This document shows, piece by piece, positions 1 to 64,000 of a stretch of DNA of 64,000 bases. How positions within the stretch are numbered: position 1 is the first letter of the stretch; every line of letters begins with the position of its first letter. The stretch comes from Candidatus Aquidulcis sp. (lineage in GTDB: Bacteria > Chloroflexota > Anaerolineae > Anaerolineales > UBA4823), in the NCBI GenBank assembly GCA_020723385.1, contig DYIZ01000009.1:3676-67675 (forward strand). The letters are read 5' to 3'. A model generated the notes under the pieces. That model worked only from the letters and a program-made list of their open reading frames with translations, did no database searches and was not told the origin of the DNA. Both the position numbers and the translations under genes were made by a program.

Positions 1-299
1 AGGAGAAAAAGCTCCTCGAATTGGAGGGGATCAGCCGCCCGCGGGACGATCTCCAGCGGGTAGGGTTGCCCGAGGAACAAAAACGTCTCGCCCACGGCGA
101 ACTGCCGGGGAGGGGAGGTGGGGCTGGCCGCGCGGGATTGGGCCTGCTTGCGGCGCACCCAATCGGCCTTCTGCTCCACCATTTCCTGGATGCGGGCGAG
201 CGAGAGGCGCAGCGGGGCGCGCACGGTCAACTGCCCGTCGCGTTCGACGATCAGCGCCACGGTTTTGCGGCGGGAGCGGATGAGCTGGTCAATGTGCAT
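1..299 (-). CDS. YgjP/DUF45-like (M48-type) metal-dependent hydrolase, N-terminal part only (gene runs off the window start)
   Basis: Not in the ORF track (no stop in window). The reverse complement starts at ATG ('cat' 297-299) and reads MHIDQLIRSRRKTVALIVERDGQLTVRAPLRLSLARIQEMVEQKADWVRRKQ...FAVGETFLFLGQPYPLEIV, the N-terminal pattern I recognise from YgjP/DUF45 proteins. The listed +ORF 21..326 is its antisense shadow. Confidence 0.6.
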   Translation of the reverse strand, partial: MHIDQLIRSRRKTVALIVERDGQLTVRAPLRLSLARIQEMVEQKADWVRRKQAQSRAASPTSPPRQFAVGETFLFLGQPYPLEIVPRAADPLQFEELFL

Positions 300-515
300 G
301 GGGTGAATTGTGCCACAGAATCATAGGATTTACAGGGGATTGTGTGAAAGTCTGTCACTATTGACTTGCTTTTGGATTCCGGTTAAGATTGCCGAGATAA
401 TCGGATAGAAATTATCCGATATTTCTTGCCTTCGATGAAGAGGGAGTTAACAGGATGAAAGGATAAAAAGATTCTGGTTCTGCCGGAGTTTGTGGTTTTG
501 CCATTTTTGCTCGAA

Positions 516-589
516 CCATCCACGAATATTCCACGAATACACGAAATGGGACGCATAAATTCGAGTATTCGTGGCCTATTCGTGGACGG
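516..589. repeat. Tandem-unit hairpin: CCACGAATAttCCACGAATA (520-539), spacer, TATTCGTGGccTATTCGTGG (566-585)
   Basis: Read directly. The two arms are exact reverse complements except for the 2-nt inter-unit spacer. A smaller hairpin AATCGGATA/TATCCGATA lies at 399-421. Confidence 0.75.
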
Positions 590-852
590 TTTGCAACCCA
601 ACCACAAAAAACATCAGAATCAGAAAAGGTAGTACCGCATAAGTCGCTATCAACGGTGACCAAAACGCCGGTTGAGTTTGTCGAAACCAGCGTTTTGGCG
701 CAATGTCTGGTCTCGATTACGGCAAAAAACGCCTACTCGACCAACGTAATAGCGAGTTATGCTCCATTGCCAGAAAAGATTGTTTCTATATCTTTTTATC
801 CTTGCATCCTGTTTCAACCCGATACACATGGAACGATGCATTGTGGTTTTAC

Positions 853-1587
853 ATGAAAAATTCAAATTTGCCAACCCACCATTTCAAATGGCTAGCCCTG
901 TTCGCCGTAGGGCTGGTCGTTATCTCCGCCTGTGGGGGAAACCCTGTGGTCACACCCACCAGCGCCCCCGCCGACACAGACGCTACCCCGCCAGCTGCTA
1001 CAGCCGCGGCGTATCCAATGCCGTCAGCTTCCCCGGCGACCGAGGCCACACCGACCCCTCCCGAAGCCTATCCTGGCCCGGTCGAGACAGCGCTTCCCGC
1101 GCCCAACTGCGCCAGCCCCGCGACCCCATTACCGGCGCTGACCGAAGGGCCGTATTTCAAGTCCGGCTCACCCGAACGCGCCTCGCTGCTTGATGAAGGT
1201 GTGGTAGGAACGCCGCTCATTCTCACCGGTTACGTTCTGACCCCGGACTGCCAACCCATCGCCAACGCATTGCTGGATTTCTGGCAGGCTGACGGCGATG
1301 GCGTGTACGACAACGCCGGTTACCGGCTGCGCGGCCATCAATTCACCGACGAAAACGGCTACTACCGGCTCGAAACGGTGGTTCCTGGGCTGTATCCAGG
1401 GCGGACGGAGCACATTCACGTCAAAGTGCAGCCGCCAGGCGGTGCGGTGTTGACCACTCAACTATTCTTCCCGGATGTGACCGAAAACCAGGGAGATGGC
1501 ATTTTCTCCCCGTTACTGCTGGTAACGTTCACCGAGTCAACCGATGGATTAACGGCTCGGTTCGATTTTGTGGTGGGTGGGGGTTGA
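853..1587 (+). CDS. Intradiol ring-cleavage dioxygenase-like lipoprotein
   Basis: ORF track 703..1587. Start trimmed to ATG 853 because MKNSNLPTHHFKWLALFAVGLVVISACGG is a lipoprotein-type signal. The C-terminal half (GTPLILTGYVL...DFWQADGDGVYD...YYRLETVVPGLYPGRTEHIHVKV) matches the intradiol dioxygenase-like family. Confidence 0.7.
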   Translation: MKNSNLPTHHFKWLALFAVGLVVISACGGNPVVTPTSAPADTDATPPAATAAAYPMPSASPATEATPTPPEAYPGPVETALPAPNCASPATPLPALTEGPYFKSGSPERASLLDEGVVGTPLILTGYVLTPDCQPIANALLDFWQADGDGVYDNAGYRLRGHQFTDENGYYRLETVVPGLYPGRTEHIHVKVQPPGGAVLTTQLFFPDVTENQGDGIFSPLLLVTFTESTDGLTARFDFVVGGG

Positions 1588-1630
1588 AAGTTATCTATCG
1601 GCCGCTGATGAATGAGAATTAAATTCATAC

Positions 1631-1690
1631 TTGACAAGGGGTGAATTATTGGGTATATTGAATGCGAACGTTCGCCCGAACGCTCGCATT
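1631..1690 (+). promoter_or_regulatory. Sigma70-like promoter plus LacI-type operator upstream of the first LacI gene
   Basis: TTGACA (1631-1636), 17 bp, TATATT (1654-1659). This is followed by a 30-bp near-palindrome AATGCGAACGTTCG...CGAACGCTCGCATT (1661-1690) containing the perfect GCGAACGTTCGC (1664-1675). Confidence 0.55.
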
Positions 1691-1707
1691 TGTCCGAGGA
1701 GATACTG

Positions 1708-2772
1708 ATGGCGCAACGAGTGACTTTGAAACAGGTAGCGGTACAGGCGGGGGTGAGCTATCAAACCGTTTCTAAAGTTCTCAATAAGCAGGCGCAGGTT
1801 TCCAAAGAAACGAAAGAACGTATCTTAGAGGCAGTCCAAACTCTTGGATACCACCCAAACTCGATCGCTCGCAATATGCGATTGCAGCAAAGCTGCTTGA
1901 TTGGCTACTCCTGGGCGCCGGCCCCACCCGATCAGGTCAACCCGATCCTCGACCAGTTATTGCAGAGCATGGCCCAGGCTGCGGAAACCGCTGGCTACCA
2001 TCTGCTGTGCTTCCCCCATCATTTCGATCAGGAAACTGTTACTGCTTACCGCGATTTGATTGATACCAATCGAGTTGATGGTTTTGTCATATCCAGCGTC
2101 GAATACGATGACCCGCGGGTGACATTTTTGCAAGAAAGAGGTTTTCCGTTTGTGGCGTTCGGCCGCTCGAATCCAGAGCTGTCGTTCCCATTTGTAGATA
2201 TAGATGGCGCGGCCGGTATGCAAATGGTTGTAGAGCATCTGGTGAGACTGGGACACCGCCATATTGCTGCCTTAGCCTGGCCGAAAGATTCGCGGGTCGG
2301 TCAAAACCGAATGGATGGCTATCTGAGCGGCCTTGCTGCTAACGGAATCTCCGTATCGCCGGGTTTGATCTTGCGTTGCGAGGGCAATTTCCAGGGCGGG
2401 TTGGAAGCGACTTCACGTTTGTTGGAATTGCCAGTTATCCAGCGCCCCACCGCGATCATGGCCTTCAATGATGTGATGGCAATCGGCGCTATACGTGCAG
2501 CCCAGGAACGAGGGCTGCAAGTGGGAGTGGATCTGGCAATCACAGGTTTCGATGACACGCCTATGGTCCAATATTTGACGCCCACCCTGACCTCCGTCAG
2601 GCAGCCGATCTGGGAGGTGGGCCAGCAGGTCATTTCTATCCTCTTGAGCATTCTGAATGAGACATCCCTGCCTGGAGCGCAGGTGCTTGTGCGTCCAGAA
2701 TTAATCGTTCGCGAATCCAGCCGTGGACAGAGTATCCAAAATGACAAGACAAAATTGGTCAATTACCCCTGA
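1708..2772 (+). CDS. LacI family transcriptional regulator
   Basis: N-terminal HTH VTLKQVAVQAGVSYQTVSKVLN plus a sugar-binding core (AFNDVMAIGAIRAAQERGLQVGVDLAITGFDD). ATG 1708 is preferred over TTG 1690 because GAGGAG lies 7 nt upstream. Confidence 0.9.
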   Translation: MAQRVTLKQVAVQAGVSYQTVSKVLNKQAQVSKETKERILEAVQTLGYHPNSIARNMRLQQSCLIGYSWAPAPPDQVNPILDQLLQSMAQAAETAGYHLLCFPHHFDQETVTAYRDLIDTNRVDGFVISSVEYDDPRVTFLQERGFPFVAFGRSNPELSFPFVDIDGAAGMQMVVEHLVRLGHRHIAALAWPKDSRVGQNRMDGYLSGLAANGISVSPGLILRCEGNFQGGLEATSRLLELPVIQRPTAIMAFNDVMAIGAIRAAQERGLQVGVDLAITGFDDTPMVQYLTPTLTSVRQPIWEVGQQVISILLSILNETSLPGAQVLVRPELIVRESSRGQSIQNDKTKLVNYP

Positions 2773-2796
2773 GGTTATCCAGGGAGAAGGCGATAT

Positions 2797-2844
2797 TTGA
2801 CAATCAGGCTTATCTCCCGTATAATGTACGTAACCGTTTACGTA
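2797..2844 (+). promoter_or_regulatory. Sigma70-like promoter plus LacI-type operator upstream of the second LacI gene
   Basis: TTGACA (2797-2802), 17 bp, TATAAT (2820-2825), then the imperfect palindrome TACGTAACCGTTTACGTA (2827-2844). Confidence 0.55.
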
Positions 2845-2870
2845 TGTTTTACTAAAATCAACACTGACTT

Positions 2871-3893
2871 ATGATCACCATCCGCGATTTAGCTGAACAA
2901 CTTGGGGTTTCCGTGGCAACTGTGTCGCGCGCCCTCAATGACCAGTTGGGTGTAAGCCCTGAATTGAGGCAAAGAGTGTTGGACCTGGCTGCGGAGATGA
3001 ATTACCGTCCGAATGTTGCCGCGCGCAACCTCAGTACCGATCGAACCCATACTGTCATTTTCATGGTTCACCGGCGTCGTTTCCCGGCTGCAGCAGATCC
3101 GTTCTATTCCTACATCATGCACGGGATGGAGGCAAGTCTCAGTCTGGAAGGTTACAGTATTATGCTGTTGACTGTGACTGATGAGCAGCTTGCACAGGGG
3201 CCTCAATCCCTACCGGCCTTACAAGAAAAACGAGCAGACGCAGTTGTTCTGGCTGGCCCGGAGTTTTTGCCGGGGTTCATTCTTTCGGTCGCCCGGTTAG
3301 GTTTGACTACCTTATTGGTTGATAATGCCTTGCGCGAGACCCCATTTCCTGCTGTATTGGCCGATAACGAAGGCGGCTCACGCACATTGACCGATCATCT
3401 CATCAAAGTGCATGGGCATACCCATATCGCTTTTTTACAAGGCCCGAAAGGGTGGATCAGTTGCGAGGAACGTTCTGCAGGATACCAATTTGCAGTCAAC
3501 GCCGCCGGATTGGAATCTCACATTGTCGAATCGGAAGACACGACACCTGAAACCGGGCAAGACGCCTTTTTGCGTGCGATCAAAGACAGGCCCGAAACGA
3601 CCGCGATTGTCGCATCCAATGATGCGATGGCTATTGGAGCCATGCGCGCCGCACGCCAGCTTGGCATCAAGATGCCGCAAGAGATGGCGATCGTTGGCTT
3701 CGATAATATCTTTTGGTCAGCCTACGCGGATCCATCATTGACGACTGTCAGTATTCCCACCATAGAAGTTGGCCGGCTGGCGGCTCGGTTATTGCTCGAG
3801 CGGCTGTACGGAACCGTAACTGCGTCATCCAGAACTATTGTGGCCACCCAGTTGGTTATTCGCAACTCTTGCGGGTGCATGGAAGCAGCATAA
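2871..3893 (+). CDS. LacI family transcriptional regulator
   Basis: HTH ITIRDLAEQLGVSVATVSRALN plus a periplasmic-binding-fold core (ASNDAMAIGAMRAARQLGIKMPQEMAIVGFDN). Confidence 0.9.
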   Translation: MITIRDLAEQLGVSVATVSRALNDQLGVSPELRQRVLDLAAEMNYRPNVAARNLSTDRTHTVIFMVHRRRFPAAADPFYSYIMHGMEASLSLEGYSIMLLTVTDEQLAQGPQSLPALQEKRADAVVLAGPEFLPGFILSVARLGLTTLLVDNALRETPFPAVLADNEGGSRTLTDHLIKVHGHTHIAFLQGPKGWISCEERSAGYQFAVNAAGLESHIVESEDTTPETGQDAFLRAIKDRPETTAIVASNDAMAIGAMRAARQLGIKMPQEMAIVGFDNIFWSAYADPSLTTVSIPTIEVGRLAARLLLERLYGTVTASSRTIVATQLVIRNSCGCMEAA

Positions 3894-3940
3894 GCGGTGT
3901 GATTTACCCCCTATCGCGGATAGGCGGAGAAAATTAACAA

Positions 3941-3984
3941 GGGAGTCACTCACCATCCCTGCCAGGAACGCATGAGTGACTCCC
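3941..3984 (+). terminator. Stem-loop after the second LacI gene (possible terminator/insulator)
   Basis: GGGAGTCACTCA (3941-3952) and TGAGTGACTCCC (3973-3984) form a 12-bp perfect stem with a 20-nt loop. There is no T-run, so the role is uncertain. Confidence 0.3.
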
Positions 3985-4171
3985 AACAACCAGCGGCGGT
4001 CGAATGCCCCTGATTTGGCGTCAGATTATAACAGATAACGAAACAAGAAATCGGAGATGCCGCGCTGGATGCTACCAGGAGGTTTTTGCTATTCCCACAA
4101 TAAAAGATCATTTTCCAGCGAAAAGAGAACATAACCCTGTTCATTCCCAACTAACCTGAAGGAGTATCGAG

Positions 4172-6718
4172 ATGAAGAAAACCAATCCCCTTTTTCTTGT
4201 TTTTAGCCTGCTGATGATCCTCAGCATGGTCCTGACTGCCTGCGGTAATGCAACTGAGACAGTAGTGACTGCACCCACTGATACAAGTGCGCCGCCGACA
4301 AAACCGCCTGCCTCCGAACCGACCAAGACACCCCTCCCCGAGGGCGTAATCGCGGTTGAAGAGGGCGCCAGCATCGTCTTCTCCGGCTGGGGCGACGAAA
4401 CCGAGCAGCAGATCTATCGCGACTCGATTGCGCGCTTCAACGAAGTTTACCCGAACGTTACCGTAGATTTTCAGCCTATCCCGGCAGACTTCCAGACCAA
4501 AATGAAAGCAGCCATGGCTGGCGGCACCGCCGCGGATGTTTTCTACGTAGACGACCAACTGATGACAGCTTTTGGCCCCACCGGCCAGCTCCTGCCGTTG
4601 GATGAGTACATGAAAGAGGCCGGCGTCAATCGCTCTGATTTCATCACTGCCTTGCTGTCTATCTTCACCCTCAACAATGTGACCTACGCGCTGCCCAAGG
4701 ACTGGGGCACGCTGGGTTTGGTGTACCTGCCCGAGGCCTTCGCCGAGGCCGGTATCCCCGAGCCAACCGCGGACTGGACGTGGGATGATCTGAAAACAGC
4801 GGCTGAGAAAATCAAGGCTACCGGAAAGTATGGCGGCTTCTGCCAGAACGCTGACTGGGCGCGCTTTGCCCCGTGGGCTTTCGGAAATGGCGGCGCTTAT
4901 GCTAACGCTGATTTCACTGCACCCATGATGAATACACCCGAAGTCAAGGGTGCGGCACTGTACCTCACCGATATGTACAAGCAGGGCTTGATCGTAACCG
5001 CCTCGGATGTAGGCGCAGGCTGGTGCGGCGAAGCCATCGGCAAGAAACTCGTGGGCATGACCTATGAAGGCGGCTGGATGGTCAACTTCATGCGCACAAG
5101 CTACGCAGATGTAACCTGGAAAGCTGTCTCGCTGCCCGCTGGCCCCAAAGGCAATGCCGATGTGATCTTCACCAATGGCATCGGCGTCAATGCGGCTACC
5201 AAGTACCCCAAGGCTGCCGCGGCCCTGGCGTTATTCCTCACTGGTAAAGACAACCAGGCTGAGATCGTCAAGACCGGCTTCGCTTACAGCACTCACCCCG
5301 ATCAGCTCGATATGGTTGTGGATCCCAATGACAAAGCTATCGCCCAGGGTGGGATGTTCGAGCTGACCCGTGTGGCCTATTGGGGTCCCAATACCGGTAA
5401 AGTCAACGACGCGGTTGGCAAAGCCCTCGAGCGTGTTTACCTCGGCGACCAGACCGTGGATGAGGCTTTCGCCCAGGCTGAGCAAGAAGCGTCCGAATTC
5501 CTCACCGGCGGCGGCGCTTCGGTCGGCACTGGCCTGACCGGGTTAGCCGTTTTGGAGGTCGAGGAAGGCGCCAGCATTGTCTTCTCCGGCTGGGGCGACG
5601 AGACCGAGCAGCAAATCTATCGTGACTCGATTACGCGTTTCAACGCGATTTACCCCAACGTCAAGGTGGATTTCCAACCGATCCCGGCAGACTTCCAGAC
5701 CAAGATGAAAGCAGCCATGGCTGGCGGCACCGCCGCGGATGTCTTCTACGTAGACGATCAACTGATGACGGCCTTCGGCTCCACCGGCCAACTGATGCCG
5801 CTGGACTCCTACATGGCCGCCGCGGGCACCGGGCGTGGCGATTTCATCCCCGCTTTGATGTCCATCTTCACCCTGGATGGCAAAACTTACGCGCTGCCCA
5901 AGGACTGGGGCACGCTGGGTTTGGTGTACCTGCCCGAGGCTTTCACCGAGGCGGGCATCCCCGAGCCAACCGCGGACTGGACATGGGATGATCTGAAAAC
6001 CGCAGCCGAGGCGATCCAGGCCACCGGCAAGTATAGCGGCTTCTGCCAGAATGCTGATTGGGCGCGCTTCGCCCCGTGGGCTTTCGGCAACGGCGGGGCG
6101 TATGTCAGCCCCGACTTCAAGACCGCTACGGTTGATACCCCTGAGATCAAAGCGGCTGCCACCTTCGTCGCCGACATGAAGAATAGCGGCGCTATCGTGA
6201 CCGCCTCGGACGTTGGTGCAGGCTGGTGCGGCGAGGCCATCGGCAAGAAACTCGTGGGTATGACCTACGAAGGCGGCTGGATGGTCAACTTCATGCGCAC
6301 GAGCTACGCGGATGTGGCGTGGAAAGCTGTCTCACTGCCCGCTGGCCCTCAAGGCAATGCCGACGTGATCTTCACCAATGGCATCGGCGTCAATGCGGCT
6401 ACCAAGTACCCCAAGGCTGCTGCAGCCCTGGCGATCTTCTTGACCAGCCGCGAGAATCAAGCCGAGATCGTCAAAACCGGCTTCGCTTACAGCACTCACC
6501 CGGATCAGGTGGATCTCGTTGTTGATGCCAACGACAAAGCCATCGCCCAGGGCGGCCTGTTCGACCTGACCCGCGTTGCTTACTGGGGACCCAACACCGG
6601 CAAGATCAACGACGCAGTCGGCAAGGCCCTGGAGCGCATCTACCTCGGCGATCAGACCGTGGATGAGGCTTTCGCCCAGGCGCAGCAAGAAATCCAGGAT
6701 ATCCTCGACGGAAAATAA
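4172..6718 (+). CDS. ABC transporter (CUT1-type sugar) solute-binding lipoprotein with two tandem full-length binding domains
   Basis: Lipobox LTAC and RBS AAGGAG upstream. Residues from VEEGASIVFSGWGDETEQQIYRDSI (nt 4355) recur from nt 5558, a period of 1203 nt (401 aa), with most positions identical. Confidence 0.9.
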   Translation: MKKTNPLFLVFSLLMILSMVLTACGNATETVVTAPTDTSAPPTKPPASEPTKTPLPEGVIAVEEGASIVFSGWGDETEQQIYRDSIARFNEVYPNVTVDFQPIPADFQTKMKAAMAGGTAADVFYVDDQLMTAFGPTGQLLPLDEYMKEAGVNRSDFITALLSIFTLNNVTYALPKDWGTLGLVYLPEAFAEAGIPEPTADWTWDDLKTAAEKIKATGKYGGFCQNADWARFAPWAFGNGGAYANADFTAPMMNTPEVKGAALYLTDMYKQGLIVTASDVGAGWCGEAIGKKLVGMTYEGGWMVNFMRTSYADVTWKAVSLPAGPKGNADVIFTNGIGVNAATKYPKAAAALALFLTGKDNQAEIVKTGFAYSTHPDQLDMVVDPNDKAIAQGGMFELTRVAYWGPNTGKVNDAVGKALERVYLGDQTVDEAFAQAEQEASEFLTGGGASVGTGLTGLAVLEVEEGASIVFSGWGDETEQQIYRDSITRFNAIYPNVKVDFQPIPADFQTKMKAAMAGGTAADVFYVDDQLMTAFGSTGQLMPLDSYMAAAGTGRGDFIPALMSIFTLDGKTYALPKDWGTLGLVYLPEAFTEAGIPEPTADWTWDDLKTAAEAIQATGKYSGFCQNADWARFAPWAFGNGGAYVSPDFKTATVDTPEIKAAATFVADMKNSGAIVTASDVGAGWCGEAIGKKLVGMTYEGGWMVNFMRTSYADVAWKAVSLPAGPQGNADVIFTNGIGVNAATKYPKAAAALAIFLTSRENQAEIVKTGFAYSTHPDQVDLVVDANDKAIAQGGLFDLTRVAYWGPNTGKINDAVGKALERIYLGDQTVDEAFAQAQQEIQDILDGK

Positions 6719-6884
6719 TTTGTTGTTCTTGACCCTCTCTTTGCCCACGCCTGTTCTTAGGTGATGAGAGGCCTTTCTTCTCCTCTCCCTCCATCCTCGT
6801 TTCTTGGCGAGGATGGAGGGACCCAAGGGGATCAAGATTCTCCACATCCCCAGCTTAAGCCCTCAGACCTTTCGGAGGTGTTCG

Positions 6885-7904
6885 ATGTCCACAGTCACAC
6901 GCACCGGCCGTAGTATTTGGCGAAATCCTCGCGCCCGCACTGAGGCGATGATGGCCTATTTATTCTTGTCGCCTTACCTGATCGTGACGTTGATATTCAC
7001 CATCGGCGTCATTCTCTTCGCGATCTATATCAGCTTTAATCATTTCGATTTGTATACCTGGCCGCCCAAATGGGCGGGGTTGGATAACTATATCAAGGCG
7101 CTCAATCCAAGCGGCAAGTTCATCCGGTCGTTGGTCAACGTTCTCTGGTACGTGGTGATCGTCGTGCCAACTCAAACCGCGTTGGCCCTGGCTCTGGCAA
7201 CACTCATCAATGTCAAGGTAAAGGGGTCACAACTTTTTCGCACGCTGTTCTACGCGCCCAGTGTGACCTCATCGGTTGTGATCACCATGATCTTCTGGTG
7301 GTTGTATCTGAAGACTGGTTATCTCAACTTCGGTTTGTCCAAACTTTGGGCGGTTTTTGGCGGCAATTGGCTCCCCGTCGAGTGGCTGAATAACCCCCGG
7401 GGTTTGATTCAACTGTTTGTCACCGCCTTTGGGGGCAATATCCCCTCTAATCTTTGGTATCTGCGCGGCCCCAGTGTGACCTGGATGGCGATCATGTTCC
7501 AGAATATCTTCACCACCGCACCGACCTTCATGATCATGTTCCTGGCCGCTTTGCAGGAAGTCTCACCCTCCTTGTATGAAGCCGCTTCGATTGATGGCGC
7601 CAATAAATGGCAGCAGTTCTGGAAAATTACCCTGCCCATGCTGCGACCAGTGCTTTTATTGGTTATCGTGTTGGGCACAATCGGCACCTGGCAGATTTTC
7701 GACCAGGTGAAAATACTCACCGCCGGTGGGCCTCTCGATACCACGTTGGTGCCGGTCTACCTGATTTACTCGGAGGCCCTGGGAACCAATGGACCGCCAA
7801 CGATGGGGTATGCCAGCGCCATGGCCTTCGTTCTGGCGGCGGTTATCTTTTTCTTTACCTTCGTCCAGCGCCGCTTCATCGAGCGTGGCACGGAACAATA
7901 CTAA
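6885..7904 (+). CDS. Carbohydrate ABC transporter permease (MalF/UgpA-type)
   Basis: Track ORF 6804..7904. ATG 6885 is preferred (GGAGGTG 5 nt upstream). It is a multi-TM protein with the EAA-loop context LYEAASIDGANKWQQFWKITLPMLRP. Confidence 0.88.
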   Translation: MSTVTRTGRSIWRNPRARTEAMMAYLFLSPYLIVTLIFTIGVILFAIYISFNHFDLYTWPPKWAGLDNYIKALNPSGKFIRSLVNVLWYVVIVVPTQTALALALATLINVKVKGSQLFRTLFYAPSVTSSVVITMIFWWLYLKTGYLNFGLSKLWAVFGGNWLPVEWLNNPRGLIQLFVTAFGGNIPSNLWYLRGPSVTWMAIMFQNIFTTAPTFMIMFLAALQEVSPSLYEAASIDGANKWQQFWKITLPMLRPVLLLVIVLGTIGTWQIFDQVKILTAGGPLDTTLVPVYLIYSEALGTNGPPTMGYASAMAFVLAAVIFFFTFVQRRFIERGTEQY

Positions 7905-7919
7905 ATCCAGGAGGCGACG

Positions 7920-9194
7920 ATGGCTACCGTATCTCTCGCACGTCCTGTTCGACCGATTTCCCCGGCTGTGGCTTCTGCGCAGCGGCGGATCAGCCGGGCA
8001 ATCGTCTATATCGTTTTGATCGTCATCGGGTTGATTCTCTTCACCCCATTCATTTTGGCATTTCTGGGCACCTTCAAGACCGATGCCGAGATCATTGCCT
8101 GGCCGCCGACCTTCTTCCCGGTCAAATGGCTGGTAGAAAACTGGCCCAGGTTGTGGCGCACTGATCTCGGCGGGCAGCCGCGCCCGGAGGGGTCTACCTC
8201 GCTGGGGTTGGTGGCGGGTGTATTCATATTCTTCGTCACCTTCCTGTTCGCCGGTCTGAGCAGCGAGGAAAAGGGCAAGGGATTGCCGGCCGCCATCGGC
8301 CTGCCGATTTGCCTGGGACTGGCTATCCTCACCGGTTTTGGAAGCTCCCTCTACCTGCGCCTGAGCTTCGAGGTCAAAAATACCACCTTCCTTTGGACCA
8401 CCGGTATCGCAGTCTCCATTTTTGCTCTGCTGGCAGTGGGCATCCTCTATATGTCTCGCCCCGATTGGCAGCGCGTGATCCTCGCCATGCTGCTGGGGAT
8501 TGCGATTGGCGCGGTCACGACGGTCCTGTTCCAACAATTGGCGGTTCTGGCCGGGGGCGGGCGGTTCTTCCGCTGGTTGTTCAATACGGCCTTGCTTTCG
8601 GTCATCCGCGCTTTCACAATGCTGGTTTTCTGCTCTATGGCCGCCTACGCCCTGGCCCGGTTGAGATTCCCGGGTAAAGGGTTGATCTTCAACTTCATGC
8701 TGCTTTCCATGATGATCCCCGGCGCTGTCACGCTGATTCCGACCTACGTTATCATCTCCAAGATGGGTTGGGTGAACATGGCTTATGCCTTGATCTTCCC
8801 CAGTATCGTCAATGCTTTCGGCATTTTCATGCTGACGCAGTTCCTCAAGGCCATTCCGCATGAACTGGAGGAGGCCGCCTTTATTGACGGGGCCTCCTAT
8901 TTCCAGATCTACAAAGACGTGATCCTGCCGCTGGCGCGCCCTGCCCTGCTGACACTGTTCATCCTGCAATTCCAGGGGATGTGGAATGACTTCCTGGCCC
9001 CGCTGCTGTACTTGAACACTCCGGATATGTTTGTCCTCAACGTGGCGCTGAGCACCTTCCAACAGCAGTACAAGGCTCAGTGGAACCTGACCCTGGTCGG
9101 CGCAATGATCAACGCCGTGGTGCCGTTGGCGATGTTCTTCTTCTTCAGCCGGTATTACATCGAGGGCGTGAGCTACGCAGGGGTAAAGGGATAG
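7920..9194 (+). CDS. Carbohydrate ABC transporter permease (MalG/UgpE-type) with about 140 extra hydrophobic residues after TM1
   Basis: EAA loop LEEAAFIDGASYFQIYKDVILPLARP. At 424 aa it is longer than the roughly 280 aa I expect. The extra region carries four hydrophobic helices by eye (res ~95-225). Confidence 0.88.
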   Translation: MATVSLARPVRPISPAVASAQRRISRAIVYIVLIVIGLILFTPFILAFLGTFKTDAEIIAWPPTFFPVKWLVENWPRLWRTDLGGQPRPEGSTSLGLVAGVFIFFVTFLFAGLSSEEKGKGLPAAIGLPICLGLAILTGFGSSLYLRLSFEVKNTTFLWTTGIAVSIFALLAVGILYMSRPDWQRVILAMLLGIAIGAVTTVLFQQLAVLAGGGRFFRWLFNTALLSVIRAFTMLVFCSMAAYALARLRFPGKGLIFNFMLLSMMIPGAVTLIPTYVIISKMGWVNMAYALIFPSIVNAFGIFMLTQFLKAIPHELEEAAFIDGASYFQIYKDVILPLARPALLTLFILQFQGMWNDFLAPLLYLNTPDMFVLNVALSTFQQQYKAQWNLTLVGAMINAVVPLAMFFFFSRYYIEGVSYAGVKG

Positions 9195-9303
9195 TGGTCA
9201 GTGAACAGTAATCAGTGAACAGTGATCAGTAAATCAATAAGCAGTGGTTCGTCATGCCTCGTCACGGATGACTGATCACTGATAACTGATCACTGATCAC
9301 CGG
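9193..9303. repeat. Tandem-unit hairpin built from CAGTGA(A/T)CAGT units, between the permease and DUF624 genes
   Basis: Left arm GTGGTCAGTGAACAGTAATCAGTGAACAGT (9195-9224). Right arm ACTGATCACTGATAACTGATCACTGATCAC (9271-9300). The reverse complements match at about 26 of 30 positions by eye. Confidence 0.75.
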
Positions 9304-9312
9304 AAATAAACC

Positions 9313-9936
9313 ATGCTCAAAGCCTTTCACTTTTTCGGCCGCGCGATTTCCCTTTGGTGGCGTGAATGGGTGCATTTGACCTTCCTCAATATTGCCTGGC
9401 TGGCGTTGCAAGTCACCATCGTCGCCGGGCCGCCAGCTACCGCAGCAATGTACGCGGTTGCCCGGCGTTTGGCAGATGATGAATACCTGGAGCTGCGTCA
9501 TTATTGGCAGGCGATGCGCCAGATGTTCTGGCCAGCCTGGCGGTGGGGCGCAGTCAACCTGGTGGTGATCGGCGTCATCGTGGGTAACTTCTGGTTTTAT
9601 CAACATACCAGCGGCCTTCTAGTGACTCTCCTGCGGGTGATTTGGGCGACGATTGCCATCTACTGGTTTATCGCCAACCTGTTCTACTGGCCTTTCTGGC
9701 TGATCCAGGAAGACCACCGCATGGTTACAACTTATCGCAATTGCCTGTTGTTACTGGGCAAAAAGCCCGTACTCATCCTGACCATTTCTGTGCTTTGCGC
9801 CGTTTTGATCGTTGCCAGTATTCTCATCACCCTGCCGCTGGCGGCTTTGTTGATGATCTGGCTGGCCATTATCGGTATTGTGTTGGTCAAGGACGAAGTG
9901 AAGGGAATATCCAAACCAATTCAGAACACGGATTGA
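9313..9936 (+). CDS. DUF624 (YesL-like) membrane protein
   Basis: [32 protein letters not shown]... plus four or more TM helices. This family typically accompanies CUT1 sugar ABC operons. Confidence 0.7.
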
Positions 9937-9940
9937 AATA

Positions 9941-10879
9941 ATGAAATTGCAACGTACCTCAATTACCCCAATTCTCATCCCCGATCCAACCTCGGATTGG
10001 GAGACCTATAATGTTTTCAACCCGGCGGTGATCCACCACAACGGGCTGTTCCACATGCACTACCGAGCCCAGGGGCTGGATTGGGTCAGCCGCATCGGGT
10101 ACGCCGTCAGCGCCGACGGGCTTTACTGGAACCGCCTGCGCCGCCCGGTGTTGGAGCCGCAAGACGGCTTTGATTCGCGTGGTCTGGAAGACCCGCGCGT
10201 GACCGAAATTGATGGCGCGTTTTTCATGACTTATACCGCCTTCGGAAGCGAGTTCAGCGGCTCCGGGGAACCGACTCACACCGGGGGCGGCGTGCTGCCC
10301 ATGATCGCGCGCAGCCAGAATCTGATCACCTGGGAACGGCTTGGCCCCATCGTGACCGGCGAGGACAATAAAGATCATGTGCTGTTCCCCAGGAAAATCA
10401 ACGGGCGCTACGTTGCCCTGCACCGCCGGCCGCCCCAGGTCTGGGTGGCTGAAAGCGACGATATGATCACCTGGCCCGAGAAATATATGCGCCCGATCTT
10501 TGGCCCGCGGCCTTCTGAGAGTGAGAATAGCCGCCTCGGCTGGGATTCCTTGCGGGTTGGCAACGGCGGCGTACCCATCGAAACCGATTACGGCTGGCTG
10601 ATGCTCTATCATGCTTATGATCCAGGCCGCACGTATCGCCTCGGCGTGTGCCTGCTCGACCGGGATGATCCAGCAAAAGTTATCCACCGCCCGCAGGATT
10701 TTATCTTCGAGCCGCAGGAACTCTGGGAGCTGCGCGGCGATGTGCCCAACGTGGTCTTTAGCTGCGCCAATCCGGTTGTGAATGGCACTGTGTATATATA
10801 TTATGGCGGCGGCGATCACGTTATCGGTCTGGCGACCGCACCGTTGGCCGATTTGCTGAACTTTGCCCGATTTGGATGA
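9941..10879 (+). CDS. Glycoside hydrolase family 130 (beta-mannoside phosphorylase-like)
   Basis: [36 protein letters not shown]...[21 protein letters not shown] is the GH130 five-bladed propeller signature. Confidence 0.8.
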
Positions 10880-13059
10880 AAACAATGACCGACCTTTGGA
10901 CTCTCTCCGAAACTACTTTCGATCCCAATACCCAACACCATAAAGAGACGATCTTTACGATCGGTAACGGCTACCTCGCCACGCGCGGCGCGTTCGAGGA
11001 GGGCTATCCCAATGACCGGCGGGCGACATTCGTGCATGGCGTGTTCGATGCGGTGCCGGTTGTCTTCACCGAGCTTGCCAACGCCCCCGATTGGCTGCCA
11101 TTTACCGTGCTGCTCGACGGCGAGCGCTTCTCGCTCGACAGCGGAACGGTGGAAAGCTTCAATCGGTCGCTCGATCTGCGCACCGGGGTGCTGACTCGCA
11201 GCGTCCGGTGGATTTCTCCCGCCGGGCGGGCCGCTACGATCAAATTCGAGCGCTTCGCTTCTCTCGCCGACGAGCACGTTCTGCTCATCCGCTGCCAGGT
11301 CACCCCGGATTTCGAAGGCACGGTTGAGTGCCGCGCCGCCATCAACGGCAACACCGATAACGAAGGCATCGCTCACTGGCGCTGGATCTCACAAGGCTCA
11401 CGCGGCGAATCGGTCTACCTTCGCACCCGCACCCGCACGTCCAATATTGATTTCGTTTCTGCGATGCGGCTGGTTGGCGTCGCGGGTAATTGTCTGGATT
11501 CGAGTTTCTGCGACGTGGAGAATGCGCCGACTCTCTTGATGAAAATGGCTGCCGAGCCAGGCAAAGCCATCATCGTGGATAAGTTTGTGGCGGTCGCCAC
11601 CATGCGTGAGTCCGTTGACCCACTGGACCTGGCTCTCCGCCGCCTCGAGGCCGTCGTGGATTGGCCGGCTGCTTTCGAAGCCAACGCTGCTGCCTGGGCG
11701 CGTGAGTGGGAGCGCACCGACGTTATCATCGAGGGCGACGATGAAGCGCAGATTGCCTTGCGATTTAACCTGTTTCAGATGCTCATCGCCGCGCCGCGGC
11801 ACGACGCCGCCAAGAGCGGCGGGGTCAACATTGGGGCCAAGACCCTCTCCGGCTTTGGCTACCGAGGCCATGCCTTTTGGGATACCGAAATTTTCATGCT
11901 CCCGCTATTCACCTATACTGCGCCGCATATTGCCAAAAACCTGCTGAACTACCGTCACCACCGGCTGCCCGCTGCCCGCAGGAAGGCGCACGACAATGGC
12001 TGGGAAGGGGCGATGTTCCCCTGGGAAAGCGCTGACACCGGCGAAGAAGTCACCCCGCGCTGGGTGCCGCACTACGCCGAACCGGCTAAAATGGTGCGCA
12101 TTTGGACCGGCGACATCGAAATTCACATCTCTGCTGATATCGCCTACGCTGCCCATCAGTATTGGCAGGCTGCCGGCGACGACGCCTGGTTCATCGAGAA
12201 AGGCGCTGAGTTGATCCTCGACACGGCCAAATTCTGGGCCTCGCGCGCTGAATGGAACGCCTCGGCAAGCCGCTATGAATACACCGACGTTATCGGCCCC
12301 GATGAGTATCACGAGCATGTGGATAACAACTTCTTCACCAACCGCATGGCGCAGTGGAATTTGCAGACCGCGCTCGATGTTTTGGATTGGCTGAAGATAC
12401 ATGCTCCGGCGAAAGCTGGCGACCTGGTTGATCGTCTCGACCTGAATGAAACCCGCCTGGGCCGCTGGCGGGAGGTGATCGATAAGATTTACCTCCCCCT
12501 GGGGAAAAATGGCCTCATCGAGCAGTTCGAGGGCTACTACCAGCGCAAGGATGTTGACCTGGAAGCCCTGGAGCCGCGCGACCGCTCGGCGCAGACTATC
12601 TTCGGCATCGAAGGCTGCAACGAGACGCAGGTGCTCAAGCAGCCAGACGTGCTCATGCTGTTCTACTTGTTGAATTCGATCTACTCCAACGGGATCGTGC
12701 GCGCCAACTACGATTACTATACCCCCCGCACCGATCATACCTACGGTTCATCGCTCGGCCCGGCGATCCAGGCGATCATGGCCTGCGAAGTGGGCCAACC
12801 CGACGAAGCCTATGAGCATTTCATCCGCGCCGGCCGCGCGGACTTGCGCGATGTGCGCGGCAACGCCGGAGATGGCATTCACGCCGCATCGGCGGGCGGC
12901 ATGTGGCAGGCAGTGGTTTTCGGCTTCGCCGGGCTGCGCGTCTCACCTGATGGCTGGACGATCAACACACGTCTGCCAAAACACTGGAAGCGCGTGGCAT
13001 TCAAGTTTTTCCGCCGGGGAAAACAAGAAGTCGTAGATATCAAGATTGATAACAGATAA
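10876..13059 (+). CDS. Glycoside hydrolase family 65 disaccharide phosphorylase (kojibiose/maltose/trehalose phosphorylase family)
   Basis: [22 protein letters not shown]...[18 protein letters not shown]...[16 protein letters not shown]. The ATGA overlap with the GH130 stop suggests translational coupling. Confidence 0.88.
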
Positions 13060-13086
13060 AGTGAACCTCAAAACCTGGAACTACCT

Positions 13087-13740
13087 ATGACCATTTCAGG
13101 CTTTATATTCGATCTCGACGGCGTCCTCACCGATACCGCCGAATACCATTACCGGGGCTGGAAGCGGCTGGCGGACGAGGCGGGACTGCCCTTCACGCGG
13201 GAGGACAACGAGGCGCTGCGCGGCATCCCGCGCCGCGAGTCGCTGCTGCTCATTTTGAAAGGCCGCCTGTACCCCGAAGAAAAAATCCGGGAGATGATGG
13301 AACGCAAGAACCGCTATTACCTGGAATTCATCAAAGAAATCACCCCGCGCGATCTTCTGCCCGGCGCGGTCGCGCTTCTCGAAGAAATCCGAGCGGCCGG
13401 GATGAAAACGGCCATCGGCTCAGCGAGCAAGAACACCGGCGAAGTTGTAGACCGCCTGGGCATCCGCTCCTTGCTCGACGCCATCTCGGATGGTTACAGC
13501 GTCGAGCGGCAGAAGCCCGCTCCCGATCTGTTTCTGCACGCCGCGGCGCAATTGGGCCTGCCGCCCGGCGAGTGCGTGGTGGTGGAGGATGCCGCGGCCG
13601 GGGTGGAAGCTGCTCTCGCCGGAGGTTTTCGCACCATCGGGCTGGGGCCGGTCGAGCGGGTGGGTCAAGCCGAGCTGGTGCTGCCGAGTTTGGAAGGGGC
13701 GCGGTTGGCCAATGTCCTGGCAGCACTGGCAAATCGCTGA
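13087..13740 (+). CDS. pgmB: Beta-phosphoglucomutase
   Basis: HAD motif I FIFDLDGVLTDTAEYHY, then SASKN and the VVVEDAAAGVEAA motifs. It has the canonical position after a GH65 phosphorylase. Confidence 0.88.
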   Translation: MTISGFIFDLDGVLTDTAEYHYRGWKRLADEAGLPFTREDNEALRGIPRRESLLLILKGRLYPEEKIREMMERKNRYYLEFIKEITPRDLLPGAVALLEEIRAAGMKTAIGSASKNTGEVVDRLGIRSLLDAISDGYSVERQKPAPDLFLHAAAQLGLPPGECVVVEDAAAGVEAALAGGFRTIGLGPVERVGQAELVLPSLEGARLANVLAALANR

Positions 13741-13852
13741 AGAGAATTACATTTCTCAGCCCAGACAAAGCAAGCCGTTAGCGGCTCCCGCCTATTGTGC
13801 AACCTGAATTTAAGTGGTTTTGCATCCTCCACTACAAACTTGGATCGAAGGA

Positions 13853-14557
13853 TTAATACGGCGGCTCGGCTGGCCCCTCATAACCGCACATTCCGGTGCG
13901 TGGCGAATTGAATAAGGGCATCAGCTCGCCATAATTATCGTGCGGATGTTCTTCGACATGCTCATCGCATAAATGGCCGGTTTTATTGTCTTCGTATAGG
14001 CATTCGATGCACAGCCATTTTGCCGGTTGTCCGCATTCCTGGCAAACGGCCTCAGGCATCTGGGTGCGCGCCAGCAGCGCAATCGGGTGTTTGCTGGCTG
14101 CCCGGCCTTCCCGAAATCCCACCACTTTGATATCGGTTTCGGAGGTGGTGCCAAAATCATACAAATGGTGCAGCACCCGGCCTGCCTCGAAGATCGAATC
14201 AGCCTTGCGCGTTTTGCCTACATCCATGCCGCCCCAGCCGCCGAGGGTGAATTTACTCAAATGGCCGCAGCATTCCAGCCAGATGGCGCGCAAATATTTG
14301 TCCAGCTTGTCGAGCGAGGTTGAGCCGGTCATTTCCAGGTCGAGTCAAAAATCTTTGTCATAGGCGTCATGCACACGCAAATGCCAGAGCGTTTCCACTG
14401 GCCAGCTGCTGGCCGCCGCGCTGGCGAGTGCTTCTTGCCGTTTGGGGCATTTGTCCAAATGTTTGATTACGCTGCGCTTGGTGATGCTTTCACCGCAGTA
14501 AGCGCAGGTTCCAGGGTTTTCGGGTTTGCGGGGCATGGATACATCCCCTTCTGTCAA
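13853..14557 (-). pseudogene. Cys-rich (CxxC) protein, possibly pRiA4b-ORF3-like, interrupted by one in-frame TGA
   Basis: Track ORFs 14345..14557 and 13853..14332 are in the same frame. The junction reads ...AYDKDF-TGA(14345-14347)-LDLEMTGSTSLDKL. The family assignment is tentative (LWHLRV...LDLEM...LRAIWLECCGHLSKF). Confidence 0.6.
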
Positions 14558-14671
14558 AACTCGCCTTTATACGTCGAAGATCAACCAAACAAGGCGCGCC
14601 ATTTCTGGCATGGACTGAACTTGATTTTAGTCCCCAGCGAGAAGTGCGTCGCAATCAGGCCGCGACCGTAA

Positions 14672-15280
14672 TTATATCCAGCCATGTGCGCGCCAACGCC
14701 CCATCAACGCCGAGCGGGCGGAGTACTTCTCGGCCAACCGCCGCAATCGCTGTTGGAAGATGTCGCGGCGGATGCTCGCATCCGACGTATCTTGAAATTC
14801 CGATAACTGCTGGAGCTTTTCCAAAAGCCCGGTGGCTTCATCGTAGACCGAAGCGATCTTGCGGCCATTATCCAACAGGTCTTCCACTTTTCGCCAAGTC
14901 TGCTCTTCTCGGGCGGCCAGGGCTTTCATCTCGGCGATGTGCTTTTGGCGGGCAGCCTCAGCCTGGCGTTTATTCTCGGCTTTTTCGAGTTGTTCGGAGC
15001 GTTGCAGCAATTGCTGGATCGTGCGTGGTTGCACGGCCAGGCCTTTTGGGAAACGGAACATCAGGTGCAGGCTGCCCCAATTGTCCAGGTATAAATGGGC
15101 GTCGAACTATTTCAGCAGCACTTCTTTGGGATCGTGCTTGAAATCGCCCCAATTGTAGGTGACCACCGCCTGGCTGGAACTGACATCAATATGGCTGGAA
15201 AGATGGTTGACCGCAGCCTGCTCTTCGGCGGTTAGGATACGGTCTACAGTTTGCCATTCGTAATATTGATACTCGCTCAT
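14672..15280 (-). pseudogene. Conserved hypothetical (MSEYQYYEWQTVDR... family) interrupted by one in-frame TAG
   Basis: The reverse complement from ATG 15280 reads MSEYQYYEWQTVDRILTAEEQAAVNHLSSHIDVSSSQAVVTYNWGDFKHDPKEVLLK-TAG(15107-15109)-FDAHLYLDNWGSLHLMFRFPKGL, continuing into track ORF 14672..15061. It starts 3 nt after the Fic stop. Confidence 0.6.
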
Positions 15281-15283
15281 CGC

Positions 15284-16486
15284 TTACGCACTCTCCAATA
15301 TCTTCAGGATTTCATCGGCCCGGTAAACGCGGTTACGCCGGCCGCCGGTGATCTCGCGCAGCAAACCTGCCTGAACCAACTGATCAATCAGGCGCTGAGC
15401 TCCGACAAAGTTGGTTTCTAATGCGGTTTCTACCAGGCGCGTGGTGATCACCGGCTGGGCAAAGAGCAGGTCAACCACCCGTAACAGCCTGGCTGGGGCG
15501 CGCCGGGCCTGGATTTGTGCCTGGTATTGGACTCGCAGCGCTTGCAAACGGTCAATCCGGTCCACTGCATCCTGAGATTGCTGCTTCACCCCTTCCAGGA
15601 AATAGAGCAGCCAGTCTTCCCAGGCCGCCCGCCGGCTGACTGCCAGGAGCAGATCATAATAGTCGCGGCGGTTGCTCTCGAAATAGGCGCTCAGGTAAAG
15701 CAGCGGCTGCGGCAGGAGCTGCCAGGCTGAGAGGAGCAGCGCTATCAGCAGGCGGCCCACTCGCCCGTTGCCATCCAGGAAGGGGTGAATGGCCTCGAAT
15801 TGGTAATGGATCAATCCCAGGCGCAGCAGCGGCGGCAGATCAGAGGGCGCGTGGATGAAATTCTCCAAAGCGCTGAGCGCCGCTAACATATCGTCTACGG
15901 GTGGGGGAACATAGGGCGCGGTTTCGAGCGTGCTGCCGGCAGGCCCGATCCAATTCTGGCTGCGGCGGAATTCTGAAGCGGCGTTCTCTGCCGCAGGAGT
16001 CCAGACATCGCCGCCCAGGTGTTCTTTACCTGCCACGCCCTCCATCAACCTGGCGTGCATTTCCCGGATCAGGCGCAGGCTGACAGGCAGGGTGTTGAGG
16101 CGCTCCAGGCCGTATTCCAGTGCGCGCACATAGTTGTGTACTTCGCGCACATCTGAACCTGTCTCAAGGAATGACAGCGGCGAATTTTTCGCTTCGGTGG
16201 CCTCATACGCCAGCAGGTCATCCAGCGAAGCACGCGTGCCTTCGATGCGTGAAGAAAGCACGGCTTCCCGGCGCGCCAGGGGCCGGATGAGCAGGTGCGG
16301 GTTGGCAAGCGTGCCCCCTAAACCTTTCAATTCGCCTAAAGCTCGATCAGCGTCGGAAAGCGCGGCGACCAGGGATGGAGAAAAGGTCAACGCCGGCGGC
16401 AGCGAAGCCGGCACAAACGCCCAATAGCCCTGCGGTAGGTGGATCACTTTCCCTGAAGTGGATGCCTGAAATTTGGATGGATCCAT
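15284..16486 (-). CDS. Fic family protein (AMPylase-type Fic/DOC domain)
   Basis: Fic motif HPFLDGNGRVGRLL, an N-terminal Fic-associated region and a C-terminal wHTH-like tail. Confidence 0.88.
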   Translation of the reverse strand: MDPSKFQASTSGKVIHLPQGYWAFVPASLPPALTFSPSLVAALSDADRALGELKGLGGTLANPHLLIRPLARREAVLSSRIEGTRASLDDLLAYEATEAKNSPLSFLETGSDVREVHNYVRALEYGLERLNTLPVSLRLIREMHARLMEGVAGKEHLGGDVWTPAAENAASEFRRSQNWIGPAGSTLETAPYVPPPVDDMLAALSALENFIHAPSDLPPLLRLGLIHYQFEAIHPFLDGNGRVGRLLIALLLSAWQLLPQPLLYLSAYFESNRRDYYDLLLAVSRRAAWEDWLLYFLEGVKQQSQDAVDRIDRLQALRVQYQAQIQARRAPARLLRVVDLLFAQPVITTRLVETALETNFVGAQRLIDQLVQAGLLREITGGRRNRVYRADEILKILESA

Positions 16487-16507
16487 GTCTGGGCTCCTAA
16501 TGCTCAG

Positions 16508-16540
16508 AAATGATAATAAGCTGACCCCATATTATCATTT
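16508..16540 (-). promoter_or_regulatory. Perfect 10-bp inverted repeat upstream of the Fic gene (possible operator)
   Basis: AAATGATAAT (16508-16517) and ATTATCATTT (16531-16540) with a 13-nt spacer, 22-54 nt upstream of the Fic ATG in an AT-rich leader. Confidence 0.4.
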
Positions 16541-16660
16541 TGTGCGTAATATGTAAATAAGAAACCTCCTAATTCCCTTATTCTTGTTCATGCCGAGGGT
16601 CAATATCCAATACCGCAATATGCTGCACCATTGGGTAAACGGCATACAGGTCAGAACTGT

Positions 16661-17123
16661 CCTCAGGCCGGCCTATAAGCCGCATTCTGTAGCGGACCCG
16701 GAGGCCCGCCGGTGTTCATCTCTCTGGGACGCAGGTCTCCCTGCGCCTCGTGCAGCCTACCCGGGACTCGAATGGTACGAGCAGCACCGTTGTCCCTGTT
16801 TGGCCTTGCTCCGGGCGGGGGTTGCCTGGCCGCGGACATTGCTGTCTGAATCCAGCTACGCTGGATCCGCGCCGGTGGTCTCTTACACCGCCTTTTCACC
16901 CTGACTGGCGGATGGCGTATAGCTTATGGCATATAGCAAATGGCTTTCGCCATAAGCTATAGGCCATTTGCTATTGGCCATCGGCCAGCGGTCTGTTTCT
17001 GTGGCCCGATCCAGTAAATTACTTCGCTCCGGGGTTTCCCCGGCGCCCTGCTCTGCGGAGTGCGGACTTTCCTCCAGTATCCCAGTGTCCCAGGATACCA
17101 GCGAACACCCGGCCGGCCTGAGG
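16661..17123 (-). ncRNA. rnpB: RNase P RNA, bacterial type A
   Basis: The minus strand carries GGAGGAAAGTCCGCACTCC, CACAGAAACAGACCGC, GGGTGAAAAGGCGGTGTAAGAGACCACC and ACAGAATGCGGCTTATAG. P1 pairs CCTCAGGCCGGCC (17123-17111) with GGCCGGCCTGAGG (16673-16661). Confidence 0.9.
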
Positions 17124-17192
17124 TAAACCCATCATACCCCCACGTACATCTCACGTCAACGCTATCAAACAGCTTCCTTTTGGAGAAATATC

Positions 17193-17277
17193 GGACGCGG
17201 ACGAACGCTGACAAACGCGGAATCCGGTTTTGTGTTTTACCAGGTTTTTCAGCGTGAGTCTGCGTCAATCCGCGTCC
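17193..17277. repeat. Long imperfect hairpin (GGACGCGGA-CGAACGCTGA ... TCAGCGTGAG-...-TCCGCGTCC)
   Basis: GGACGCGGA (17193-17201) is the exact complement of TCCGCGTCC (17269-17277). The inner units are partially complementary. It lies between rnpB and the lipoprotein gene. Confidence 0.6.
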
Positions 17278-17304
17278 AATTTTGTGGTCGCCTGCGGATA
17301 AATC

Positions 17305-18156
17305 TCACGGCCACGGAATTTCTATCGGATCCGTATATCCGTGCTTCTCCACCGTGTAAAGCAGCCCGTGGGAGGGGCTGTCGCACCCGTCTTCGTCGGT
17401 GAAAGTATAGGTTAACTCGTCGGTCGCCACAACCATGAAGATCAGGTTACCATCCTTGCACACATAGGCTTCGATCATGTAACCGCGGTCATCATCTTCG
17501 GTCATATTCACTTTTTCCCAGGTCACGGTCACCTCGTCGCCATCGCGGGTGGCAGTCACCCAGCCGGGCGGGCCGTACAACGTCGAATGCGGCAGCACCA
17601 CCGGCGCAACCTTCACCGAAAAGATATCGCCTGTGACTTCCACCACCGAAGCGGCAATCCAGCACTGGTAGTTGATATTGTCCGGCTGGATCCACAGCCA
17701 TGTGCCCGAAGTATTGCGTCCCCACACCGTTCCCGTGTCGCCTTCGTACATGCCCCAGGCGTAGAGGTAGCCCTTCGCCGGGCCGTAGCGGCAGTTGGCC
17801 TGCATTAAGACTTTGATCCTCGGAAAGCTGTAAGTTGGTGATGGTGTGATAGTGGGAGTCGGCGTCACCGTGGGCGTCGGGGTCTCGGTGGGTGTGGGCG
17901 TCCCGGTGGGAGTCAGCGTCTCGGTTGGCGTCGCGCTGGGAGTGGCGGTCTCCGTCGGGGTGGGCGAAGCCGTGGGCGTGGGAGTCTCAGTGGGTGTGGG
18001 GGTTTCTGTGGCGGTCGGCGTGCCGGTGTCTGTGGGGATTAGCGTCGGCGCGGCGGTATCCTCCGGCAGCGACCCGGCCGCGCCGGCCAGATTGCAGGCC
18101 ATGAGCGATAGAATCAACGGTACGATCAGCCAATAGATTTTCGTTTTTCGAGACAT
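17305..18156 (-). CDS. Secreted lipoprotein with a Thr/Pro-rich linker and SH3b-like plus Ig/FN3-like C-terminal region
   Basis: Start trimmed to ATG 18156 ([21 protein letters not shown] lipobox, GGAGGA RBS). There is a long TPTxTxTP repeat linker. No specific family was recognised. Confidence 0.7.
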
Positions 18157-18324
18157 AGCCGCTATCCTCCGAGGAAATGAAACAACCATCGTAAAGGCAA
18201 AGCGTGAAGGTGTCAACCGACAAATTGGTTTGTAGTATGCGCTTTAGCGCATACTACAAACCTGTAATCTATTGGTCGTGATGGCGGGCGTAAAGGGGTC
18301 ATCCGCGCTATAATTCCACTAACC

Positions 18325-20172
18325 ATGAGCGACATTTTCGATGACCGGCTGCGCCAGCTCGCGGCGCTCTTCCCCGAAGCCTTCGCCGATGGGGTTCTCG
18401 ACCTCGACGGGCTGCGCGCCTCCCTGGGTTTGGCTGCCCCCTCCGGCCCCGAACGTTTTTCCTTCACCTGGGCGGGCAAACAAGCCAGCCTGCAACTGCT
18501 CCAATCGCCCTCACGCGCTACGCTTGTCCCTGCATCCGAAATCTCATCACCTTCGGATGGCGTTTTCATCGCCGGCGACAACCTCGAGGTGCTCCGCCTG
18601 CTCTACAAGCCCTACTTCGGGCGTGTTCGCCTGATCTACATTGATCCCCCGTATAACACCGGCTCCGATTTCGTTTACCGCGACAACTACGCTGACCCGC
18701 TGGATGCCTACCTGCGTCTCACCGGGCAAGCCGACGCGGCTGGCAACTGGCTCACCTCCAATCCCGAAACGGGCGGGCGTTTCCACTCGGCCTGGCTTTC
18801 GATGATGTATCCCCGGCTGTTCGTGGCCCGCCAACTGCTGCGCGACGACGGCGTGATCTGCGTCAGCATTGACGATCACGAGCTGCCCCACTTGCGCCTG
18901 TTGATGAACGAGATTTTCGGCGAGACGTGTTTTAAAAACACGATCATTGTGCGGCGCGGCGTCAAGAGTGTGCAGGCGCAATTCGAGAATGTGGACGCCC
19001 TGGCGGTTGGGCATGAGTACATCGTCGTTTACGCTAAAAGCCCGGAAGCGCGTTTCCGCCACCTGCGCCTGCCGCTCGACGAGCCGAAGCCGGGCGGCTG
19101 GAACAATCACTGGCGCGGCACCGAGCGCCCGACGATGCGCTACGAGCTGTTCGGCATCACCCCCGATCGCGGCCAGTGGCGCTGGAGCCACGCCCGCAGC
19201 CTGCGCGCCGTCGAAGCTTACCGCCGCCTGGCGGCTGACCTCGGCCCCAACCCCTCGCAGGCTGAAATTGATGAATGGTGGCGGGCGGAGGGCGCCCGGC
19301 TGGGGGGAGAAGTTGACCTGCTGCGCCTGTCGAAGACCGGCAAGCCGGAGCATTACGTGCCCCCCACCGAGACGCGGCTGGGCAGCGACCTGTGGGCGGA
19401 TCTCAGCCCGCGGGGCAATGCGGACCTGGAGGCTCTGCTGGGCCAAAAGGTGTTCGACAACCCCAAGCCGGTAGCGCTCATCCGCCGCCTGGTTGAATGG
19501 ATTACCGGCCCGCAGGGGGGCGACTTAGTGCTGGATTTCTTCGCCGGGTCGTGCGCCACAGCCCAGGCAGTGATGGAAGCCAACGCCGACGACGGCGGCG
19601 ACCGGCGCTGGATCATGGTGCAAATCCCTGAACCTTTGCGTTCCCCTGTCCTCCTCCCTCACCCCCAGCCCATCTCCCAGGGGGAAAGAGAAGAGGATGA
19701 GCTTCAAACCATCGCCGATATCGGATTAGCGCGGATACGCGCGGTCATCGAGCGGATGGAAAACCCGGCGGGCGTGCGCGTCTTTCGGCTGGCGGCCTCG
19801 CACTTTCGGGAGTGGCAGCCCCCCGAGGATGGCGACCCCGCCCGGTACGCGGAATCGCTCGCCAAAGCCGTTGACCCCCTTCTGCCCGGCTGGACTGATG
19901 CGGGGGTGCTCTACGAGGTTGCGCTGCGAGAGGGGTTGGGCCTCGATTTGCAAATCGAGACGATCCCGCTGCCCGGCCAGCCGGATTCCCCGCTCTATCG
20001 GATCGTTGACCGCCAGCAGGTTTTCTATCTTTCGCTGGCCGATGATTTGACGGGCGTCGCAGGCCTCGAAACGCTCATTCCCCCCGGAGCGCGCTTCATC
20101 TGCCGGGACGCGGCGCTTGACGATACGACCGCTGCCCGGTTGGCGCTCTACTGCCGGTTGAAGACGATTTGA
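18325..20172 (+). CDS. Site-specific DNA methyltransferase, N6-adenine, beta class (type III Mod-like)
   Basis: Motif IV IYIDPPYNTGSDFVYRDNY lies N-terminal to motif I LVLDFFAGSCATAQAV. Size and motif order match Mod-type enzymes. Confidence 0.85.
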   Translation: MSDIFDDRLRQLAALFPEAFADGVLDLDGLRASLGLAAPSGPERFSFTWAGKQASLQLLQSPSRATLVPASEISSPSDGVFIAGDNLEVLRLLYKPYFGRVRLIYIDPPYNTGSDFVYRDNYADPLDAYLRLTGQADAAGNWLTSNPETGGRFHSAWLSMMYPRLFVARQLLRDDGVICVSIDDHELPHLRLLMNEIFGETCFKNTIIVRRGVKSVQAQFENVDALAVGHEYIVVYAKSPEARFRHLRLPLDEPKPGGWNNHWRGTERPTMRYELFGITPDRGQWRWSHARSLRAVEAYRRLAADLGPNPSQAEIDEWWRAEGARLGGEVDLLRLSKTGKPEHYVPPTETRLGSDLWADLSPRGNADLEALLGQKVFDNPKPVALIRRLVEWITGPQGGDLVLDFFAGSCATAQAVMEANADDGGDRRWIMVQIPEPLRSPVLLPHPQPISQGEREEDELQTIADIGLARIRAVIERMENPAGVRVFRLAASHFREWQPPEDGDPARYAESLAKAVDPLLPGWTDAGVLYEVALREGLGLDLQIETIPLPGQPDSPLYRIVDRQQVFYLSLADDLTGVAGLETLIPPGARFICRDAALDDTTAARLALYCRLKTI

Positions 20173-20178
20173 ACGATT

Positions 20179-20643
20179 ATGCCCGCGCACAGCAAACCTC
20201 TCGCCGCCGGTGATACCTCAGCTTTCGAGTTCGTCCAGGAAATGCTGGCGGGCGACCCCACGTTTGGCATCAACTTCGACCGCATCCAATGGGACAGCCG
20301 CGATAATTGTTACGCCATCGTCGAGTTTCTGCTGTGCGACGAAGTGCAGTTCGAGCGCGGCGTCACGCCGCACACCAGCCATCCCAACCGCTATTTTCAT
20401 AAGAACGCGCAGAAATTCATCTCGCTCTGGCGATTGGCGCAGCGCATCGGGGCGAAGCTGTACCTGGTCAATTACGCTAAAGGGGGAACGCAATACGCCG
20501 ATCAGGTGATGGTGATGGTGGTTAAAACAGTTGATCCCCAGTCCGAAACGCCCGTGCAGACCGAGGATCACCCGCTCACCCGCCAGCAATTTTCACGCTG
20601 GTTCCGGCGGCTCAACCGGCGGGGAGATGGGTCGCCAGCGTAA
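20179..20643 (+). CDS. Hypothetical protein, 154 aa, probably co-transcribed with the methyltransferase
   Basis: It starts 6 nt after the MTase stop and is followed by a strong terminator. No family was recognised (…NCYAIVEFLLCDEVQFERG…HPNRYFHKNAQKFISLWRLAQ…LYLVNYAKGG). Confidence 0.65.
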   Translation: MPAHSKPLAAGDTSAFEFVQEMLAGDPTFGINFDRIQWDSRDNCYAIVEFLLCDEVQFERGVTPHTSHPNRYFHKNAQKFISLWRLAQRIGAKLYLVNYAKGGTQYADQVMVMVVKTVDPQSETPVQTEDHPLTRQQFSRWFRRLNRRGDGSPA

Positions 20644-20656
20644 ATTCCAAAGACTC

Positions 20657-20694
20657 AAAAGCCCCGAATGGCGGTCAGGCCATTCGGGGCTTTT
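20657..20694. terminator. Bidirectional intrinsic terminator between convergent genes
   Basis: AAAAGCCCCGAATGGC (20657-20672), loop GGTCAG, GCCATTCGGGGCTTTT (20679-20694), with a T-run on the + strand and an A-run on the other side. Confidence 0.8.
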
Positions 20695-20739
20695 GATTGT
20701 TTCGTTGTCAACCATCGCGGGAGATTGGATGACCCAGGG

Positions 20740-22158
20740 TTATCCTTCGAAAATTGCGGGGGGCGCTTCGTCGAGGGTGGGTGGGCCGCTCCGGCGGCGG
20801 ACGCGCCAATCATTGACCAACAGCACCATCGCGCCAAATCCCATAAAGGCCAGGATGATATGCAAGATGAGGCCCAGGCAGGGAATGCCCTGGATTGCCA
20901 CGAATATGAATATGCCCACGATGAGCGGCCAATACTTCGGCCCGGCGTAGGCTGGGGAGAAACGCCGGAACAGCCAATCGCCAACCAGATAGGAGACCGC
21001 CAGGATGCTGCCGAATACGATCAGCGCCCAGATGATCGTTGCTCCCAATCCCCAAACGCCGAAACCAATCCCGGCAATGACCTGCGATAACTCGGAAAGA
21101 GTCACCACACTCAATAGCAGCCAAACGAGTAACAGGGTAAAGAGGAGCGCCGAAGCGATCACAATCGCAGCGATGAAGGCTAACAGGCCTCCTCCCAGGG
21201 ATTGCAGCGGCTTGCGCTTGATTTTGTCGGCAGTCATTTGCAGCGGAGCGGGCAGCAGCCAGGCTATCAGGCTGCCCAACACTAACAGAGTGACCAAAGA
21301 GCGGATGCGCCCGGCAATCCAGTTGCCGAATTGCACCGTAAAGCTGACCTGGGGAGTCTTCTGGGTTGTTTCGGGCAGGCGGTATTCGATCCCGCCAGCG
21401 GGTTGGGATGCAATTGCTTCAGCCTGCTCGACGGGACTGGTATAGGTCAGCTTGCCTTGGATGTCAGCGCTTTCGAGCACGCGCAGCCCGGCTGGAATGA
21501 ATGTGGGCATGTTCGGGAAGGCCATGGGGGGCATGCTCTGTTGATCCGGTTTGCTAACAATGGCGTTCACATCCCCGCCGATCACGCCGCCCAATTCCAG
21601 CGCGCTGACATCCACCTGCACGTGACGGCCTGTTTCGCCATGGAGCACTGCCTGGTAGCCTGTCATCAATACATCACGCTCGACCTGGGAGCCATTTTCC
21701 GTAGAGATACCAAATCCCACGAAATACAGGTTATTCCCAACGACAGCAGCCTCGCCCAGGTCCACCGCCATGCCCATGGCGTAGATGCTGCCTTCCACTT
21801 TCGCGTTGATGGTGGCCGTTTGACCGGTGAAGATCAGGCTGCCGCCCACCGGCCCATTGAGCACCAGGGTCGAGCCGCTGACGATCAGGTTGCCTTGAAC
21901 CGGGCCGTTGACGGTGACGGTTGCGCCGTTCAGAAATAAGTCGCCGTTGACTGTGCCGTCTATAAGGATGGTCCCGGTCGAGATGAACACATCGTCGTCA
22001 ATGACCTCGCCGGCGGGGATCACGCCATCCTCGTCGAATTCGACCGCCTGGGCCGTGCGGGCCACGCTCAACGAGATGAGACATACCAGCCCCAGGATAG
22101 CCGCCAGCCGCTTCCAGAGTGATGGGCGTTTTCTTTGGGTGGTCGAATTTTTGGTCAT
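20740..22158 (-). CDS. Membrane protein with signal peptide, bactofilin-like (polymer-forming/DUF583-type) beta-helical repeats and a multi-TM C-terminus
   Basis: Signal LGLVCLISLSVARTAQA. Repeats read DDVFISTGTILIDGTVNGDLFLNGATVTVNGPVQGNLIVSGSTLVLNGPVGGSLIFTG. The C-terminal roughly 200 aa contain several hydrophobic helices. Confidence 0.7.
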   Translation of the reverse strand: MTKNSTTQRKRPSLWKRLAAILGLVCLISLSVARTAQAVEFDEDGVIPAGEVIDDDVFISTGTILIDGTVNGDLFLNGATVTVNGPVQGNLIVSGSTLVLNGPVGGSLIFTGQTATINAKVEGSIYAMGMAVDLGEAAVVGNNLYFVGFGISTENGSQVERDVLMTGYQAVLHGETGRHVQVDVSALELGGVIGGDVNAIVSKPDQQSMPPMAFPNMPTFIPAGLRVLESADIQGKLTYTSPVEQAEAIASQPAGGIEYRLPETTQKTPQVSFTVQFGNWIAGRIRSLVTLLVLGSLIAWLLPAPLQMTADKIKRKPLQSLGGGLLAFIAAIVIASALLFTLLLVWLLLSVVTLSELSQVIAGIGFGVWGLGATIIWALIVFGSILAVSYLVGDWLFRRFSPAYAGPKYWPLIVGIFIFVAIQGIPCLGLILHIILAFMGFGAMVLLVNDWRVRRRSGPPTLDEAPPAIFEG

Positions 22159-22219
22159 AGTAATTTCCTTTCACAGAGATGGTACAGCATATATCAACTC
22201 AATTGCTGTTTTATTTCAG

Positions 22220-22249
22220 GGCCTAACCCATGCGATCTGTGCAGAAAAA
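22220..22249. repeat. 30-nt exact repeat, copy A (GGCCTAACCCATGCGATCTGTGCAGAAAAA)
   Basis: Identical to 40066-40095. It lies 51 nt downstream of the ATPase-kinase stop and 61 nt upstream of the next minus-strand gene. Confidence 0.85.
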
Positions 22250-22300
22250 GCACAAAATTGGGAGAAGGAAAGGGCCGGGGATGAATGAGAGCCTCCCCGA

Positions 22301-24274
22301 TCATTCGAACAACCTATCCCTTTCCATCGCCTTGAACATATCTCCCGCTGATTTGAAGCGGTCGTTTGGATCTTTCTCCAAGGCCTGCAAGATGGCGTCA
22401 GCTACCCCATTGGGGATAGACGCCGTTACGTCGCGCGGGTCTGCGGGGGGTTGCTGCAAGTGAGCGAGCATCATCGCCCCGGGGTTATCGGCCAGAAACG
22501 GCAGTTGCCCGGTGAGCATCTGGTACAGCATCACCCCCAGGGCGTAGATGTCGGCGCGCCCGTCCACCTCGCCTGCCGAGCGGATCTGCTCGGGGGCCAT
22601 GTAATTCAGCGTGCCCATCATCAGCCCGGTTTTGGTCGCGCCCGTGTCGCCGCCCAACATCTTGGCGATGCCGAAATCCGTCAAGACCGCTGACAGATGA
22701 CCGATAACCGGCGACAAACTGACTCCTGCCATCGGCCGCCCGTCATCTGTCAATCGCAGCAACACATTCGACGGTTTCACATCTCGGTGAACCAGCCCCT
22801 GGGCGTGGGCGTAATCCAGCGCTTCGCATAAATCCCGGATGACAGGCCGGGCTTGCTCATAAGAGATTGGGCCGGAGTCGGTCATGAACTGCCCCAAATC
22901 CTTCCCCGAGATGAATTCCATAACCATGTAATAGGTGCCGCTCACATCCCCAAAATCGAACACCTGCACAATGTTCGGATGGCGCAAACTGGCGACCGAT
23001 TGCGCCTCACGCTCGAAACGGGCGCGGAAATCGGCGTCGGCGGCCAGGCTGGCGGGCAGGATTTTGATCGCTACCCAGCGGTTCAGCCGCGTGTGGCGGC
23101 CTTTGTACACCTCCGCCATGCCGCCGCGTCCCAATCGTTCGAGCACTTCGTACGGGCCAAACTGTGTGCCGGTGAGCAGCCCGGTGATCTGCGACGGCGA
23201 AGGTTGCACCGCTTGCTGGGAGGCCACATAACTGGCCCAGGCTTTCGACGGGTACTGATAAGTTTGACCGTCATAGACCAGCATACATTTTTGCGACAGG
23301 TCACGCAGCAAGCCGCGCAGCGTGGTATCGCTGGCGGCGCGCCAGGCCAGCTCGTTGATCTGGCGCAGCGTAGATTGCTCCGCGCCGGTCAGGTTGCGCC
23401 AGTAATATTCGAAGTGCGCGGACAATTCCTGCATGGCGCGGGTTTCGATGTCGCGTGAGACATTGGAGCCCCCAGGGGTTTCTAAAACCCCTGGGGGCTG
23501 GAGTATCTCGAAGGCGTGGAAGCAGGCGACTTGCAGCCCGAGTGGGAAGCCGCCTGCGAATTGGAAAATGAAATCTTCGACCGGTTGGGAGAAAGCCACC
23601 CCGGCGGCTTGCGCCGGCCCGCAGATGATCTGCCGCGCCTCGGCTTCGGATAGCAGCCCCAGGAACAGAGGGGCAAAGATGTTGAAGAACGGGCTGGACA
23701 AGATTTCCTGCGATTTGCCGGAATAGGTCAGTTGGATGAGCGGCCGGGCCGAAGCGGTGATGAAGGCCAGTTGATAGCGCCCGGCAGCCGAGCGCAGCGC
23801 GTTGAAGAAGTTGACATCCAGGCCGGAGTTGCTGCTCAACCGCTCGAATTCGTCGAGCATCAGGATCACTTTCAGGCTGCGTTGGTTCAACCGGCGGATT
23901 GCCCGCTCGAAGGCCAGACGCCCCGGGGTCGCCACCGCCGCGTCGAGAATGGCATCCCCTTCCAGCCCGCGATCGTCGAGCGTCGCCGCAATCTCTCCTG
24001 CCAATGCGCCGAAAATCTCGTCGTGGCTGCCCTCGCCGAGAACTTCACAATCCAGGTAAACCAGCAAATAATCCGTTCCCAGCCCCAATCGCTCCAGCGT
24101 TGCGGGCCGCATTAGGTGAAACAGCAGCGAAGTCTTGCCGATCTTGCGCGGGCCAACAATCGAGACCGACTGGTTGCCTTTAAGAAAGGCCGCGATCTCG
24201 CCCAACTCGTGTTCACGGCCAAAGAATAACTCGGGCGAGCGGACGGGGCCGCGGGAGACGTAGGGGTTGGTCAT
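22301..24274 (-). CDS. STAND/AAA-like ATPase fused to a C-terminal Hanks-type Ser/Thr protein kinase
   Basis: N-terminus NPYVSRGPVRSPELFFGREHE, Walker A GPRKIGKTS, Walker B ILMLDEFE. C-terminal kinase motifs GRGGMAEVYKG, VAIK, HRDVKPSNVL, DFGIAK, MAPE. Confidence 0.88.
   Translation of the reverse strand: MTNPYVSRGPVRSPELFFGREHELGEIAAFLKGNQSVSIVGPRKIGKTSLLFHLMRPATLERLGLGTDYLLVYLDCEVLGEGSHDEIFGALAGEIAATLDDRGLEGDAILDAAVATPGRLAFERAIRRLNQRSLKVILMLDEFERLSSNSGLDVNFFNALRSAAGRYQLAFITASARPLIQLTYSGKSQEILSSPFFNIFAPLFLGLLSEAEARQIICGPAQAAGVAFSQPVEDFIFQFAGGFPLGLQVACFHAFEILQPPGVLETPGGSNVSRDIETRAMQELSAHFEYYWRNLTGAEQSTLRQINELAWRAASDTTLRGLLRDLSQKCMLVYDGQTYQYPSKAWASYVASQQAVQPSPSQITGLLTGTQFGPYEVLERLGRGGMAEVYKGRHTRLNRWVAIKILPASLAADADFRARFEREAQSVASLRHPNIVQVFDFGDVSGTYYMVMEFISGKDLGQFMTDSGPISYEQARPVIRDLCEALDYAHAQGLVHRDVKPSNVLLRLTDDGRPMAGVSLSPVIGHLSAVLTDFGIAKMLGGDTGATKTGLMMGTLNYMAPEQIRSAGEVDGRADIYALGVMLYQMLTGQLPFLADNPGAMMLAHLQQPPADPRDVTASIPNGVADAILQALEKDPNDRFKSAGDMFKAMERDRLFE
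23467..23499. repeat. Perfect 15-bp-stem palindrome inside the ATPase-kinase coding sequence (in-frame)
   Basis: AGCCCCCAGGGGTTT-CTA-AAACCCCTGGGGGCT. It encodes ...LQPPGVLETPGGSN... in the linker between the ATPase core and the helical region. Confidence 0.85.
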
Positions 24275-24293
24275 AAGTTATTCCTCGAGATTT

Positions 24294-24368
24294 GGTAAAA
24301 CGTAATCCGTAAAACGTAATCCGTAAACCACCTCTTACGTTTTACGTCATTACGTTTTACGTGTTTAC
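24294..24368. repeat. Tandem-unit hairpin built from GTAAAACGTAAT units (2 direct + 2 inverted)
   Basis: GGTAAAACGTAATCCGTAAAACGTAATCCGTAAACC (24294-24329), ACCTC, TTACGTTTTACGTCATTACGTTTTACGTGTTTAC (24335-24368). It occupies most of the 97-bp spacer between the two ATPase genes. Confidence 0.8.
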
Positions 24369-24371
24369 TCT

Positions 24372-27300
24372 CTACAGCTTATTCTCGTCAATCACCCGGC
24401 TCAGCGACTTGTACTTCTCGACCCACAAGCCAAGCAAGCCCAATTTCCAGCGGTAGATTTCAGCGGCGGCGTCGGATTCGCGGCTTTCGATCAGGATATC
24501 GCGCAGCGACAGGTGGTGCAGGGCGTCGCCAATCGCCTGCCGCTCGACCGAGACGCCGCGCTCGGACAGGTAATCTACCAACGAGATGGCGGTGGCTTGC
24601 CCGGTGAGCGGCGCCATCCGGCTGAGGGCGGTCAGCACCAGCCGCTCTACGGAGGTGGATTCGGCCCACAGGTACATGAAATGCGCCTCGCCGGAAGCCA
24701 GGATTTCTTCGAGCGCATCGTTGACGTTGGCGACGGTGATGTAAGAATGCTGGGATTTGTTGTGCTGGTTGACCAGGCTGTGGCAGAGCAGTTGCAGGAA
24801 ATAGGGGTGGCCGGCAGTGACCCGCCAGATTTTATCCAGCGCCAGGTCGTCGTAACGCATGTTGAAGGGCGCGACCGGCTCCTGAATGAGCCGCATTGCC
24901 TCGGTTTTTTCGAGGAAACCGATGTGGCGGTACAGGCTTATATTGAACAGCACGTTCCAGTAATCGGCGGCCAACTCTTCCAGGCGGTGCGTACCGCAGA
25001 AGATGACGCTCAGGTTTTCGGTGTGCTGGATGAGATGGCGCAAGAAGCCGAAGATGGACGGCTCCAAATCGCCGCGGCGTACAGCCGATTCCAGCTCTTC
25101 GAATTCATCGAGCATGAGCAGCAAATGCCGCTCGCCGATGGCCTGGCGCACATTGGCCAGGAACACCCGCTCGAAATATGCAGCCGGGCTGTCGGCAAAA
25201 TCGCTCATTTCGGGCGGGGTGATTTCGAATTTCCGGTCTTCCAACGCGAAGGCAATTTCCGTCGCCAGGCTGAGAAAGAAGTTAGGCAGGCCAGGGTCGA
25301 GGCCGAGCGCCTGACCGTCAATGTACACGGCCTGGTAATTGTCACCCAGCCGGACGGGGAGCTGTTTGAGCAATGAGGTCTTGCCAGTGCGGCGCTGGCT
25401 GATGAGCACCAGGTTGTTGCGGTGCAGTGCAGCCAGGTTTTCCTTGACGAAGGCGATGGTGTCTTCCCGCCCAAAGAACAATGGGGAGCCGGTTTGCAGC
25501 GGCGTACCGACCACGTAGGGGTTGGGGATATGCTGGAACTCGCCCTCGGTGGGCAGCAGGCGGGTGATGTCGGCGAAGTTTTCAACCTGGTCGGGGCCGC
25601 GCGGGTCGGTATACAGGATGACAAAACGGGCGCGGAACTGGTCAACGCCCTTTTCGAGGCGCGGCCGCACCCGCAGGCGCACCTGTATTTCTTCGCCGGG
25701 AGCCACCCGCTCGACTTTGGCCTGGTGATCCACCACCGTGTAATCGGGGTCCGGGGCGATGGTGACGCGCAGGTTGAGCGCCGCGCCGCGCCCGTTATTC
25801 GTCAGGCAAAGCACCAGTGAGACAATATCATCCTGCCAGGTGTGGCGGGTGAGCAGTTGGCAGGCCAGTTGGGCACGGGTTTGCAGCTCGCCCATAGCCC
25901 CAGTGACCACCAGCAGCCAGCTTTCGGCGATACGCTGGACAAGCGGGCGGTCGGCGCTGCCCAGCTCGGTGCGGGCAAAGCGGTCAATGTGGCGCAGCCG
26001 CTCGACGGCGCCTGCCAGGTAAGCGAGCTTGTCTTGGGCGGTGTCCACCCGCTCGTAGGCGCCCAGGGCGCTGATGACGGGCTGGAATTGGGTGAGGGCG
26101 GCGCTGAGGTCTGAAAGGAATGGGGGGATAGGGGGCAGGGGATAGGGGGCAGGGGATTGGCTGGTCGTGGTTCTGTCCCCTGTTCCCTTATCCCCTATCC
26201 CCTTCTCCCCTGTAATTTGAGCAATCGAGTTGGCCTCCAGCGCCGAATGGCAGCGGCGGTAGAGCGAGAGCGCTTCGGCAGCGCCATTCCACTGACTGCT
26301 CTCGGGACTGACCAACTGGACGATGATATTGCGCAGCCCAACCGGCAATAATTCGGGGGTGGAGAAGCCGCTGAATAAATAGTAATAGCCTTCAGCCAGG
26401 GTTGCCAGCGATTGGCTGCGGCCTCCTTCCTGGTTGGTGAGCGCCCCCGGCAGGTTGGCAAGCACGCTGGCCGCGTCGGGATCTTTCCCGGCAGCCTGGG
26501 CTTGCACATGCAGGCGTTCCAGAACGCTGAATGGCTCCGTGATGAGCTGCTGCGCCAGGGTTTCGGCGCGCCCAATGGGTGAATCGCGGTACTCTTCCAG
26601 GCGATGCTCGGCTGCCTCGCGGCGTTTGACCTCGCTTTGGCGATCTTCGATCAGCCAGGCGACCTGGATGGATGTGCCCGCCTGGTCAGCCAGGTCGAGC
26701 AGGAGCGCCTGATCCTCGCGGGAGTAATCCTGCCCCGAGAGCCGCGGCCCCAGGGCGAGGACTCCTACCAGGGTGGAGGTAGCTTTTTCGGCCTGGAATC
26801 TTGGGGAGAGGGTCGTGCTTTCGATCTCCGGGGCGATCAATGGCACGAGCAATTTATAGACCGCGCCTTTGGGAAGCGAGACCACCTGCCCATTGTTCAG
26901 CCGGTTCATGGTGACGATGTCCAGCGGCAGCGCCGGATTCTCCTCGGGCAAGCCGTGCGCGTCGGCGATCTCGAATTTCTTGTCGGCTTGGAGCAGGTAG
27001 ACGGCTCCGTACTGGATGTGCAGCATCTCGGTGGTGCGCTCGACCAGGGTGTGGACCAACTCGCCTAAATCAATGATCGTGCGCACGCAGCGCGAGAATT
27101 CCATGAACATCTGCCGGAAATCCACTTTCTCCCGGTAGAAGCTGCGGTCAATGATGCTTTGCACGCGCCCGCGCATGGGCATGAACAAGGCCGCGATAAC
27201 CAGAGTGGTCACCGCAATGACCAGCGCGGATTGTGTCTGGGTGACCGAGCGCAGTAGCTGCTGAACGATAATGACCACGCCGAAATAGCCTGCCCCGAGC

Positions 27301-28322
27301 AGGCCGGTGACGACGCCGTAAACCAGGGCGCGGTTGATCAGCGTGTCAATATCCCACAGCCGGTAGTGCGTGATAGAGATGGTCAGCGCCAGCGGGACGA
27401 GCAGCAACAAAATCAGATAAATCGGCTGGCCGATAATGGTAAATAGAAGAGACGGCAGTCCGGGGGTCTTGAGCGGCGGCAGAACGAGGGGCGAGACATG
27501 AAAGTAGAAATATCCCAGGAACGCTCCTACCAAAGCGATCACCACCCATTTGGTTTGCTGGCGTTGGATGAGAGTATTGCAGCGATAACGCAAAATTTGA
27601 GCGAGGATGCCGCTGCCAAACCAGCCCAAAATGACAGCCAGCAGGCTGGCTATGCGGACGAAACCATAACCCCGTGCAAATACATCTGGATCACGTGAAA
27701 AAATGAATGCGAAAAAGCGGGCGGGAGTGGACATCTGGGATATGTCCGGCGAGTGACTGGGAATGATCGCCCACAGCGCCAGCCAGCCAACCCAAAACCA
27801 GGCCAGTAGACGCGTCCAGCGCGGGTAGAATTGTCCATCGGGGAAAAGATAAAACACCAGCAGGGTAGAGCCAACGCCAATCCCCTGGATGATCGTGATG
27901 ATCAAAGCGCGGCCGGGCGGTCCAATTTTGAGGACTTCCATATTCGGTGTAATGACGGTTGGGAAGGTAAGCAGCGCCAGGGAGAGCAGCACCGCCATCC
28001 AGTCGTCGGAGCGCCGCCAGAAGATGAGCGCCGCAGTGATGATGAAGAGCAGCAGGGTGAGCAGATCGAGAGCGGTTGTGTAAATGATGAATGCTTCGGG
28101 GCTGAATCCAAGCTGTTCGAGCCACATTCTTTCGATCTGTGGGATGATCGCGGCTTGCCCCATCCGGGCTGGAACCGAGATCGCCAGCATGAACAAGATG
28201 ATAGCTGCCAGCGCCATCCATACCGTGCGAATGAAATGGAGCGCTGCGCCGCGCAGCGGCGGGCGTTCTGTGGTAATCGGTTGGACGGCCTTGATGGGTG
28301 GGTGGGGGAGGGGATGGCTCAT
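24372..28322 (-). CDS. Polytopic membrane / GAF-like sensor protein with a C-terminal STAND/AAA-like ATPase module
   Basis: About 10 hydrophobic helices in res 30-390, then IDRSFYREKVDF. A GAF-like block follows (…YGAVYLLQADKKFEIADAHGLP…LVGVLALGPRLSGQDYSREDQALLLDLADQAG). The C-terminus reads NPYVVGTPLQTGSPLFFGRED, SQRRTGKTS, LLMLDEFEELE. Confidence 0.85.
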   Translation of the reverse strand: MSHPLPHPPIKAVQPITTERPPLRGAALHFIRTVWMALAAIILFMLAISVPARMGQAAIIPQIERMWLEQLGFSPEAFIIYTTALDLLTLLLFIITAALIFWRRSDDWMAVLLSLALLTFPTVITPNMEVLKIGPPGRALIITIIQGIGVGSTLLVFYLFPDGQFYPRWTRLLAWFWVGWLALWAIIPSHSPDISQMSTPARFFAFIFSRDPDVFARGYGFVRIASLLAVILGWFGSGILAQILRYRCNTLIQRQQTKWVVIALVGAFLGYFYFHVSPLVLPPLKTPGLPSLLFTIIGQPIYLILLLLVPLALTISITHYRLWDIDTLINRALVYGVVTGLLGAGYFGVVIIVQQLLRSVTQTQSALVIAVTTLVIAALFMPMRGRVQSIIDRSFYREKVDFRQMFMEFSRCVRTIIDLGELVHTLVERTTEMLHIQYGAVYLLQADKKFEIADAHGLPEENPALPLDIVTMNRLNNGQVVSLPKGAVYKLLVPLIAPEIESTTLSPRFQAEKATSTLVGVLALGPRLSGQDYSREDQALLLDLADQAGTSIQVAWLIEDRQSEVKRREAAEHRLEEYRDSPIGRAETLAQQLITEPFSVLERLHVQAQAAGKDPDAASVLANLPGALTNQEGGRSQSLATLAEGYYYLFSGFSTPELLPVGLRNIIVQLVSPESSQWNGAAEALSLYRRCHSALEANSIAQITGEKGIGDKGTGDRTTTSQSPAPYPLPPIPPFLSDLSAALTQFQPVISALGAYERVDTAQDKLAYLAGAVERLRHIDRFARTELGSADRPLVQRIAESWLLVVTGAMGELQTRAQLACQLLTRHTWQDDIVSLVLCLTNNGRGAALNLRVTIAPDPDYTVVDHQAKVERVAPGEEIQVRLRVRPRLEKGVDQFRARFVILYTDPRGPDQVENFADITRLLPTEGEFQHIPNPYVVGTPLQTGSPLFFGREDTIAFVKENLAALHRNNLVLISQRRTGKTSLLKQLPVRLGDNYQAVYIDGQALGLDPGLPNFFLSLATEIAFALEDRKFEITPPEMSDFADSPAAYFERVFLANVRQAIGERHLLLMLDEFEELESAVRRGDLEPSIFGFLRHLIQHTENLSVIFCGTHRLEELAADYWNVLFNISLYRHIGFLEKTEAMRLIQEPVAPFNMRYDDLALDKIWRVTAGHPYFLQLLCHSLVNQHNKSQHSYITVANVNDALEEILASGEAHFMYLWAESTSVERLVLTALSRMAPLTGQATAISLVDYLSERGVSVERQAIGDALHHLSLRDILIESRESDAAAEIYRWKLGLLGLWVEKYKSLSRVIDENKL
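26122..26212. repeat. Tandem-unit inverted repeat (GGGGATAGGGGGCAG units) inside the 1316-aa coding sequence, in-frame
   Basis: GGGGGGATAGGGGGCAGGGGATAGGGGGCAGGGGA (26122-26156) faces TCCCCTGTTCCCTTATCCCCTATCCCCTTCTCCCCTG (26176-26212). It encodes GEKGIGDKGTGDRTTTSQSPAPYPLPPIPP. Confidence 0.75.
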
Positions 28323-28416
28323 GAGAAATCCGCGTGGGAGGATGACGCGCCAACAGGAACTACCGTATTATACGATGAGATGGTGGATTGGGTTCTAACG
28401 GAATTGCAGGTAATGG

Positions 28417-28887
28417 CTAATCCTTGATCAGCCCGCCGTGGTAGATCAGCTCGTACACTTTGACATCTTCCCGCACGATCCACTCCCGCCCGGTGAAGGA
28501 AGCCAGGTCGCCCTCGCTGGTGTCGAAGTAGGTGCAATCGCCGGAAGTATGCTGGAAGCCGCCCAGAAAGCGCCCCTGCCGGTACATTTCTGACAGGCTT
28601 TCCTGGATAACCTGACCGGCCCGCCAGGATGCAATGCGGCCAGGATCGAGGATGCGCCCATAGTAATTCATGGCCCAAACGGGCTTCTCTTCAAAATAGA
28701 TGACCTCCTCCCCGATGAAATCGGAGCCGCCAAAGTAGCTGTCAAGATAGATAAAAGGTCCCTGGCGGCACTGCAGATCGTGCGACCCCTGGCGGTAGGG
28801 CAGGCTGCGCTCACCACGCCCCACGTAGGTGGCCGCTTTGGCGCTGACGATGAACTCGTTGAGCTGTTCGAGTGTGAATTCACTCAT
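28417..28887 (-). CDS. DUF5680 domain-containing protein
   Basis: LNEFIVSAKAATYVGRGERSLPYRQGSHDLQ...YLDSYFGGSDFIGEEVIYFEEKPVWAMNYYGRIL resembles DUF5680 as I recall it. Confidence 0.6.
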   Translation of the reverse strand: MSEFTLEQLNEFIVSAKAATYVGRGERSLPYRQGSHDLQCRQGPFIYLDSYFGGSDFIGEEVIYFEEKPVWAMNYYGRILDPGRIASWRAGQVIQESLSEMYRQGRFLGGFQHTSGDCTYFDTSEGDLASFTGREWIVREDVKVYELIYHGGLIKD

Positions 28888-28956
28888 GGCAGGCCTCCTT
28901 AGAATCCCGCCCTCCGGCAGGCGGAGGGCGGCGATGGCTGCGGAATTACTGCAAGA

Positions 28957-29409
28957 TTACTGAGGTTTTTCTTCTTTCAAAGCCCGGATACCGTTGCGAA
29001 CCTGCGTCATCATCCGCTCCAGCTCCATCTCCAGGCGGGTGAGCGACTCCATCACATATTGGTCAACATCCTGGCGCGTCGAGCCGATGTCTACCAGCGC
29101 CGCCGATTTGATCTGCTCGGCTTTGACCTTGGCCGCTTCGACGACGGCATCGCGCTCGACAAGCTGCTCGCTCTTCTCCCGGGCGAGAGCCAGCGTGCGG
29201 TTAGCCTCCTCCTGCGCCTGGGCCAGGACGCGGTCGCGCTGCGCCAGCACCTGCTGGGCTTTCTTGACCTCCTCGGGGATAGCCACCCGCATCTGGTCAA
29301 TCAAATCCAACATCTTGTCTTCGTCTACGATGACGTTATGGGTAAAGGGAAAGGGACGGCTCTCGTTGAGCAACTCTTCCAGGCGGTCAATCAGGTGCAG
29401 GATATCCAT
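28957..29409 (-). CDS. Coiled-coil protein (ATP synthase subunit b/H-like hypothetical)
   Basis: MDILHLIDRLEELLNESRPFPFTHNVIVDEDKMLDLIDQMRVAIPEEVKKAQQVL followed by a long heptad-rich helix. A GC stem CCGCCCTCC/GGAGGGCGG (28907-28931) lies just downstream. Confidence 0.6.
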   Translation of the reverse strand: MDILHLIDRLEELLNESRPFPFTHNVIVDEDKMLDLIDQMRVAIPEEVKKAQQVLAQRDRVLAQAQEEANRTLALAREKSEQLVERDAVVEAAKVKAEQIKSAALVDIGSTRQDVDQYVMESLTRLEMELERMMTQVRNGIRALKEEKPQ

Positions 29410-29536
29410 TTGTTTCCTCCGCTTTGACGGGCAGTTTCAATGGTAAAACGTAGGATGCAAGTTTCGTGCAATCTCTGGAAATTTCTGTTATCAGCTAAAG
29501 ATTACACGCAAAACCCGAAAACGTCAACCGATTTTG

Positions 29537-30064
29537 TCAATCTCTCAACGAAGTCATCGGCACGAGGGTCTGGCCGGGGCCTAATTCTTTGAAGCGCGCT
29601 TTCAACGCGATCTCGACGTGCGGCGGGACCATGCTGCGGATGTCGCCGCCCAGCGAGGCGATTTCTCGCACCGTGGAGGACGACAGGAAAGTGTGTTCCT
29701 CGTTGGTGATGAGGGCAACCACCTCGATTTCGGGCGCCAGCCGGTGATTCGCCAGCGCCATGCGGAACTCATACTCGAAATCCGAGAACACCCGCAGCCC
29801 GCGTACGATCACCTGCGCGCCGATCTTGCGGCAAAACTCCACGGTCATGCCGCTGTAGCCCATCACGGTGACTTTTTGGTAATCCTGGAAAGCGATGCGC
29901 GCCAGGGAGATGCGCTCCTCGGGCGGGAAAACCAGCGATTTGAGCGGTTTATCGTAAACCGCGACGACCACCTCGTCAAATAGGCGCGCCGCCCGCAAGG
30001 CGATGTCCATGTGGCCGAAATGAATGGGGTCGAAAGTTCCAGGGAAAAGTGCGCGTACGGTCAT
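29537..30064 (-). CDS. coaD: Phosphopantetheine adenylyltransferase
   Basis: ALFPGTFDPIHFGHMDIALRAARLFDEVVVAV...RGLRVFSDFEYEF...SSSTVREI. Confidence 0.92.
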   Translation of the reverse strand: MTVRALFPGTFDPIHFGHMDIALRAARLFDEVVVAVYDKPLKSLVFPPEERISLARIAFQDYQKVTVMGYSGMTVEFCRKIGAQVIVRGLRVFSDFEYEFRMALANHRLAPEIEVVALITNEEHTFLSSSTVREIASLGGDIRSMVPPHVEIALKARFKELGPGQTLVPMTSLRD

Positions 30065-30069
30065 AATTT

Positions 30070-32673
30070 TTAACTGATGTCCGCTTTCTCGCTGGCCCAG
30101 AAACGCTGCAGGGCAGCCGCCAGGGGTTGGTGTTCGGGCAGACCAAGCTCAGGGTCTTGCTCGAAGAGGGTGTGAGCGGTCTTGCGGGCTTTCTCGATGA
30201 GGCGCACATCGGTCAGGCTGGCGAGTTTCAATTCGGAGAAGCCTGCCTGCCGGGTGCCGAGGAAGTCGCCGGGGCCGCGCTGCTCCAAATCACGTTCGGC
30301 CAGCACAAAGCCGTCATTCGTCTCGGCCATCGCCATCAGACGCTCGTTCTCGGCGGCGTCGGGGGTTTCCGGGATGAGGATGCAGAACGATTGCGCCTGG
30401 CCGCGCCCGACGCGCCCGCGGAACTGGTGAAGTTGCGCCAGCCCGAAGCGGTTAGCGCCCTCGATGAGCATGATCGTGGCGTTGGGCACGTCCACCCCCA
30501 CCTCGACCACCGAGGTGGAAACGAGAATATGCAGCTTGCCATCGCGGAAATCGGTCATCACCGCGTCTTTCTCGTCGGGTTTCATGCGCCCATGGAGCAG
30601 GCCAAGCCGCAGGGCTGGGAAGATTTCCTTTTGCAAGCGGGCGTGTTCTTCCACGGCGGCTTTGTCGGAATTTTCCGATTCTTCCACCAGCGGGTATATG
30701 ATAAATGCCTGGTGACCCCGTTCGATCTCGCTGCGGATTTTGGAATAAGCCCGTTCGCGCTCTCGGGGGAAGAAGACCGCCGTCTCGATGGGCTGCCTGC
30801 CAGGCGGCATCTCGTCCATCACCGAAAGATCGAGATCGCCGTAAACAGTGAGCGCCAGCGAGCGCGGGATAGGCGTGGCGGTCATCACCAGCAGGTGGGG
30901 ATTCTCGCCTTTCGAGCGCAGCAGCGCTCGCTGCTCGACGCCGAAGCGGTGCTGTTCGTCAATCACCGCCAGTTGCAGGTTGGCAAAGGTGACGGGGTCC
31001 TCGATGAGGGCGTGAGTCCCAATCACGAGCTGGATCCCGCCCTGTGCCAGGCCCTCTCGGATGTCGCGTTTCTCATTCTCAGGAGTCGCTCCCACCATCA
31101 GCCGAATCGCCTCAGGGGGAATAATCCCGTCCATCAATTTCAGGAAACTCCGGTAGTGCTGCTCGGCGAGGATGCCGGTGGGGGCCATGACGGCGGCTTG
31201 CGCGCCGTGCCGGACGATCATCGCCACAGCCAGCGCGGCGATCACGGTCTTGCCGGAGCCGACGTCGCCTTGCAGCAGGCGGTTCATCGGTCGGCCAGAG
31301 GCCAGGTCGGTGCGCGCATCGGACAGGGCGCGCTGCTGCGCCCCGGTGAGCGGGAAGGGCAGGCGGGCGATCTGCTCCGCCAGCCACTCATCGGGCGTGT
31401 CGAAGACATGCGCCGAGCGTTCCTGCCAGTGACGTTTTTGTCGCAGCACGCCAAGCTGCAACAAGAAGATTTCGTCGAACGCCAGTCGGTAGCGGGCGGA
31501 TTTGAGCAGGTCGTGCGAATCGGGAAAGTGCGCCTGCATGAGCGCCGTGGGCAAATCTATCACCTCGGCGGCGCGGCGCAGATCGGTGGTGAGGGGGTCC
31601 TGCACACGCGGCGCCCAGTGTTCCACAACGGCGTGCATGTGATTGCGCAGCCAGCGCTGGGTGATGTTGGCGGTGAGCGGGTAGATCGGCACGATACGGT
31701 TGGTGTGCAGGTTTTCCTGCTCCATCGGCTCGACTTCGGGGTTGGTCATCACCAACCGGCCCAGGTATTGCTCGATTTTGCCTGAGAGCACCACGTACAT
31801 GCCGGTGCGCACGCGTTTGGCGATGTAGGGATTCCACCAGGTGACGCGCAGCGCGCCAGAGCCGTCGGTGACGACCGCTTCGACCAACTCGCGCCGTCCC
31901 GAGTGGATGCGGCGGGTGACGACGCTCTCGGCCTTGCCGATGATGGTCACTTCGTCGCCGTAATCCAGGCGGTTGATGGGCTTGAGCTGGCTGTAATCGT
32001 CGTATCGGCGTGGGAAGAAATAGAGCATATCGCCGAGATTGTGCAAGCCGAGACGCGCCAGGGTTTGACCGTGCTTGGGGCCGACGCCGGGCAGTACGGT
32101 GACGGAGGCATCCAGCGCCGCAGGAGGGCCAGACGGTATCGGAGGGGATACGCGCTTTTGGGGGCGCATCTCAACCCTGGGGGCGGGGGGAGCGGGGGGC
32201 GAAGGCCGAGGGCCGAGGGCCGAAGGCCGAGGGCCGAGGGGCGGATCGCCGGAGGGGATGATATCCCCGCTGGGAGCAACTTCGGCGGGCTGAGATGGGG
32301 GAGTGGGCGCGCGGGGTTCTGTTTTCTGCCGCGGCTCGATTTTGGGGCGGGGAGGCCGGTCAACCGGCTTGGGTGATGGTTTTTCGCCGCCCGGCTGAGT
32401 CGGCAGGCTGGGGATGGGTTCGCCAGCTTCGCGTTGAATGCGTTTCCAAAGGCCCTCCAGCGCATCGGAGCGTCCCTGCGGGCTGAGATGGGGATAATCG
32501 TGGAGGCGAGATACCACTGCCTGGACGATGGCTTCGGGCAAATTATTGGCGCGGGCTTCAGCTTCCCACGGGCCGAGCATCTTGTCCAGCCCGCCGATGA
32601 TGGCGCGGTTTTCGTAGCCTTGTTCGACTTCGAGCTTGAGAAAGTTGTATAGTTTCTTGAGGGAAGGGTTCAT
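30070..32673 (-). CDS. recG: ATP-dependent DNA helicase RecG with an extended Pro-rich N-terminal region
   Basis: Motifs GDVGSGKT, DEQHRFG, TATPIPR, QLHQFRGRVGRG and a wedge/OB region. Start trimmed from 32841 to ATG 32673 (MNPSLKKLYNF…), which removes the overlap with the + gene at 32817. Confidence 0.88.
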   Translation of the reverse strand: MNPSLKKLYNFLKLEVEQGYENRAIIGGLDKMLGPWEAEARANNLPEAIVQAVVSRLHDYPHLSPQGRSDALEGLWKRIQREAGEPIPSLPTQPGGEKPSPKPVDRPPRPKIEPRQKTEPRAPTPPSQPAEVAPSGDIIPSGDPPLGPRPSALGPRPSPPAPPAPRVEMRPQKRVSPPIPSGPPAALDASVTVLPGVGPKHGQTLARLGLHNLGDMLYFFPRRYDDYSQLKPINRLDYGDEVTIIGKAESVVTRRIHSGRRELVEAVVTDGSGALRVTWWNPYIAKRVRTGMYVVLSGKIEQYLGRLVMTNPEVEPMEQENLHTNRIVPIYPLTANITQRWLRNHMHAVVEHWAPRVQDPLTTDLRRAAEVIDLPTALMQAHFPDSHDLLKSARYRLAFDEIFLLQLGVLRQKRHWQERSAHVFDTPDEWLAEQIARLPFPLTGAQQRALSDARTDLASGRPMNRLLQGDVGSGKTVIAALAVAMIVRHGAQAAVMAPTGILAEQHYRSFLKLMDGIIPPEAIRLMVGATPENEKRDIREGLAQGGIQLVIGTHALIEDPVTFANLQLAVIDEQHRFGVEQRALLRSKGENPHLLVMTATPIPRSLALTVYGDLDLSVMDEMPPGRQPIETAVFFPRERERAYSKIRSEIERGHQAFIIYPLVEESENSDKAAVEEHARLQKEIFPALRLGLLHGRMKPDEKDAVMTDFRDGKLHILVSTSVVEVGVDVPNATIMLIEGANRFGLAQLHQFRGRVGRGQAQSFCILIPETPDAAENERLMAMAETNDGFVLAERDLEQRGPGDFLGTRQAGFSELKLASLTDVRLIEKARKTAHTLFEQDPELGLPEHQPLAAALQRFWASEKADIS
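32200..32241. repeat. 21-bp tandem duplication (2 copies, 20/21 identical) inside recG
   Basis: CGAAGGCCGAGGGCCGAGGGC (32200-32220) and CGAAGGCCGAGGGCCGAGGGG (32221-32241). They encode GPRPSAL/GPRPSPP on the minus strand. Confidence 0.85.
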
Positions 32674-32816
32674 CAGAGGGTTTCGATCAATAGGATTTTC
32701 AACCGCCCATTGGCGTGTGATTTTTATCGCAGCCGTGATTATAACAGACGCTTGCCCGCTCTTGCCTCTCCATCCGTAATCGCATATACTATTCGAGCCC
32801 CGGAGACCTGCCAGCC

Positions 32817-33065
32817 ATGACACTTCCACGACGATTGACACTTTGGCTTCTCGCTGCTCTTATCTTATCGTTTCTGGCTGCAACCAGCTTTTTTTCCAAC
32901 GCCTTTGCTCAACAGCCCTCACCCACCCCTGGCCCTGACCCTACCTCGGTCGTCATCGGCGTCATGGATGCGCCGCGTCCTGGGCTGATCATGGTGGTCG
33001 CCTTCGTGCTGGTTGCGGGCTGGATCGCCTTTTGGACGATCAAGAACAGAATCAGGCGCGGGTGA
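32817..33065 (+). CDS. Small secreted/membrane-anchored hypothetical protein (82 aa)
   Basis: Signal-like LTLWLLAALILSFLAATSFFSNAFA, a Pro-rich spacer and a C-terminal TM LIMVVAFVLVAGWIAFW followed by basic residues. Confidence 0.5.
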   Translation: MTLPRRLTLWLLAALILSFLAATSFFSNAFAQQPSPTPGPDPTSVVIGVMDAPRPGLIMVVAFVLVAGWIAFWTIKNRIRRG

Positions 33066-33163
33066 ATTAAGACTATCAAAGTAGCTGGCGTGCAGACTTT
33101 TGTCTGCCAATTTACGGGCTGAAGCCCGCAATCCAATACACCCCAATTCCCTCTCATCAGGAC

Positions 33164-34720
33164 GTGCCCATGAACTTTCTTGCCCTTCTGCTGGCTTTGC
33201 TTCCCGTTGTCGTCATCTTACTCCTGCTCGTTTTGCGCCGTACCGCCGCCGATACTGCCGGACTGATTGGCTGGGTGGCCACCGTGCTGGTCGCATGGTT
33301 GTACTTCCGCACGCCGTTGACCATCGTTCTGCTCATCAGCCTGGCGGGTGTCGTCGCCTCGTTTCCGATCACGATCATGGTCGCCGCCTCGCTCTTGCAA
33401 GTCGCGGTAATGAAAGAGACCGGCGCGATTGACCGCATCGTGGCGCTGGTCAAGACCGTCGCGCCCAAAGACCAGGTCGTGCAGATCATGATCGTCAACA
33501 TCGGTTTTGGCACGCTGCTGGCGGCGATGGGTGCTACGCCGGTTTCGATCCTGCCTCCGATCATGCTGGCGCTGGGCTACACCTCGTTCGTCGCCATCGC
33601 CCTGCCGGCCCTGGGTTACGACGCGCTGTGTACCTACGCGCTGCTCGGCATCCCGGTGGTAGTTTTTTCCAGTTTCGTTGGTAAACCGGTGAACGAAGTT
33701 GGCGGCTATTTTGCCCGTTTCATGCCCATCATCAGCACCTGCATCGCCCTGGGGATGTTGTGGATTGTCGGGCGGTGGAAGCTGGTGTGGCAGGGGTTGA
33801 TCCCCACCCTGCTGGCGGGCGTAACCGCCGGGGCGATTGCGATTGGGATGAATGCCATTGGGATGGTGACGCTCACCGGTGTGGCGGCTGGCCTGGGCGT
33901 GATCGTGGTGATGATCCTGTACCTGATAGTAACGCGCAAACCCCTCATGGATCGCCGCGTCCTGACGGATGCCGACCGGGCCGCGGAGGGCCGGATATCC
34001 CTGTGGGCGGCGCTCTCCCCCTGGGTTCTGCTGACCCTGTTCGCTCTGCTGGTCAACGCCCCTTTTCTGCCATTCTTCGACCTGACCTTCAAGACCTGGG
34101 CGATGCCGGTCGCTATAATTCCCGACGCCCCGGAGAAAGTGCGGCTGTTCTGGCAGGCCTATTTCTGGATCTTCGTCACCACCCTGCTGGCGCTGCCCTT
34201 CCTCAAACCGACGCGGGCGCATCTCATCGGCTCGATGGAAAAGTGGCTCAAGCGCGCCCCGCGTCCCATGCTGGCTTCGGCGGTGTTCTTCGCCATTGCC
34301 TACCTGATCAACCATTCGGGCAAAGGGCTGGACTGGACGCTGACTGACCCCAATAACAACATGGTTTATGTAATCGCCAGCGCTTCCGCCGCCGCTTTCG
34401 GCAAGCTATACCCGGTGGTCGCGCCGTTCCTGGGGTTGTTGGGCGGCTTCATCAGCGGCTCGGAGACATCGGCGATTGCCATGCTCACCGCCATTCATCT
34501 CTCCACTGCCGAGAAGATTGGCGCAGTGGGGCTGCTGATCGCTGCGGCGAGCGGGATCGGCGGCGGGCTGGCAAGCGTAATCTCCCCCGCCAAATTACAG
34601 AACGCCGCCGCCAGCATTGACCGCATCGGCGAGGAGGGCCACGTGCTGCGGGTTACGTTCGTCGTGTCGCTTGTCATTACCGCGGTCTGTGCGGTGATGG
34701 CGCTGATTTGGGCCTTTTAG
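33164..34720 (+). CDS. L-lactate/glycolate permease (LctP family)
   Basis: 518 aa with 12 or more TM helices. The N-terminus LALLPVVVILLLLVLRRTAADTAGLIGWV and overall pattern are typical of LctP. Confidence 0.8.
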   Translation: MPMNFLALLLALLPVVVILLLLVLRRTAADTAGLIGWVATVLVAWLYFRTPLTIVLLISLAGVVASFPITIMVAASLLQVAVMKETGAIDRIVALVKTVAPKDQVVQIMIVNIGFGTLLAAMGATPVSILPPIMLALGYTSFVAIALPALGYDALCTYALLGIPVVVFSSFVGKPVNEVGGYFARFMPIISTCIALGMLWIVGRWKLVWQGLIPTLLAGVTAGAIAIGMNAIGMVTLTGVAAGLGVIVVMILYLIVTRKPLMDRRVLTDADRAAEGRISLWAALSPWVLLTLFALLVNAPFLPFFDLTFKTWAMPVAIIPDAPEKVRLFWQAYFWIFVTTLLALPFLKPTRAHLIGSMEKWLKRAPRPMLASAVFFAIAYLINHSGKGLDWTLTDPNNNMVYVIASASAAAFGKLYPVVAPFLGLLGGFISGSETSAIAMLTAIHLSTAEKIGAVGLLIAAASGIGGGLASVISPAKLQNAAASIDRIGEEGHVLRVTFVVSLVITAVCAVMALIWAF

Positions 34721-34743
34721 CCATGAAAAACAAGGAGTAAGTC

Positions 34744-35085
34744 ATGTCAGACAATCTTTGGGTCAAAGGTTTTCCCGGCGCGATCACAGTGTGTGACGCT
34801 GAAGGCACGATCATCGAAATGAACGACGCCTCAATCGAAGTTTTTCGCGAAGATGGCGGCGCACAATTGATCGGCAGCAATGTGCTCGACTGTCACCCCG
34901 AGCCGTCACGCACCCTGCTCGAAGGGATGATGAAATCCCAGACCCAACACGTTTACACGATCGAAAAACGCGGCAAGAAGAAACTCATCTACCAGACCCC
35001 GTGGTATAAAGATGGGCAGTACGCCGGATTTATCGAATTATCAGTGGAAATTCCGTTCGAGATGCCCCATTTCGTGCGGGATTGA
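34744..35085 (+). CDS. Stand-alone PAS domain protein
   Basis: 113 aa. GAITVCDAEGTIIEMNDASIEVFREDGGAQLIGSNVLDCHPEPS...YTIEKRGKKKLIYQTPWYKDGQYAGFIEL is a PAS fold pattern. Confidence 0.7.
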   Translation: MSDNLWVKGFPGAITVCDAEGTIIEMNDASIEVFREDGGAQLIGSNVLDCHPEPSRTLLEGMMKSQTQHVYTIEKRGKKKLIYQTPWYKDGQYAGFIELSVEIPFEMPHFVRD

Positions 35086-35104
35086 AAGAGAGGCTATTTC
35101 CTTC

Positions 35105-35956
35105 TCATCCCTCGGCTGCGACTGCCGCAAACCCGAGCGCATTCGGCCCCAAATGAGCGCCGATGACGGTAGTCACGTTGACCAGCATCGGCGCGCTGGC
35201 TAACGCCATCGTCAGGCCTTCGAGAATTTGCTGCGCTTCCGTCTCGGCGTTGGTGTGTAGGATCGCCAGGCGTTCCAGCGGCCCGATGGCGTACAGCATA
35301 TCAAGCAGGCGCTCGATGCCCTTGCGGCGGGTGCGCGTCTCGCCAAAGCGCAAAACCTCCCCGTTCTTCAACCCCACGAACGGCTTGAGACTGAGCAGCG
35401 CCCCGATGCTGGCGCGCGCCCACGAAACGCGCCCGCTGCGCCGTACATATTCCAGTGTGTCCAGCATGGCGACTACATGAATGCGCGGCTGCATGGCTTG
35501 CATCACTGCCAGGATCGAGTCGAGCGGCAGGCCTTTCACCGCAGACTCGGCGGCGGCCAATACTTGAAACCCCAACCCCAACGATAACTGCCCGCTGTCA
35601 AATACGTGCACACAGTCATCGAATGATTCTGCTGCCAGCCGCGCCGCATTGAAAATCCCGCTCAACGGGCTGGCAACGTGAATGGAAATGATCTGCACGA
35701 ATCCTTGCTGGAACAGCTTTTCATACACCCTCAAAAAAGTGCCTGTCGAGGGGGCAGAGGTGGTTGGCAGAACATGCAGAATCGGCAGCCGTTCGTAAAA
35801 CGTTTGCCGGGCGATACCTGGCCCATCTTCCATGCTTTTTCCTTCCATAACCAAAATCGCTGGCACAACCTGAATATCATGCGCGGCGGCGATGTCCGCG
35901 GGCAGGTCGGCGGTGCTGTCAGTGACGATGGCAATGGCAGGATGGACGGCGTTCAT
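35105..35956 (-). CDS. DegV family (fatty-acid-binding) protein
   Basis: IAIVTDSTADLP…SAPSTGTF…ISIHVASPLSGIFNAA, the DegV signature. Confidence 0.85.
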   Translation of the reverse strand: MNAVHPAIAIVTDSTADLPADIAAAHDIQVVPAILVMEGKSMEDGPGIARQTFYERLPILHVLPTTSAPSTGTFLRVYEKLFQQGFVQIISIHVASPLSGIFNAARLAAESFDDCVHVFDSGQLSLGLGFQVLAAAESAVKGLPLDSILAVMQAMQPRIHVVAMLDTLEYVRRSGRVSWARASIGALLSLKPFVGLKNGEVLRFGETRTRRKGIERLLDMLYAIGPLERLAILHTNAETEAQQILEGLTMALASAPMLVNVTTVIGAHLGPNALGFAAVAAEG

Positions 35957-35981
35957 AAAATCATCTCTTCAAATCATCTAT

Positions 35982-36845
35982 TCAAACTATCTCTTCGGAA
36001 CAGTTCTCCATAATAACGACCCCCAGGCTGCGCGGTCCGATCAATGATGCCAGGGCAGGCCCCAGGCTGTGCTCGCTGATCGCTCGCGCCGGGATGTGCC
36101 CGTTGATGCGCTCACGCAAGTTGTGCGCCTCCTGCTTGAAAGGAGGCCATCCTTGCAGCAGCGCCACATGCCGGATATCGTCGAATTCGGCAATGAACTC
36201 GTGCAGCAAATCAACCAAATGGCGCACACTGCGTACTTTTTGGATTGCAGACAGGCGCCCATTTTCCAGCACCATCAACGGCATTACCCCAAGCATCTCT
36301 CCAACGACTGCCTGCGCCGGGTCAATCAGCCCCGATGCGGCCAGGTAAGTCAGGCTTTGCACACAAAATGCCGTATAGATGTGAGGCACCAGACTGCGCG
36401 CCATCCGGCTGATAGCCGCTCCCGAGTGGCCTTGCAGGCTGGCCTCGGATGCCGCTTGCACCAGCAGGCCCAAACCGACCGCACAACTTTGCGAATCCAC
36501 CACATGCACCGATGCGCCGTATTTTCCATCTACCACCGCTTTTTGAGCGTTAGCCACCACCTGGCTTAAATGTGACGAAGACAGGATGGCCACGATTTCC
36601 CGAAAGCGGCTGCCCAGGATGTTGAAGGATTGTTGGAAAACCTCGGGAGAGGGAATCACCAATTGAGGACGGGATGTGTTCCCGATGGATGCCGGCAGTT
36701 GGGATGTTTTGACCTCGCCCGCATCGGCTTCAATCCCCTGCCCCAGGATGACACGCAGCGGAATCACGCTCACCAGCTCGTGACCCGGAAAGGCTGGCGC
36801 GGGAAACTGTGCGGTGCTGTCGGTAAGAATACAAACCTGGGGCAT
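35982..36845 (-). CDS. DegV family protein (divergent paralog)
   Basis: VCILTDSTAQFP…SSHLSQVVANAQKA… has the same fold pattern as the neighbouring DegV. Confidence 0.75.
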   Translation of the reverse strand: MPQVCILTDSTAQFPAPAFPGHELVSVIPLRVILGQGIEADAGEVKTSQLPASIGNTSRPQLVIPSPEVFQQSFNILGSRFREIVAILSSSHLSQVVANAQKAVVDGKYGASVHVVDSQSCAVGLGLLVQAASEASLQGHSGAAISRMARSLVPHIYTAFCVQSLTYLAASGLIDPAQAVVGEMLGVMPLMVLENGRLSAIQKVRSVRHLVDLLHEFIAEFDDIRHVALLQGWPPFKQEAHNLRERINGHIPARAISEHSLGPALASLIGPRSLGVVIMENCSEEIV

Positions 36846-36860
36846 TCGATTTTATGCAGT

Positions 36861-38546
36861 CTACTCGATAGAAATAATAAACTGGTAGTGCGGCTGCCCG
36901 CCCTCTTGCACTTCGACTTCCTGCTCTGGATAGATCGTGCGAATCACATCCGCGATGCGGAAAGCTTCCTGCCGGGAAATATCAGCTCCGTAGAAGAGTG
37001 TAACCAGCTCGAAATGATCCGCGTGAGCTTTTTCCAGCAGTCCCAGGCAGGCCTCCTCTAAATTGTCAGCCGAAAGCACCAGCTTGCCATTCAATAGGGC
37101 GATGATCTCCCCTGCCTGAACGGAGACCCCGTCAATCTCGACGCTGCGGGTGGCTGTCGTAATCTCGCCGGTTTCCACATCGTCCAGTGCAGCTACCATT
37201 TCCTCGGCAACCTCGCCAAACTCGCCATGCGGCACCAGCTTCAGCATAGCCGATAATCCCTGTGGCACAGTCTTGCTGGGCACGACAGTCACTTTCTTGA
37301 CCGTCAGTTGGGCGGCATTCTGCGCGGCCAGGACGATATTCTTATTGTTGGGCAGGATGATGATCTTGTCGGTAGGGAGATTTTCGAAGGCGTTGATGAT
37401 CTCCTGTGTGGAAGGATTCATCGTTTGGCCGCCCTCCACGACGGCGGTGACCCCCAGGCTGGCAAAGACACGCGCAAGCCCCGGCCCTGGAGCAACCGCT
37501 ACGGTCGCAATTTGCCCTGGCTCGACCGGTGTCAGTTGCAGCTTGCTGCCGCCCCGTTTTTGATCCATCTCTTCCATCTGCGCCACCAGATTTTCCATGG
37601 CGACTTTGGTGATCGTGCCCAGGGTCATCGCATATTCGATCGGCTCGTAGCGTTTCTCCGCCGGCACATGAATGTGCATACGGTACATGCCCTCCCCCTC
37701 GCCGAGTTGGATAGATGTGCCCATCATCTCCAGGTCAGTATAGAATGCCTCCAGGTCGAGTTGGTCGCGTGGGCGAAAATCTACCACCACCTCATAATCC
37801 TGCCCCGGCTCGACAGATTCGAGCATCTCTTCTTTCATTGCAGCGAGCGGCAAAATTGTACCCACCGCGACATCCAGGTTTTGCCCGTTGATAAACCGTA
37901 CCATGCCTTCCAGGATGTAGAACAAGCCTTTCCCGCCGGAATCCACCACGCCGGCTTCTTTAAGTACCGGCAGCAATTCTGGGGTGTGCTGAACGGAAAT
38001 ATCGGCGGCGGGGATGATGCGTTCCAAAATTTCCACCGCGTCGCAGGTATCGGCCAGGGCTTTCTCGGCAGCCGCGGCGGAATCCTTGGCGACTGTCAGG
38101 ATAGTGCCTTCTACCGGGCGGACCACGCCTTTGTAGGCTGTGTCGCGTCCCAGGTTGAGTGCGCGCACCAGGCTGGGACCATCAATTGTATCCTGGTGAT
38201 CCAAGGCCCGGGCGAATCCTCGCCACAATTGTGAGAGAATCACGCCTGAGTTGCCGCGCGCCCCCATCAGTGCGCCGTGGGCAATTTGGTGAGCCATGGC
38301 GCCCGCGTTGCGTTCGGGTGAATTTGCCACCTCGTCCAGAGCGGCTTGCATGGTCAGCACCATATTGGTGCCAGTATCGCCATCGGGTACGGGAAAAACG
38401 TTCAAAGCATTGACCGTTTGCTGGTTGGTGCGCAGCCAGGTCAGCCCAGCTTCGGTCAGGGCTTTGAGCACCTGGCCGTCAATTGGCGTACTGCGGATTT
38501 GCTCGCGTCGTTTTTGAGGGGGAACAGCCTGTAAAATTGAATCCAT
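36861..38546 (-). CDS. DAK2 domain-containing protein (YloV/FakA-like)
   Basis: VFPVPDGDTGTNM…MGARGNSGVILSQ… is the Dak phosphatase-like domain. Conserved synteny with Asp23 and rpmB. Confidence 0.85.
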   Translation of the reverse strand: MDSILQAVPPQKRREQIRSTPIDGQVLKALTEAGLTWLRTNQQTVNALNVFPVPDGDTGTNMVLTMQAALDEVANSPERNAGAMAHQIAHGALMGARGNSGVILSQLWRGFARALDHQDTIDGPSLVRALNLGRDTAYKGVVRPVEGTILTVAKDSAAAAEKALADTCDAVEILERIIPAADISVQHTPELLPVLKEAGVVDSGGKGLFYILEGMVRFINGQNLDVAVGTILPLAAMKEEMLESVEPGQDYEVVVDFRPRDQLDLEAFYTDLEMMGTSIQLGEGEGMYRMHIHVPAEKRYEPIEYAMTLGTITKVAMENLVAQMEEMDQKRGGSKLQLTPVEPGQIATVAVAPGPGLARVFASLGVTAVVEGGQTMNPSTQEIINAFENLPTDKIIILPNNKNIVLAAQNAAQLTVKKVTVVPSKTVPQGLSAMLKLVPHGEFGEVAEEMVAALDDVETGEITTATRSVEIDGVSVQAGEIIALLNGKLVLSADNLEEACLGLLEKAHADHFELVTLFYGADISRQEAFRIADVIRTIYPEQEVEVQEGGQPHYQFIISIE

Positions 38547-38629
38547 TAAGAAAGGCTCCTGACTTTATTCGAAGTAAAACATGCCACACCGGTGAGACCA
38601 TCTGCCGCGGCGCGCATGGCGTACGATAA

Positions 38630-38986
38630 TCAATCCAGGTCGCTGATGCGCAATCCCTGGACGTGAATATTGACCTCGTGAATGGGCATCCCCAGCGCTT
38701 TCTCGACCTGGTAACGGATGGTACTGGATACGCTGCTGGCGACCGATTTTACGTTCGTGCCATACTCGACGACTACGTACACGTCAATGGTGATATGCTG
38801 GCCATCATAGTGGACCTCGATGCCGTGCGTTGGGTCCTTCACCAAAACATGCGCCAGCCCGCTGACCAGGTTTTTCGAAGTCAGCCCAACGATGCCGTAA
38901 GATTGTCGCGCCGCATGATAAGCGATGGTTGCAATTGCGCGTGGGGAGATATGGATACTTCCGATTGGGGTTGTTTCGTCGCTCAT
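38630..38986 (-). CDS. Asp23/Gls24 family envelope stress protein
   Basis: GSIHISPRAIATIAYHAARQSYGIVGL…VNIHVQGL. Start trimmed to ATG 38986. Confidence 0.85.
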   Translation of the reverse strand: MSDETTPIGSIHISPRAIATIAYHAARQSYGIVGLTSKNLVSGLAHVLVKDPTHGIEVHYDGQHITIDVYVVVEYGTNVKSVASSVSSTIRYQVEKALGMPIHEVNIHVQGLRISDLD

Positions 38987-39016
38987 AGACACCTCTGATG
39001 GAATTAACAACGCGAC

Positions 39017-39045
39017 TTGTAAAAGGATACGATGTGTGGTAAGAT
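39017..39045 (+). promoter_or_regulatory. Candidate promoter for rpmB
   Basis: TTGTAA (39017-39022), 17 bp, TAAGAT (39040-39045), about 40 nt upstream of the rpmB ATG. Confidence 0.35.
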
Positions 39046-39083
39046 TGCGTCGCTTTTGGCTAGTTCATGAAAGGATGTGAGAT

Positions 39084-39266
39084 ATGGCAAAGTGCGCTCA
39101 TTGTGGTAAAGCTACGACATTCGGTCATAATCGCCCATGGTCGAAGAAGGCTACCCGGCGGACATTCCGCCCGAACCTTCAGACCATTTCTGTGATGGAT
39201 AACGGCCGTATGGTTCAAAAAGTCTTGTGCGCCAAGTGCATTCGCACATTGGTCAAGACGGCTTGA
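39084..39266 (+). CDS. rpmB: 50S ribosomal protein L28
   Basis: MAKCAHCGKATTFGHNRPWSKKATRRTFRPNLQ…. Confidence 0.92.
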   Translation: MAKCAHCGKATTFGHNRPWSKKATRRTFRPNLQTISVMDNGRMVQKVLCAKCIRTLVKTA

Positions 39267-39292
39267 AAGGTTCTCAACCGTTGGTCAGAAAG

Positions 39293-39320
39293 TCACGGCG
39301 CAGGCCGTGATTTTCTTTTT
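39293..39320. terminator. Intrinsic terminator shared by convergent rpmB and rpe
   Basis: TCACGGC (39293-39299), loop GCAG, GCCGTGA (39304-39310), then TTTTCTTTTT. The T-run abuts the rpe stop codon. Confidence 0.7.
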
Positions 39321-39987
39321 AACCGGGCATGGCGGCTCGGAGGGCCCGGATGCCGGCAGCAATCCCCTGGGGGTAATTGAAAACCGCGCTGGCAACGACA
39401 AAAGCCTGCGCTCCTGCTTCCAGCGCGCCTGGCAGCGTTTCGGTGTTGATGCCGCCGTCAATCTCCACAATCGCCTTCGGGTTCACGCGGTCGAACATCT
39501 GGCGCAATGCAGTCACTTTGGGTAGAACATCGGGGATGAATTGCTGCCCGGAGAAACCTGGGTTGACGCTCATCACCAGCGCCAGATCGGCCAGGGGGAG
39601 CACTGGCTCCAGCAGGGAGACGGGTGTTCCGGGATTGAGCGTGACGCCGGCTTTGCAGCCGAGTTGACGAATAGTCTGCAATGTGCGGTACAGGTGAGGG
39701 CAGGTTTCGACGTGAACTGTGAGATGGGTGGCTCCCGCTTCGGCGAAAGCCTCCAACAACCGTTCGGGGGATTCCACCATAAGGTGAACATCCAGGGGCA
39801 GAGTAGTCGCTCTCCGGCAGGCTGCGACAATGAACGGCCCCATTGTCAAATTGGGGGCGAAATGCCCATCTATCACGTCCACATGAATCCAGTCGGCTCC
39901 GGCGGCTTCGGCTTCGGCGATCTGTTCGCCAAGGCGGGTAAAATCCGCCGACAGGATGGATGGGGCAATCAGATAGGGGCCGCTCAT
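39319..39987 (-). CDS. rpe: Ribulose-phosphate 3-epimerase
   Basis: IAPSILSADFTRLGEQI…HVDVIDGHFAPNLT…DVHLMV…MSVNPGFSGQ…VEIDGGI. Confidence 0.92.
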   Translation of the reverse strand: MSGPYLIAPSILSADFTRLGEQIAEAEAAGADWIHVDVIDGHFAPNLTMGPFIVAACRRATTLPLDVHLMVESPERLLEAFAEAGATHLTVHVETCPHLYRTLQTIRQLGCKAGVTLNPGTPVSLLEPVLPLADLALVMSVNPGFSGQQFIPDVLPKVTALRQMFDRVNPKAIVEIDGGINTETLPGALEAGAQAFVVASAVFNYPQGIAAGIRALRAAMPG

Positions 39988-40065
39988 GGTGGGCGTATGA
40001 TAACCGGGGCAGGGGCAGTTGGCAAGGGTAGATTACACTCGCCACTTGTCACACTGCGCGGTTAT

Positions 40066-40095
40066 GGCCTAACCCATGCGATCTGTGCAGAAAAA
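40066..40095. repeat. 30-nt exact repeat, copy B (GGCCTAACCCATGCGATCTGTGCAGAAAAA)
   Basis: Identical to 22220-22249. It lies 63 nt downstream of the PknB-like kinase stop and 78 nt upstream of the rpe ATG. Confidence 0.85.
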
Positions 40096-40158
40096 ATACA
40101 CGGATGTTCTTTATTCGAAATTCCGAGATCAGGTTATAGCTGTTCCGCTTTATGCGGG

Positions 40159-41256
40159 TTAGGAGGTATATAACAGGATAATCCCAACCCACAAAGGAAT
40201 TAAACCCCCGAGCATGATGAATGCCAGAAGCGCCAGCCCCCAGGTGATCCAATCAACGTCGAGCGGGTTTTCTTCTGGTTCAACTGCTGGCCGGAAGGCG
40301 GCGGCGGTGTGAACGGGCGGTACAGGGCCTGGCTGCTGCGGTTTGGGCCGGGAGATCGGCGGGAGCGGTTGTCTGGGCTGGGGAGGTTCCGGCTCGGAGA
40401 TCGCCTCTGGCACAGCCACGAGGCGCGTCGGGCGGTTGAAGCTCATCAACACCCGTCCTAGCTGGTCGGCTGTGCGGTATCGTTGTGAAGGTTCTTTGGA
40501 CAATATCTTGAGCAGCACCTGTTCGAGCGTGGGCGGGATGTGCGGGTTGACCTGCCGCGGGCGGGGCGGCGGCGCGAAGCGGTGCAGACGCGCTAACTCG
40601 GTAGCAGATTCTGCCGTGAAGGGAAGTTGACCGGTGAGCATTTCGTAAATGACCACACCCAGCGAGTATACGTCTGAGGCCGGGGAGGGCGCGCCGCCCG
40701 CGGCTTGTTCAGGCGAGAAGAATTGCGGCGACCCCCAAACGACATCGGTTTTTTCATCGGGATGGATCGAAGCCAGGGCGCGGGCGATGCCGAAATCCGC
40801 CACTTTCAGGCGTTTGTCGGGGGTGATGAGCATGTTGTGCGGCTTTACGTCGCAGTGTACCAGCCCGGCGCGGTGAGCATACCCAATCCCGGCGCAGGCC
40901 TGGATGATGAGAGGCATGGCCTCCTCGACGGTGAATCGTCCCCGTTGTTGCAGGATCGTTTTCAGGTCAGTGCCAGGCACGTATTCCATCACAATAAACA
41001 AGCGTCCCGCATCCAGCCCGAAATCGTGCACGGTGACGATATTGGGATGGGTGAGGTTGGCAGCGGCTTTCGCTTCTTGATGGAATCGCTCGCGGAAAGC
41101 TGAATCTGCGGAGAAATCTTCGCGCAGCACTTTGATCGCTACAGTGCGCTCCAGGGTGAGATCGCGTGCCTGATAGACGACCGCCATGCCGCCGCTGCCC
41201 AGGCGGTGCTCCAGGCGATAACGGTTGTTGAGGAGGGTGGGTTCGGTCATCAACAC
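40159..41256 (-). CDS. Hanks-type Ser/Thr protein kinase with a Pro-rich linker and C-terminal TM anchor
   Basis: GSGGMAVVYQARD, VAIKVL, HCDVKPHNML, DFGIAR, SPEQ. The C-terminus reads WGLALLAFIMLGGLIPLWVGIILLY. Confidence 0.88.
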   Translation of the reverse strand: MLMTEPTLLNNRYRLEHRLGSGGMAVVYQARDLTLERTVAIKVLREDFSADSAFRERFHQEAKAAANLTHPNIVTVHDFGLDAGRLFIVMEYVPGTDLKTILQQRGRFTVEEAMPLIIQACAGIGYAHRAGLVHCDVKPHNMLITPDKRLKVADFGIARALASIHPDEKTDVVWGSPQFFSPEQAAGGAPSPASDVYSLGVVIYEMLTGQLPFTAESATELARLHRFAPPPRPRQVNPHIPPTLEQVLLKILSKEPSQRYRTADQLGRVLMSFNRPTRLVAVPEAISEPEPPQPRQPLPPISRPKPQQPGPVPPVHTAAAFRPAVEPEENPLDVDWITWGLALLAFIMLGGLIPLWVGIILLYTS

Positions 41257-41410
41257 GATTTTAGCACGTTTTGGCTAATCGCGAGGGGGCCAAGCGGATA
41301 AACCGAATTTTGATATTTGCGCCCGCGAAGCAGGCGCAAATATCAAAATTTCGGCAAATCCGGTGGGGAAATGGCTAAGAAACAGATTTTTCGGTTAAAA
41401 TCAAGCCAAG

Positions 41411-42388
41411 ATGCTCACTGCCGATTTCATCTACAATCCCACTGCCGGGCGGTTCCCCTCCGCGATGCTGGCCGAACGCGCAGCCAACGTGTTCCGTCAA
41501 CAGGGCTGGGAGATTCGCCTCGAACAGACGCAGGATGGCGACCACCTGACCCGCCTGGCGCGCCGAGCCGCCGAGGAAGGCCGTGCCGTGGCGCTCGTGG
41601 CGGGCGGCGACGGTTCGGTCAACCTGGCGGTTGCCGGGCTGATCGGCTCGGATACAGCGCTGGGTGTGCTCCCGGCGGGCACTTTCAACGTTTGGGCGCA
41701 GGAGCTGGGTCTGCCGGGATTGAGCTGGACGCGTTGGATGGCGTTGGAAGAGAGCGCCCGTCTGCTGGTCGCGGGTCAATCTCGCCGGGTGGATGTGGGC
41801 GTCTGCAACGGGCGGCCCTTTCTCCTATGGGCTGGCGTGGGGCTGGATGCTTTTGTCGTCCACCGGTTGGAGCCGCGCGACCGATGGCAAAAACATGCTG
41901 GCGCGCTGTACGCCGCCGCCTCGACCGTTTGGAATGCAGCCATCTGGCATGGGATGAATCTGAGCGTCGAAGCCGACGGTCATGAAATCAGCGGGCATTT
42001 TCTGGTAGCAGTCATCAGCAACATCCATTTGTATGCCGGGGGACTGGCAGAAATCTCCCCGTGGGCGCTGCTGGACGATGGGGTGATGGATCTGTGGCTG
42101 TTCAAAGGCGAGACGATGGCCGATACGGTGGCGCGAGCGATTGACTTGCTGGCGGGGACGCACCTCGAATCTGACGCTGTGCTGCCCATTCCTTTCCAAC
42201 GCCTGGTATTGCGCTCAGATGCGCCGATGTATCTGCAAGTGGATGGGGAACCCATGGAATTTACCGGGGAGGCCGCTATCGAAATCAAACCACTGGCGCT
42301 CAAGATTCTCGTCCCGCAGAAAACCCGGCATACGCTGTTCAAATACCCCACGCAGGAATTTCTATTTCAAGGAGAAGACCTCACGTGA
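41411..42388 (+). CDS. Diacylglycerol/lipid kinase family protein (YegS/DAGK catalytic domain)
   Basis: IYNPTAGR…VALVAGGDGSVNLAVAGL…LGVLPAGTFNVWA. Confidence 0.85.
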   Translation: MLTADFIYNPTAGRFPSAMLAERAANVFRQQGWEIRLEQTQDGDHLTRLARRAAEEGRAVALVAGGDGSVNLAVAGLIGSDTALGVLPAGTFNVWAQELGLPGLSWTRWMALEESARLLVAGQSRRVDVGVCNGRPFLLWAGVGLDAFVVHRLEPRDRWQKHAGALYAAASTVWNAAIWHGMNLSVEADGHEISGHFLVAVISNIHLYAGGLAEISPWALLDDGVMDLWLFKGETMADTVARAIDLLAGTHLESDAVLPIPFQRLVLRSDAPMYLQVDGEPMEFTGEAAIEIKPLALKILVPQKTRHTLFKYPTQEFLFQGEDLT

Positions 42389-43554
42389 AAATCATTGCTT
42401 ATCTACGCTCGAAACCGGTGGCCTGGCTGCTGATCTTCATCCCGGCGGCCATTCTGGCCGAACTACTGCATCTTAGCCCCACCCTGGTTTTTGCTCTTTC
42501 GGCGCTGGCAGTCGTTCCCCTGGCAAGCTATATTGGCGAATCAACCGAGGCGCTGGCGCACTACACCGGGCCGCGCCTGGGCGGGCTGCTCAATGCCACG
42601 CTGGGTAACGCCGCCGAGTTGATCATCACCATCGTCGCCATCCGCGCCGGACTTTTGGAACTGGTCAAAGCCTCTATCACTGGCTCGATCCTGGGCAACC
42701 TGCTGCTGGTGCTGGGCATGGCCATCCTGCTGGGAGGCATCCGAAACGGACGGCAAACCTTCGACCGCCGCCAGGCCAGCCATAATGCTATTTTACTGGT
42801 GATGACGGTGCTGACGCTGATGGTGCCGTCGCTGTTCAGTCATTACATTGGAACCGGGCTGGATAGCGATCCGAAGGTGGAAGCGCTCAGCCTGGGGACG
42901 GCAGCCGTGATGATTTTGTTGTACGGGCTGGGCGTGTTCTACAGCTTCAAAGGTGAAAGCCCGGTGATGGTCGAGGAGAGCGGGCATGTCCTTGATGCGG
43001 ATGCCAGCCAGCGTAACAAGAAACCGGCCCAGCGTGAAATCGCTGCTGCTGAAAGCCGGCCTCACGCCGAGCCGCAGCCCACCTGGTCGGTGCGCTTCTC
43101 GCTGCTGATATTGGGCCTCTCCACCGTGGGTGTGGCGTATATGTCCGAGATTCTGGTCGGGGCGGTCGAGCCGGTTGTGGAGGCGCTGGGAATCTCTGAA
43201 TTCTTCATCGGCATCATCTTCATCCCCATCATCGGCAACGTGGCTGAACATCTTGTGGCGGTGCAGGTAGCCATCCGCAATAAGATGACGCTGAGTGTGG
43301 AAATTGCGGTGGCATCGTCCCTGCAAATTGCTCTGTTCGTGGCCCCGGTGCTGGTCTTCGTCAGCCTGTTGATGGGCCACCCGCTGACGCTGGTGTTCAA
43401 CCAGTTCGAATTGCTGGCGCTGATCGCAGGTGTGCTGATCGCCGCGTTGGTCTCGGCGGATGGCGAGTCGAACTGGCTGGAAGGAGCCGAACTGCTGGCA
43501 GTCTATGTTATCCTAGGACTGGCATTCTTCTTGCTGCCAATGGCGGGGATGTAA
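42385..43554 (+). CDS. Ca2+/H+ antiporter (CaCA family, ChaA/Cax-type)
   Basis: Two alpha-repeats, [16 protein letters not shown] and [17 protein letters not shown]. The GTGA overlap with the upstream stop links the two genes. Confidence 0.85.
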
Positions 43555-43556
43555 TC

Positions 43557-44045
43557 ATGGCGCGCAGGCTGAATTTTCTGACTCCAGGGGTGTTCGCCGG
43601 CGCAATCGTGGTTGGTGGATTGCTGTTCGCGGCGCTTGTCCTGGGGTTGTGGCTCACCCGCCCGTCGCCGACCCCCAAGGGGCCAGCGACCGCCGTGGTC
43701 AAGATCATCCCGGCTCCCAGTTCCACCCCGCTCGTCCCCACCTCGCCCCCAATTCCAACGCCGACTCCCACCACGCCGATTACCATTCCTCCGGTATCGG
43801 GCGTTATCCAGGTTGGCAATTACGTCCAGGTGACGGGTACGGGCGGCGACGGGCTGCGCGTGCGCGCCGAGCCTGGTTTGCAGGGGAAAATGGTATTTCT
43901 CGCGATCGAGGCGGAAGTGCTGCGAGTGGATGATGGCCCGCGTGAGATTGACGGTTATACCTGGTGGCACCTGGTCGCCCCATACGATGAGAAGCTGCAA
44001 GGCTGGGCGGTGGCTAATTTTCTGGTGGCAATTCAGAACCCATAG
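43557..44045 (+). CDS. Membrane-anchored SH3b-like domain protein
   Basis: N-terminal TM, a PT-rich linker, then IQVGNYVQVTGTGGDGLRVRAEPG…DGYTWWHLV… (bacterial SH3-like). Confidence 0.6.
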   Translation: MARRLNFLTPGVFAGAIVVGGLLFAALVLGLWLTRPSPTPKGPATAVVKIIPAPSSTPLVPTSPPIPTPTPTTPITIPPVSGVIQVGNYVQVTGTGGDGLRVRAEPGLQGKMVFLAIEAEVLRVDDGPREIDGYTWWHLVAPYDEKLQGWAVANFLVAIQNP

Positions 44046-44120
44046 CGAGTTGCGCGTTCCGCGCTTTGGGTATATATTAGAGAGGGATGGCGACATCCCT
44101 CTCGTTTTATTGGAGGTTCT

Positions 44121-44498
44121 GTGGATCAATTGGCTCCCAAAGGGATCAAAGCAAACCGTCTGGCGGGGGAATTGACGATTCAGTGGGCTGACGGGCATCT
44201 CAGTGTGTATCCATTCTCACTGGTGAGAGCGGCTTGCCCGTGCGCCGAGTGCCGCGGGGGGCACGACAACATGCGGGATACACCCGACCCGGAAGTGTTT
44301 ACCCGCCCGCGCGAAGATTCGCCTGCCACGCGCATGACGAGCCTGGAAGCGGTTGGTGCGTATGCCCTGACCATCACTTGGGAAGATGGGCATCATTACG
44401 GCATTTACACCTGGTCGTTCCTGCGGGCGTTATGCCCGTGCCCAATATGCCGAGGGGAGGCAGCGCAAGGAGACAGCGCATGGCCGAAGACCCTCTGA
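44121..44498 (+). CDS. DUF971 domain protein
   Basis: LTIQWADGHLSVYPFSLVRAACPCAEC…LTITWEDGHHYGIYTWSFLRALCPCPIC. GTG start. Confidence 0.75.
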   Translation: MDQLAPKGIKANRLAGELTIQWADGHLSVYPFSLVRAACPCAECRGGHDNMRDTPDPEVFTRPREDSPATRMTSLEAVGAYALTITWEDGHHYGIYTWSFLRALCPCPICRGEAAQGDSAWPKTL

Positions 44499-45016
44499 AC
44501 ACGGTTTATGCCTATGCGGAGCGCGCCTATGTGCGGCTGCAAGCCGGTGATTTGCTGATTCGATGTATCGAAGAAGGCAGCCCCGCGCCGATGCAGCAGA
44601 TGGTCGAGGGGCTGGTGCTGGCTGGCCCGCAAAGCCTGAGCGCCTTGCAGGAGATGCTGGCCGTCACCGGCCAGCAGAAATCCCAGGCGATGGATGATAT
44701 CCACCAGGTTTTTGCGGAATTCGAGAACAATCTCAAAAAATATGGGGTCAGGCTAAAAGGGATCAAAACGCCGTTGGCGCTGGCTCGGCTTTCGCCGGTG
44801 CGTTTCTTGAAGATTCTGCGTGACCAGCAGATCGCTGACGAAAAGATGCAGATTGCCTGTATGCAGTTATTGAAAGACAGCCGTGAAGTGATGCGCAGCC
44901 TGGCGGCGCATCTTCAGTTATTGGAAGATATCGAGACGTATTTGCAGGATTGGATGTGGGGGCTGGCGTATCAATCGGCGCGCCAGGGGGATCAAAGCGA
45001 ACGCCCGGCGCACTGA
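44480..45016 (+). CDS. Hypothetical helical protein (178 aa)
   Basis: Track ORF 44234..45016 trimmed to ATG 44480 (AAGGAG 6-13 nt upstream), overlapping the DUF971 end by 19 nt. No family was recognised. Confidence 0.55.
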   Translation: MAEDPLNTVYAYAERAYVRLQAGDLLIRCIEEGSPAPMQQMVEGLVLAGPQSLSALQEMLAVTGQQKSQAMDDIHQVFAEFENNLKKYGVRLKGIKTPLALARLSPVRFLKILRDQQIADEKMQIACMQLLKDSREVMRSLAAHLQLLEDIETYLQDWMWGLAYQSARQGDQSERPAH

Positions 45017-45017
45017 G

Positions 45018-45067
45018 GGTGCAAAAGCGCCCACTACGAACAGGCTCGTAGTGGGCGCTTTTGCACC
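45018..45067. terminator. Bidirectional terminator (22-bp perfect stem)
   Basis: GGTGCAAAAGCGCCCACTACGA-ACAGGC-TCGTAGTGGGCGCTTTTGCACC between convergent genes, with TTT following on the + strand. Confidence 0.8.
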
Positions 45068-45084
45068 TTTGCTCGCCTATCTCT

Positions 45085-45741
45085 TTACAAGTAATCTTTG
45101 AGATTGTGCTCGACCGCGTAGGCGGCGGCTTCGGCGCGGTTGCTGACTCCCAGCTTGGAGAGGATGCTGCTGACGTAGTTTCGCACGGTGCCTTCCCCCA
45201 GGAATAGGGCTTTGGCGATCTCCCGGTTGGTCTTGCCCTCCGAGACGAGCAGCAGCACGTGCCTTTCTTGCTGAGTCAGCGCCGAGAAGGCAGATGCTTC
45301 TTCTTCGCGGGCGGCTTTGCGCACTTCCTGGAAGATGCGCTGGGTGACCGCCGGGTCCAGCAGCGCCTCGCCCCGGCTGACGGCTTCGATAGCCCGCACC
45401 AGATCTTCGCCGCCAATCTGCTTCAAGACATAGCCCGAAGCGCCCGCCCGGATGGCTGAGAACAACATCTCATCTTCTGCGTAAGAAGTGAGCATGATAA
45501 CTTTCGAGCTGGGGTATTTCTCGGCGATTTCCTGGCAGGCTTCGATGCCTGACCCTCCCGGCAGCCGGATATCCATGACAACCACATCGGGGTTATAGGT
45601 AGCCACACGCTCGACGGCTTCCCGCGCGGTGCCAGCTTCGGCTACAACCTCGAAATTGGGGTGGCGTTCCAACAAGGCTTTCAAGCCAAGGCGAACCACT
45701 TCGTGATCGTCAACCAGTAAGATGCGTTGTTTTGAATTCAT
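45085..45741 (-). CDS. Response regulator, NarL/LuxR family
   Basis: Receiver [14 protein letters not shown]…[13 protein letters not shown] plus a C-terminal LuxR HTH ([29 protein letters not shown]). Confidence 0.9.
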
Positions 45742-45800
45742 AGTTAGGCTTCTCGCGAGGAGAGTATAGCCGAGAGTATCTGGACTGGCAAGGTCTGAAT

Positions 45801-46541
45801 TTATCCGCCGGGTTCTTCAGCTTTGGAGCGGCGGAAATCCACAAAACGGTAGCCGGCGCCGCGTTCGGTCAAGATATATTTGGGGTCAGCCGGGTCTTCT
45901 TCGAGCTTCTTCCGCAGGTAGTTGATATACAGGCGCACATAATGGGGCTGGTCGCGGTATTCGTAACCCCAGACGTTGGTCAATACCTGATCGTGAGAAA
46001 CAACCCACCCTGTATTCTGAACCAGGTAGTAAAGCAGGCGATATTCGGTGGGGCGGAGATTGACCAGCTTGCCGTCTACCCAAACTTCATGACGGTCGAA
46101 ATCAATTTTGAGGCGCTTATCCACTTCGATCAAACCATGCGTCGCGCCGCTGCTGCTCATTTCAGTGCGGCGCAGTACGGCGCGCACACGGCTGACCAGC
46201 TCGCGAGGGCTGAATGGTTTGGTGATGTAATCGTCCGCTCCGAGTTCGAGGCCGCGCACGCGGTCTTCCTCTTCTCCTTTGGCGGTCAGCATAATCACCG
46301 GGATGGCGCTGATTTCGCGGATCATTTTTAGCACTTCGAAGCCGTCAATGTCTGGCATCATGACGTCCAGTATGACGAGATCGGGCAGGGCGGTGCGCAA
46401 GCGGTCAATCGCCTGGGCGCCGCGATACGCATCGGTCACGCGAAACCCATCGTGTTCGAGATTCAACCGGATGAAACGAACCATCCGTTCTTCGTCATCC
46501 ACCACCAGGATGCGGCGATTCTTGAATGTCTCAGTAGGCAT
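45801..46541 (-). CDS. Response regulator, OmpR/PhoB family
   Basis: Receiver [14 protein letters not shown]…[13 protein letters not shown]…ITKPF plus a winged helix ([12 protein letters not shown]…RGAGYRF). Confidence 0.9.
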
Positions 46542-46544
46542 GGC

Positions 46545-46787
46545 TCATTCCCGGACGAAGCCGATGATTTCCTCTTCCTCTTTGGTTGGCATGATCTCGA
46601 TGAAGTTGATGCGCGAAGTCGGCCAAATAACGGTCGTGACGTTTTCGGCGAGGAAGAAGAGGTCCTTGCCATCCAAACGGCGGGGGTTGGAGACGGTAAT
46701 GAGAAGGTCGGATCCTGAGGGGAGTTGTTCTATTTCACCGACCACGGGGTCTTCGTTTTGAATGTGGATGATAACGGTGTTAGCCAT
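46545..46787 (-). CDS. Hypothetical 80-aa protein embedded in the kinase/FHA operon
   Basis: Tightly packed, 11 nt after the FHA gene and 3 nt before the OmpR-type regulator. Beta-rich sequence with an acidic tail. No family was recognised. Confidence 0.55.
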   Translation of the reverse strand: MANTVIIHIQNEDPVVGEIEQLPSGSDLLITVSNPRRLDGKDLFFLAENVTTVIWPTSRINFIEIMPTKEEEEIIGFVRE

Positions 46788-46798
46788 GTCAGCCTCAC

Positions 46799-47308
46799 CT
46801 ATTGGCGAATCAGCACCTGGACTTTTAATTTACCCAGTGTAACCACATCCCCATGATTGATCGAATGGCTTTGATGGGGTGGGATTTTCTTGCCGTTGAG
46901 GAGCGTCCCGTTGACCGATCCCAGGTCTGTCACGGCGATTTGTTTGCCGGCCTTGATCGAAGCGTGCAGCCGCGAGACCCCGTTTTCGTAAGCTTTGAAG
47001 GGGGTCAGATCAATATCAGGGAGGATTGGCTGTCCCTGGGCCGATCGGCCGAGTGTGTATTCTTCACGCCCGACCAGGGGGATGATTTGCCCATTCTCGA
47101 GGAGATATAACGATACCTGGGATTCAGGCAGCGCAATCGGCATGGGTATTTCTGGCACAGGCAGGTGAGTATCCTGGAGCTGGTTGGTGGACCCACGCTG
47201 GATATTCTGAGTCGAGGTGCCTTCGCCCTCGACCAGTTGGGCGCCGCAGTTACTGCAAAACAAGGCCCCTGGGATTTCTTGATGTTGACAATTAGGACAA
47301 AGGATCAT
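46799..47308 (-). CDS. Zinc-ribbon plus FHA domain protein
   Basis: N-terminus CPNCQHQEIPGALFCSNCG. C-terminal FHA: YTLGRSA…DLTPF…GVSRLHASI…VTDLGSVNGTLLNGKKI. Confidence 0.88.
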   Translation of the reverse strand: MILCPNCQHQEIPGALFCSNCGAQLVEGEGTSTQNIQRGSTNQLQDTHLPVPEIPMPIALPESQVSLYLLENGQIIPLVGREEYTLGRSAQGQPILPDIDLTPFKAYENGVSRLHASIKAGKQIAVTDLGSVNGTLLNGKKIPPHQSHSINHGDVVTLGKLKVQVLIRQ

Positions 47309-48783
47309 GGCAATTTCTCCTCCGCTGGTGCGGGCAAGAGCAGGCTCCGCGTTCCGTATTTGATACGTTTGTCGCCTGCTTCGCTGAAGGATTGTTTTTT
47401 CTGGATGTGATCGGCTTCGTTGAGAACGGTTTTAGCAAGCTCGTATTTGCCCTGGGAAAGAAGGTTCGTGGCGATATTTTGAAGCCGCCGGGTGGCTTCA
47501 CGGAGATTCCCTTCGGCGACATCCTGGCGGGCGCGCTCTTGCATCCGGTATAAAGTCAGGCGGGACATTGCTTGAACAATGATTGCTGGCGGCGGTTCGT
47601 TGTCTGCGTCGTTAGCCGTGGGGCGATCTAAATTCACCCGGATTGTGTAAGTAGGCTCGGCGCGGCTTGGAATATCCAGGGTCAACCGGCCCTCAGCCAG
47701 GGAAACGTGTGCGGCATCCGTTGGAACGGATTCAACCAGGAATTCGAGCAAGATGTTCAGGTTGATATCGCGCGGCACATTTCCTAGCTGTAAAGGCGGT
47801 TCGGTGTCCAGAGGGGATGTTTCGGGTTGCAGCCTGAAAGCATATTTCAATTGGACATTTGGCCCGGTTTCACAATCATAGATGGCGCGTTCGGCGTAAC
47901 TTTGCCCCAGCCCGCTGAATTTTTCGATGAGAAACCGGCGGATGTCACGCGGCTTGGATACGAACATGCTGCTCCCGCCGGTATGTTTTGCTAAATTGTC
48001 GAGGAATTGGTCATTCCATTGGCTGCCGATACCCATCGCGCTGATGCCGATACCGTGGAGAACGGCGTCAGCGGCCAGTTTCATACATTGGGCTTCATCA
48101 CCATAGGTGCGTCCATCCGTGATTAGGATGATGTGGTTGGTATATTTCGATGAGCGGTGACGCCGGACTTCGGAAAACCCCGCTTCAAGTCCCTTGAAAA
48201 TCTCGGTGCCGCCGTAGGGCTGCATCAGGCGGATGCTGGTCTCGATTTTCTCCCGGTCGTTGTGCGTTCCAGAGGGGACCAGCACTTCAGCGCGATCGCT
48301 GAAGGTGATGATGGAAAGTAAATCATTCGGTCTGAGCTGGCGAACCAGTTCGATGGCGGTTGATTTTACCGTGTCGAGGTGCGGTCCCTGCATGGAGGTG
48401 GAACAATCCAGAACCAGGGCGAGATTCACCGGGGTGGTGGCGATTTCTTCCAGGTTGACGCGGGCAGCGATCTCGACCAGGGCGTAGATCAACTGCGGTT
48501 CGCTGCTGCGGGGGAGAGATGCGCGGCTGAATATGGTAGAAATCGTTACCGCGGGCGGGGTGGTGTACTCAGGGGGCAGGCGGTCATCGTAGGCCATCCG
48601 TTTGGATGGATCTGAGAGAATTTCATAAGCTTCCTGGGCATCAATAAACAGCCTGGTATCGCCGCCTTCGCGTGTGTCTGGGTGAAGCCGGCGCGCCGCC
48701 AGACGGTATGCGCGCCGGATTTCTTCTGGCGTGGCATCCAGAGGCAGTCCCAGTCGAGCGTAATAATTCGGGATCAAAGACAT
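47305..48783 (-). CDS. J-domain (DnaJ N-terminal) plus von Willebrand factor A domain protein
   Basis: NYYARLGLPLDATPEEIRRAYRLAARRLHPD (HPD motif). vWA MIDAS context LALVLDCSTSM…LITDGRTYGD. Confidence 0.85.
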   Translation of the reverse strand: MSLIPNYYARLGLPLDATPEEIRRAYRLAARRLHPDTREGGDTRLFIDAQEAYEILSDPSKRMAYDDRLPPEYTTPPAVTISTIFSRASLPRSSEPQLIYALVEIAARVNLEEIATTPVNLALVLDCSTSMQGPHLDTVKSTAIELVRQLRPNDLLSIITFSDRAEVLVPSGTHNDREKIETSIRLMQPYGGTEIFKGLEAGFSEVRRHRSSKYTNHIILITDGRTYGDEAQCMKLAADAVLHGIGISAMGIGSQWNDQFLDNLAKHTGGSSMFVSKPRDIRRFLIEKFSGLGQSYAERAIYDCETGPNVQLKYAFRLQPETSPLDTEPPLQLGNVPRDINLNILLEFLVESVPTDAAHVSLAEGRLTLDIPSRAEPTYTIRVNLDRPTANDADNEPPPAIIVQAMSRLTLYRMQERARQDVAEGNLREATRRLQNIATNLLSQGKYELAKTVLNEADHIQKKQSFSEAGDKRIKYGTRSLLLPAPAEEKLP

Positions 48784-48799
48784 CTGGTGTTTTGGCCTT

Positions 48800-49768
48800 T
48801 CAGTCAGGCATTTTTACCAGGACGGCAGTAATATTATCAGGTCCGCCAGTTTCGTTGGCTGAGTCGAGCAATTTCTGACAGGCAATTTGCGGCGATGGAT
48901 TGGCGAGAACGATTTTGGCCATATCTTTGTCGGACACGGTACCCCATAATCCATCGGAGCAAATTAGCAGGCAGCCAGAGTGGGTCAATGGGAAGGTGCC
49001 GATATCTGGCTCGAAAGGTTCTCCCTGGCCCAGGGCGCGGTAAAGCACGTTTCTCTGTGGGTGGACGGCAGCCTCATCGGATGTGATTTGCCCCAACTCT
49101 TCGAGACGTTTTACCAAGGAGTGATCACGCGTCAGCACTTGCATGTAACCATCCGGATGAACGGTGTATGCCCGGCTGTCGCCGACGTGGGCAATGGTCA
49201 TCTGGCTGCCCATAATCATGACGGCTGTCAGTGTCGTCCCGCCTCCAGGGGCGTGTTTGAGTATCGCCCGGTGAGCTTCGAGGATGCCATCTTGCATGAT
49301 TTCCTGGAGCGAATCGGACGGTGGTTCGGGGATCAGGCTGAATAAAGGCAGATAGAGCCGGGATGTGACATAGCTCGCCAGGGCGCGGACTGCCACCCCG
49401 CTGGCGACTTCTCCATGTTGATGCCCGCCCATCCCATCAGCGACGATGTACAACCCGAAGGGAATTTGCGTTGTATCGCTGGCCAGCATCGTCGTCAGGG
49501 TGAACAGCGCATCTTCGTTGTGGTCTCGCTGTTTACCAACCGATTGCCCGCAGCCGGCAATGAGCTGGGGCAATTCTAATTGATTATCACAAGGCGGAGC
49601 AATCTCAACCGGCTTTTTTTCGATGAGGGGCATGGTAGCAATGTTGACGCCGGTATTGTGCTCCTCGACGACTTCATCGGTTTTCGGTCTCTTGACCAGT
49701 GATTTGAGTGAGAGCTTGACTTTACCCAGTATCGTTTTTTCAGCGTCCGACACGAGCACTACCTCCAA
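48800..49768 (-). CDS. PP2C-family Ser/Thr phosphatase
   Basis: RDHNEDA…VADGMGGHQHGEVAS…GTTLTAV…VGDSRAY…LICSDGLW…GGPDNITAV. Confidence 0.9.
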   Translation of the reverse strand: MEVVLVSDAEKTILGKVKLSLKSLVKRPKTDEVVEEHNTGVNIATMPLIEKKPVEIAPPCDNQLELPQLIAGCGQSVGKQRDHNEDALFTLTTMLASDTTQIPFGLYIVADGMGGHQHGEVASGVAVRALASYVTSRLYLPLFSLIPEPPSDSLQEIMQDGILEAHRAILKHAPGGGTTLTAVMIMGSQMTIAHVGDSRAYTVHPDGYMQVLTRDHSLVKRLEELGQITSDEAAVHPQRNVLYRALGQGEPFEPDIGTFPLTHSGCLLICSDGLWGTVSDKDMAKIVLANPSPQIACQKLLDSANETGGPDNITAVLVKMPD

Positions 49769-49780
49769 AGGGCGGCTGCA

Positions 49781-51676
49781 TTATGCAGTCAGCGCATAGA
49801 TGCGATGATCCGTAGAACCGATATAAATAATATCATCGCTGGCGATGGCAGTGCCAGTGATGGGTTTTGTCGTGTTGAATTTCCACCGCAGACGGCCTGT
49901 CCGATATTCGAGACAGTATACGTGTCCGTCTACCGAACCGAAATAGACTGAATCTTTGTAAATGATGGGTGAGCTGGTGATCTGGTTATCGGCGCCGTAG
50001 TGCCAGACATCTTTCGATGATCGGACGTCAATGCAATACAGGTTGCTGTCGGCTGACCCGGTGAACACGAAATTTTCGGCAACGCATGGCGTCGAAATGG
50101 ATGGTTTTCCCATGCGAAATCGCCAAATGACGAAGCCGGTTTTGGCATCGAGAGCGTAGACAACCGAATCCATCGCGGTAAAGAAGACGATGCCTTGCGA
50201 TATCGTTGCAGAGGAAGTGATCGCGCGCTTGGCTTTGAAGCGCCACTTGATCGAGCCGCGAAAATCGAGACAAAAGAAATCGCCGTTCTCGCTGCCAAAA
50301 TAGACGAAGTCGTTTTGCACCAATGGGGTCGAGCGAATGGGGGAACCGGCTTCCATCCGCCAGGCGCGTCTCCCGGAGATTGCATTGACGGCGTGGATGG
50401 AGCCATCATCGGAGCCAACAAAGATATGCCCTTCCGCTGCAAACGGTGAGGAGCGCACCGGGCCTTCTGTGTAATAGGTCCAGACGATCTTTCCGGAGCG
50501 CGCCGAGATGGCGTAGAGGCATTTATCCTCGGAACCGAACACCGCATTTCCGTCTTGGACAACCGGTTTGCTGACAATGCCGCCGTCGGTTGGGAATTTC
50601 CAGATAAATTCACCGGAAGCAGCGTTCAGCGCATACAGGTTGTTATCGTAGGATCCAATGTAGATGACGCCATTGTTGTAAGTGGGGGTGCCCCGAATTT
50701 CGTCTTCGCATTCGAAGCTCCACAGGCATTTGGTGCGATTATCCCCTTCGCCAATTAAAGCCGTTGCAGATGAAAACTGCGGCAGCGCACCGGTTTTGCG
50801 TGCAACGTTCAAAAGAGCATCCTTCATGGCCTGCGTGCTGGGAAAGCGGCTTTCGGGATTGTACTGAAGCGAGGTGTATATGAGCGTTTCCAATTCCAGG
50901 GAGACACTGGGGTTGATCTGGCGAATGGGACGCTCGCTGAAGGAGAATGGCGGCTCGAGGCGGGGATCGCGGCGGGTCAGTACGTGGTGGACCGTGGCCC
51001 CAAGCGCGTAGATGTCTGCTAACGGGGTGGCTTCACCCTTATACTGCTCCGGGGGCGAGTAACCTTCGGTTCCAATCATCGTCCCCTTTTGGCCGGTTTG
51101 GAATGTCTTGGCAATCCCGAAGTCAACCAACACGATATGGTTGTGGGGATTGACCATGACGTTGGATGGCTTCATATCCCGGAAGATAATCGGCTCCGGC
51201 TTGTGATTGTGGAGATAACTCAAAACGTCGCAGAGCTCGACCGCCCATTGAATGACCTGGGCTTCCGCAATGAAGCCCTGGCTTTCGTTCAGCAGCGCTT
51301 CCAGATCCTTACCCTCGATGAATTCCAGGATCAGGTAGGATCGTTCGTTATGGGTGAAGTAATCGTAAATGCGGGGAATTGCCGGATGGTTCAGCGTGGC
51401 CAGGATGTTTGCTTCCCGCTCGAAGTTCCGTACAATCGTATCGCGGATAATTTGATCGCGGGCCTGGTTGACCATCTCTTTGACAGCAACCTGCTTGACG
51501 ACATTGGGGAAGTGCAAATCACGGGCGCGATAGACTGCTCCCATCCCACCGACGCCAACCACACTCTGCACCAGATACCGGTTGATCAGGGTAGTTCCGG
51601 GCTGAAGTTGTTGCTCAGGCTTACGACCTGAAGCTGGCTCAAGGTTTTGAGTGATACGTTGTGTATCCAGGGCCAA
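49781..51676 (-). CDS. Hanks-type Ser/Thr kinase fused to a PQQ-like beta-propeller
   Basis: Kinase GVGGMGAVYRARD, VAVKE, FRDMKPSNVM, DFGIAK, SPPE. The C-terminus has about 7 repeats of the form G…V…Y.GS.D..LYA.DA.TG….W. Confidence 0.9.
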   Translation of the reverse strand: MALDTQRITQNLEPASGRKPEQQLQPGTTLINRYLVQSVVGVGGMGAVYRARDLHFPNVVKQVAVKEMVNQARDQIIRDTIVRNFEREANILATLNHPAIPRIYDYFTHNERSYLILEFIEGKDLEALLNESQGFIAEAQVIQWAVELCDVLSYLHNHKPEPIIFRDMKPSNVMVNPHNHIVLVDFGIAKTFQTGQKGTMIGTEGYSPPEQYKGEATPLADIYALGATVHHVLTRRDPRLEPPFSFSERPIRQINPSVSLELETLIYTSLQYNPESRFPSTQAMKDALLNVARKTGALPQFSSATALIGEGDNRTKCLWSFECEDEIRGTPTYNNGVIYIGSYDNNLYALNAASGEFIWKFPTDGGIVSKPVVQDGNAVFGSEDKCLYAISARSGKIVWTYYTEGPVRSSPFAAEGHIFVGSDDGSIHAVNAISGRRAWRMEAGSPIRSTPLVQNDFVYFGSENGDFFCLDFRGSIKWRFKAKRAITSSATISQGIVFFTAMDSVVYALDAKTGFVIWRFRMGKPSISTPCVAENFVFTGSADSNLYCIDVRSSKDVWHYGADNQITSSPIIYKDSVYFGSVDGHVYCLEYRTGRLRWKFNTTKPITGTAIASDDIIYIGSTDHRIYALTA

Positions 51677-51855
51677 TTCTCCGGTCTAAAATGTGACTCG
51701 TAGCCTGTCAGATGATATTTTCAATAGACCCCCAAAGTTCTGCTTTCCATGATGATGATTGGCGACAAACGACTGATCTTCTCATTGGTTGCAAGAGGGG
51801 CAAGATTTTGGCAGGTAACGGCTACGAACACAATGTTTCGCCAATTATAGCATAG

Positions 51856-51898
51856 CCAGGGAATGGCACATAGTTTTATGCCCGTCCTGGTTTTTTTT
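51856..51898 (+). terminator. Intrinsic terminator on the + strand with no annotated + gene upstream
   Basis: CCAGGGAATGGCA…TGCCCGTCCTGG stem (6 + 4 bp with an internal loop) followed by T8 (51891-51898). Confidence 0.55.
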
Positions 51899-52019
51899 CT
51901 CCCCATTGGCTTAAAAATGGATGGTTTTTAGCCACAGAGCGCACAGAAAGACAGAACCGTTTTATCCTACCTGAATTCTTGGTTTGCTCCCCTGCGCTCT
52001 CTGTGGCTGTCTTGAACGT

Positions 52020-52460
52020 TTAATATTGCCCAATGAGCTTGGCGAAAAACCGGTGGAAGCTGTGGAATGACTTCACTGGCTCGGCGTACATCAAAATGCA
52101 CTTGCCGGAAACCATGTCTAACCCCAGATCCTTGCCCAGCTTCACCATTTCCGGCGTTTGCGCGCCTTGTTGCAGCCAAATCGCCTTCATCCCGATGGCA
52201 GCGGCTTCCCGTAAGACTGGCTCGACATGCTTGGGCGATACACATACCACCGCGCCATCTATCTGCCCTTGTAGAGCGGTCAGATTGGGGTAGCATTTCT
52301 CACCGTTGACTTCTGTTGCCGTGGGATTCACTGGATAAACCTGATAGCCGCGGCCTTTCAGTTCTGTATAAATTGCGCTGCCAAACTTTTGACTGTTGCG
52401 TGAAACGCCTACCACCGCGAGCCGTTTGGCTTGAACGAAATTTTGTGTTGCCTGATCCAT
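52020..52460 (-). CDS. CoA-binding domain protein (YccU-like)
   Basis: KRLAVVGVSRNSQKFGSAIYTELKGRGYQVYPVNP…AIWLQQG. Confidence 0.85.
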   Translation of the reverse strand: MDQATQNFVQAKRLAVVGVSRNSQKFGSAIYTELKGRGYQVYPVNPTATEVNGEKCYPNLTALQGQIDGAVVCVSPKHVEPVLREAAAIGMKAIWLQQGAQTPEMVKLGKDLGLDMVSGKCILMYAEPVKSFHSFHRFFAKLIGQY

Positions 52461-52636
52461 GATGGTCCTCCAAAGATAAAATCGGATAATGTTCTATTCC
52501 TAAAAGAACGAACAGAATTATTTTAGTATACGAGTAAATGATGCGACGAGTTTTGCAATATTGTTAATCGGCCCCATCGAATGGTGAGCCGATCACAAAA
52601 GATGAGAGTGAAAGATGTATCCTCCCGCACAGATTC

Positions 52637-53131
52637 TCACACGTCTTTGCTGGGGCTGTAGAGCAGCTTTTCCCGAACGAAAAAGGAAGTCTGCCTGATT
52701 TTGAGACACAGGTCAGCCGCCAGGTTGGACATCACAATGAATCCCAACTCGACATCTTTCTTGATGATCGCCATGAAATCTTTACGGTCAATTACAAAGA
52801 CCCGGCAGGTGTCGGAATTACAGCGCACCGAGGCCGAGCGTAAGCCCTGGTCAACCAGCGCCACTTCCCCAAAGGATTGCCCTTTTTGAAGCAGCGCAAT
52901 GCGTTGGAAATCGCGCCCCTCCTTGCCCCGCTCGAATTTGTTGGGATCAACGATAACCTCGACATCGCCTTCCAGGATGACGTACATTTCCTTGCTTGGA
53001 GTATTTTCCTCGACGATGAAAGTCCCCTGGCTGTAAATGCGCTCTTTGCAGATGTTATAAACCATCTCCAATTGCTTGGGTTTCAAATCCTGAAAGATGT
53101 CTACCAGTTCGAGAATGCGTGCATCGGTCAT
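52637..53131 (-). CDS. Cyclic nucleotide-binding domain protein
   Basis: GTFIVEENTPSKEMYVILEGDVEV…GQSFGEVALVDQGLRSASVRC is the cNMP-binding beta-barrel pattern. Confidence 0.8.
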   Translation of the reverse strand: MTDARILELVDIFQDLKPKQLEMVYNICKERIYSQGTFIVEENTPSKEMYVILEGDVEVIVDPNKFERGKEGRDFQRIALLQKGQSFGEVALVDQGLRSASVRCNSDTCRVFVIDRKDFMAIIKKDVELGFIVMSNLAADLCLKIRQTSFFVREKLLYSPSKDV

Positions 53132-53257
53132 AGCGTGCCTCCTTAGAGTCTGTTTAGAAGGCGTAGCCTAGGGCCTTGTGCCCGCCCACAAAGGGCTAAA
53201 CTACACTTCAGGGTGCTAATAGTGTATCACTCGAAAAAGCGCGGGGCAAGGTGAATT

Positions 53258-54289
53258 TCACAACAAACGCGGCTGCGCTCCCTCGTCGTACACGATCCCC
53301 AGGTGCTCGTAAGCCAGCTTCGTCGCCAGACGGCCCTGTGAGGTGCGCTCGAGGAAACCCAATTGCAGCAAATACGGCTCGACCACATCCATGATCGTGT
53401 CCGGCTCCTCGCTGATCGAGGCGGCGATCGTGCTCAGGCCCACCGGCCCGCCGCGATACTTCTCGATGATGGTGCGCAGCACCCGGTTGTCCATCTCGTC
53501 CAGCCCGAGCGGGTCTACGTTGAGCAGATCGAGCGCCTGCTGCGCCACCGGGCGATTGATCGCTCCATCGAAGCGCACCTGAGCGAAGTCGCGCACCCGC
53601 CGCAGGAGACGCAGCGCCACCCGTGGGGTGCCGCGACCCCGCCGGGCGATTTCGTCTATCCCCTCCGGGTCAATCGTCACCCCCAGGACGCCCGCCGCCC
53701 GTTTCACAATCGCCCGCATGGCCTCGATATCGTAGAAATCCAGGCGGTACACAGCCCCGAAGCGGGCGCGCAGCGGCGCTGTGAGCAGCGCCAGCCGGGT
53801 AGTCGCCCCGGTCACGGTGAAGTGCGGCAGCTTGAGCCGGATGGATCGCGCCGACGGTCCCTTGCCGATGATGATGTCCAAGGCGAAATCCTCCATCGCC
53901 GGGTAGAGCACTTCCTCGATGGCGCGCCCCAACCGGTGGACTTCGTCAATGAAAAGCACATCGCCCGCCCGCAGGTTGGTGAGAATCGCCGCCAGATCGC
54001 CAGCTTTTTCGATAGCCGGCCCGGAGGTGACTTTGATGTTGACCCCCATCTCGTTGGCGAGCACGTGCGCCAGAGTCGTTTTTCCAAGGCCCGGCGGCCC
54101 ATAAAACAGCACGTGATCGAGCGCCTCGCCGCGCTGGCGGGCTGCGGCGATGAGGATCGCCAGGTTCTCTTTGACGCGATCCTGCCCGATGAGGTCTGCC
54201 AGCATGCGCGGGCGCAGGGATGTGTCTTGCCGATCTTCTTGTTGCGGTTGGGGGTTGACGAGACGGGGGGGGGGGGGGACGTCAGTCAT
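53258..54289 (-). CDS. ruvB: Holliday junction branch migration helicase RuvB
   Basis: [52 protein letters not shown]. Start trimmed to ATG 54289; the longer track start is encoded by a repeat element. Confidence 0.9.
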
Positions 54290-54311
54290 AAAAAGGATTA
54301 TAACGCGGGTT

Positions 54312-54384
54312 GCGTAAAACGTAGTGCGAAAAACGTGAAACGTAGACCGTAAATCGGGATACATTACGCTTTACGTTTTACTCG
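54312..54384. repeat. Degenerate member of the CGTAAAACGTA hairpin family, in the ruvB/upp divergent spacer
   Basis: GCGTAAAACGTAGTGCGAAAAACGTGAAACGTAGACCGTAAATCG (54312-54356) faces ATTACGCTTTACGTTTTACTCG (54363-54384). It shares the unit with 24294-24368. Confidence 0.65.
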
Positions 54385-54436
54385 TCTGGGCTATAATAAT
54401 CACAATCCCCCTGGCGCTATTCTATGGAGACCCCTA

Positions 54437-55063
54437 ATGCCCAACCTATTCCCTTCACCTCATCCGCTAGTTGCCCACAAACTCAGCCGCCTGCGCGACA
54501 AAGCCACCGATCCCAAGAAATTCCGCGAGCTGGTGCGCGAGATCGCTGCACTGATTACCTATGAAGCCACTGCCGATCTGTTGCTTTCGCCACGCCTGGT
54601 GGAGACACCCCTGATCAACACCCAGGGTTTTGAGCTTCAGGAAAAAATTGGCCTTGTGCCGATCTTGCGCGCCGGTCTGGGTATGGTCGAAGGTGTCTGG
54701 AACCTGATGCCTTCCGCAGAAGTGTGGCACATTGGCCTGTATCGCGACGAGCGCACCCTCAAGCCGGTTCAATACTACAACAAATTGCCCGTCGCGCCGA
54801 CCGTCACTGTTTGCCTGGTGCTCGATCCCATGCTGGCGACCGGCGGTTCCGCCGTAGCGACTGTGGACATCCTCAAAAAGTGGGGCGTGACCAAGATCAA
54901 ATTCGTCGGGCTGATCGGCGCGCCGGAGGGTATTCACGCCCTGCAGGCCGCCCACCCCGATGTGCCGATTCACCTGGCGGCGGTAGACGACCATCTCAAC
55001 GAGCGCGGCTACATCGTGCCCGGGCTGGGCGATGCGGGCGACCGCCAGTTTGGGACGGGATAG
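54437..55063 (+). CDS. upp: Uracil phosphoribosyltransferase
   Basis: [25 protein letters not shown]…ILRAGLGM…[11 protein letters not shown]…[12 protein letters not shown]. Confidence 0.92.
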
Positions 55064-55113
55064 AGGTTGCAAGTAGCAGGTTGCAGGTTGAAAGTTTAAA
55101 ATCTTTGGCGGCT

Positions 55114-55139
55114 CCCCTCTCCCAGAATTGGGAGAGGGG
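55114..55139. repeat. REP-like GC hairpin (CCCCTCTCCCA-GAAT-TGGGAGAGGGG)
   Basis: 11-bp perfect stem about 50 nt after the upp stop. It is preceded by AGGTTGCA tandem units (55064-55092) and followed by a G-rich tail. Confidence 0.7.
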
Positions 55140-55254
55140 CCGGTAGAGAACACCGGGGCCGGGGGTGAGGGCGGAAATGCTGTTTAGAAAGACCGATATT
55201 CCTCGGAATAATTGCCGGTTTGCCACGACTCATTGAGTGAAAAGGAGGGCCACA

Positions 55255-57837
55255 ATGTTCAGAAAACGACGCAATCCAATCATCACAATCGTCGTATTGT
55301 TTGCCATTTTGAGTAATTCCACCCCGGTCAACCCGATAGTCGCTGCACCGAATAATTATCCTTATACTCGAACGCCGAGCGATAATTCGACCGCGTACCT
55401 GCCAATAATCAGGAAACCTCAGCAAGTGACTCTCCATTTTTGGGAGCAAGAAGACGATATAGCTGATGCTTTATTAGATGATTTAATCCATGATTTTGAG
55501 TTGACTCATCCCAACACCGTCATAAAACGGATCCATTTCACAAATGATGATCTGCTTCAGCAATTTGAATCGGCTTCGTTGTTGGAATCGCCCCCAGAAG
55601 TTGTACGTGTTCCCAACGATTTTACGGACAATTTCGTTGAACCGGGATTCCTGGCCGAAATTGGGGAAATCATTGAGCCATCCTATTTCGACGATTTCAT
55701 TGCGGGTTCGCTCGAGGCGGTAACCATCAGTCAAACGATTTGGGGACTCCCGGATAACTATGGCAATCACTTGATGCTGTTTTACAACAAAGACCTGATT
55801 CCCACCCCTCCTCTCACCTTCGATGAATTGATCACCCAAGCTCTGACGCTGACAACCGGTGATATCCAGGGTTTTGCCTACAACCTGAACGAACCCTCTT
55901 GGGGCGCTGGTTTTTGGGGAGCCTTTGGAGGCTGGCCGCTGGATGAATACGACCAGCCTCAGTTCGATCAAACCTTCGTTGATTACCTGATCTTCGTCAA
56001 GTCGCTCAAGGACAATGGGGTTGTGTCGTCGGAGTGTGATTTCACTTGCGCCGATTTCCTCTTCAGAAGCGGCCAGATGGCCATGATTATCAACGGAGAA
56101 TGGACATTGGGAGATTACTATCTGATTTTGAGAGATAAACTGGGTACAGCCCCGGTACCCCCAATCAATGGACACACCTACACGGAAATGACATCTGGTA
56201 AATATTATATGGTCGCCGCTCCGGTGCAAGACGATCCTGTCAAAAAAGCCGCGGTAGCTGAATTCATCCTTTACATGACCTCTTCCCAGGCGCAGCAACG
56301 ATGGCTCGAAACGTTTGGGAGACTGCCGTCCAATAAATCTGTCGCTAACGATCCCTTGATAACCAGCGATCCTCTCCTGGCAGGCTCGATGGCTGCCCTG
56401 GCAAATGGGCGTGGATACCCGCCTGCGAAAGAGATGATCTGCGCCTTGAACGCCTGGCGTCCCAATCTTGAAGGTGTGATGCAGGGCACTCTCTCCCCAG
56501 AAGAGGCAGCTCAGGCTGCACAATTATATGTGGACATGTGCGATGATGTGCCTGTGACCCTTGCTTTTTGGGAGCAAGAAAGCGATGAAGTTGATGATTT
56601 TATAGACGACTTGATTGCCGAATTCGAAGTAATACATCCCTTCATTACAGTAAGTCGAACCCATTATGCTAATGAAGATCTCCGTGATCAGTTTATGACT
56701 GCTTCGCTGGCGGAGGCTCCCCCAGAAGTTGTACGTGTTCCCAATGATTTTACTTATGATTTTGCTGAGCCAGGATTCTTGGCCGAGATGAGTGCAATTG
56801 TTGATCCCGTTTATTTCAACGAATTCTTTGCGGGTTCATTGGAGCCGGCAACTCTCGATCAAACGATCTGGGGCCTCCCGGATAACTATGGGAATCATTT
56901 GATGCTGTATTACAACAAGGATCTGATTGCCTCGCCGCCGCTGACCTTCGAAGAATTGATCACCCAGGCTCTGACCCTGACCGTTGGTGATATCCAGGGT
57001 TTTGCTTTTAACCTGAATGAGCCATTTTGGGGCGCTGGCTTTTGGGGCGCTTTTGGCGGTTGGCCGCTGGATGAATACGATCAGCCGCAGTTCGATAACC
57101 AAACCTTTGTTGATTACTTGACCTTCGTCAAATCGCTGAAGATCAACGGAGTCGTGCCGGAAGAATGTGACTACGCCTGCGCTGATACGCTTTTCAAAGA
57201 TGGTCAGGCGGCCATGATCATCAATGGCGATTGGGCGATGAAGGATTACGATCAAGCGTTAGGCGACAAGCTCGGCACAGCCCCAGTGCCCCCAATCAAT
57301 GGACATGCCTATACAGAAATGACCGCCGGTAAGTATTACATGGTTTCCTCACCCGTAATAGACGATCCGGATAAAAAAGCCGCGGTAGCCAAATTCGTCC
57401 TATTCATGACCTCCGCCCAGACGCAGCGACGATGGCTCGAAACGTTTGGAAAACTGCCATCCAATATATCTGTTGCCAACGACCCATTGATCACCGGCGA
57501 CCCGCTCCTGGCAGGCTCGATGGCTGCCCTGGCAAATGGGCGCGGAATGCCCCCCGCGAAAGAGATGCGCTGTGCCTGGAATGCCTGGCGTCCCAATCTG
57601 GAAGGTGTCATGCAGGGATCTCTCTCGCCCCAGGATGCAGCCCAGGCCGCACAAGAAGCCGCCGACGATTGTATCGCCACATTGTATCCGCACCCGACGA
57701 GCACCCCCATCCTGCCGAGGGGAACTAATTCGCCGACAACCGTATTGCCATATTGGGGCTTTGACCCATTTGTTCCGGAGTCCCCATTCACCCTCATTCG
57801 CGCCTTCGTGATCCATTCGTGGATGGTTGATCCTTGA
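55255..57837 (+). CDS. ABC transporter (CUT1-type) solute-binding protein with two tandem binding domains; no adjacent permease genes
   Basis: VTLHFWEQEDD… (nt 55426) recurs as VTLAFWEQESD… (nt 56554), a period of 1128 nt (376 aa), with clear collinear similarity throughout. The start is either ATG 55255 or 55237. Confidence 0.85.
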   Translation: MFRKRRNPIITIVVLFAILSNSTPVNPIVAAPNNYPYTRTPSDNSTAYLPIIRKPQQVTLHFWEQEDDIADALLDDLIHDFELTHPNTVIKRIHFTNDDLLQQFESASLLESPPEVVRVPNDFTDNFVEPGFLAEIGEIIEPSYFDDFIAGSLEAVTISQTIWGLPDNYGNHLMLFYNKDLIPTPPLTFDELITQALTLTTGDIQGFAYNLNEPSWGAGFWGAFGGWPLDEYDQPQFDQTFVDYLIFVKSLKDNGVVSSECDFTCADFLFRSGQMAMIINGEWTLGDYYLILRDKLGTAPVPPINGHTYTEMTSGKYYMVAAPVQDDPVKKAAVAEFILYMTSSQAQQRWLETFGRLPSNKSVANDPLITSDPLLAGSMAALANGRGYPPAKEMICALNAWRPNLEGVMQGTLSPEEAAQAAQLYVDMCDDVPVTLAFWEQESDEVDDFIDDLIAEFEVIHPFITVSRTHYANEDLRDQFMTASLAEAPPEVVRVPNDFTYDFAEPGFLAEMSAIVDPVYFNEFFAGSLEPATLDQTIWGLPDNYGNHLMLYYNKDLIASPPLTFEELITQALTLTVGDIQGFAFNLNEPFWGAGFWGAFGGWPLDEYDQPQFDNQTFVDYLTFVKSLKINGVVPEECDYACADTLFKDGQAAMIINGDWAMKDYDQALGDKLGTAPVPPINGHAYTEMTAGKYYMVSSPVIDDPDKKAAVAKFVLFMTSAQTQRRWLETFGKLPSNISVANDPLITGDPLLAGSMAALANGRGMPPAKEMRCAWNAWRPNLEGVMQGSLSPQDAAQAAQEAADDCIATLYPHPTSTPILPRGTNSPTTVLPYWGFDPFVPESPFTLIRAFVIHSWMVDP

Positions 57838-57935
57838 TTTTGCACTCATGTGCTTGCTCCTCCAATCAATCTCAGGTACACTGTCGTTAGCAGCGAGTCA
57901 GATACACATCTCCCGGTTTCACTGGAGACCGCCCC

Positions 57936-60900
57936 GTGGTCTGTCCGAAGTGCCAACACACTGAGTTCGACTCTCACGCGCCGTGCCCCAGGTGCGGCTT
58001 CAGCGGCGACGCGGCGCGGCTCGAACGCCTCTCGCAGCTAAACTTTTTGCTCGATGAGCTGGGCAAGTGGGGGGATGTGCCCGCCAGCGAGCGCGAAAAT
58101 CTTCGCCGGATTTATGGCCTGCAGCGGCGCAAGCTCGAAGTCGAGTTGAATCTGCGCCAGCCGCCCCTCGACCCGAAAGCGGCGGCAGAATCCCGGCTGA
58201 AACTCATTCAACTCACTGGTTTTCTGCAAGCCATCCCGCAATTCGTCAACGACCGGGTGCTGGCAGTTAATGTCGCCCAGGCGCTGCGCGATTATTTGTA
58301 CGCCGAGCGCCAAACCCTCGCCGACCAGCTCCTCGACGCGCCTCCCACCCCCGAGCCGATGGCCGGAATAGCTGCCCTGGCGCGCTTGAAATTCCGCCTC
58401 GAATCGCTCGAAAAGTTGCACAACGATGGCAAGCTGCTTGCATCCGATAAAACCTTTACCCGCATTCAGGCCGAACTGAATCGCGCCATAGGGCAGTACG
58501 AAGACTCCCTCGGCTTGCGCCACCGCCCCGCGCTTTCCCCCTCTCGCCCCTCGCCCCACCCTCCACCCTCCACCCTCCACCCTCCACAACCCTCACACTC
58601 CGCCCCTCGCCCCTCGGCCCCCGCGCCTCGCCCCCCGCGTCCCCCGCTCACCTTCGACCGCATCTGGCGCACGCTCCTCTCCGAGCGCACTCTCAACGTC
58701 ATGCTCTTCCTCGGCGTGGCGCTGCTCTTCGCCGCGGCTGTCTCGCTCGTCGTCTGGAACTGGCAGGCCTTCCCGCCCTGGCTGCAACTGACCTTCATCG
58801 CCCTGTTCACCGGCATTTTCTACGCCCTGGGTTGGTACGTGCGCACCCGCATGAAACTGCGCGGCTCCGGCCTGGCGCTGACCGCTGTGGCCTCGCTGCT
58901 CGTCCCGCTCGATTTCTACGTCGTTTATCTCTACGGCGATTTCCCCCGCGCCATCTGGCCAGATGTCTGGCTGCTGGCATCGGGCGTGTGCCTGGTTTTG
59001 TATTTGCTCACCGCGCTTTTCGTACAGGCTGAATTCTTCGGCTACCTGGTTGCGCTGGCTGGCGGGAGCGCCCTGGCTGCGGCTATGCAGGTAGGCGGGA
59101 TCAGCGCCGATGTGTGGCACGGCGTGCTGGGTGTGCTGGCCTTAGCGTATGCCTTCGCCGGGGAGGGATTGTTCTCGGCGCGCGGGCGCTGGCGGCTGCT
59201 GGCTGGGCCGTTGTGGCGTTCAGCGATGGCTGGCGCGGCGGTGCTGATGCTGTTGATGCTCGGACGTGGCTGGCAGACGGACGCCAGCGATGCGTTTTAC
59301 CTGGCATTGGCAGGGGATTGGTGGCTTGGTGGGATTATCTTCGCCCTGGGAGTGGCCCGCTTCCGCAGCCGGACGATTGCGTTGGCCGCCGCGATCAGCT
59401 TTCCCGCCGCAGCGCTGCTCACCCAGCGGGTAATCTTCTCCCATTGGGGCATCGAGACCGCCTGGAATGGCGTGGGCCTGGCGCTGCTGGCCCCCGTTTA
59501 CCAGTGGGTCGGGTGGAAGTTGATCGTGCCTGCCGTAAAACAACCCTCCGCGGGGAGTGATGAAAAACCGCCCGCCCCGGACGCAGCCCAATCGAAGGCG
59601 GCCGATTTCCGCCGCGCCTGCGGGCGGATTATTCTTGGGATGGGAATTTTAGTGATGGCGGTTGCCGCTGCCTGGTCGCTGGCCGACGCCAGCGCGGTGG
59701 GCGTGGTTCACCCCCTGTTGGCGGCGAGTGTTGCGCTGATTGCCGCGTTGTGGCGGCGTCCCTGGCTGACGCTGATCGCTAGTGGATTGCTGCTCTCCGG
59801 CTCGGCCGGTCTGACCTCCGCCCTGGGCGGGGCGCTGTCGCAATTGGGTCTGACCTGGTCGCTGCTGTCGGTTTTGCACGTGATCGCAGCGGTGAGGCTG
59901 GGGAGCGGAGGGCGAGGGGCGGAGGGCGAGGGCCGAAGGGCGAAGGCCGCCAGGCAGGCTGAGCGTAGTCGAAGCCCGCTGCTCCTCTCCGGCTGGATCA
60001 TCGCCGCGCTGGCGCTGCTGCCGCCATTGTTAATGCTCGACCGCCCGATCTCCACCAACGCCCTCGGTAACTGGATTTTGCTCAACGGCTGGCTGGCCTA
60101 CCTGTCGGCGAAAGAATCGCCCCGGCGCACGTCAGGCTGGCTCGATGCGCGCCTGTTCCAGTGGTTGTCGGCGCTGTCTATCCTGCCGTGGGTGTGGCTG
60201 CTGTGGGAGCGTTGGAAGCCTGCCGACAGCCAGTTGCCATTGGCTTATAGCGCGACCGCCTGGGCGCTGCTGGCGTTTGGGCTGTGGGCGCAGCGACGCG
60301 CTCATGCTTTCGGTTTGCCGTGGAAGGTTGCGGCGCACCTGGCAGCATTACTGGCGCTGGCGGTCAGCGTCGTCTATTACGATCCGCTCTGGCTGGCGAT
60401 CACATTCTTGCTGGCTTCGGCGTTCTATTTCGCGGCCGCGCCGCTGCTCCACGAGCGCTGGTGGCTAGCCGCCGGGGGAGCAACCTTCGCCGTGGGTTGG
60501 ATGGAAGGGTTGGACTGGCTGAAGCTGCCCGCCGATTTCCAAAGCCTGGCGCTGGCGGCCGTCGTATTGGCTTTCGTCGCGGCGGGCAGCCTGTTGCAGC
60601 GCCGCCGGGTTCATTCGAGGGAATTTTTCTGGCCGCTGTACCTTGCGGCGCTGGCTATCGGATTGGCGGCCTTCGGTTGGGGATTGATCAATATTCTCGA
60701 TACCGGAGGCAGCGACGCTGCGCTGACCTGGGCGGCGGTGGGGCAGTTGGTTTTGGCCGTCGCGGCAGGCTGGTACGCCTGGCTAACGGGAAGTGAGCAT
60801 TACGGGCATATCGCTGCCTGGCTGGGCGTGTTCGCCGGGGCGCTGCTTGCCTCTGCATACAGCCGCGGCAGCGGGCGCTCGGCGGCGCTGGCCGCGCTGA

Positions 60901-63900
60901 CTGCGGTGGTGTACGTGCTGGCGGAGCGGGGAATGTATTGGGTTGGGAGGGGCAGCAGGGGCAGACACGTAGGTCTGCCCATACGGGGGTGGCCCCTGCG
61001 GGGGTTGCCCCTGCGTGGGTGGGCGCGGCGGGCGTGGCGATTGTTCCGCCGCCCGCTGATCGTGGCGGGCTGGGCAGTATCCGTTGGCGCGATTGGGCTG
61101 TGCCTGCTGCGCAATCTCGTGCTGCTGCATGGCGGCCCGACGCGCGAAACCTGGGCTATTGTTGGGCTGACGTTGGTGACGGCGCTGTACGCAGTTTCGG
61201 CGGTGATGTATCGCAAGCAGAAGAAGATTGCCCCACGGTTCGTCTGGCTGGCGGCGGCGCTGATCTTCGCCCCATGGACGCTGCTCACTCACCAGGGGTT
61301 ATATTTTTGGCCGCGACCGGCTGCGCCCGATTACGCTATCAGTTGGATGATCCTGGCGCTGCTGGAAATTGGCCTGGGGGCGGGATTATCTGCCGTGTTG
61401 GGCGATCCCAACCGGCGTTGGACTCGCCCGCTGTGGGCGATCCCCCATCTCTTGACGCCGTTCGCCCTGCTGTGGGGCATCGCCAGCCCGCAGGCATCGT
61501 CAGTCTCAGTGATGTTGGGGATCGTCTTTTATCTCATCGCGACGGCGCTGGATTACATCAATCGCCCATCGCCCGATGCGGCGCCGCGCGCCCGCTTCCT
61601 GTACCCGGCGGCGCTGCTCATCCCGCTGTGGGCGGTGTATCTGCTGGCTCGATACGTTCCCGACGCGCCGCAGACGACTTACGGCTGGCTGGTATTGGGC
61701 TTCACGCTGCCCATGCTCGTGGCGGGGGTGTGGCTGGCGGAGCGGGAAAAGGTTTTTCGCATTCCATTTTACGCCGCGGCTTATCTCTCGATGCTGGTTG
61801 GCACGGCGCTGCTGGCCCACGACCGCCCGGCGCTGATCGGGGCGCTGCTGTTCGATGTGCTGGTGGCGCTGGTATCGGCCTGGCAGTTCCGCGAGAGCCT
61901 TTGGCTATATCTGGTCTGCGCCGAGCTGCCCGCTGCGCTGCTGCTGGCCTCGCTGGAAATCGGCATCCCGGTTGACCGGCAAGGTTGGGTGGCGATTGCC
62001 ATCGCGGGCGTATATTTGCTGGCGGCGCGGCTGCTTGGCAGAAACCTGACAGGTCTATCCCGCAGCCCGATCAAACCCGGTGACGCACAAAAGACAACAA
62101 CTGAAGCAGGTCTGAGTATCAAGAAAGACCTGTCAGGTCTTGACTTCATCTCCCCATTGCTCGTCACCGCCTTCGCGCTGACGGCGATCGGACTGCCGCT
62201 GTCCAGCCGCGACCGGGTGGGGGCGCTCGTCGGGTATGGGGCGGCGGCGGTGATCTACGCGCTGACCTCGGTCTGGCTGCGGCAGCCGCTGCTGCTCGCC
62301 CCGGCTATCGGACTGGCGGCTGTGCCGTATTGGGTGGGGGTGCTGGAATTGGGTGTGGCGCAGCGTGAGTATGGGCTGTCGGTCTGGCCGTTCATTGCGA
62401 TTGTGCTGCTGCTGGCCTATGGGATTGATTATTTGTCCCGGCCTGGTGGAGAACCCCCTCCCCAGCCATCCCCCATTTCGACTACGGAAATGGGGGGAAG
62501 CGGAGGGGGCCAGGGGTTCCCGTGGTATTCCCCGGAGCGGTGGCTTTCCGCGTTGTGGGATCGCATCAACGGTTGGTGGGCGCTGTATTTCTACGCGGCA
62601 GCCTACCTCGGCGCGGCGGCGAGTGTGGCGTTGTCGCTGGCTTACCCCGACCGGCAGCCGATCGCGCTGGCGCTGGCGGCAATCGTGTTCAGCCTGGCGC
62701 TGTGGCGCTTCCGGCTGCGCGGCTGGCTGCTGATTGCGGCGGGCGCGTGGCAGTTGTCGGTGTTGGCGGCTATCTACTGGTATTTTTGGGCGAACGAGAT
62801 GCCCCTCGGCTGGGCGACGACCGCCCTGGCCTTTTTGCCCGTCGTGTGGGTCACGGCGATCTGCGGGCTGGTGTTGCAGCGCCAATTGGGCGAGCCGTCT
62901 CCCCTGGGGCTGGGCGGGGCAGCGCTTTTCAAAGGCTGGTCGCGCCCGTTGTATCTGCTGGCGGCGGTGGATGTCGTTCTCACGCAGACCGGCGCATTCT
63001 CGTCGAGCGGCGATAGCGCCTGGGTGACGTTATCGAACGCGCTGTTGCTGGCGGCGCTGGCGACAGCCTGGGCGTCGCGACCTCTCGGCTGGCTGTCGGC
63101 GGGATTGGGGTTGCTCTCACTGATCCAGGGTTTAGCATGGGTGAAAGCCGACGAGACCATTTGGCCGTGGGCGCTGGCGCTGCTGGCATTGGGGTATGGC
63201 TCGGCGGGTTACGGACTGAAAGCGGCGCGGCAGATCCAGGCCAAAACCTGGATCCCGGCCTGGGTGGAGCCGCTGTCAGGAGTGTGGGAGCGCCCGCTGC
63301 GCCTGGGCGGTTGGTGGCTGTCGTTCGCCAGTCTGCTTCCGGCGTTGTTGAACGGCGCAATCGAAATCATCAAGGTTGTGGTATTGCGGAGCCTGCCCAA
63401 CGAATTCCTCGAGATGGCATCCATCCGGTCGAACATCCCTCAAGTTCAGATGACGGTAGCCGTCTTTGCCATTTTGGGCTTATTCTACCTCCTATCCGCT
63501 TTTGCCGACCGGCGGCGCTGGCTGGGGTATGGGGCGGTGGGATTGCTGCTGATGGCCTGGTCGCTGGAATTTTTGTTGGTGTGGGGCGAGCGCGATGTGC
63601 AGGTGTATGTTCTCCCGGCGGGGCTGTATCTTCTGGGGATCGGCTGGCTGGAGTGGCGCTTCGGCAGCCGCACGCTGGCGCGCTGGGTGGACTATGCCGC
63701 TCTGCTGCTCCTGCTCGGCCCGGCCTTCTACCAATCATTGGGCGATAACGGCTGGCGCTATGCGCTGGTGATGGGCGCAGCCGGTTTGTTCGTCATCTGG
63801 TGGGGCAGCGCCCGGCGGCTGCGGCGCTTCCTGTACGTGGGCGTCCTCGGGGTGACGCTGGACATCGCCGGGCAGCTCATCGAGCCACTGCTGTCGGTCA

Positions 63901-64000: not shown

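Follow-up and report, generated by a model that had tools for sequence, protein, structure and literature searches.

Why should one stretch of bacterial chromosome carry six long hairpins that share a single layout, two or more short units in each arm, and yet differ in the sequence of the unit? The stretch analyzed here (the window) is 64 kb of an Anaerolineae (Chloroflexota) chromosome. A preliminary description of it suspected a class of elements that had not been formally described, arising either through a generating mechanism or through selection for stable hairpins.

Tandem-unit hairpins of the window

Long hairpins with tandem-repeat arms are present at all six loci that had been named, and no local inverted repeats in the window are longer than the ones at these loci. 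The inverted repeats span 37 nt at 9194-9230/9264-9300 (84% complementary), 32 nt at 514-545/560-591 (88%), 36 nt at 17187-17222/17248-17283 (75%) and 26 nt at 26131-26156/26184-26209 (81%), with two further pairs in rnpB at 16912-16930/16949-16967 (95%) and 16926-16944/16963-16981 (89%). Tandem Repeats Finder (TRF) detected hairpin arms as arrays at 519 (period 11), 9198 and 9262 (period 7/14), 16912 (period 14), 17195 (period 10), 24295 and 24335 (period 7/14) and 26124 and 26173 (period 7/14/15). A 7-nt period, often with a 14-nt super-period, underlies four of the six loci (2, 3, 5 and 6), a common denominator overlooked in the preliminary description; loci 1 and 4 depart from it with periods of 11 and 10. 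The claim of tandem-unit arms is borne out by the TRF arrays except at locus 4, which is only weakly tandem (period 10, 82% matches) and whose right arm was not called. Comparison within the window found no sequence common to all six loci.

Array counts were evaluated against 100 second-order Markov simulations of the window. There are 44 tandem arrays compared to 11.6 ± 3.3 in the simulations, and 12 of the 44 have a period of 7 or 14 compared to 1.9 simulated. Eight arrays have an inverted partner no more than 130 nt away, an arrangement absent from all 100 simulations, and a reverse-only (non-complement) control on the real sequence returned no paired arrays. RNA folds of the loci have energies of -32 to -56 kcal/mol with z-scores of -4.4 to -8.2, and 0 of 200 shuffles were equally stable. 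The tally is seven paired loci and at least five unpaired arrays in 64 kb. A Logan assembly of SRR13164373, made independently, contains three of the loci without any difference, and these are therefore not artefacts of one assembler.

Locus 1 forms the core of a compound hairpin (472..625, no strand assigned) upstream of a dioxygenase gene (703-1587). Its inner arms (514-545/560-591) consist of CCACGAATA x2.6 with a period of 11 and fold at -44.4 kcal/mol (z -8.1); with the outer arms (472-497/600-625; TTCTGGTTCTG/CAGAATCAGAA), the full 155-nt compound hairpin reaches -74.9 kcal/mol (z -5.9). Locus 2 (9194..9300, + strand) has the form [CAGTRAW]x5, a 33-nt loop and [WTYACTG]x5, and takes up the 118 nt that separate an ABC permease gene (7920-9194) from a DUF624 gene (9313-9936) in a sugar-utilisation operon. 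It folds at -46.3 kcal/mol (z -5.2) in several pairing registers and is a member of a CAGT heptamer family known from phage contigs. Locus 4 (17187..17283, - strand), built of the loosely repeated 10-nt units GGACGCGGAC/GAACGCTGAC/AAACGCGGAA, lies 22 nt past the stop codon of a 303-aa gene (17305-18216, - strand), is upstream of the rnpB promoter-like site TTGACG-17-TATGAT (17159-17131) and folds at -46.7 kcal/mol (z -7.2). Locus 5 (24294..24368, - strand) is GTAAAACGTAATCC x2.4, a loop and the complement, and spans the spacer of two co-directional STAND NTPase genes, 3 nt past the stop at 24372 and 20 nt ahead of the ATG at 24274. It folds at -32.1 kcal/mol (z -5.2) and is a member of the widespread rCGTAAw heptamer family. 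The second copy of this element, GTAAAACGTAAT (54312..54384, no strand assigned), has units at 54314+, 54363- and 54370- in the divergent ruvB/upp spacer and is indeed degenerate, being weak as a hairpin (z -1.3 to -2.0); its terminal unit provides the TTTACG hexamer of the upp promoter-like site (54370-54397).

The remaining two loci lie inside genes, as had been proposed. The rnpB gene (16660..17120, - strand) is a full-length match to bacterial RNase P RNA type A (RF00010, 232 bits, E 3e-74), and locus 3 (16905..16988, - strand) extends its helix P12 at the tip by 64 nt that the Rfam model does not have. The insertion comprises five helical segments of AUGGC/AUAGC heptamer variants with a 14-nt period and 2x2 internal loops between them, its arms are phase-shifted by 14 nt, and it folds at -55.6 kcal/mol (z -8.2). 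The units are similar to the native P12 segment GAUGGC/GCCAUC. Among relatives, rnpB is not syntenic in L021-L023 and was not present in any fetched locus. Locus 6 (26122..26212, - strand) is in frame within a 1316-aa GAF/STAND ATPase gene (ORF 24372-28322, - strand). The G-rich arm on the + strand is GGGGATAGGGGGCA x2.4, and the two arms, one G-rich and one C-rich, specify the residues GEKGIGDKGTGD...PAPYPLPPIPP of a variable linker between domains. The hairpin folds at -52.8 kcal/mol (z -4.4). It is missing from orthologues, which retain G-x-K-G ... P-L-P. The linker that carries the locus 6 hairpin, GxKG...PLP, is ancestral and takes the form of a 15-nt tandem repeat in the relative.

Heptamer arrays also occur unpaired. 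GGGCCGA x6.4 (32196..32240, - strand) is read in frame as part of the RecG N-terminal linker and is missing from RecG of the closest relative, L021; it is the same repeat process without a hairpin. AGGTTGC x3.9 (55064..55090, + strand) starts 1 nt past the upp stop codon. CCACCCT x4.6 and CGCCCCT x5.4 (58543..58647, + strand) and the heptamer/14-mer array GCGGAGGGCGAGGG x2.8 (59905..59949, + strand) could be read as hairpin arms split by an insertion, a reading rejected because both sites are in frame in one giant ORF (57891->63998+). The simple GC palindromes that had been listed beside the hairpins are ordinary and unrelated: those at 23457-23509, 60960-60979 and 62457-62509 lie within coding sequence, and the one at 55114-55139 is a plain stem-loop after upp. 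Ordinary terminator-like palindromes are found elsewhere in the window at 20649-20702 and 45018-45067.

Unit families and their turnover

The unit sequences are mostly unrelated, as described, within the 64 kb, but this does not hold outside it. At least 120 Anaerolineae and KSB1 metagenome contigs match the locus 5 unit (rCGTAAw), the hairpin form occurring in at least one KSB1 contig, and 89 tailed-phage contigs match the locus 2 unit (CAGTRAW). The conserved part in both families is the 7-nt unit only and no longer element; unit sequences are conserved across genomes and spacers are not. A unit may recur at several sites of a single contig (L034, L053, and four sites in L172), and the locus 5 unit is found at two window sites 30 kb apart (24294 and 54312). 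One shared unit among the 21 locus pairs in the window is the expectation for roughly 20 dispersed families. The combination of one architecture with several unit sequences is genuine and recurs on independent contigs; on the Anaerolineae contig L034, 9.8 kb hold five hairpins built from four different units. Over 711 kb of metagenome loci, the period is 7 or 14 in 362 of 728 arrays; of the 148 that have an inverted partner, 116 show such a period. More than 100 different heptamers are represented. Suggestive units (TCA-G-TGA, AAT-G-ATT, ATG-G-CAT) raised the possibility that the heptamers are 3+1+3 quasi-palindromes, which was rejected by their frequency (4-9% observed compared to 8-9% expected).

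Hundreds of contigs, drawn from ~60 datasets and the output of several assemblers, show the architecture. Hairpin density is ~6 in the 64 kb of the window compared to 1 in 297 kb of 19 other Anaerolineae genomes, and the 14.6-kb syntenic contig of the closest relative has none. The hairpins characterise the lineage of this Anaerolineae genome, along with scattered other genomes and tailed phages.

Hairpins are gained, lost and resized between close relatives. Locus 5 is missing in L021 (78% amino-acid identity), where the spacer is 21 nt compared to 97 nt here. The guaB spacer is 19 nt in one and 425 nt in the other of two strains that are 94-98% identical in the flanks (L149/L145); in one strain, a 406-nt block of arrays and hairpins fills the distance from the guaB stop codon to the next ribosome-binding site. 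The guaB upstream hairpin has 0 substitutions between two strains because a low-divergence block also covers guaB, and selection on this hairpin was rejected. One phage intergenic site (L170/L209/L205) carries ~1.5, ~10 or ~33 units, with a common centre, AACAATTG, and unequal arms. No target-site duplication was seen in these three filled/empty sets, and no fixed element ends at any filled/empty pair compared. The missing duplication points to arm-by-arm growth in situ by slippage and, as had been anticipated, argues against plain MITEs.

Within loci there are several equally good pairing registers and the junction spacers are non-complementary (e.g., TT vs CC at locus 1). Coupled, equal arm lengths were rejected: TRF arm lengths are uncorrelated (r = 0.05), and the median arm-length difference equals the value for random pairing. 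Growth takes place in situ: each arm extends separately from a centre that stays fixed, and no target-site duplication results.

Position and polarity of the hairpins

Among 72 hairpins, 60% are fully intergenic in sequence that is 86% coding, and the median distances are 6 nt past a stop codon and 62 nt ahead of the next start. For the phage-contig hairpins, these distances are 9 nt past the stop and 22 nt ahead of the start, and 5 of 143 fall within coding sequence. Extra stem is tolerated at the sites occupied, which are the few nucleotides past a stop codon, the end of helix P12 in rnpB and a protein linker that is disordered. Of the single rCGTAAw arrays, most follow the end of a gene (26 vs 15); that they keep one orientation upstream of start codons, like TAACTGA in Beggiatoaceae, was rejected (7 vs 5).

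The arms have a nearly absolute polarity, the purine-rich one being 5′. The counts are 143:0 in the CAGT family and 54:2 in the CGTAA family, and a further polarity count gave 24:7. In the phage hairpins, the orientation of the loop is biased only 2:1 with respect to transcription, a ratio that is uninformative. There is no U-tract or T-run after the stems at the hairpin loci, and a terminator scan of the window did not call them. Duplex thermodynamics does not predict the arm polarity, and the explanation offered below is one that we infer.

Known counterparts, origin and function

The preliminary description was not aware of an account of such elements, but accounts exist. In filamentous cyanobacteria, 7-bp STRR hairpins lie between hupS and hupL and near 3′ ends, with proposed roles in transcript stability, translational coupling or termination (PMC2670836). 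[quoted passage not shown] Both systems consist of dispersed, mostly intergenic tandem 7-bp units, pair nearby arrays into hairpins and are present in rnpB, where the window has its heptamer-derived insertion at the P12 tip. STRRs reportedly lengthen this same helix. The systems differ in host, which is an Anaerolineae bacterium here and filamentous (heterocyst-forming) cyanobacteria there, and the window units are more numerous than canonical STRR1-3 and unlike them, presumably having only the CAGT core in common with STRR1/3. The two loci with periods of 10-11 and the in-frame coding hairpin also set the window apart. We found no description in the literature of arm polarity, phage sharing or strain-level turnover for STRRs.

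A second precedent is the GGGAATC repeat of Xanthomonas, in which 70-75 convergent array pairs per genome form inverted repeats; Nostoc has the G-rich heptamer GGGGA(C/T)T, and the arrays are mostly intergenic and vary in length among related species while keeping their single or paired type (Rehm et al. 2015, PMC4692102). Locus 6 (GGGGATA/GGGGGCA) alone fits these convergent G-rich pairs, in which two or more GGGN-type heptamers on one strand are followed downstream by the complementary array, and it has the G-rich arm first. Those genomes have one unit family each, whereas several families share this 64-kb window, and the authors' focus was G-quadruplex formation, of which most window units are probably incapable. 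TAACTGA direct repeats have a patchy, cross-phylum, intergenic distribution in Beggiatoaceae, cyanobacteria and Bacteroidetes with no known transfer mechanism, and their arrays are nearly all direct (inverted sets 1/170) and just upstream of start codons (MacGregor 2015, PMC4679880). The locus 2 unit is essentially the same, one mismatch from TAACTGA, which appears verbatim in its right arm; TAACTGA arrays are CAGTTAT arrays on the opposite strand. In contrast, more than half of the arrays in the window and phage contigs are inverted pairs, just past stop codons.

REP/BIME/REPIN sequences of proteobacteria are also extragenic hairpin repeats, often intercistronic, that form dispersed, strain-variable families, and the REP in malE-malF stabilises upstream mRNA. 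The window hairpins resemble them in extragenic position and strain variation, but REPs are imperfect palindromes of ~20-40 nt and conserved sequence rather than short tandem-unit arrays, and REPs are not known to occur within RNA genes or in frame in proteins. Rickettsia palindromic elements (RPEs) can do both. MITEs and RPEs are likewise small palindromic insertions, but they have defined ends, and MITEs have target-site duplications; the window loci have neither and expand through added units. Shared with intrinsic terminators and T7-type RNase III processing hairpins of phages are the position directly past cistrons, the long stems with internal loops and the occurrence between tailed-phage structural genes. 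Unlike a terminator, which has a GC-rich stem of ~5-12 bp and a U-tract, the hairpins described here have stems of 25-40 bp and no U-tract. The window hairpins are the Chloroflexota counterpart of the STRR and Xanthomonas heptamer hairpins and not a new element class.

We favor, with a probability of roughly 0.6, the reading that these are STRR-type repeat hairpins, slippage-grown and mostly 7-nt arrays arranged as inverted pairs with a role as RNA hairpins that we infer. Either strand of such a pair is predicted to fold into a long segmented stem. Replication slippage would lengthen the arms, starting from units of a short stem or array already in place, and intramolecular template switching, a process that makes and preserves RNA hairpins (PMC8794818), could create or refresh the inverted partner. 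The function is probably that of a 3′-end or intercistronic RNA structure; in mRNA, the hairpins may act as pause or termination sites, exonuclease barriers or RNase III-type processing sites, roles that would parallel the proposals for cyanobacterial STRR hairpins. A pyrimidine-rich 3′ arm would give a weak rY:dR hybrid in the transcription complex, and the observed polarity would then be the termination-competent one in both directions. A generating mechanism, by slippage or template switching, and selection that favors stable RNA or DNA hairpins where genes meet, the two explanations first suggested, both remain the leading ones.

Neutral slippage does not explain the recurrence of rCGTAAw and CAGTRAW in unrelated genomes, KSB1 and phages, nor one unit at several sites (24294/54312; L034, L053, L172). 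A bolder but unlikely reading is that the hairpins are more than slippage debris and constitute a polarity-constrained system shared across phyla and their phages, either as terminators or processing sites or as the product of a generator. As terminators, they would be U-tract-independent and bidirectional, with the pyrimidine-rich 3′ arm decisive. A generator would be strand-asymmetric and sequence-specific, an unrecognised enzyme or mobile mechanism that would seed CAGTNNN and rCGTAAw in Anaerolineae, KSB1, cyanobacteria, Beggiatoaceae and tailed phages.

It is similarly doubtful that the hairpins are non-autonomous REPIN- or MITE-like elements. On this view, the copies of each unit family would be moved in trans by an enzyme that recognises hairpins, for instance a RAYT/IS200-type Y1 transposase whose gene lies in another part of the genome or on a phage. 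Mobility would account for the locus 5 unit at two loci, the repeated units of L034, L053 and L172, the sharing of units among many unrelated genomes and phages and the presence/absence differences between close strains, and strict polarity is expected from defined element ends. However, the filled/empty pairs lack target-site duplications and fixed ends, the graded 1.5, 10 and 33 units at one orthologous site represent growth and not insertion, about half of the arrays have no inverted partner, and the rnpB and coding-sequence units appear locally derived. REPs are tied to RAYT transposases (PMC3116915). A cognate RAYT gene typically has its REPs on either side. The window contains no transposase gene and no RAYT, and none recurs in the 209 repeat-bearing loci. 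All-vs-all clustering of 752 and 951 ORFs from these 120 + 89 loci linked no enzyme family to the arrays, a sampling that would miss a single-copy RAYT; the recurrent ORF families were ABC ATPases and phage structural proteins only.

Arrays of binding sites for sequence-specific DNA or RNA proteins, each unit family with its own factor, are much less probable. Candidates would be operators, iterons, nucleoid proteins or S1/Csp/CsrA-type translational regulators. Conservation of units but not spacers fits this idea, half-site polarity is typical for dimeric binders, and the terminal unit at 54370 overlaps a -35-like hexamer. Deletion of heptamer repeats alters reporter expression in Nostoc, where a binding partner was postulated (bioRxiv 10.1101/2022.06.06.494920), and a translational regulator was proposed for the TAACTGA repeats (PMC4679880). 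Against it, loops of 4-50 nt and freely variable unit numbers are unlike operator geometry, more than 100 heptamers would need as many factors, hairpins also reside within rnpB and a coding sequence, and the orientation of single arrays is unbiased with respect to gene starts (7 vs 5). Chance structures or assembly artefacts are effectively refuted: the contig is MAG-like, and repeats and palindromes are classic sources of misassembly, but paired arrays appeared in none of the simulations, three loci are base-identical in the Logan assembly, like architecture recurs across datasets and assemblers, and one hairpin preserves a reading frame and another the rnpB fold.

Heptanucleotide arrays have been known since 1990 in cyanobacteria and later from Xanthomonas, Burkholderia and Beggiatoaceae. 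What is new is the abundance of the hairpin form in Anaerolineae (filamentous Chloroflexota), with its occurrence in at least one KSB1 contig and many tailed phages, the filled and empty sites that show arm-by-arm growth in situ, the placement of hairpins immediately past stop codons and the near-absolute arm polarity. Together, these four additions make the origin and function of heptamer arrays experimentally approachable. The practical effects are broken assemblies, inflated intergenic regions, low-complexity peptides in proteins and longer structural RNAs, which annotators of Chloroflexota MAGs should expect.

Hairpin loci of the window

The hairpins are real and well observed. The six loci of the preliminary description, which proposed a class of hairpins whose arms are themselves tandem arrays, have the sequences claimed for them. 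They score highest among the local inverted repeats of the window, and Tandem Repeats Finder (TRF) reports their arms as tandem arrays. A TRF array was counted as paired when its reverse complement aligned no more than 130 nt away with a local score ≥14. Eight arrays at five loci were paired, compared with none when the window was simulated 100 times with a second-order Markov model, and a reverse-only control on the window gave 0 arrays with a partner. The array at 17195 has an inverted-partner score of 12, below the cut-off of 14; the hairpin at this fourth locus (17187–17283) is present, but its tandem character is only loose. TRF found 44 arrays in the window versus 11.6 ± 3.3 in the 100 simulations, and 12 arrays of period 7 or 14 versus 1.9 simulated. 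The predicted RNA folds of the six loci range from −32 to −56 kcal/mol (z = −4.4 to −8.2), with 0 of 200 shuffles equally stable, and base-identical copies of three loci occur in an independent Logan assembly. A 7-nt period underlies four of the six loci, and the 14-nt super-periods consist of two heptamers in alternation. Locus 1 (516–589) forms the inner part of a compound hairpin of 155 nt at 472–625. The second copy of the locus-5 element (54312–54384) exists, but in degenerate form. The GC palindromes that had been appended to the class are ordinary palindromes, three of them within coding sequence.

The window consists of ordinary chromosomal DNA from a member of the Anaerolineae (Chloroflexota). 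All orthologues of the 1316-aa STAND ATPase encoded there belong to Anaerolineae/Chloroflexota MAGs, and a Pfam scan of ~50 ORFs in the 64 kb identified housekeeping and signalling genes and no transposase, RAYT or reverse transcriptase. Locus 2 (9194–9300) fills the gap that separates a permease gene from its neighbour in a sugar operon, locus 5 (24294–24368) occupies the spacer of two STAND NTPase genes, and locus 4 is located past a gene end, ahead of the promoter-like site of rnpB. Locus 3 (16905–16988) extends the tip of P12 of rnpB (16660–17120, minus strand) by a 64-nt insertion, and locus 6 (26122–26212) keeps the reading frame of the 1316-aa ORF, in a part encoding a variable linker. 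Unpaired heptamer arrays lie directly after the upp stop codon, within a giant ORF (below) and in the N-terminal linker of RecG; the RecG array is missing from RecG of the closest relative.

Other repeats and palindromes were recorded in the same segment. The spacer of two tandem DegV genes is filled by a period-13 array (AAATCATCTCTTC x3, 35958–35996) without an inverted partner. A giant ORF (57891–63998, plus strand, >2036 aa) runs past the window end, has 65% GC, a strong T-over-A skew and an N-terminal CxxC...CxxC motif, and carries heptamer and 15-nt arrays in frame at 58543–58647, 59905–59949 and 60984–61038; fragments 58038–58589, 58593–59120, 60938–61975 and 62133–62885 of this region had no Pfam match. 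The adjacent STAND NTPase genes at 22301–28322 (minus strand), encoding GAF + nSTAND1 (1316 aa) and nSTAND + Ser/Thr kinase (657 aa) proteins, are kept together in many Anaerolineae, and the kinase-fusion gene contains a 53-nt palindrome (23457–23509). A DNA methylase gene (N6_N4_Mtase, 18325–20172) and a 154-aa ORF form an insertion (18227–20643) relative to synteny with the closest relative, which could represent an island encoding a restriction-modification system or an orphan methylase; a perfect palindrome with 17-bp arms (18227–18262) lies in the divergent promoter region. Perfect, ordinary palindromes occur at 20649–20702, 45018–45067 and 41306–41350. Two of these have an A-tract/stem/T-tract arrangement between convergent genes and resemble bidirectional terminators, and the third is operator-like, with 21-bp arms in a divergent promoter region.

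Unit families in metagenomes and phages

The unit of locus 5 (rCGTAAw, the CGTAA family) occurs as a dimer in at least 120 metagenome stretches among the matches listed (711 kb, ~60 datasets), and the unit of locus 2 (CAGTRAW, the CAGT family) matched 89 IMG/VR viral contigs. These distributions mean that the unrelated unit sequences of the preliminary description were a small-sample impression. One shared unit per 21 locus pairs, as in the window, is the expectation from roughly 20 dispersed families. The metagenome and viral loci were chosen for the presence of one unit, which biases the hairpin densities there; among the matches listed, the 24 hairpins of other units found away from the selected pattern are an unbiased count. 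Within the same listed matches, the locus-5 unit sites include 54 with a complementary array downstream and 57 single arrays. Of the 728 arrays at these loci, half have a period of 7 or 14, and 148 have an inverted partner compared with 1 in the null control; the 395 period-7 arrays represent 147 distinct canonical heptamers. One contig (L034) carries five hairpins of four units in 9.8 kb, and its guaB protein matches one from an Anaerolineae MAG at 100% identity. Proteins of another contig cluster with Anaerolineae/OLB14. The amidohydrolase of a third contig with rCGTAAw arrays (L058, Ga0187892_10000303) clusters at ≥90% with candidate division KSB1 proteins, and this heptamer family is therefore found outside Chloroflexota.

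The CAGTRAW contigs encode portal, tail, tape-measure and major-head proteins. These tailed-phage contigs (L156–L244) hold 143 CAGTRAW hairpins in 785 kb, distributed over many intergenic spacers (for example, L172 949–5266 and L169 3756–3849), with loops that are frequently AAAGGCAAAA or its complement. The right arm of locus 2 contains TAACTGA verbatim, a repeat known from Beggiatoaceae, cyanobacteria and Bacteroidetes (PMC4679880). No CAGT hairpins were detected in the rCGTAAw-selected loci (L025–L144) among the matches listed, and no rCGTAAw hairpins in L156–L244; both families are present on the one 64-kb window.

Turnover and growth of the arrays

A scan of 297 kb belonging to 19 further Anaerolineae genomes found only one such hairpin, with the 10-nt unit GACACAGATT (L020). 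The closest relative (L021) has 78% amino-acid identity, is syntenic over ~13 kb, and has no hairpin in that part. The locus-5 spacer is 97 nt in the window versus 21 nt in the relative, and this filled/empty comparison shows no target-site duplication. Orthologues of locus 6 retain a G-x-K-G ... P-L-P linker, and the closest relative has a 15-nt tandem repeat there (GDKSL/GDKNT) without a complementary arm. Together these features indicate that the locus-6 hairpin was refined in situ from a seed rich in Gly and Pro, in which the GGN codons complement the CCN codons. The repeated segments of rnpB (AUGGC/AUAGC) are similar to the native P12 segment GAUGGC/GCCAUC, and the arms of the P12 extension are out of phase by one 14-nt unit, as expected if each arm slipped independently. 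A second rnpB helix (16823–16880, minus strand) is also enlarged, at 29 nt versus 8 in the Rfam model, and holds a small hairpin of its own, GGAUCCAGC-GUA-GCUGGAUUC.

Two strains with 94–98% identity in the flanking genes differ in the length of the spacer that follows guaB, 19 nt versus 425 nt. The strain-specific block of 406 nt (L149 7474–7879, versus L145 4793–4796) sits downstream of the guaB stop, ahead of the next RBS. It is made up of several arrays and hairpins, together with three diverged RBS/gene-start copies bearing an AACCGGCGGTTCAYCAGCGGTTGG motif. One intergenic site in three phage contigs of 95–99% identity has ~1.5 (L205 ~1489–1495), ~8+2 (L209 6968–7037, ~10 in all) and ~20+13 (L170 3190–3420, ~33) units of AATGAAY/RTCATTG around a common centre, AACAATTG, with no target-site duplication across the three; this gradation in unit number shows that the array grew in place. 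Arm lengths of the hairpins are uncorrelated, several pairing registers are of equal quality, and the unit junctions are non-complementary, giving regular 1x1 or 2x2 internal loops. These properties and the differences in unit number fit a mechanism in which hairpins would start as a small seed and lengthen arm by arm through slippage. An inverted arm can be created or repaired by template switching, as documented elsewhere (PMC8794818), and the inverted arms here may be products of that process. Elsewhere on L170, an ACTCATT/GAACATT heptamer array contains a 316-nt non-repetitive segment (8598–8913) that the 99%-identical L198 lacks (2460–2473); a small mobile insert that targets arrays could account for it.

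Position, polarity and relation to known repeats

Genes on the metagenome loci were called with a simple ORF/RBS caller that recovered 9 of 9 database proteins exactly. Among the matches listed, 60% of the metagenome hairpins are fully intergenic in sequence that is 86% coding, starting a median of 6 nt past the upstream stop and ending 62 nt ahead of the next start. The corresponding medians on phage contigs are 9 nt and 22 nt. The 5′ arm is almost always the purine-rich arm, with ratios of 54:2 by alignment and 39:1 by regular expression for the CGTAA family (among the matches listed), 66:0 and 143:0 for the CAGT family, and 24:7 for other units, where G exceeds C in 26 versus 4. An array, a loop and the reverse-complement array read the same on either strand, so the polarity is intrinsic; duplex energy does not explain it. 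The reported 'convergent' arrangement of Xanthomonas heptamer pairs is the same polarity (PMC4692102). The pyrimidine-rich 3′ arm would form a weak rY:dR hybrid, through which hairpins of this polarity could pause or terminate transcription in both directions without a U-tract.

[quoted passage not shown] Vioque reportedly described STRRs inside rnpB in 1997. In cyanobacteria, 7-bp repeats fold into hairpins in the hupS–hupL spacer and close to 3′ ends, with proposed roles in transcript stabilisation, translational coupling or termination (PMC2670836); the heptamer hairpins described here match them in unit length and location. According to the summaries given by PMC4679880 and PMC4692102, Mrazek (2007) identified heptamers as the over-represented class of long SSR in several bacterial groups, and a 2022 preprint still terms heptamer-repeat function unknown. 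On the strength of these parallels, the class is already known in kind and is represented here by new occurrences; no link between such repeats and Chloroflexota was found in the literature searched. The apparent additions to that literature are that such hairpins occur in Anaerolineae, KSB1 and tailed phages, that filled and empty sites form a graded series, that the hairpins sit directly behind the stop codon, and that their polarity is near-absolute.

Follow-up and report, generated by a model that had tools for sequence, protein, structure and literature searches.

Tandem MalE-like domains in a lipid-anchored sugar receptor of the Chloroflexota: an old duplication whose halves look repeatedly homogenised

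The window analysed here, a stretch of 64,000 nucleotides from a contig of Candidatus Aquidulcis sp. (DYIZ01000009.1), encodes a solute-binding lipoprotein in which two complete and highly similar sugar-binding domains are arranged in tandem. The duplication within this receptor is real, old and conserved, and to judge from their sequences its two halves look like near-equivalent, repeatedly homogenised copies and not like specialists for different sugars. We consider it probable (roughly 0.7) that in this protein a single lipid tether bears two equivalent binding sites, a design like that of GlnPQ but unfused, in a sugar (CUT1) system.

The receptor gene has a ribosome-binding site (Shine-Dalgarno sequence GAAGGAG) 8 nt upstream of its ATG and encodes a lipoprotein with two SBP_bac_1 (MalE-like) domains, the Pfam model (PF01547) matching two stretches with 207.6 bits (cut-off 26). 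Its component parts are as follows.

4172-6718, + strand: tandem solute-binding lipoprotein gene, 848 aa and a stop codon (open reading frame list, translation, Pfam)
4172-4243, + strand: signal peptide with lipobox LTAC (translation)
4244-4348, + strand: Thr/Pro/Ala-rich tether, aa 25-59, 35 aa (AF2 pLDDT <50 at aa 21-55)
4349-5500, + strand: binding domain 1 (D1), aa 60-443, membrane-proximal (hmmsearch envelope, AF2, Foldseek)
4901-4996, + strand: most divergent patch of D1, aa 244-275, a C-lobe beta-hairpin and helix with the D1-type signature Ala250-Pro251
5501-5551, + strand: inter-domain linker, aa 444-460, LTGGGASVGTGLTGLAV (AF2 pLDDT <50 at aa 446-456)
5552-6703, + strand: binding domain 2 (D2), aa 461-844, distal (hmmsearch envelope, AF2)
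6104-6199, + strand: the patch in D2, aa 645-676, which retains the Thr-Ala state of single-domain homologues

The repeat has a period of exactly 1203 nt (401 aa) with zero indels, copy 1 comprising aa 60-443 and copy 2 aa 461-844; four further residues separate D2 from the stop codon at 6716-6718. The linker is composed of the old C-terminal tail and the end of the tether. An earlier sequence-only reading had described two complete, similar domains starting at nt 4355 and 5558, joined by a Gly-rich linker, EFLTGGGASVGTGLTGLAVLE, and differing in patches; this description is borne out, and its estimate by eye that 8-9 in 10 residues are identical agrees with the 84.4% protein identity measured over 384 aa (82.3% at the nucleotide level). 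The N-terminus, MKKTNPLFLVFSLLMILSMVLTAC, is a signal peptide that ends in a lipobox with Cys24, at which the mature protein is predicted to begin and to be lipid-anchored, and a leader with a lipobox Cys is present in every complete homologue but one (P0090).

The AF2 model of the receptor (pLDDT 83.7, pTM 0.50) contains two well-folded domains with no fixed mutual orientation, D1 having a MalE-like fold (pLDDT mostly >80) and the linker being predicted as disordered or flexible. Its Foldseek matches are sugar-binding receptors (probability 1.0, target TM 0.73-0.86), including MalE in MalFGK2 (3PUY_E), and the top structural matches are all oligosaccharide-binding: Lmo0181, a cycloisomaltooligosaccharide-binding protein, GacH and MalE. 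Permease genes of the MalF and MalG types, both BPD_transp_1, lie directly downstream, an arrangement that is kept in related loci. By its sequence and gene context the receptor is part of a CUT1-type sugar ABC importer, for which sugar binding and delivery are predicted from the cleft motifs and the phosphorylase operon. No open reading frame with both Walker A and LSGGQ motifs, as expected of a cognate ABC ATPase, was found in the 64-kb window; since the ATPase of CUT1 systems is often a shared one whose gene lies elsewhere, this is no argument against such membership. The neighbouring genes are the following.

1690-2772 and 2871-3893, + strand: two LacI-family regulators, upstream of the receptor gene
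6804-7904, + strand: MalF-like permease (BPD_transp_1 match), probable start ATG at 6885 (339 aa)
7920-9194, + strand: MalG-like permease, 424 aa (profile match)
9313-9936, + strand: DUF624 membrane protein (Pfam/NCBIfam)
9941-10879, + strand: GH130 beta-mannoside-phosphorylase-like protein (Pfam/NCBIfam)
10876-13059, + strand: GH65 phosphorylase (Pfam/NCBIfam)
13087-13740, + strand: beta-phosphoglucomutase (Pfam/NCBIfam)

A LacI gene also stands ahead of the receptor gene in loci L001 and L002, the genes between 9313 and 13740 flank receptor homologues in other genomes too, and the MalF-like orthologues are 337-339 aa long. The GH130 protein resembles beta-1,2-mannobiose phosphorylase, with a score below the curated cut-off (308.6 vs 450), and the GH65 protein matches a generic model only. 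As a set, the GH130, GH65 and beta-phosphoglucomutase genes point to a putative sugar substrate other than those of the closest solved structures. The sequence-only reading had drawn attention to an unusual insertion in the MalG-like permease, and this exists, in the form of four additional hydrophobic helices that follow TM1 and precede the canonical TM2; its tie to the tandem receptor did not hold. Long MalG proteins accompany 14/19 tandem and 14/50 single-domain receptors, an enrichment that is confounded by phylogeny, and systems with a short MalG and a long MalF carry tandem receptors as well, so a strict coupling of tandem receptor and long MalG is ruled out.

The two halves of the receptor differ at 204 positions in 1152 nt, distributed over the three codon positions as 48/24/132. 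The corresponding dS is 0.69 and dN 0.10, and the low dN/dS of 0.15 implies that purifying selection has acted on both copies. The 60 sites at which their proteins differ are variable in 66 single-domain homologues too (entropy 1.52 vs 0.76 bits, p = 3e-12, a test that ignores phylogeny): of these sites just 2% are nearly invariant among single-domain proteins, vs 39% of the identical sites. Silent differences are concentrated in the same segments as the replacements, ranging from 0.14 to 0.71 per 30 codons, a distribution matched in extremity by 2/2000 shuffles. The divergent patch has a dS of 1.6-2.0 and an omega of about 0.1-0.3, a combination that suggests older sequence spared by homogenisation and not fast protein evolution. 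Positive selection in the patches was considered and rejected, pairwise Nei-Gojobori windows giving omega <=0.29 with no excess of replacements.

The ligand site was placed by homology mapping to the contact lists of MalE and CMMBP (7BVT). The canonical MalE cleft motifs fall in stretches that are identical between D1 and D2, as are the homologues of the CMMBP ligand contacts (G179, F223, W235, A236, Y298 and W302). By profile alignment, the D1 patch (aa 244-275) corresponds approximately to MalE residues 167-205. Within it, D1 has a derived change from Thr-Ala to Ala-Pro at domain positions 191-192, the latter being Ala in 65/66 single-domain proteins, and the resulting hairpin signature is well kept across 30 diverged orthologues (Ala191 0.97, Pro192 0.77, Leu194 0.90); D2 shows its own drift at domain positions 194 and 197. 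These changes in both domains mean that the halves may not be fully equivalent in lineages like that of the window, and it is possible that the conserved hairpin change leaves a minor functional shift between them. The sequence-only reading had interpreted the patchy differences as divergence in ligand or docking specificity. Their clustering is confirmed; the interpretation is weakened by the general variability of the sites, the co-clustering of silent changes, the identical ligand-contact homologues and the gene conversion described below, and what remains of it is the D1 hairpin.

The tandem architecture is conserved, as a survey of the Chloroflexota, suggested by the earlier reading, makes plain. 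Approximately 45 protein clusters of tandem proteins of 830-871 aa, with 53-86% identity, come from many independent assemblies, and the tandem occurs in the same operon in ~20 GTDB species-representative Chloroflexota genomes, among them Ca. Amarolinea aalborgensis and a complete 6.36-Mb Ca. Leptofilum chromosome. In ~58 related species that same operon has a single-domain receptor. None of the ~45 tandem clusters showed a three-domain version. The tether has a median length of 34 aa in tandem proteins vs 64 aa in single-domain homologues, a comparison that ignores phylogeny; the shorter tether could also suit D1 as a spacer.

Across 44 tandem proteins the set of invariant residues is the same for D1 as for D2, and the two domains evolve at similar rates between orthologues; in 21 tandem genes dN/dS between the halves is 0.05-0.32. 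The identity between halves nevertheless varies from 0.81 to 0.99 (dS 0.03-2.1), and in 14/44 orthologues the halves are 90-99% identical by way of conversion tracts that run in either direction: D1 to D2 at positions ~169-348 in P0005, and D2 to D1 in P0031 and P0001. In the window itself the silent divergence between the halves is a mosaic. Conversion has produced proteins of the constitution D1-type/D1-type (P0005, P0025) and D2-type/D2-type (P0001, P0012, P0031), and the existence of both argues that each position can do without either type. In a whole-domain NJ tree the D1s group with D1s and the D2s with D2s inside clades, a topology that suggests a separate duplication in each clade; this was judged less likely than one origin followed by conversion, since four clades of tandem proteins have in common both the junction motif LTG[GE]G[AE]xxG and the Ala-Pro signature of D1. 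For most tandem proteins, then, these shared features favour a single origin, with independent duplication the less likely course. Independent duplications with different junctions do exist (P0044, P0050 and, in an unrelated family, P0196, a singleton in the homologue search). Exact one-domain variants of P0001 (P0278 and P0281, both 447 aa) occur on short contigs and P0060 resembles a collapsed copy, which together indicate that copy number is labile.

We envisage the following history and function for such a receptor. The protein would be extracellular and lipid-anchored through Cys24 in a monoderm Chloroflexota cell of the Anaerolineae type, with its 35-aa disordered tether holding two MalE-like domains as beads on a string, separated by the flexible 17-aa linker. 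An ancient in-frame internal duplication of the tether end, the domain and the C-terminal tail presumably created the tandem, which would then have been inherited in several clades, while recurrent gene conversion between the 1.2-kb repeats would re-homogenise the halves and purifying selection would maintain both. The oligosaccharide bound by D1 would be identical or closely similar to that bound by D2, and the two domains would compete for docking to a single MalF/MalG-like translocator. Because each anchored molecule would offer two capture sites near the pore, the likely benefit is that the receptor is locally more concentrated and its radius of capture wider. There is a precedent in GlnPQ: its tandem domains each bind on their own and are in competition for docking (PMC8025302), and a benefit of this kind has been shown for them.

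Other explanations must be weighed against this one. That the duplication is an expanded assembly repeat is so improbable that we reject it: the 18% nucleotide divergence leaves a longest identical run of 56 nt, so that short reads are able to tell the copies apart, the reading frame is intact across both copies and the linker, and dozens of independent assemblies, one of them a complete chromosome, have the same architecture. Nothing specific favours an artefact beyond the one-domain contigs of P0001 (whose halves are 97% identical), which show that assemblers or populations can alter the copy number of near-identical repeats. There is a slim chance that the second site confers no benefit at all, the tandem being either a near-neutral outcome of unequal recombination, gained and lost by drift, or a protein in which D1 is a folded spacer that replaces part of the tether. 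The shorter tethers of the tandem proteins, the independent duplications and the labile copy number all fit such a view. It accords poorly with the persistence of the tandem in four clades and ~20 species, with dS between halves reaching >2, though 1.2-kb repeats should collapse easily, and with the absence of three-domain proteins; moreover, a spacer has no need of an intact cleft, so the residues that are invariant in both halves, under an omega of 0.05-0.32, speak against that role.

It is also unlikely, on balance, that the halves are subfunctionalised, D1 and D2 having diverged in ligand range, affinity or docking like SBD1 and SBD2 of GlnPQ, with a wider set of substrates or a split between capture and hand-off as the outcome. 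The signature of the D1 hairpin, at sites that are conserved differently in single-domain proteins, would be expected of such a divergence, as would the position of this hairpin, which in the alignment with CMMBP starts nine residues past the stacking Trp, W235, the within-clade clustering of like domains, and the peak of silent divergence in the patch, as if conversion there were selected against. Weighing against it are the sameness of the cleft motifs and ligand-contact homologues, the fact that 98% of the differing sites vary in single-domain proteins as well, the low omega of the patch and the dispensability of either domain type after conversion. A bolder version, which we regard as quite unlikely, holds that the tandem is a selected two-copy design specific to monoderm Chloroflexota, in which the domains divide the work: the distal D2, with its ancestral surface, would capture the sugar away from the membrane and the proximal D1, with its Ala-Pro hairpin and short tether, would dock or hand it off, or both would grip a polymeric glycan with avidity, exactly two copies being kept against collapse and conversion being tolerated only outside the patch.

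If the two halves are equivalent, as we expect, the receptor is an instructive and not a surprising variant. Tandem domains as a device for increasing receptor density have been studied only where they are fused to the transporter, in amino-acid ABC importers, and a natural, conserved, lipid-anchored MalE-like tandem would carry the principle over to sugar uptake, in a phylum that has been little studied and that includes the wastewater filaments Ca. Amarolinea and relatives of Ca. Promineifilum. Natural controls are provided within one operon, whose receptor may be single-domain or a tandem with halves that are either near-identical or diverged, and the gene is a clean example of concerted evolution within a single gene.

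As the sequence-only reading had supposed, no characterised tandem CUT1 receptor was found in the searchable literature, where the question of tandem sugar-binding domains is approached only by work of the GlnPQ type. Like the receptor described here, GlnPQ of Lactococcus lactis and other Gram-positives has two complete domains per chain and a short flexible linker, in a monoderm with a type I ABC translocator (PMC8025302). Its domains are fused to the transmembrane domain, whereas the window's receptor is a separate lipid-anchored protein that stops at 6716-6718, with the permease beginning at 6804 or 6885. GlnPQ is a homodimer with four domains, in contrast to a MalF/MalG-like heterodimer that offers one docking site. 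The GlnPQ domains are small amino-acid binders of the SBP_bac_3 type, and clearly differ in specificity, whereas those described here are 384-aa MalE-like SBP_bac_1 domains, 81-99% identical between halves and homogenised by gene conversion. With LpqY of LpqY-SugABC (PMC7608808) and MalE of MalFGK2 (PMC6906923) the receptor has in common its fold, its family and its MalF/MalG-type partners, and by analogy the docking and scoop-loop mechanism would be expected to be the same. An N-terminal lipid anchor is found in LpqY and in the window's receptor, whereas MalE is periplasmic; both LpqY and MalE have one binding domain, in contrast to two and a Thr/Pro-rich tether. The closest solved structures to each half are Lmo0181 (5F7V, cycloalternan), the cycloisomaltooligosaccharide-binding protein 9XF5, CMMBP (7BVT) and GacH (3JZJ), with E 7e-28, Foldseek probability 1.0, target TM 0.8-0.86 and conserved aromatic stacking positions; their identity is only 20-25% and all are single-domain. 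Also close are the single-domain orthologues of the Chloroflexota (e.g., P0057 in locus L002), lipoproteins of the same operon, some with the same long MalG, whose domains are 55-84% identical and which differ in having one domain on a longer tether.

The receptor belongs to the MalE-like family of CUT1 receptors as a genuine member and is a lipoprotein. Its gene heads a conserved operon; the features of the operon and of the region just upstream are as follows.

1690-2772 and 2871-3893: tandem pair of genes for LacI-family regulators, immediately 5' of the receptor gene
4172-6718, + strand: tandem solute-binding lipoprotein gene, 848-aa ORF
receptor N-terminus, + strand: lipoprotein signal peptide, ending ...LTAC (Cys24), as read from the N-terminus
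after Cys24, + strand: Thr/Pro-rich tether, 35 aa
between the domains, + strand: Gly-rich linker
7920-9194: MalG-like permease, 424 aa, with four additional hydrophobic helices separating TM1 from the canonical TM2
order after the receptor: MalF-like permease, MalG-like permease, DUF624 membrane protein, GH130, GH65 phosphorylase, beta-phosphoglucomutase

A sequence-only reading of this gene had described two complete and similar domains in tandem within one lipoprotein, with a 1203-nt period, some 8-9 of every 10 residues identical and a Gly-rich linker (the very stretch listed here) between the copies; the ORF, the repeat, the alignment and Pfam bear out all of these factual elements. The ATG lies 8 nt downstream of a good ribosome-binding site, GAAGGAG. 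A repeat finder gives a direct repeat whose two copies start exactly 1203 nt apart, Pfam recognizes two SBP_bac_1 domains, and residues 60-443 (the membrane-proximal domain, D1) align with residues 461-844 (the distal domain, D2) without a single indel, at 84.4% protein and 82.3% DNA identity. Differences by codon position number 48/24/132 (dS 0.69, dN 0.10, dN/dS 0.15). AlphaFold2 (44 tandem sequences) predicts two confident MalE-like folds, with the tether (residues 21-55) and the linker (residues 446-456) disordered; the pTM is only 0.50 and the domains therefore have no fixed predicted arrangement, like beads on a string. The closest solved structures are Lmo0181, a cycloisomaltooligosaccharide-binding protein, CMMBP (7BVT), GacH and MalE, whose ligands are cyclic or linear alpha-glucans.

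The same reading had raised the possibility of an assembly artefact, which is ruled out: of the 1152 nucleotides in each copy, 204 do not match the other (longest identical run 56 nt), the frame is open across the whole gene, and among 5.8 billion proteins searched, full-length tandems of 830-871 aa sharing 53-86% identity with the window protein form ~45 clusters, drawn from ENA, JGI, NCBI and Logan assemblies. A single cluster holds eight full-length members from different assemblies, and every named cluster belongs to the Chloroflexota/Anaerolineae. Among species-representative genomes the tandem occurs in ~20 species, including Ca. Amarolinea aalborgensis, Ardenticatenaceae, Promineifilaceae, an Anaerolinea sp. 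and, on a complete 6.36-Mb chromosome, a Ca. Leptofilum. The databases label these proteins merely as sugar ABC transporter substrate-binding protein. The tandem receptor is thus real, conserved and uncharacterised; our literature searches turned up no tandem receptor for sugars that has been characterised, and the earlier reading named none for CUT1 systems with free lipoprotein receptors.

In ~58 other species the same operon contains an orthologous lipoprotein with a single domain, at 55-84% identity. Since the two forms share one operon, they play one role within one system, and they differ only in the number of binding domains and in the length of the tether (median 34 aa in tandems versus 64 aa in single-domain proteins). 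The operon's beta-phosphoglucomutase clears its equivalog cut-off; the top match of the GH130 is a beta-1,2-mannobiose phosphorylase, under the curated cut-off. No ORF in the 64-kb window has both Walker A and LSGGQ, and hence the importer's ATPase is encoded elsewhere.

The long MalG-like permease is a curiosity separate from the tandem. The unusual insertion noted earlier exists, as helices at residues 95-113, 122-140, 158-176 and 186-204; a strict tie to the tandem does not hold, since the same long MalG also accompanies single-domain receptors (in 13 species besides that of the related locus L002), and in five tandem systems MalG is short and MalF is long instead. The related loci fall into two architectures, MalF of ~340 aa with MalG of ~425-470 or MalF of ~415-480 with MalG of ~300, so the extra membrane mass resides in either one permease or the other.

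Several peculiarities of these loci deserve mention. The related loci L001 (Ca. Leptofilum) and L002 have one LacI gene each, versus two in the window, and L001 encodes a 938-aa beta-phosphoglucomutase (HAD)-GH65 fusion (7101-9917) upstream, not downstream, of its tandem receptor gene. The MalF-like ORF, listed from TTG 6804 (6804-7904, 366 aa), probably starts at ATG 6885, giving 339 aa; its orthologues have 337-339 aa. Single-domain orthologues with 62-73% identity (tblastn best segment) at L051, L059, L061, L062, L065, L066, L072, L081 and L085 come from bins labelled Acidimicrobiia, Spirochaetota, Bacteroidota and Syntrophothermus, which points to contaminated bins or else to horizontal spread of the operon. 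A conserved Cys (C[PF][LM]xVExGA) lies 5-8 residues ahead of the fold in orthologues P0019-P0042, where it precedes both domains, and in many single-domain proteins; the window receptor has no Cys at the equivalent sites (residues 55-62 and 455-462), and has thus lost what may have been a disulfide or a second means of anchoring.

The history of the duplication is one of concerted evolution. In the 44 tandem proteins the halves are 0.81-0.99 identical to each other, and orthologues differ by 15-45%; in the 21 genes with DNA, dS between halves is continuous from 0.03 to 2.1 (dN/dS 0.05-0.32). Conversion tracts, mapped by segment-wise comparison of close relatives, run both ways: in P0005, D2 positions ~169-348 were overwritten by D1 (as seen against its relative P0009), and in P0031 and P0001 D1 was overwritten by D2. 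Silent divergence in the window gene is a significant mosaic (0.14-0.71 per 30 codons; only 2 of 2000 shuffles were as uneven). A whole-domain NJ tree contains four tandem clades with single-domain proteins interspersed. Nonetheless, we favour a single ancient duplication whose halves were later homogenised again and again, because the junction motif LTG[GE]G[AE]xxG, absent from the single-domain C-terminal tail, is common to all four clades, and three share the D1 'Ala-Pro' hairpin signature; in the fourth (P0027, P0040) these positions read Lys-Pro or Gln-Pro.

To judge from their differing junctions, the tandem proteins P0044 and P0050 are independent duplications. Their genes (P0050, L004 658-3171; P0044, L005 459-2987) encode domains only 57% identical behind one and the same 32-aa signal peptide and leader, and both lie just downstream of a GH65 gene but with different permease sets, which looks like cassette exchange at one locus. 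P0196, an unrelated CUT1 lipoprotein (856 aa, 28% identical, acidic tether), has its own tandem of two SBP_bac_1 stretches with halves 84% identical; it is the only other clear two-domain protein among the best 150 representatives of 1.84 billion proteins, and a singleton in the 5.8-billion-protein collection. The architecture is thus rare yet recurrent. No three-domain protein was seen in the ~45 tandem clusters. P0278 and P0281 (447 aa) are exact one-domain versions of P0001, in the same 90% cluster, with the leader of D1 and the tail of D2; they lie on contigs of 1.8-2.1 kb, and either recombination has truly removed one copy in part of the population or the assembler has merged P0001's 97%-identical halves.

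Are the halves specialising, as the sequence-only reading had suggested from the clustering of their differences? The clustering is genuine, and the peak of silent divergence coincides exactly with the divergent patch (residues 244-275 in D1, 645-676 in D2). However, the patches have omega <= 0.29, high dS and no excess of replacements. Across the 44 tandem proteins D1 and D2 have their invariant residues at the same places, the domains evolve at equal rates between orthologues, and in the window protein they agree in the canonical MalE cleft motifs and in the homologues of the published CMMBP ligand contacts (G179, F223, W235, A236, Y298, W302). The 60 positions that differ are enriched at variable sites of 66 single-domain homologues (1.52 versus 0.76 bits, p = 3e-12), where just one of them is near-invariant, and conversion has left certain species with two D1-type halves and others with two D2-type.

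What speaks for specialisation is the hairpin: D1 retains its derived form in 30 diverged orthologues (Ala191 0.97, Pro192 0.77), where single-domain proteins have Thr, then 99% Ala, and positions 194 and 197, conserved in D1 and in single-domain proteins, have drifted in D2. By alignment this hairpin corresponds to MalE residues ~170-185 in the C-lobe; it starts nine residues past the aligned stacking tryptophan of CMMBP and includes none of the listed CMMBP contacts. Specialisation is thus possible, but we consider it minor and unlikely.

Because a recombination-prone 1.2-kb repeat has survived in deeply diverged lineages and neither cleft has decayed, two sites would seem advantageous, and we infer that their benefit is kinetic. 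The lipid would anchor the receptor at the membrane, where D1 or D2 could each capture sugar, close and dock on the single MalF/MalG-like translocator; two sites per anchor would provide a higher local receptor concentration and greater reach. The interest of the tandem is moderate, and its main value is a natural comparison of one domain with two and a clear case of concerted evolution, not evidence of new specificity. In the amino-acid importer GlnPQ, tandem domains are understood to bind independently, without cooperativity, and to compete with each other in docking, while the transport rate depends on how long the linker is (PMC8025302). The receptor described here would work alike, though it falls outside the GlnPQ type, because it is not fused to a membrane domain, comes from a different binding-protein class and serves heterodimeric permeases.

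Follow-up and report, generated by a model that had tools for sequence, protein, structure and literature searches.

A stretch of 64,000 nucleotides from a Candidatus Aquidulcis genome (contig DYIZ01000009.1, referred to below as the window) contains an operon composed of two genes, mod and a downstream gene here called X (Table 1). The mod stop codon (TGA, 20170−20172) and the X start codon (ATG, 20179) are separated by a gap of 6 nt. The hairpin that closes the operon has a T-rich tail after the stem and a folding energy of −36.5 kcal/mol (z −5.5), and none of 200 shuffled sequences folds equally well; the genes on either side of it are convergent, and it probably acts in both directions. 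Upstream of mod, in a divergent intergenic region, an inverted repeat is found that occurs only once within the window. An earlier, sequence-only reading of this DNA had described a type III Mod-like enzyme with beta-class motif order, a small open reading frame starting 6 nt after its stop codon and a strong terminator behind the pair. The coordinates match the list of open reading frames exactly, and all of its sequence statements on the locus were borne out. The third-position GC content (GC3) of mod and X is 0.78 and 0.74, respectively, i.e., it matches that of the neighboring genes (0.68−0.76), and a recent horizontal acquisition of the pair was rejected because there is no compositional signal.

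Table 1. Genes, motifs and flanking elements of the mod-X operon (positions in the window)
Feature	Position	Strand	Description
Mod gene	18325..20172	+	615 aa, type III beta-class N6-adenine DNA methyltransferase
X gene	20179..20643	+	154 aa, member of an unannotated family that accompanies N6-adenine restriction-modification (R-M) systems
Motif IV DPPY, catalytic	18643..18654 (aa 107-110 of Mod)	+	Form diagnostic of N6-adenine methyltransferases
Motif I FFAGS, AdoMet-binding	19537..19551 (aa 405-409 of Mod)	+	3' of motif IV, i.e., beta-class order
Inverted repeat, perfect	18227..18262		17 nt, 2-nt spacer, 63 nt 5' of the mod start codon
Intrinsic terminator hairpin	20655..20696		18-bp stem, closes the mod-X operon

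Type III Mod proteins are distinguished by a motif IV ((D/N)PP(Y/F)) that is located N-terminal to motif I (FxGxG), the two flanking the target-recognition domain. In addition to this motif order, the 615-aa protein matches Pfam family PF01555 (E 1.9e-29) and the PADLOC MTase_III model PDLC03634 (E 1e-129, covering residues 3−549), and its full-length identity to the Mod of a complete mod-X-res operon, which has a cognate Res, is 59%. Judged by its sequence the protein is an intact type III Mod, which would methylate adenine at N6 on one strand of an asymmetric site. No simple-sequence repeats were found in mod; hence there is no sign of phase variation, and a phase-variable mod was ruled out.

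In type III R-M systems of the EcoP15I/EcoP1I type, Mod is combined with Res, and a complete system is recognized by an adjacent gene for an SF2 helicase with a PD-(D/E)xK nuclease. The window differs in that neither a Res nor a Res remnant is present. Searches of the window with five Res proteins from related loci (tblastn) gave a best E value of 0.48, no res pseudogene was found, and the housekeeping RecG (30070−32841) is the sole SF2 helicase that the window encodes, in agreement with the original reading that no Res gene is present. That reading had further placed X at the locus instead of Res, which does not hold. The closest long-context relatives of the window Mod are found in operons that encode a Res protein with ResIII-helicase and RE_endonuc domains, and in this lineage an extra conserved gene, X, resides between mod and res. 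At one such locus (L060), a Mod of 630 residues is followed by an X of 151 residues, 73% identical to the window X, and then by a Res of 924 residues, and the X stop codon overlaps the res start. The same gene order is found at L061, L068, L030, L031, L033, L034 and L064, and the loci with this order include four from Bacteroidota and one on a Chryseobacterium plasmid (pA2BH1). The Res proteins of these mod-X-res loci retain their own PD..(D/E)xK motifs, which rules out X as a Res substitute or as a missing nuclease domain of Res. A Res gene next to X in relatives (e.g., L060, L061 and L068) is the situation that the sequence-only reading had equated with simple deletion. Because the closest relatives have mod-X-res with an intact Res, the window locus derives from a type III operon of three genes and has lost res, and of the three explanations offered originally, that of a remnant of a larger defense system applies to this locus. 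No description of an X gene between mod and res was found in the literature searched.

The X family comprises 476 homologous clusters of ~150-aa proteins that are 50−79% identical across bacterial and archaeal phyla, and a copy identical to that of the window was found in another sample; X is therefore a real gene rather than a chance open reading frame. Consistent with the initial impression that the small protein carries no assignable motif, this conserved partner has no match in Pfam or NCBIfam at E ≤ 1. The AlphaFold model is of high confidence (pLDDT 90.2, pTM 0.86; topology H-E-E-H-H-E-E-E-H, where no significant fold match to PDB or BFVD was obtained with Foldseek). The sequence of X is polarized in charge, with an acidic N-terminal half (pI 5.1) and a basic C-terminal half (pI 10.3). 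Conserved residues include D34, R35, E49, H68, P69, Y72, K79, N98, Y99, R135 and N146, and five residues that are acidic, His or Lys and do not vary (E21, D34, E49, H68 and K79) look like an active site. The family is nearly absent from phages (none in 50,697 phage genomes and one in 2.9 million viral contigs), which argues against a phage origin or an anti-restriction role. An origin of X from a partner-protein domain was also rejected, as hmmsearch at maximal sensitivity did not give even weak matches. The Cys-rich tail of the Lachnospiraceae X proteins resembles an Ada-type Zn domain, but this assignment was rejected as Pfam did not confirm it.

Among 16 metagenomic loci that encode Mod homologues, X is present in one, and in at least six of them mod leads directly into res, i.e., X is optional in type III loci. 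Other partners of X are AlwI-type IIS systems, Eco57I-like IIG/ISP systems and lone adenine methylases. Four methylase families are represented (PF01555, D12, Eco57I-like and EcoRI-type, the last as a fusion), and the methylases adjoining X carry 36 DPPY motifs and one NPPY motif, with no C5 signature found among them. X is thus associated only with adenine methylases. In many operons X is translationally coupled, with gaps of 0−13 nt and no promoter region of its own. In a neighbor-joining tree of X, the partner types are interleaved and the branching follows host taxonomy; X is optional and modular, and appears to be shuffled horizontally among system types. The partners include type III, IIS and IIG/ISP but no type I systems, which hints at a link to the mode of cleavage rather than to N6-methyladenine (m6A) as such. 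At a number of loci (the window, L004, L007, L013, L045, L051, L056 and L065, among others) a methylase and X are found without any other nuclease nearby, and these loci look like minimal R-M pairs. Furthermore, X is found alone at 13 loci, in housekeeping or other non-R-M contexts. Because dN/dS among these solo copies is ~0.14 (0.13−0.15), they are under purifying selection, and judging from their existence and this ratio the function of X is probably autonomous and non-toxic.

Several protein fusions and duplications bear on the function of the domain. X is fused to an EcoRI-type methylase, and in two independent cases (P0190 and P0198) it is found N-terminal to an S24 peptidase of the LexA/CI type, i.e., in the position of the DNA-binding domain. 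Some X proteins have C-terminal tails that match a topoisomerase-type Zn ribbon or an ExoX-like_C domain, where both matches are borderline. In addition, proteins of ~300 aa are composed of two tandem copies, X'-X (hhalign 98.5% and 94%), for which the AlphaFold model (pTM 0.82) has the same topology in each half, and both halves retain D34 and E49. This pseudo-dimer suggests that X itself is probably a dimer. The tandem proteins also clarify a PADLOC assignment. X matches the REase_II model PDLC03429 (7e-12), but only at positions 151−278 of the 324 profile positions, and full-length matches are obtained only from tandem proteins of ~320 aa, such as P0229 and P0235, the latter of which matches end to end (4e-81). 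The model thus describes a pseudo-dimer of X's own domain, whereas X is a single copy of ~150 aa and lacks the full architecture. The tandem "REase" proteins are flanked by a double D12 methylase on one side and an AlwI-family nuclease on the other, which makes the REase label less than self-evident. Wherever the members are named, they are referred to as "hypothetical protein" in all sources, and the derivation of the REase_II models was not found in the PADLOC papers.

A role of X as a nuclease could take several forms. X may be a compact homodimeric endonuclease, such that Mod and X make up a minimal type II-like pair, as had been proposed from the sequence, or it may be an auxiliary, back-up or second-strand nuclease that serves single-nuclease-domain systems (type III, AlwI-type IIS and IIG/ISP). 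The PADLOC matches of X and P0235, the invariant residues and the methylase-X pairs without another nuclease are consistent with such a role. The presence of D34 and E49 in both tandem halves would give two candidate active sites per pseudo-dimer, and the fusion with the EcoRI-type methylase would resemble a type IIC enzyme. Every partner type relies on a single nuclease domain, which must pair to generate a double-strand break; this, too, speaks for a nuclease. Also, the fold comparison suggested in the original reading repeatedly returned PD-(D/E)xK proteins, i.e., Hjc (TM 0.46) and bunyaviral cap-snatching endonucleases (E ≥ 0.09), where the matches were weak and none was significant. The PD-(D/E)xK fold is recognized by an alpha-beta-beta-beta-alpha-beta core with a D...(D/E)xK catalytic motif, or by a significant profile or structural match to known members. 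However, X has no canonical nuclease motif (D34 and E49 are invariant but an ExK motif is missing), no Pfam or NCBIfam nuclease family was assigned and hhalign comparison with the nuclease domains of Res and AlwI gave probabilities of 0.1−0.2%. Small subunits of heterodimeric type IIS enzymes (ss.BspD6I/BstNBI and the A subunits of BtsI and BsrDI) resemble X in that a small protein resides beside an AlwI-family/single-active-site IIS enzyme, but ss.BspD6I shares homology with the catalytic domain of its own large subunit (PMC3017599). No such homology is seen for X (hhalign 0.2% against co-resident AlwI C-terminal domains), which does not match PDB sequences (2P14-like chains) either and has no evident counterpart of the PD-Xn-E-X12-QR motif found in the A subunits of BtsI and BsrDI. 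X is also found with type III and IIG systems and alone; a BspD6I-type small catalytic subunit was therefore rejected. More generally, a methylation-sensitive restriction enzyme would be lethal at the many solo loci, where X is maintained by purifying selection, and an identity of 50−79% is too high for a specificity that would have to co-vary with four methylase families and many targets. Most R-M-linked loci, including those with the PADLOC "REase", already encode a bona fide nuclease, the S24 fusions place X at a DNA-binding position and the origin of the REase_II label could not be traced in the PADLOC papers. We consider a nuclease unlikely, and the originally proposed compact type II-like system with a novel small nuclease is disfavored along with it.

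The genomic distribution of X is also reminiscent of the controller (C) proteins of R-M systems, which have a helix-turn-helix fold and act at a conserved operator (the C-box) upstream of the regulated gene. As an analogue of these proteins X would be a sequence-specific transcriptional controller that sets the timing or the upper limit of restriction gene expression. X shares with C proteins a small size, a facultative presence and the movement between unrelated R-M systems, and it is often found directly 5' of the nuclease gene (mod-X-res, M-X'X-R in the AlwI systems and X-R-M). Furthermore, the S24 fusions resemble LexA/CI repressors and a perfect 17-bp palindrome is located upstream of mod in the window. 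Yet, a search based on exact k-mers, and hence of moderate power, revealed no operator-like k-mer or palindrome common to the upstream regions of 40 non-redundant X operons, in spite of the conservation of the protein, and no palindrome comparable to that of the window is found upstream of mod in relatives. Pfam, NCBIfam and the AlphaFold topology offer no helix-turn-helix or known transcription-factor domain; X is far more conserved than C proteins and its predicted fold is different. Unlike C proteins, X accompanies only adenine methylases and never C5 or N4 enzymes, the frequent translational coupling leaves no promoter region of its own and one family would need to serve both the bacterial and the archaeal transcription machineries. 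Taken together, a transcriptional controller is improbable. Even less credible is a repair or processing enzyme for a lesion or intermediate that only adenine methylation gives rise to, in analogy to Vsr, the very-short-patch repair endonuclease that accompanies C5-cytosine methylases. Such an enzyme would fit the size of ~150 aa, the strong conservation, the restriction to one type of base irrespective of the R-M type, and the occurrence both fused to a methylase and alone, and a site for wedging and catalysis could be built from the conserved Asp/His and aromatic residues. However, no m6A-specific lesion is known to require a dedicated enzyme, X has no Pfam match to the Vsr family (PF03852), which acts beside cytosine rather than adenine methylases, and no kinship in sequence or fold, and it would be left unexplained why X is absent from type I systems, which also produce m6A.

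We tentatively favor a model where X is a dimeric, DNA-directed accessory factor that reads or regulates adenine methylation and is not a primary nuclease. This model retains the second explanation offered in the sequence-only reading, a methyltransferase-associated specificity or regulatory factor, which in general terms best describes X. X does not replace Res, but rides with N6-adenine systems that target asymmetric sites and cleave some way off (type III, AlwI-type IIS and Eco57I-like IIG/ISP), and is also left behind beside lone methylases or on its own. It would act on DNA as a homodimer, presumably in a non-catalytic manner, and sense whether adenine is methylated, unmethylated or hemimethylated by means of an aromatic/polar pocket of conserved residues (the SHPNRY loop, N98 and Y99), while the basic helix at the C-terminus would contact DNA. 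In complete systems X would tune restriction or expression, while in the window Mod and X would constitute a writer-plus-reader pair without restriction. Predicted m6A readers linked to N6-adenine methylases are already described, i.e., RAMA, HARE-HTH, ASCH/PUA and the BREX-related standalone DUF3780 (PMC4738411, PMC12839542). X resembles these domains in its genomic association and fusion with several classes of N6-adenine methylases, and in being a small, standalone alpha+beta protein inside R-M-like loci. In contrast, no known reader fold (RAMA, ASCH, YTH or winged helix) was recognized in X, and the comparison with YTHDF2 was not significant (Foldseek E 0.06, probability 0.3, TM 0.23). Membership in the RAMA, ASCH, YTH or DUF3780 families was rejected because there was no Pfam match at E ≤ 1 and no significant Foldseek match, including to solved RAMA and YTH structures. 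RAMA is, in addition, fused to diverse nuclease domains, a range of fusions that was not seen for X.

From these data it becomes apparent that a type III methylase that has no Res still adjoins a member of a small, strongly conserved and unnamed protein family. For annotation, caution is advised where the PADLOC REase_II label falls on the X domain, and the window locus should not be labeled an active restriction system. Type III, IIS and IIG/ISP enzymes are currently regarded as complete with their known subunits, and a conserved, widely transferred third component would imply that part of the biology of such systems, i.e., control, self-protection or cleavage, is missing from this description. 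It is possible, if somewhat doubtful, that X represents a new fold and family that serves as a universal plug-in for adenine-methylating systems with asymmetric sites, being either a new m6A reader or a new nuclease fold; in that case, there would be an undescribed three-component version of type III systems. Owing to its small size (~150 aa), confidently modeled structure and distinct invariant residues, the family is open to direct tests in E. coli. As a nuclease, X would finish double-strand cuts on behalf of enzymes that have just one catalytic site, and its compact, new catalytic fold might be useful in enzymology. As a reader of adenine methylation, X would represent a novel reader domain and act as a dedicated effector for orphan Mod methylases, such as that of the window, with which it would form a minimal prokaryotic writer-reader pair.

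The 615-aa methyltransferase Mod and the 154-aa protein X, encoded just downstream of it, are separated by 6 nt, exactly as the sequence-only reading had described. As a type III methylase, Mod is unremarkable. It displays the beta-class motif order, i.e., DPPY (residues 107-110) precedes FFAGS (405-409), and it matches PF01555 (E 1.9e-29) and, over nearly its entire length, the PADLOC type III methyltransferase model PDLC03634 (E 1e-129). The strong terminator noted after the pair is confirmed as an 18-bp stem followed by a T-rich tail (dG -36.5 kcal/mol, z-score -5.5), flanked by convergent genes. Also in line with that reading, X has no match in Pfam or NCBIfam at E<=1, and Res, the helicase-nuclease restriction subunit of type III systems, is absent from the window: the best tblastn match to five Res proteins from related loci is at E 0.48, and RecG is the sole SF2 helicase. 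Because it is devoid of Res, the locus is not a complete type III system. The codon-position composition of mod and X is the same as that of the adjoining genes, which argues against the pair having been inserted recently. The window mod gene contains no simple-sequence repeats.

Coordinates of the mod-X pair and of other features of the window
Feature	Position	Strand	Remarks
Mod ORF, 615 aa	18325-20172	+	ORF listing
X ORF, 154 aa	20179-20643	+	ORF listing
Hairpin	20655-20696		Closes the mod-X pair
Perfect 17-nt inverted repeat, 2-nt spacer	18227-18262		Divergent promoter region upstream of mod; unique in window; not found upstream of mod in relatives
303-aa protein	17305-18216	-	Signal-peptide-like N-terminus; long Thr/Pro-rich repeat (TPTxT...); no Pfam match
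Bacterial RNase P RNA, class A	16660-17120	-	RF00010, 232 bits over the full-length model; ~1.2 kb upstream of mod, flanked by the genes for the Fic and Thr/Pro-rich proteins
Fic/DOC family protein	15284-16486	-	Near the mod-X pair; Fic_N, Fic and HTH_13 domains; possible toxin or AMPylase
Two adjoining STAND-type NTPase proteins	22301-24274; 24372-28322	-; -	nSTAND2-Ser/Thr protein kinase fusion in one; the second, of 1316 aa, combines nSTAND1 and a GAF domain with numerous predicted transmembrane segments; may be a signalling or conflict module
RecG	30070-32841
Unusually long proteins, 848 and 866 aa	4172-6718; 55237-57837	+; +	Two stretches each matching an extracellular solute-binding domain
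Compositional shift	~58000-64000		GC up to ~0.65, AT skew down to ~-0.3; GC ~0.50-0.55 just upstream

The suggestion that X stands instead of Res had to be abandoned because Res adjoins mod-X in relatives, an observation that the sequence-only reading had itself named as speaking against it. Homologues of X form 476 clusters of ~150 aa, all unnamed, in many bacterial phyla and in archaea, with identities mostly of 55-79% among the matches listed. In the nearest relative with a long context, locus L060 (X 73% identical), Mod (630 aa) is followed by X (151 aa) and Res (924 aa), where the start of res overlaps the stop codon of X and Res combines ResIII with RE_endonuc (PADLOC REase_III at 7e-253). 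The two Mod proteins are 59% identical over their full length, including the target-recognition region. The same mod-X-res order is found in L061, L068, four Bacteroidota genomes (L030, L031, L033 and L034) and the Chryseobacterium plasmid pA2BH1. The DNA similarity between L060 and the window stops within X, and tblastn with Res of related loci revealed no res remnant in the window. The window locus is a Res-less derivative of mod-X-res.

Genome contigs, plasmids, metagenomes and look-ups of exact proteins, four routes in all, supplied approximately 60 X loci. In most of these, only a few nucleotides separate X from an N6-adenine methyltransferase, whose type varies: PF01555 Mod-type enzymes that may or may not have Res, one or two D12/Dam-class methylases accompanied by AlwI-family type IIS endonucleases, giant type IIG or ISP enzymes resembling Eco57I/MmeI, or lone D12 methylases. 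The adjoining methylases carry DPPY (36) or NPPY (1) without exception, and none has a C5 signature; the sole SPPY enzyme at these loci is a second methylase, 1.1 kb away. No type I components were seen near X in a non-exhaustive view of the annotated neighbours. Only one of 16 metagenomic loci encoding homologues of the window Mod harbors X, and in at least six of them Mod runs straight into Res, which indicates that X is dispensable for the core enzyme. Res proteins co-resident with X keep their own PD..(D/E)xK motifs. The neighbour-joining tree of X mixes partner types throughout, and its clades track host taxonomy; in type III loci the divergence of X and Mod is moderately correlated (Spearman 0.41), X being more conserved. 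Thirteen loci contain X without an adjoining methylase, beside housekeeping or other defence genes, and a dN/dS of 0.13-0.15 among closely related solo copies indicates that X is functional by itself. Viruses are almost devoid of X (none in 50,697 phage genomes, one of 2.9 million IMG/VR contigs). In summary, adenine-methylating R-M systems can carry X as an accessory that is both optional and modular.

A five-gene array in L048 (6068-15626) encodes an SNF2 helicase (1078 aa), DUF4391, X (219 aa), Mod (625 aa) and Res (1027 aa, with RE_endonuc), i.e., a type III system with two further components besides X. In L006 (479-10998) and L062 (2-9205), a PLD(HKD)-SNF2 helicase (~1240 aa) is followed by an Eco57I-like methylase (~1134 aa) and X, resembling BREX-related RM-like systems (PMC12839542); in L006 a second methylase and an NmeDI_C nuclease follow. 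In a Hodarchaeota MAG (L035, 2036-2496), two ORFs of 95 and 71 aa make up a split X, probably a pseudogene or frameshift, beside a 1334-aa Eco57I-like enzyme. Four Lachnospiraceae loci (L037, L043, L049 and L050) harbor a D12-AlwI-X cassette downstream of an RlmD-like rRNA methyltransferase gene, while in the sister genomes L040 and L046 X alone is left at a comparable position, intact and with a Cys-rich C-terminal tail. In L083 (5681-8920), an M-X'X-R(AlwI) cassette has as neighbours another RE_AlwI gene, which is truncated, and a type IV enzyme of the GmrSD type, together forming a small defence island.

The AlphaFold model of X is confident (pLDDT 90.2, pTM 0.86), with the predicted topology H13-23, E36-39, E44-52, H55-60, H77-90, E92-99, E109-118, E126-134, H135-150. 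The N-terminal half is acidic (pI 5.1), while the C-terminal half, including its helix, is basic (pI 10.3). An alignment of 40 sequences has 30 invariant columns; D12, S14, T28, D34, E49, H68, P69, Y72, K79, F80, W84, N98 and Y99 are kept in the remotest members. Searching 1.84 billion representative proteins with a profile yielded 296 relatives; a separate profile search of PDB sequences gave no match. Many relatives of ~300-330 aa are tandem duplications, X'-X (hhalign of X with N-terminal halves, 98.5% and 94%), in which the N-terminal copy retains the SKxL..DxS motif, D34, the E49 position (E or D) and the C-terminal FRxxNxxG helix, and lacks the SHPNRY loop and N98. A tandem protein is modelled as two identical topologies (pTM 0.82), i.e., a pseudo-dimer; hence, single-domain X probably acts as a homodimer. 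X is also fused C-terminally to an EcoRI-type adenine methylase and, in two independent clusters, N-terminally to LexA/CI-type S24 peptidases, one such fusion being encoded directly downstream of a ResIII-Eco57I giant. C-terminal tails give borderline matches to the topoisomerase Zn ribbon and ExoX-like_C.

The reading that we favour, tentatively, is that X is a dimeric DNA-binding accessory, which would bind DNA, sense its adenine-methylation state and modulate restriction or expression; in the window, Mod and X would then constitute a writer-reader pair without restriction. A serious, if somewhat less likely, rival is that X is a nuclease, serving as an auxiliary or second-strand enzyme or, alternatively, as the partner in a minimal R-M pair. 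This proposal draws on D34, E49, H68 and K79 being invariant, on both tandem halves keeping D34 and E49, and on the limitation of partners to single-nuclease-domain systems that cut at a distance. Scattered weak matches to the PD-(D/E)xK fold point the same way; Foldseek against PDB and BFVD gave nothing significant, the top PDB matches being YTH domains (E 0.06, TM 0.23) and Hjc (TM 0.46). The PADLOC label REase_II also points to a nuclease. The model in question, PDLC03429, spans one tandem type end to end, which explains the partial match of X; yet these tandem proteins have a double D12 methylase on one side and a nuclease of the AlwI family on the other, and members of their family are hypothetical in every source naming one. 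A classical methylation-sensitive restriction endonuclease is unlikely, because X is functional in solo copies and highly conserved although its partner methylases differ greatly, most loci encode a genuine nuclease, and X occupies the DNA-binding position in the S24 fusions. X is tied to adenine methylases only and is often translationally coupled within the operon, and no conserved operator was found across 40 non-redundant upstream regions; these observations argue against a controller resembling C proteins.

X did not qualify as a C protein, Vsr, RAMA, ASCH, YTH, DUF3780 or BspD6I-type small subunit. In concept, X comes closest to the reader modules predicted alongside N6-adenine methylases (PMC4738411) and the standalone DUF3780 found in BREX-related systems (PMC12839542). 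The searchable literature yielded no account of type III operons with a third gene, nor of the X family. The R-M context of X is ordinary; the accessory family itself is undescribed, lacks a recognisable fold and is open to direct testing.

Follow-up and report, generated by a model that had tools for sequence, protein, structure and literature searches.

Towards the end of the window, as we call the whole 64,000-nt stretch of DNA that was analysed, lies a gene for a solute-binding protein (SBP), predicted to be extracytoplasmic, that consists of two complete MalE-type modules and arose by an old internal duplication in one Anaerolineae SBP lineage. The public copy of the protein, P0001, has 860 residues and starts at the ATG. 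The gene is followed on the same strand by a giant open reading frame, and the features of the locus are collected in Table 1.

Table 1. Features of the tandem SBP gene and of the gene that follows it, in window coordinates.
Feature	Coordinates	Strand	Details
Tandem MalE-type SBP gene	55255..57837	+	ATG at 55255 gives 860 aa; open from GTG at 55237, which gives 866 aa
N-terminal export/anchor region	55255..55425	+	Arg/Lys-rich start, hydrophobic helix at ORF aa 15–26, ~35-aa disordered Pro/Thr-rich spacer
Module A	55426..56553	+	aa 64–439; complete SBP fold; faster-evolving copy; R107L, F221S, W404L
Inter-module connection	56539..56553	+	~5 residues (aa 435–439), from last helix of module A to strand 1 of module B
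Module B	56554..57672	+	aa 440–812; conservative copy
C-terminal tail	57673..57837	+	~54 aa, Pro/Thr-rich, predicted disordered
Spacer between SBP gene and giant ORF	57838..57935	+	98 nt
Giant zinc-ribbon polytopic membrane protein	57936..64000	+	GTG at 57936; 2030 aa in source; runs off window

The first repeat begins at nt 55426 (aa 64) and the second at nt 56554 (aa 440), which gives a period of 1128 nt, exactly as the sequence-only reading had placed them. The two halves share 272 of 359 residues (76% identity with one 1-aa gap, E = 0, by BLASTP of half against half) and are 77.4% identical over 1101 nt by BLASTN. The first double SBP of the window (4172..6718, period 1203 nt) has halves that are 84.6% identical in amino acid and 83% in nucleotide sequence, which bears out the earlier view that the duplication at 55255 shows the lower identity and is the older or more diverged event. 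Comparison of module A with module B gave dN 0.15, dS 0.93 and dN/dS 0.16, values that point to an old duplication with purifying selection on both copies and not to an assembly artefact. There is no sign of recent gene conversion within the gene, whose halves share no identical stretch longer than 38 nt. The two double SBPs are 21% identical to each other over 230 aa (E = 1.5e-4) and both match PF01547; the statement that their families differ is thus right to the extent that they are distant paralogues, and the word "unrelated" was too strong. The two duplications are independent, so that doubling did occur twice within 64 kb, as had been claimed.

Each half matches over its full length both PF13416 (SBP_bac_8; 103.9 bits for module A and 105.9 bits for module B, cutoff 27) and PF01547 (SBP_bac_1; 70.5 and 73.8 bits, cutoff 26), and by these profile scores both modules belong to the MalE-like SBP family 1. 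The structure prediction that had been suggested as a check was run with AF2 and returned a MalE-type fold, with pLDDT above 90 in module B and 60–90 in module A, the order of secondary-structure elements being identical in the two. The two-lobe architecture of a periplasmic binding protein was found both in the AF2 model and in the Foldseek comparison, where the best matches were 6FFL, 2GHB, 2ZYO and 6DTU (TM 0.75–0.88 on target). The nearest solved relatives carry maltotriose, maltotetraose or cyclodextrin. The modules thus share their two-lobe fold with the MalE-type maltodextrin-binding proteins, represented by E. coli MalE, Thermotoga MalE1/2 (6DTU, 2GHA), Thermus 2GH9, Bdellovibrio 6FFL and the Thermoactinomyces cyclo/maltodextrin-binding protein 2ZYO; the likeness extends to sequence homology, with E values down to 4e-50, and to the linkage of relatives of the window's SBP to genes for alpha-glucan enzymes. 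Unlike MalE, the window's SBP has two modules per chain, no adjoining malFG-type permease and no lipobox. The MalE equivalog model of NCBIfam, NF007011, scores 67.2 bits with module A and 86.4 bits with module B against a cutoff of 291 bits, and the matches to NCBIfam GanS also lie under the cutoff; on sequence grounds the protein is a relative of E. coli MalE and not its equivalog.

Residues at what we take to be the sugar-contact positions of E. coli MalE were located by sequence alignment, not from a ligand-bound structure. In this alignment module B retains the clade consensus at R483, D504, N553, E595, F597, W666, W781 and R785; the equivalents of MalE D65, E111, E153, Y155 (present as Phe), W230, W340 and R344 are all at the clade consensus. 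Module A, on the same alignment, has lost three clade-invariant residues at such positions: the equivalents of MalE Y155 and W340 are replaced by S221 (F221S) and L404 (W404L), in which it differs from MalE itself, and L107 stands at a clade-invariant Arg position (R107L). Since an Arg and two aromatic residues suited to stacking are gone, we propose that binding by module A is altered or weakened. Module B would bind alpha-glucan oligosaccharides of the maltodextrin type by the usual Venus-flytrap mechanism, and module A would either provide a second site with another specificity or act as a spacer. A maltodextrin or alpha-glucan ligand is suggested by the ligand-bound PDB relatives and by the GH57 and alpha-amylase genes beside the relatives of the protein. 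All eight conserved cysteines are retained, four per module, and the window's modules are changed at 29–46 of 200 clade-invariant positions.

The termini and the junction between the modules depart from the usual form of the family. The N-terminal region has no Cys and therefore no lipobox, which is present in 118 of 120 canonical relatives. In the AF2 model the N-terminal helix is followed by a stretch with pLDDT below 50 (aa 26–59). The hydrophobic segment, whether uncleaved or Sec-type, would keep the protein at the cell surface, or else the protein would be released. At the junction, the model runs from a helix at 421–434 to a strand at 440–446; the linker of operon-linked tandem homologues comprises roughly 17–27 residues when the same terminal helix is allowed for, and by domain envelopes the module-to-module gap is 17 residues in the window's protein versus 34–44 in those tandems. 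The C-terminal tail (pLDDT ~33 at aa 826–866) has no counterpart in canonical relatives, which by sequence comparison stop soon past a CV/IATL motif. That this tail is a remnant of a third module was considered and is not established: its local alignment with the P0006 linker beats 500 shuffles, but the CIATL/CVATL motif, which is homologous in the two, raises the score.

Some of these features could be taken as signs of a displaced duplicate that has lost its function and is drifting towards pseudogenisation, namely the orphan state of the gene, its atypical composition, the missing lipobox, the odd disordered tail and the loss of conserved contact residues from module A. Against such decay, the frame of 866 codons is intact, the dN/dS of 0.16 was obtained at a dS near 0.9, module B retains nearly all contact residues in a confidently modelled fold, and no conserved Cys has been lost. 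We regard decay as very improbable.

The nearest relatives of the protein, at 62–71% identity, form more than 120 clusters of ordinary lipoprotein SBPs with a single module, within 424 clusters found at E ≤ 1e-40 by profile search. A scan of GTDB representatives yielded three single-module relatives only, at 44–46% identity. Five single-module loci were examined, and in four of them the SBP gene forms an operon with two permease genes and genes for alpha-glucan enzymes: in the P0298, P0304 and P0412 loci two permeases are followed by GH57+Glucodextran_C and in the P0317 locus by alpha-amylases, and in the P0384 locus the next gene (487+ aa) is cut by the contig end. The parent lineage is normally a single-module lipoprotein encoded in the order SBP, MalF-like permease, MalG-like permease, GH57/alpha-amylase, an operon that from its gene content is predicted to specify an importer of maltodextrin or other alpha-glucan oligosaccharides. 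In a tree of the modules, the two halves from the window group together at 100% bootstrap inside a clade of canonical singles that has 90% support, with branch lengths of 0.18 for the stem, 0.21 for module A and 0.08 for module B. That clade holds the Anaerolineae GH57-linked SBPs (P0298, and P0323 of Thermanaerothrix, named "sugar ABC transporter substrate-binding protein"), which the window's modules match at 62–71% identity over the whole module. The window's gene derives from this family and is a derived paralogue, differing from the single-module lipoproteins with permeases of their own in being duplicated, orphan and non-lipoprotein. Its GC3 of 0.55 is the minimum of the window, and this, together with the long branch, the missing lipobox and a neighbourhood of unrelated housekeeping genes (ruvB, upp), makes it probably a displaced, horizontally acquired paralogue.

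Tandem relatives exist as well. Four homologues, P0002–P0005 (44–47% identity), likewise combine two homologous MalE-type modules in a single chain predicted to be secreted, and at all four loci a divergently oriented GH57 gene lies upstream of a permease, a second permease and the tandem SBP. A lipobox is present in three of the four, P0002 being apparently truncated at its N-terminus. These proteins differ from the window's SBP in adjoining permeases and GH57 and in the homogenisation of their halves by gene conversion, with identical tracts of 578–696 nt. In each protein the halves are one another's closest partners, and the clades are distinct; the duplication in the window is therefore separate from the one in the operon-linked tandems. 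Intragenic conversion is clear in the operon-linked tandems; the window's copy escaped it, and its modules diverged asymmetrically. Multi-module MalE-like SBPs are common, and about 24 of the best 150 family representatives, or some one sixth, have 2–4 modules, an outcome that the sequence-only reading had itself named as one that would count against it. In the open literature, searches under "tandem SBP" and similar phrases returned nothing relevant on free-standing tandem sugar SBPs, and the characterised tandem domains are permease-fused only (GlnPQ, OpuA). GlnPQ of Lactococcus lactis, a single importer supplied by two tandem binding domains that differ in affinity and specificity (PMC8025302), is a characterised precedent for the usefulness of duplicating a binding domain. 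Unlike GlnPQ, which is of the amino-acid-binding class and fused to its permease, the window's SBP is free-standing and of the sugar type (PF13416/PF01547), with no BPD_transp_1 domain in its chain.

The sequence-only reading had observed, correctly, that no transporter genes adjoin the SBP gene and that the giant ORF follows it where permeases might be expected. No permease or ATPase gene was found within 46 kb of the SBP gene on the contig, where it is thus not encoded with BPD_transp_1 permeases and an ATPase as the component of an ABC importer. The window's sole permease pair (6804..9194) lies beside the first double SBP; considered as the missing partner, this pair shares only 25–31% identity with the permeases linked to the tandem homologues, so that homology lends no support to a partnership with the 55255 protein.

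The giant ORF belongs to a large Chloroflexota family (more than 160 clusters at 34–51% identity over the full length). The earlier proposal tied the two genes together, and in its strongest form the tandem SBP would act outside the cell as receptor for the giant membrane protein, the two forming a functional pair. With both genes on the same strand, a spacer of 98 nt and no terminator-like site detected in it, co-transcription is possible, and the absence of permeases nearby also fits such a pair. The comparison of neighbourhoods, which had been set beforehand as the check, speaks against it. From 39 metagenomic loci holding the 5' end of a giant-ORF homologue we drew the 36 with at least 1.5 kb of upstream sequence, and an SBP-like ORF was upstream in none of them; the upstream neighbours identified by Pfam (n = 13) are of unrelated families (S49 peptidase, acyl-CoA dehydrogenase, TctA, LepA, TIR, beta-helix, PD-(D/E)XK, TIM-barrel). 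The conserved partners of the giant ORF lie downstream instead, a PrsW-type protease and a ~190-aa ORF at 22 loci or more. Conversely, none of the nine loci of SBP homologues (four tandem and five single-module) has a giant-ORF homologue nearby, and at eight of the nine the genes beside the SBP gene encode two BPD_transp_1 permeases together with alpha-glucan enzymes (GH57, GH13), the ninth being the one whose adjoining gene is cut by the contig end. The giant ORF shows no synteny with the genes upstream in the window (upp, ruvB, cNMP-binding, kinase), and its GC3 is 0.79 versus 0.55 for the SBP gene, which suggests different histories. The adjacency is an accident of this genome that is not conserved elsewhere among the loci sampled, and a functional pair is barely credible. 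At one locus, L012, an unrelated single SBP lies 2.5 kb downstream of the giant-ORF homologue. Taken jointly, the identity of the protein, its origin and its non-association with the giant ORF are put by us at a probability of about 75%.

As to the role of the protein, orphan SBPs generally feed permeases encoded elsewhere, and permease sharing is the commoner case. We consider it close to an even chance, if slightly below, that the window's SBP is still an accessory binding protein and feeds a carbohydrate ABC permease whose genes lie in another part of the genome. A weaker form of the earlier idea, a receptor for something other than the ancestral ABC importer, is possible, and the derived features of the protein are compatible with it. 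Two departures from the operon-linked tandems, the linker of ~5 residues and the lack of a lipid anchor, were counted against a transport role. Both window modules are changed at a set of N-lobe columns in which no transporter-linked relative varies and kinase-fused relatives do, a divergence that argues against docking on a permease of the ancestral type. The absent lipobox, short linker, long branch, lost contacts and N-lobe divergence together make a sensor or capture role possible that is untied to the giant ORF, and a function outside transport, in sensing or capturing sugar, is the main alternative, somewhat doubtful in our estimate.

In the sensor version, the protein would not dock on a permease; the alpha-glucan-loaded SBP would bind a signalling protein of the membrane on its extracellular side, for instance a Ser/Thr kinase. 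SBP-dependent sensors are known in ChvE-VirA, LuxP-LuxQ, CBP-ChiS, AgtB-AgtS and MBP-Tar, where a ligand-loaded SBP can activate a membrane receptor. Within the SBP clade of the window's protein, fusion of the module to a Ser/Thr kinase by way of a TM helix has arisen at least twice (P0007, P0008, P0148), which demonstrates that this lineage uses the module as a sensor. Activation of a sensor kinase in dependence on an SBP is documented (PMC11113362, PMC12704726). The columns changed in the window's modules overlap with those changed in the kinase-fused modules (OR 4.7–5.9, p about 3e-4, from three kinase-fused modules) and show no such overlap with those changed in the operon-linked tandems. 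The co-diverged columns are equivalent to MalE positions 34, 36, 48, 49, 56, 67, 71, 73, 75, 85, 90, 149, 215, 218, 221 and 233; the derived residues differ in 13 of these 16, which points to independent relaxation. Two of the three kinase-fused modules are also the nearest long-branch neighbours of the window's modules in the tree (70% bootstrap), so that shared ancestry or long-branch effects may explain the overlap. The lost lipobox, the orphan gene and the long branch would suit a sensor; no kinase or chemoreceptor gene adjoins the SBP gene, however, the nearest kinase gene being 3.5 kb away on the other strand, and the N-terminal anchor is unlike the juxtamembrane segments of the kinases. 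With shared permeases the commoner case for orphan SBPs, we rate such a stand-alone sensor or co-receptor as rather unlikely. Descent from a kinase–SBP fusion by loss of the kinase was also considered and rejected, as 282–637 of 1000 shuffles score as high as the anchor against the juxtamembrane segments, and tblastn found no kinase remnant upstream of the SBP gene. Nor are the kinase fusions its nearest kin, single-module relatives being closer in the profile search.

A more specific proposal, which we consider improbable, is a free-standing, membrane-tethered two-module sensor outside ABC transport, in which module B would detect an alpha-glucan oligosaccharide and the degenerate module A with the diverged N-lobe patch would offer a new surface for contact with a partner in signalling, either a Ser/Thr kinase or another membrane protein. 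If this were true, the window's SBP would do in trans what the SBP sensors of its clade do in fusion with a kinase, and the N-lobe columns (MalE 34–90 equivalents) would be a signature separating transport from sensory SBPs.

The locus itself matters little, as it holds a MalE-type binding protein that is one of many tandem forms and whose link to the giant ORF is not real. One Anaerolineae SBP clade nevertheless presents its module in four settings, as a transporter lipoprotein, in homo- or hetero-tandems, in fusion to a Bmp-type binder and as the ectodomain of a Ser/Thr kinase, and these form a natural series for finding surface positions needed only in permease docking.

The tandem gene encodes a two-module MalE-type solute-binding protein (SBP). 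The repeat has a period of 1128 nt, and its halves (module A, residues 64–439, and module B, residues 440–812) share 76% amino acid identity over 359 residues with one single-residue gap, and 77.4% identity over 1101 nt of DNA. Each half taken alone matches PF13416 and PF01547 over the full length, so the tandem duplication noticed from the sequence is borne out. The database copy of the protein, P0001, lies on a 76,368-nt NCBI contig and has 860 residues, starting at the ATG at 55255. Comparison of the halves gave dN = 0.15, dS = 0.93 and dN/dS = 0.16, indicating that the duplication is old and that selection has kept both copies; simple decay of the gene is very unlikely. The longest identical DNA run between the halves is 38 nt, so the repeat is neither an assembly artefact nor the product of recent conversion.

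Features of the window and of homologous loci (L-numbers)
Feature	Location	Strand	Remarks
Complete sugar-utilisation locus	1690..13740		GH130 phosphorylase, GH65 phosphorylase, HAD (beta-phosphoglucomutase-like) hydrolase, DUF624
First tandem SBP, heading that locus	4172..6718		lipobox present; 5': two LacI regulators; 3': two permeases, DUF624, GH130, GH65, HAD hydrolase
Signalling genes	22301..28322, 40159..41256, 49781..51676
Tandem SBP ORF	55237..57837	+	866 aa; 5': upp, ruvB, cNMP-binding protein, kinase-propeller protein
Repeat starts	55426, 56554
C-terminal tail of tandem SBP	57673..57837		aa 813–866
Giant ORF	57936..64000	+	2030 aa in source, runs past window end
P0004, homo-tandem SBP	L003 6016-8586
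P0003, homo-tandem SBP	L004 6731-9328
P0007, kinase-SBP fusion	L008 10001-12283

The halves are, as the sequence-only reading held, less alike than those of the first tandem SBP in the window (84.6% amino acid and 83% nucleotide identity). The two proteins had also been called unrelated; they are indeed distant (just 21% identity, E = 1.5e-4), but they belong to the same Pfam family and are distant paralogues.

By sequence, the protein's closest relatives of known structure are maltodextrin binders, namely 6FFL (E = 4e-50), 2GH9, Thermotoga MalE1/2 and 2ZYK. An AlphaFold2 model built from a 31-sequence alignment has a mean pLDDT of 78 over the whole protein, with values above 90 in module B and 60–90 in module A, where the alignment is shallow because single-module sequences were aligned to B. 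The model contains an N-terminal helix (residues 15–26), a disordered spacer (26–59) and a disordered tail (826–866); about five residues separate the last helix of module A (421–434) from the first strand of module B (440–446), and a pTM of 0.59 leaves the modules' relative orientation undefined. A Foldseek search of the PDB returned MalE-type proteins with maltotriose, maltotetraose or cyclodextrins (target TM 0.75–0.88) and no entry covering both modules. MalE and GanS are the nearest NCBIfam models for both modules, with scores far under the equivalog cutoffs. We infer that the ligand is an alpha-glucan oligosaccharide, bound mainly via module B. The C-terminal tail, lacking in canonical relatives (the single-module lipoprotein SBPs of Anaerolineae), is Pro/Thr-rich and predicted to be disordered, and weakly resembles the linker and second-module first strand of P0006 (GFDPFVPESPFTLI...W vs GFVPIPVDKPVTITIW); judging from this resemblance, it may be a remnant of a lost third module.

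A word-indexed search with the protein gave 23 relatives, including four homo-tandems (P0002–P0005, 44–47% identity), a hetero-tandem joining the same module to a different SBP_bac_1 module (P0006), Ser/Thr-kinase-TM-SBP fusions (P0007 and P0008, 59–64% identity), SBP+Bmp fusions and one amylase+SBP fusion. The four homo-tandems all share one layout, with GH57(+Glucodextran_C) on the opposite strand followed by permease, permease and tandem SBP. A profile of the window's clade matched 424 clusters (E ≤ 1e-40). The top 120 are without exception single-module proteins from Anaerolineae such as Thermanaerothrix (369–447 aa, 62–71% identity to module B). Gene context was looked up for five of these: downstream of P0298, P0304 and P0412 lie two permeases and then a GH57+Glucodextran_C enzyme of about 1030 aa, downstream of P0317 two permeases and then alpha-amylases, and downstream of P0384 a gene of at least 487 aa cut by the contig end. 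These operons identify the ancestral context as a maltodextrin/alpha-glucan ABC importer, and the presence of two standard permeases beside P0002–P0005 and four of the five singles goes against the functional link to the giant ORF that the sequence-only reading had raised.

In two neighbour-joining trees of single modules the halves pair within every tandem protein, with 100% support for the window's protein and 86–100% (first tree) or 61–100% (second) for the others. The window's pair falls within a clade of mostly canonical singles (90% bootstrap) and apart from the P0002–P0005 clade, so its duplication is independent of theirs and of that in the first tandem SBP; through this old event the protein arose from an SBP belonging to an alpha-glucan ABC importer lineage. 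Its branches measure 0.18 for the long stem, 0.21 for A and 0.08 for B. Tracts of 100% identity between halves, 696 nt in P0003 and 578 nt in P0004 with flanks of 72–80%, indicate that intragenic gene conversion keeps halves alike by concerted evolution; because of this mosaic, halves group with their partner in the same protein although the tandem state is common to the whole clade.

Multi-module forms proved common. Module B, used as the query in an exhaustive HMMER search over 1.84 billion representatives, retrieved 3805 relatives, and about 24 of the best 150 contain two to four matched stretches, at lengths near 800, 1170 or 1580 aa. Pfam analysis of a sample found two modules in P0160 and P0195, three in P0174, four in P0169, further kinase fusions in P0148, P0225 and P0233, and fusions to MalK in P0173 and to a permease in P0252, so multi-module MalE-like SBPs are a recurrent architecture. 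In the open literature retrieved, the only tandem domains found were permease-fused (GlnPQ, OpuA), with no free-standing tandem sugar SBP. Other fusions carry one or two Bmp/PnrA-type domains (P0009–P0011) or two nearly identical Bmp copies (P0013, P0014); the MalK partner in P0173 is a MalK-like ATPase.

The absence of transporter genes beside the second tandem SBP was confirmed by annotation; the 64-kb window holds no permeases other than the pair after the first tandem SBP, and the gene is an orphan. Its GC3 is 0.546, alike in both modules and the lowest of 15 separate window genes measured, compared with 0.788 in the giant ORF and a range of 0.63–0.80 in the 14 others, which suggests horizontal acquisition from elsewhere. 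The likeliest single reading, at about 45%, is that the protein would still feed an ABC permease encoded elsewhere.

That it has instead become a sensor or capture protein is a somewhat less probable but substantial alternative, on which the derived features of this copy bear. A lipobox is present in 118 of 120 canonical relatives, the other two being N-terminally truncated, and is missing from the window's protein, which has no Cys before residue 267. Arg-rich TM anchors that lack a lipobox also occur in some more distant relatives (P0012 and P0015–P0020), and the window's protein is probably surface-tethered or secreted via a non-lipoprotein signal. Sugar contacts were mapped from E. coli MalE, with residue identities checked computationally; we take the contacts to be D14, K15, K42, E44, W62, D65, R66, E111, E153, Y155, W230, W340, Y341 and R344. 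Module B matches the clade consensus there except for a shared D-to-N change (Y341 equivalent) and an A-to-D change (K42 equivalent), and module A has the further changes R107L, F221S (Y155 equivalent) and W404L (W340 equivalent). Module A departs from 24 canonical relatives at 46 of the 200 columns that are nearly invariant among them, and module B at 29; the 25 columns changed in both lie mainly in the first segment of the N-lobe (MalE equivalents 13–106). In an exploratory test with three kinase-fused modules, two of them long-branch neighbors of the window's pair, the changed columns overlapped with columns altered in two or more of the three (OR 4.7 and 5.9, p about 3e-4), whereas overlap with the operon-linked tandems P0002–P0005 was not significant (OR 1.2 and 0.6). 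At 13 of the 16 shared columns the derived residues differ between window and kinase fusions, and P0002, P0003 and P0147 mostly retain the canonical residue. We read the overlap as a probable independent loss of constraint specific to transporter-linked SBPs, most plausibly at the permease-docking surface.

Fusions of kinase, TM helix and MalE-type SBP recur (P0007, P0008, P0148, P0225, P0233), with at least two origins inside the clade of the window's module; P0007 is encoded in a three-gene kinase cluster, close to a PP2C phosphatase. Signalling genes are abundant in the window. Their products include a STAND NTPase-kinase fusion, a GAF+STAND protein of 1316 aa, a Ser/Thr kinase of 365 aa and a fusion of a kinase with a PQQ-type beta-propeller; any of them could be a candidate partner if the tandem SBP is sensory.

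Pairing with the giant ORF, one form of the sensor or capture reading, is very unlikely. The membrane protein encoded by this ORF, 98 nt downstream, is polytopic, with about 40 TM-like peaks; it also has a C4 zinc ribbon at the N terminus, a helical region and a Pro-rich linker. Pfam gives no match for it, and NCBIfam places an 'SCO7613 C-terminal domain' at residues 1842–2015. Its family comprises more than 160 full-length homologue clusters (1750–2330 aa), all from Chloroflexota where a source is named. Scanning metagenomes with an alignment of 30 sequences yielded 75 loci (L009–L083), 39 with the 5' end. No SBP-like ORF lies upstream in the 36 loci with at least 1.5 kb of upstream sequence, and none of the metagenome loci has upp or ruvB as in the window; in one of them a single, unrelated SBP follows 2.5 kb downstream. 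Pfam likewise found no SBP among 13 upstream neighbors, whose families include S49 peptidase, acyl-CoA dehydrogenase, TctA, LepA, TIR, beta-helix, PD-(D/E)XK and TIM barrel. The pairing of the two genes is thus a peculiarity of this genome, not a conserved arrangement. The sequence-only reading was right in what it observed but not in its central interpretation; the protein is a modest departure from known MalE-type SBPs.

At least 22 loci have genes for a PrsW-family intramembrane protease of about 440 aa and a protein of about 190 aa 3' of the giant gene on the same strand; the three genes appear to form a conserved membrane module that is as yet uncharacterised. The protease gene often overlaps the giant-ORF stop codon, and the ~190-aa ORF has no Pfam match.
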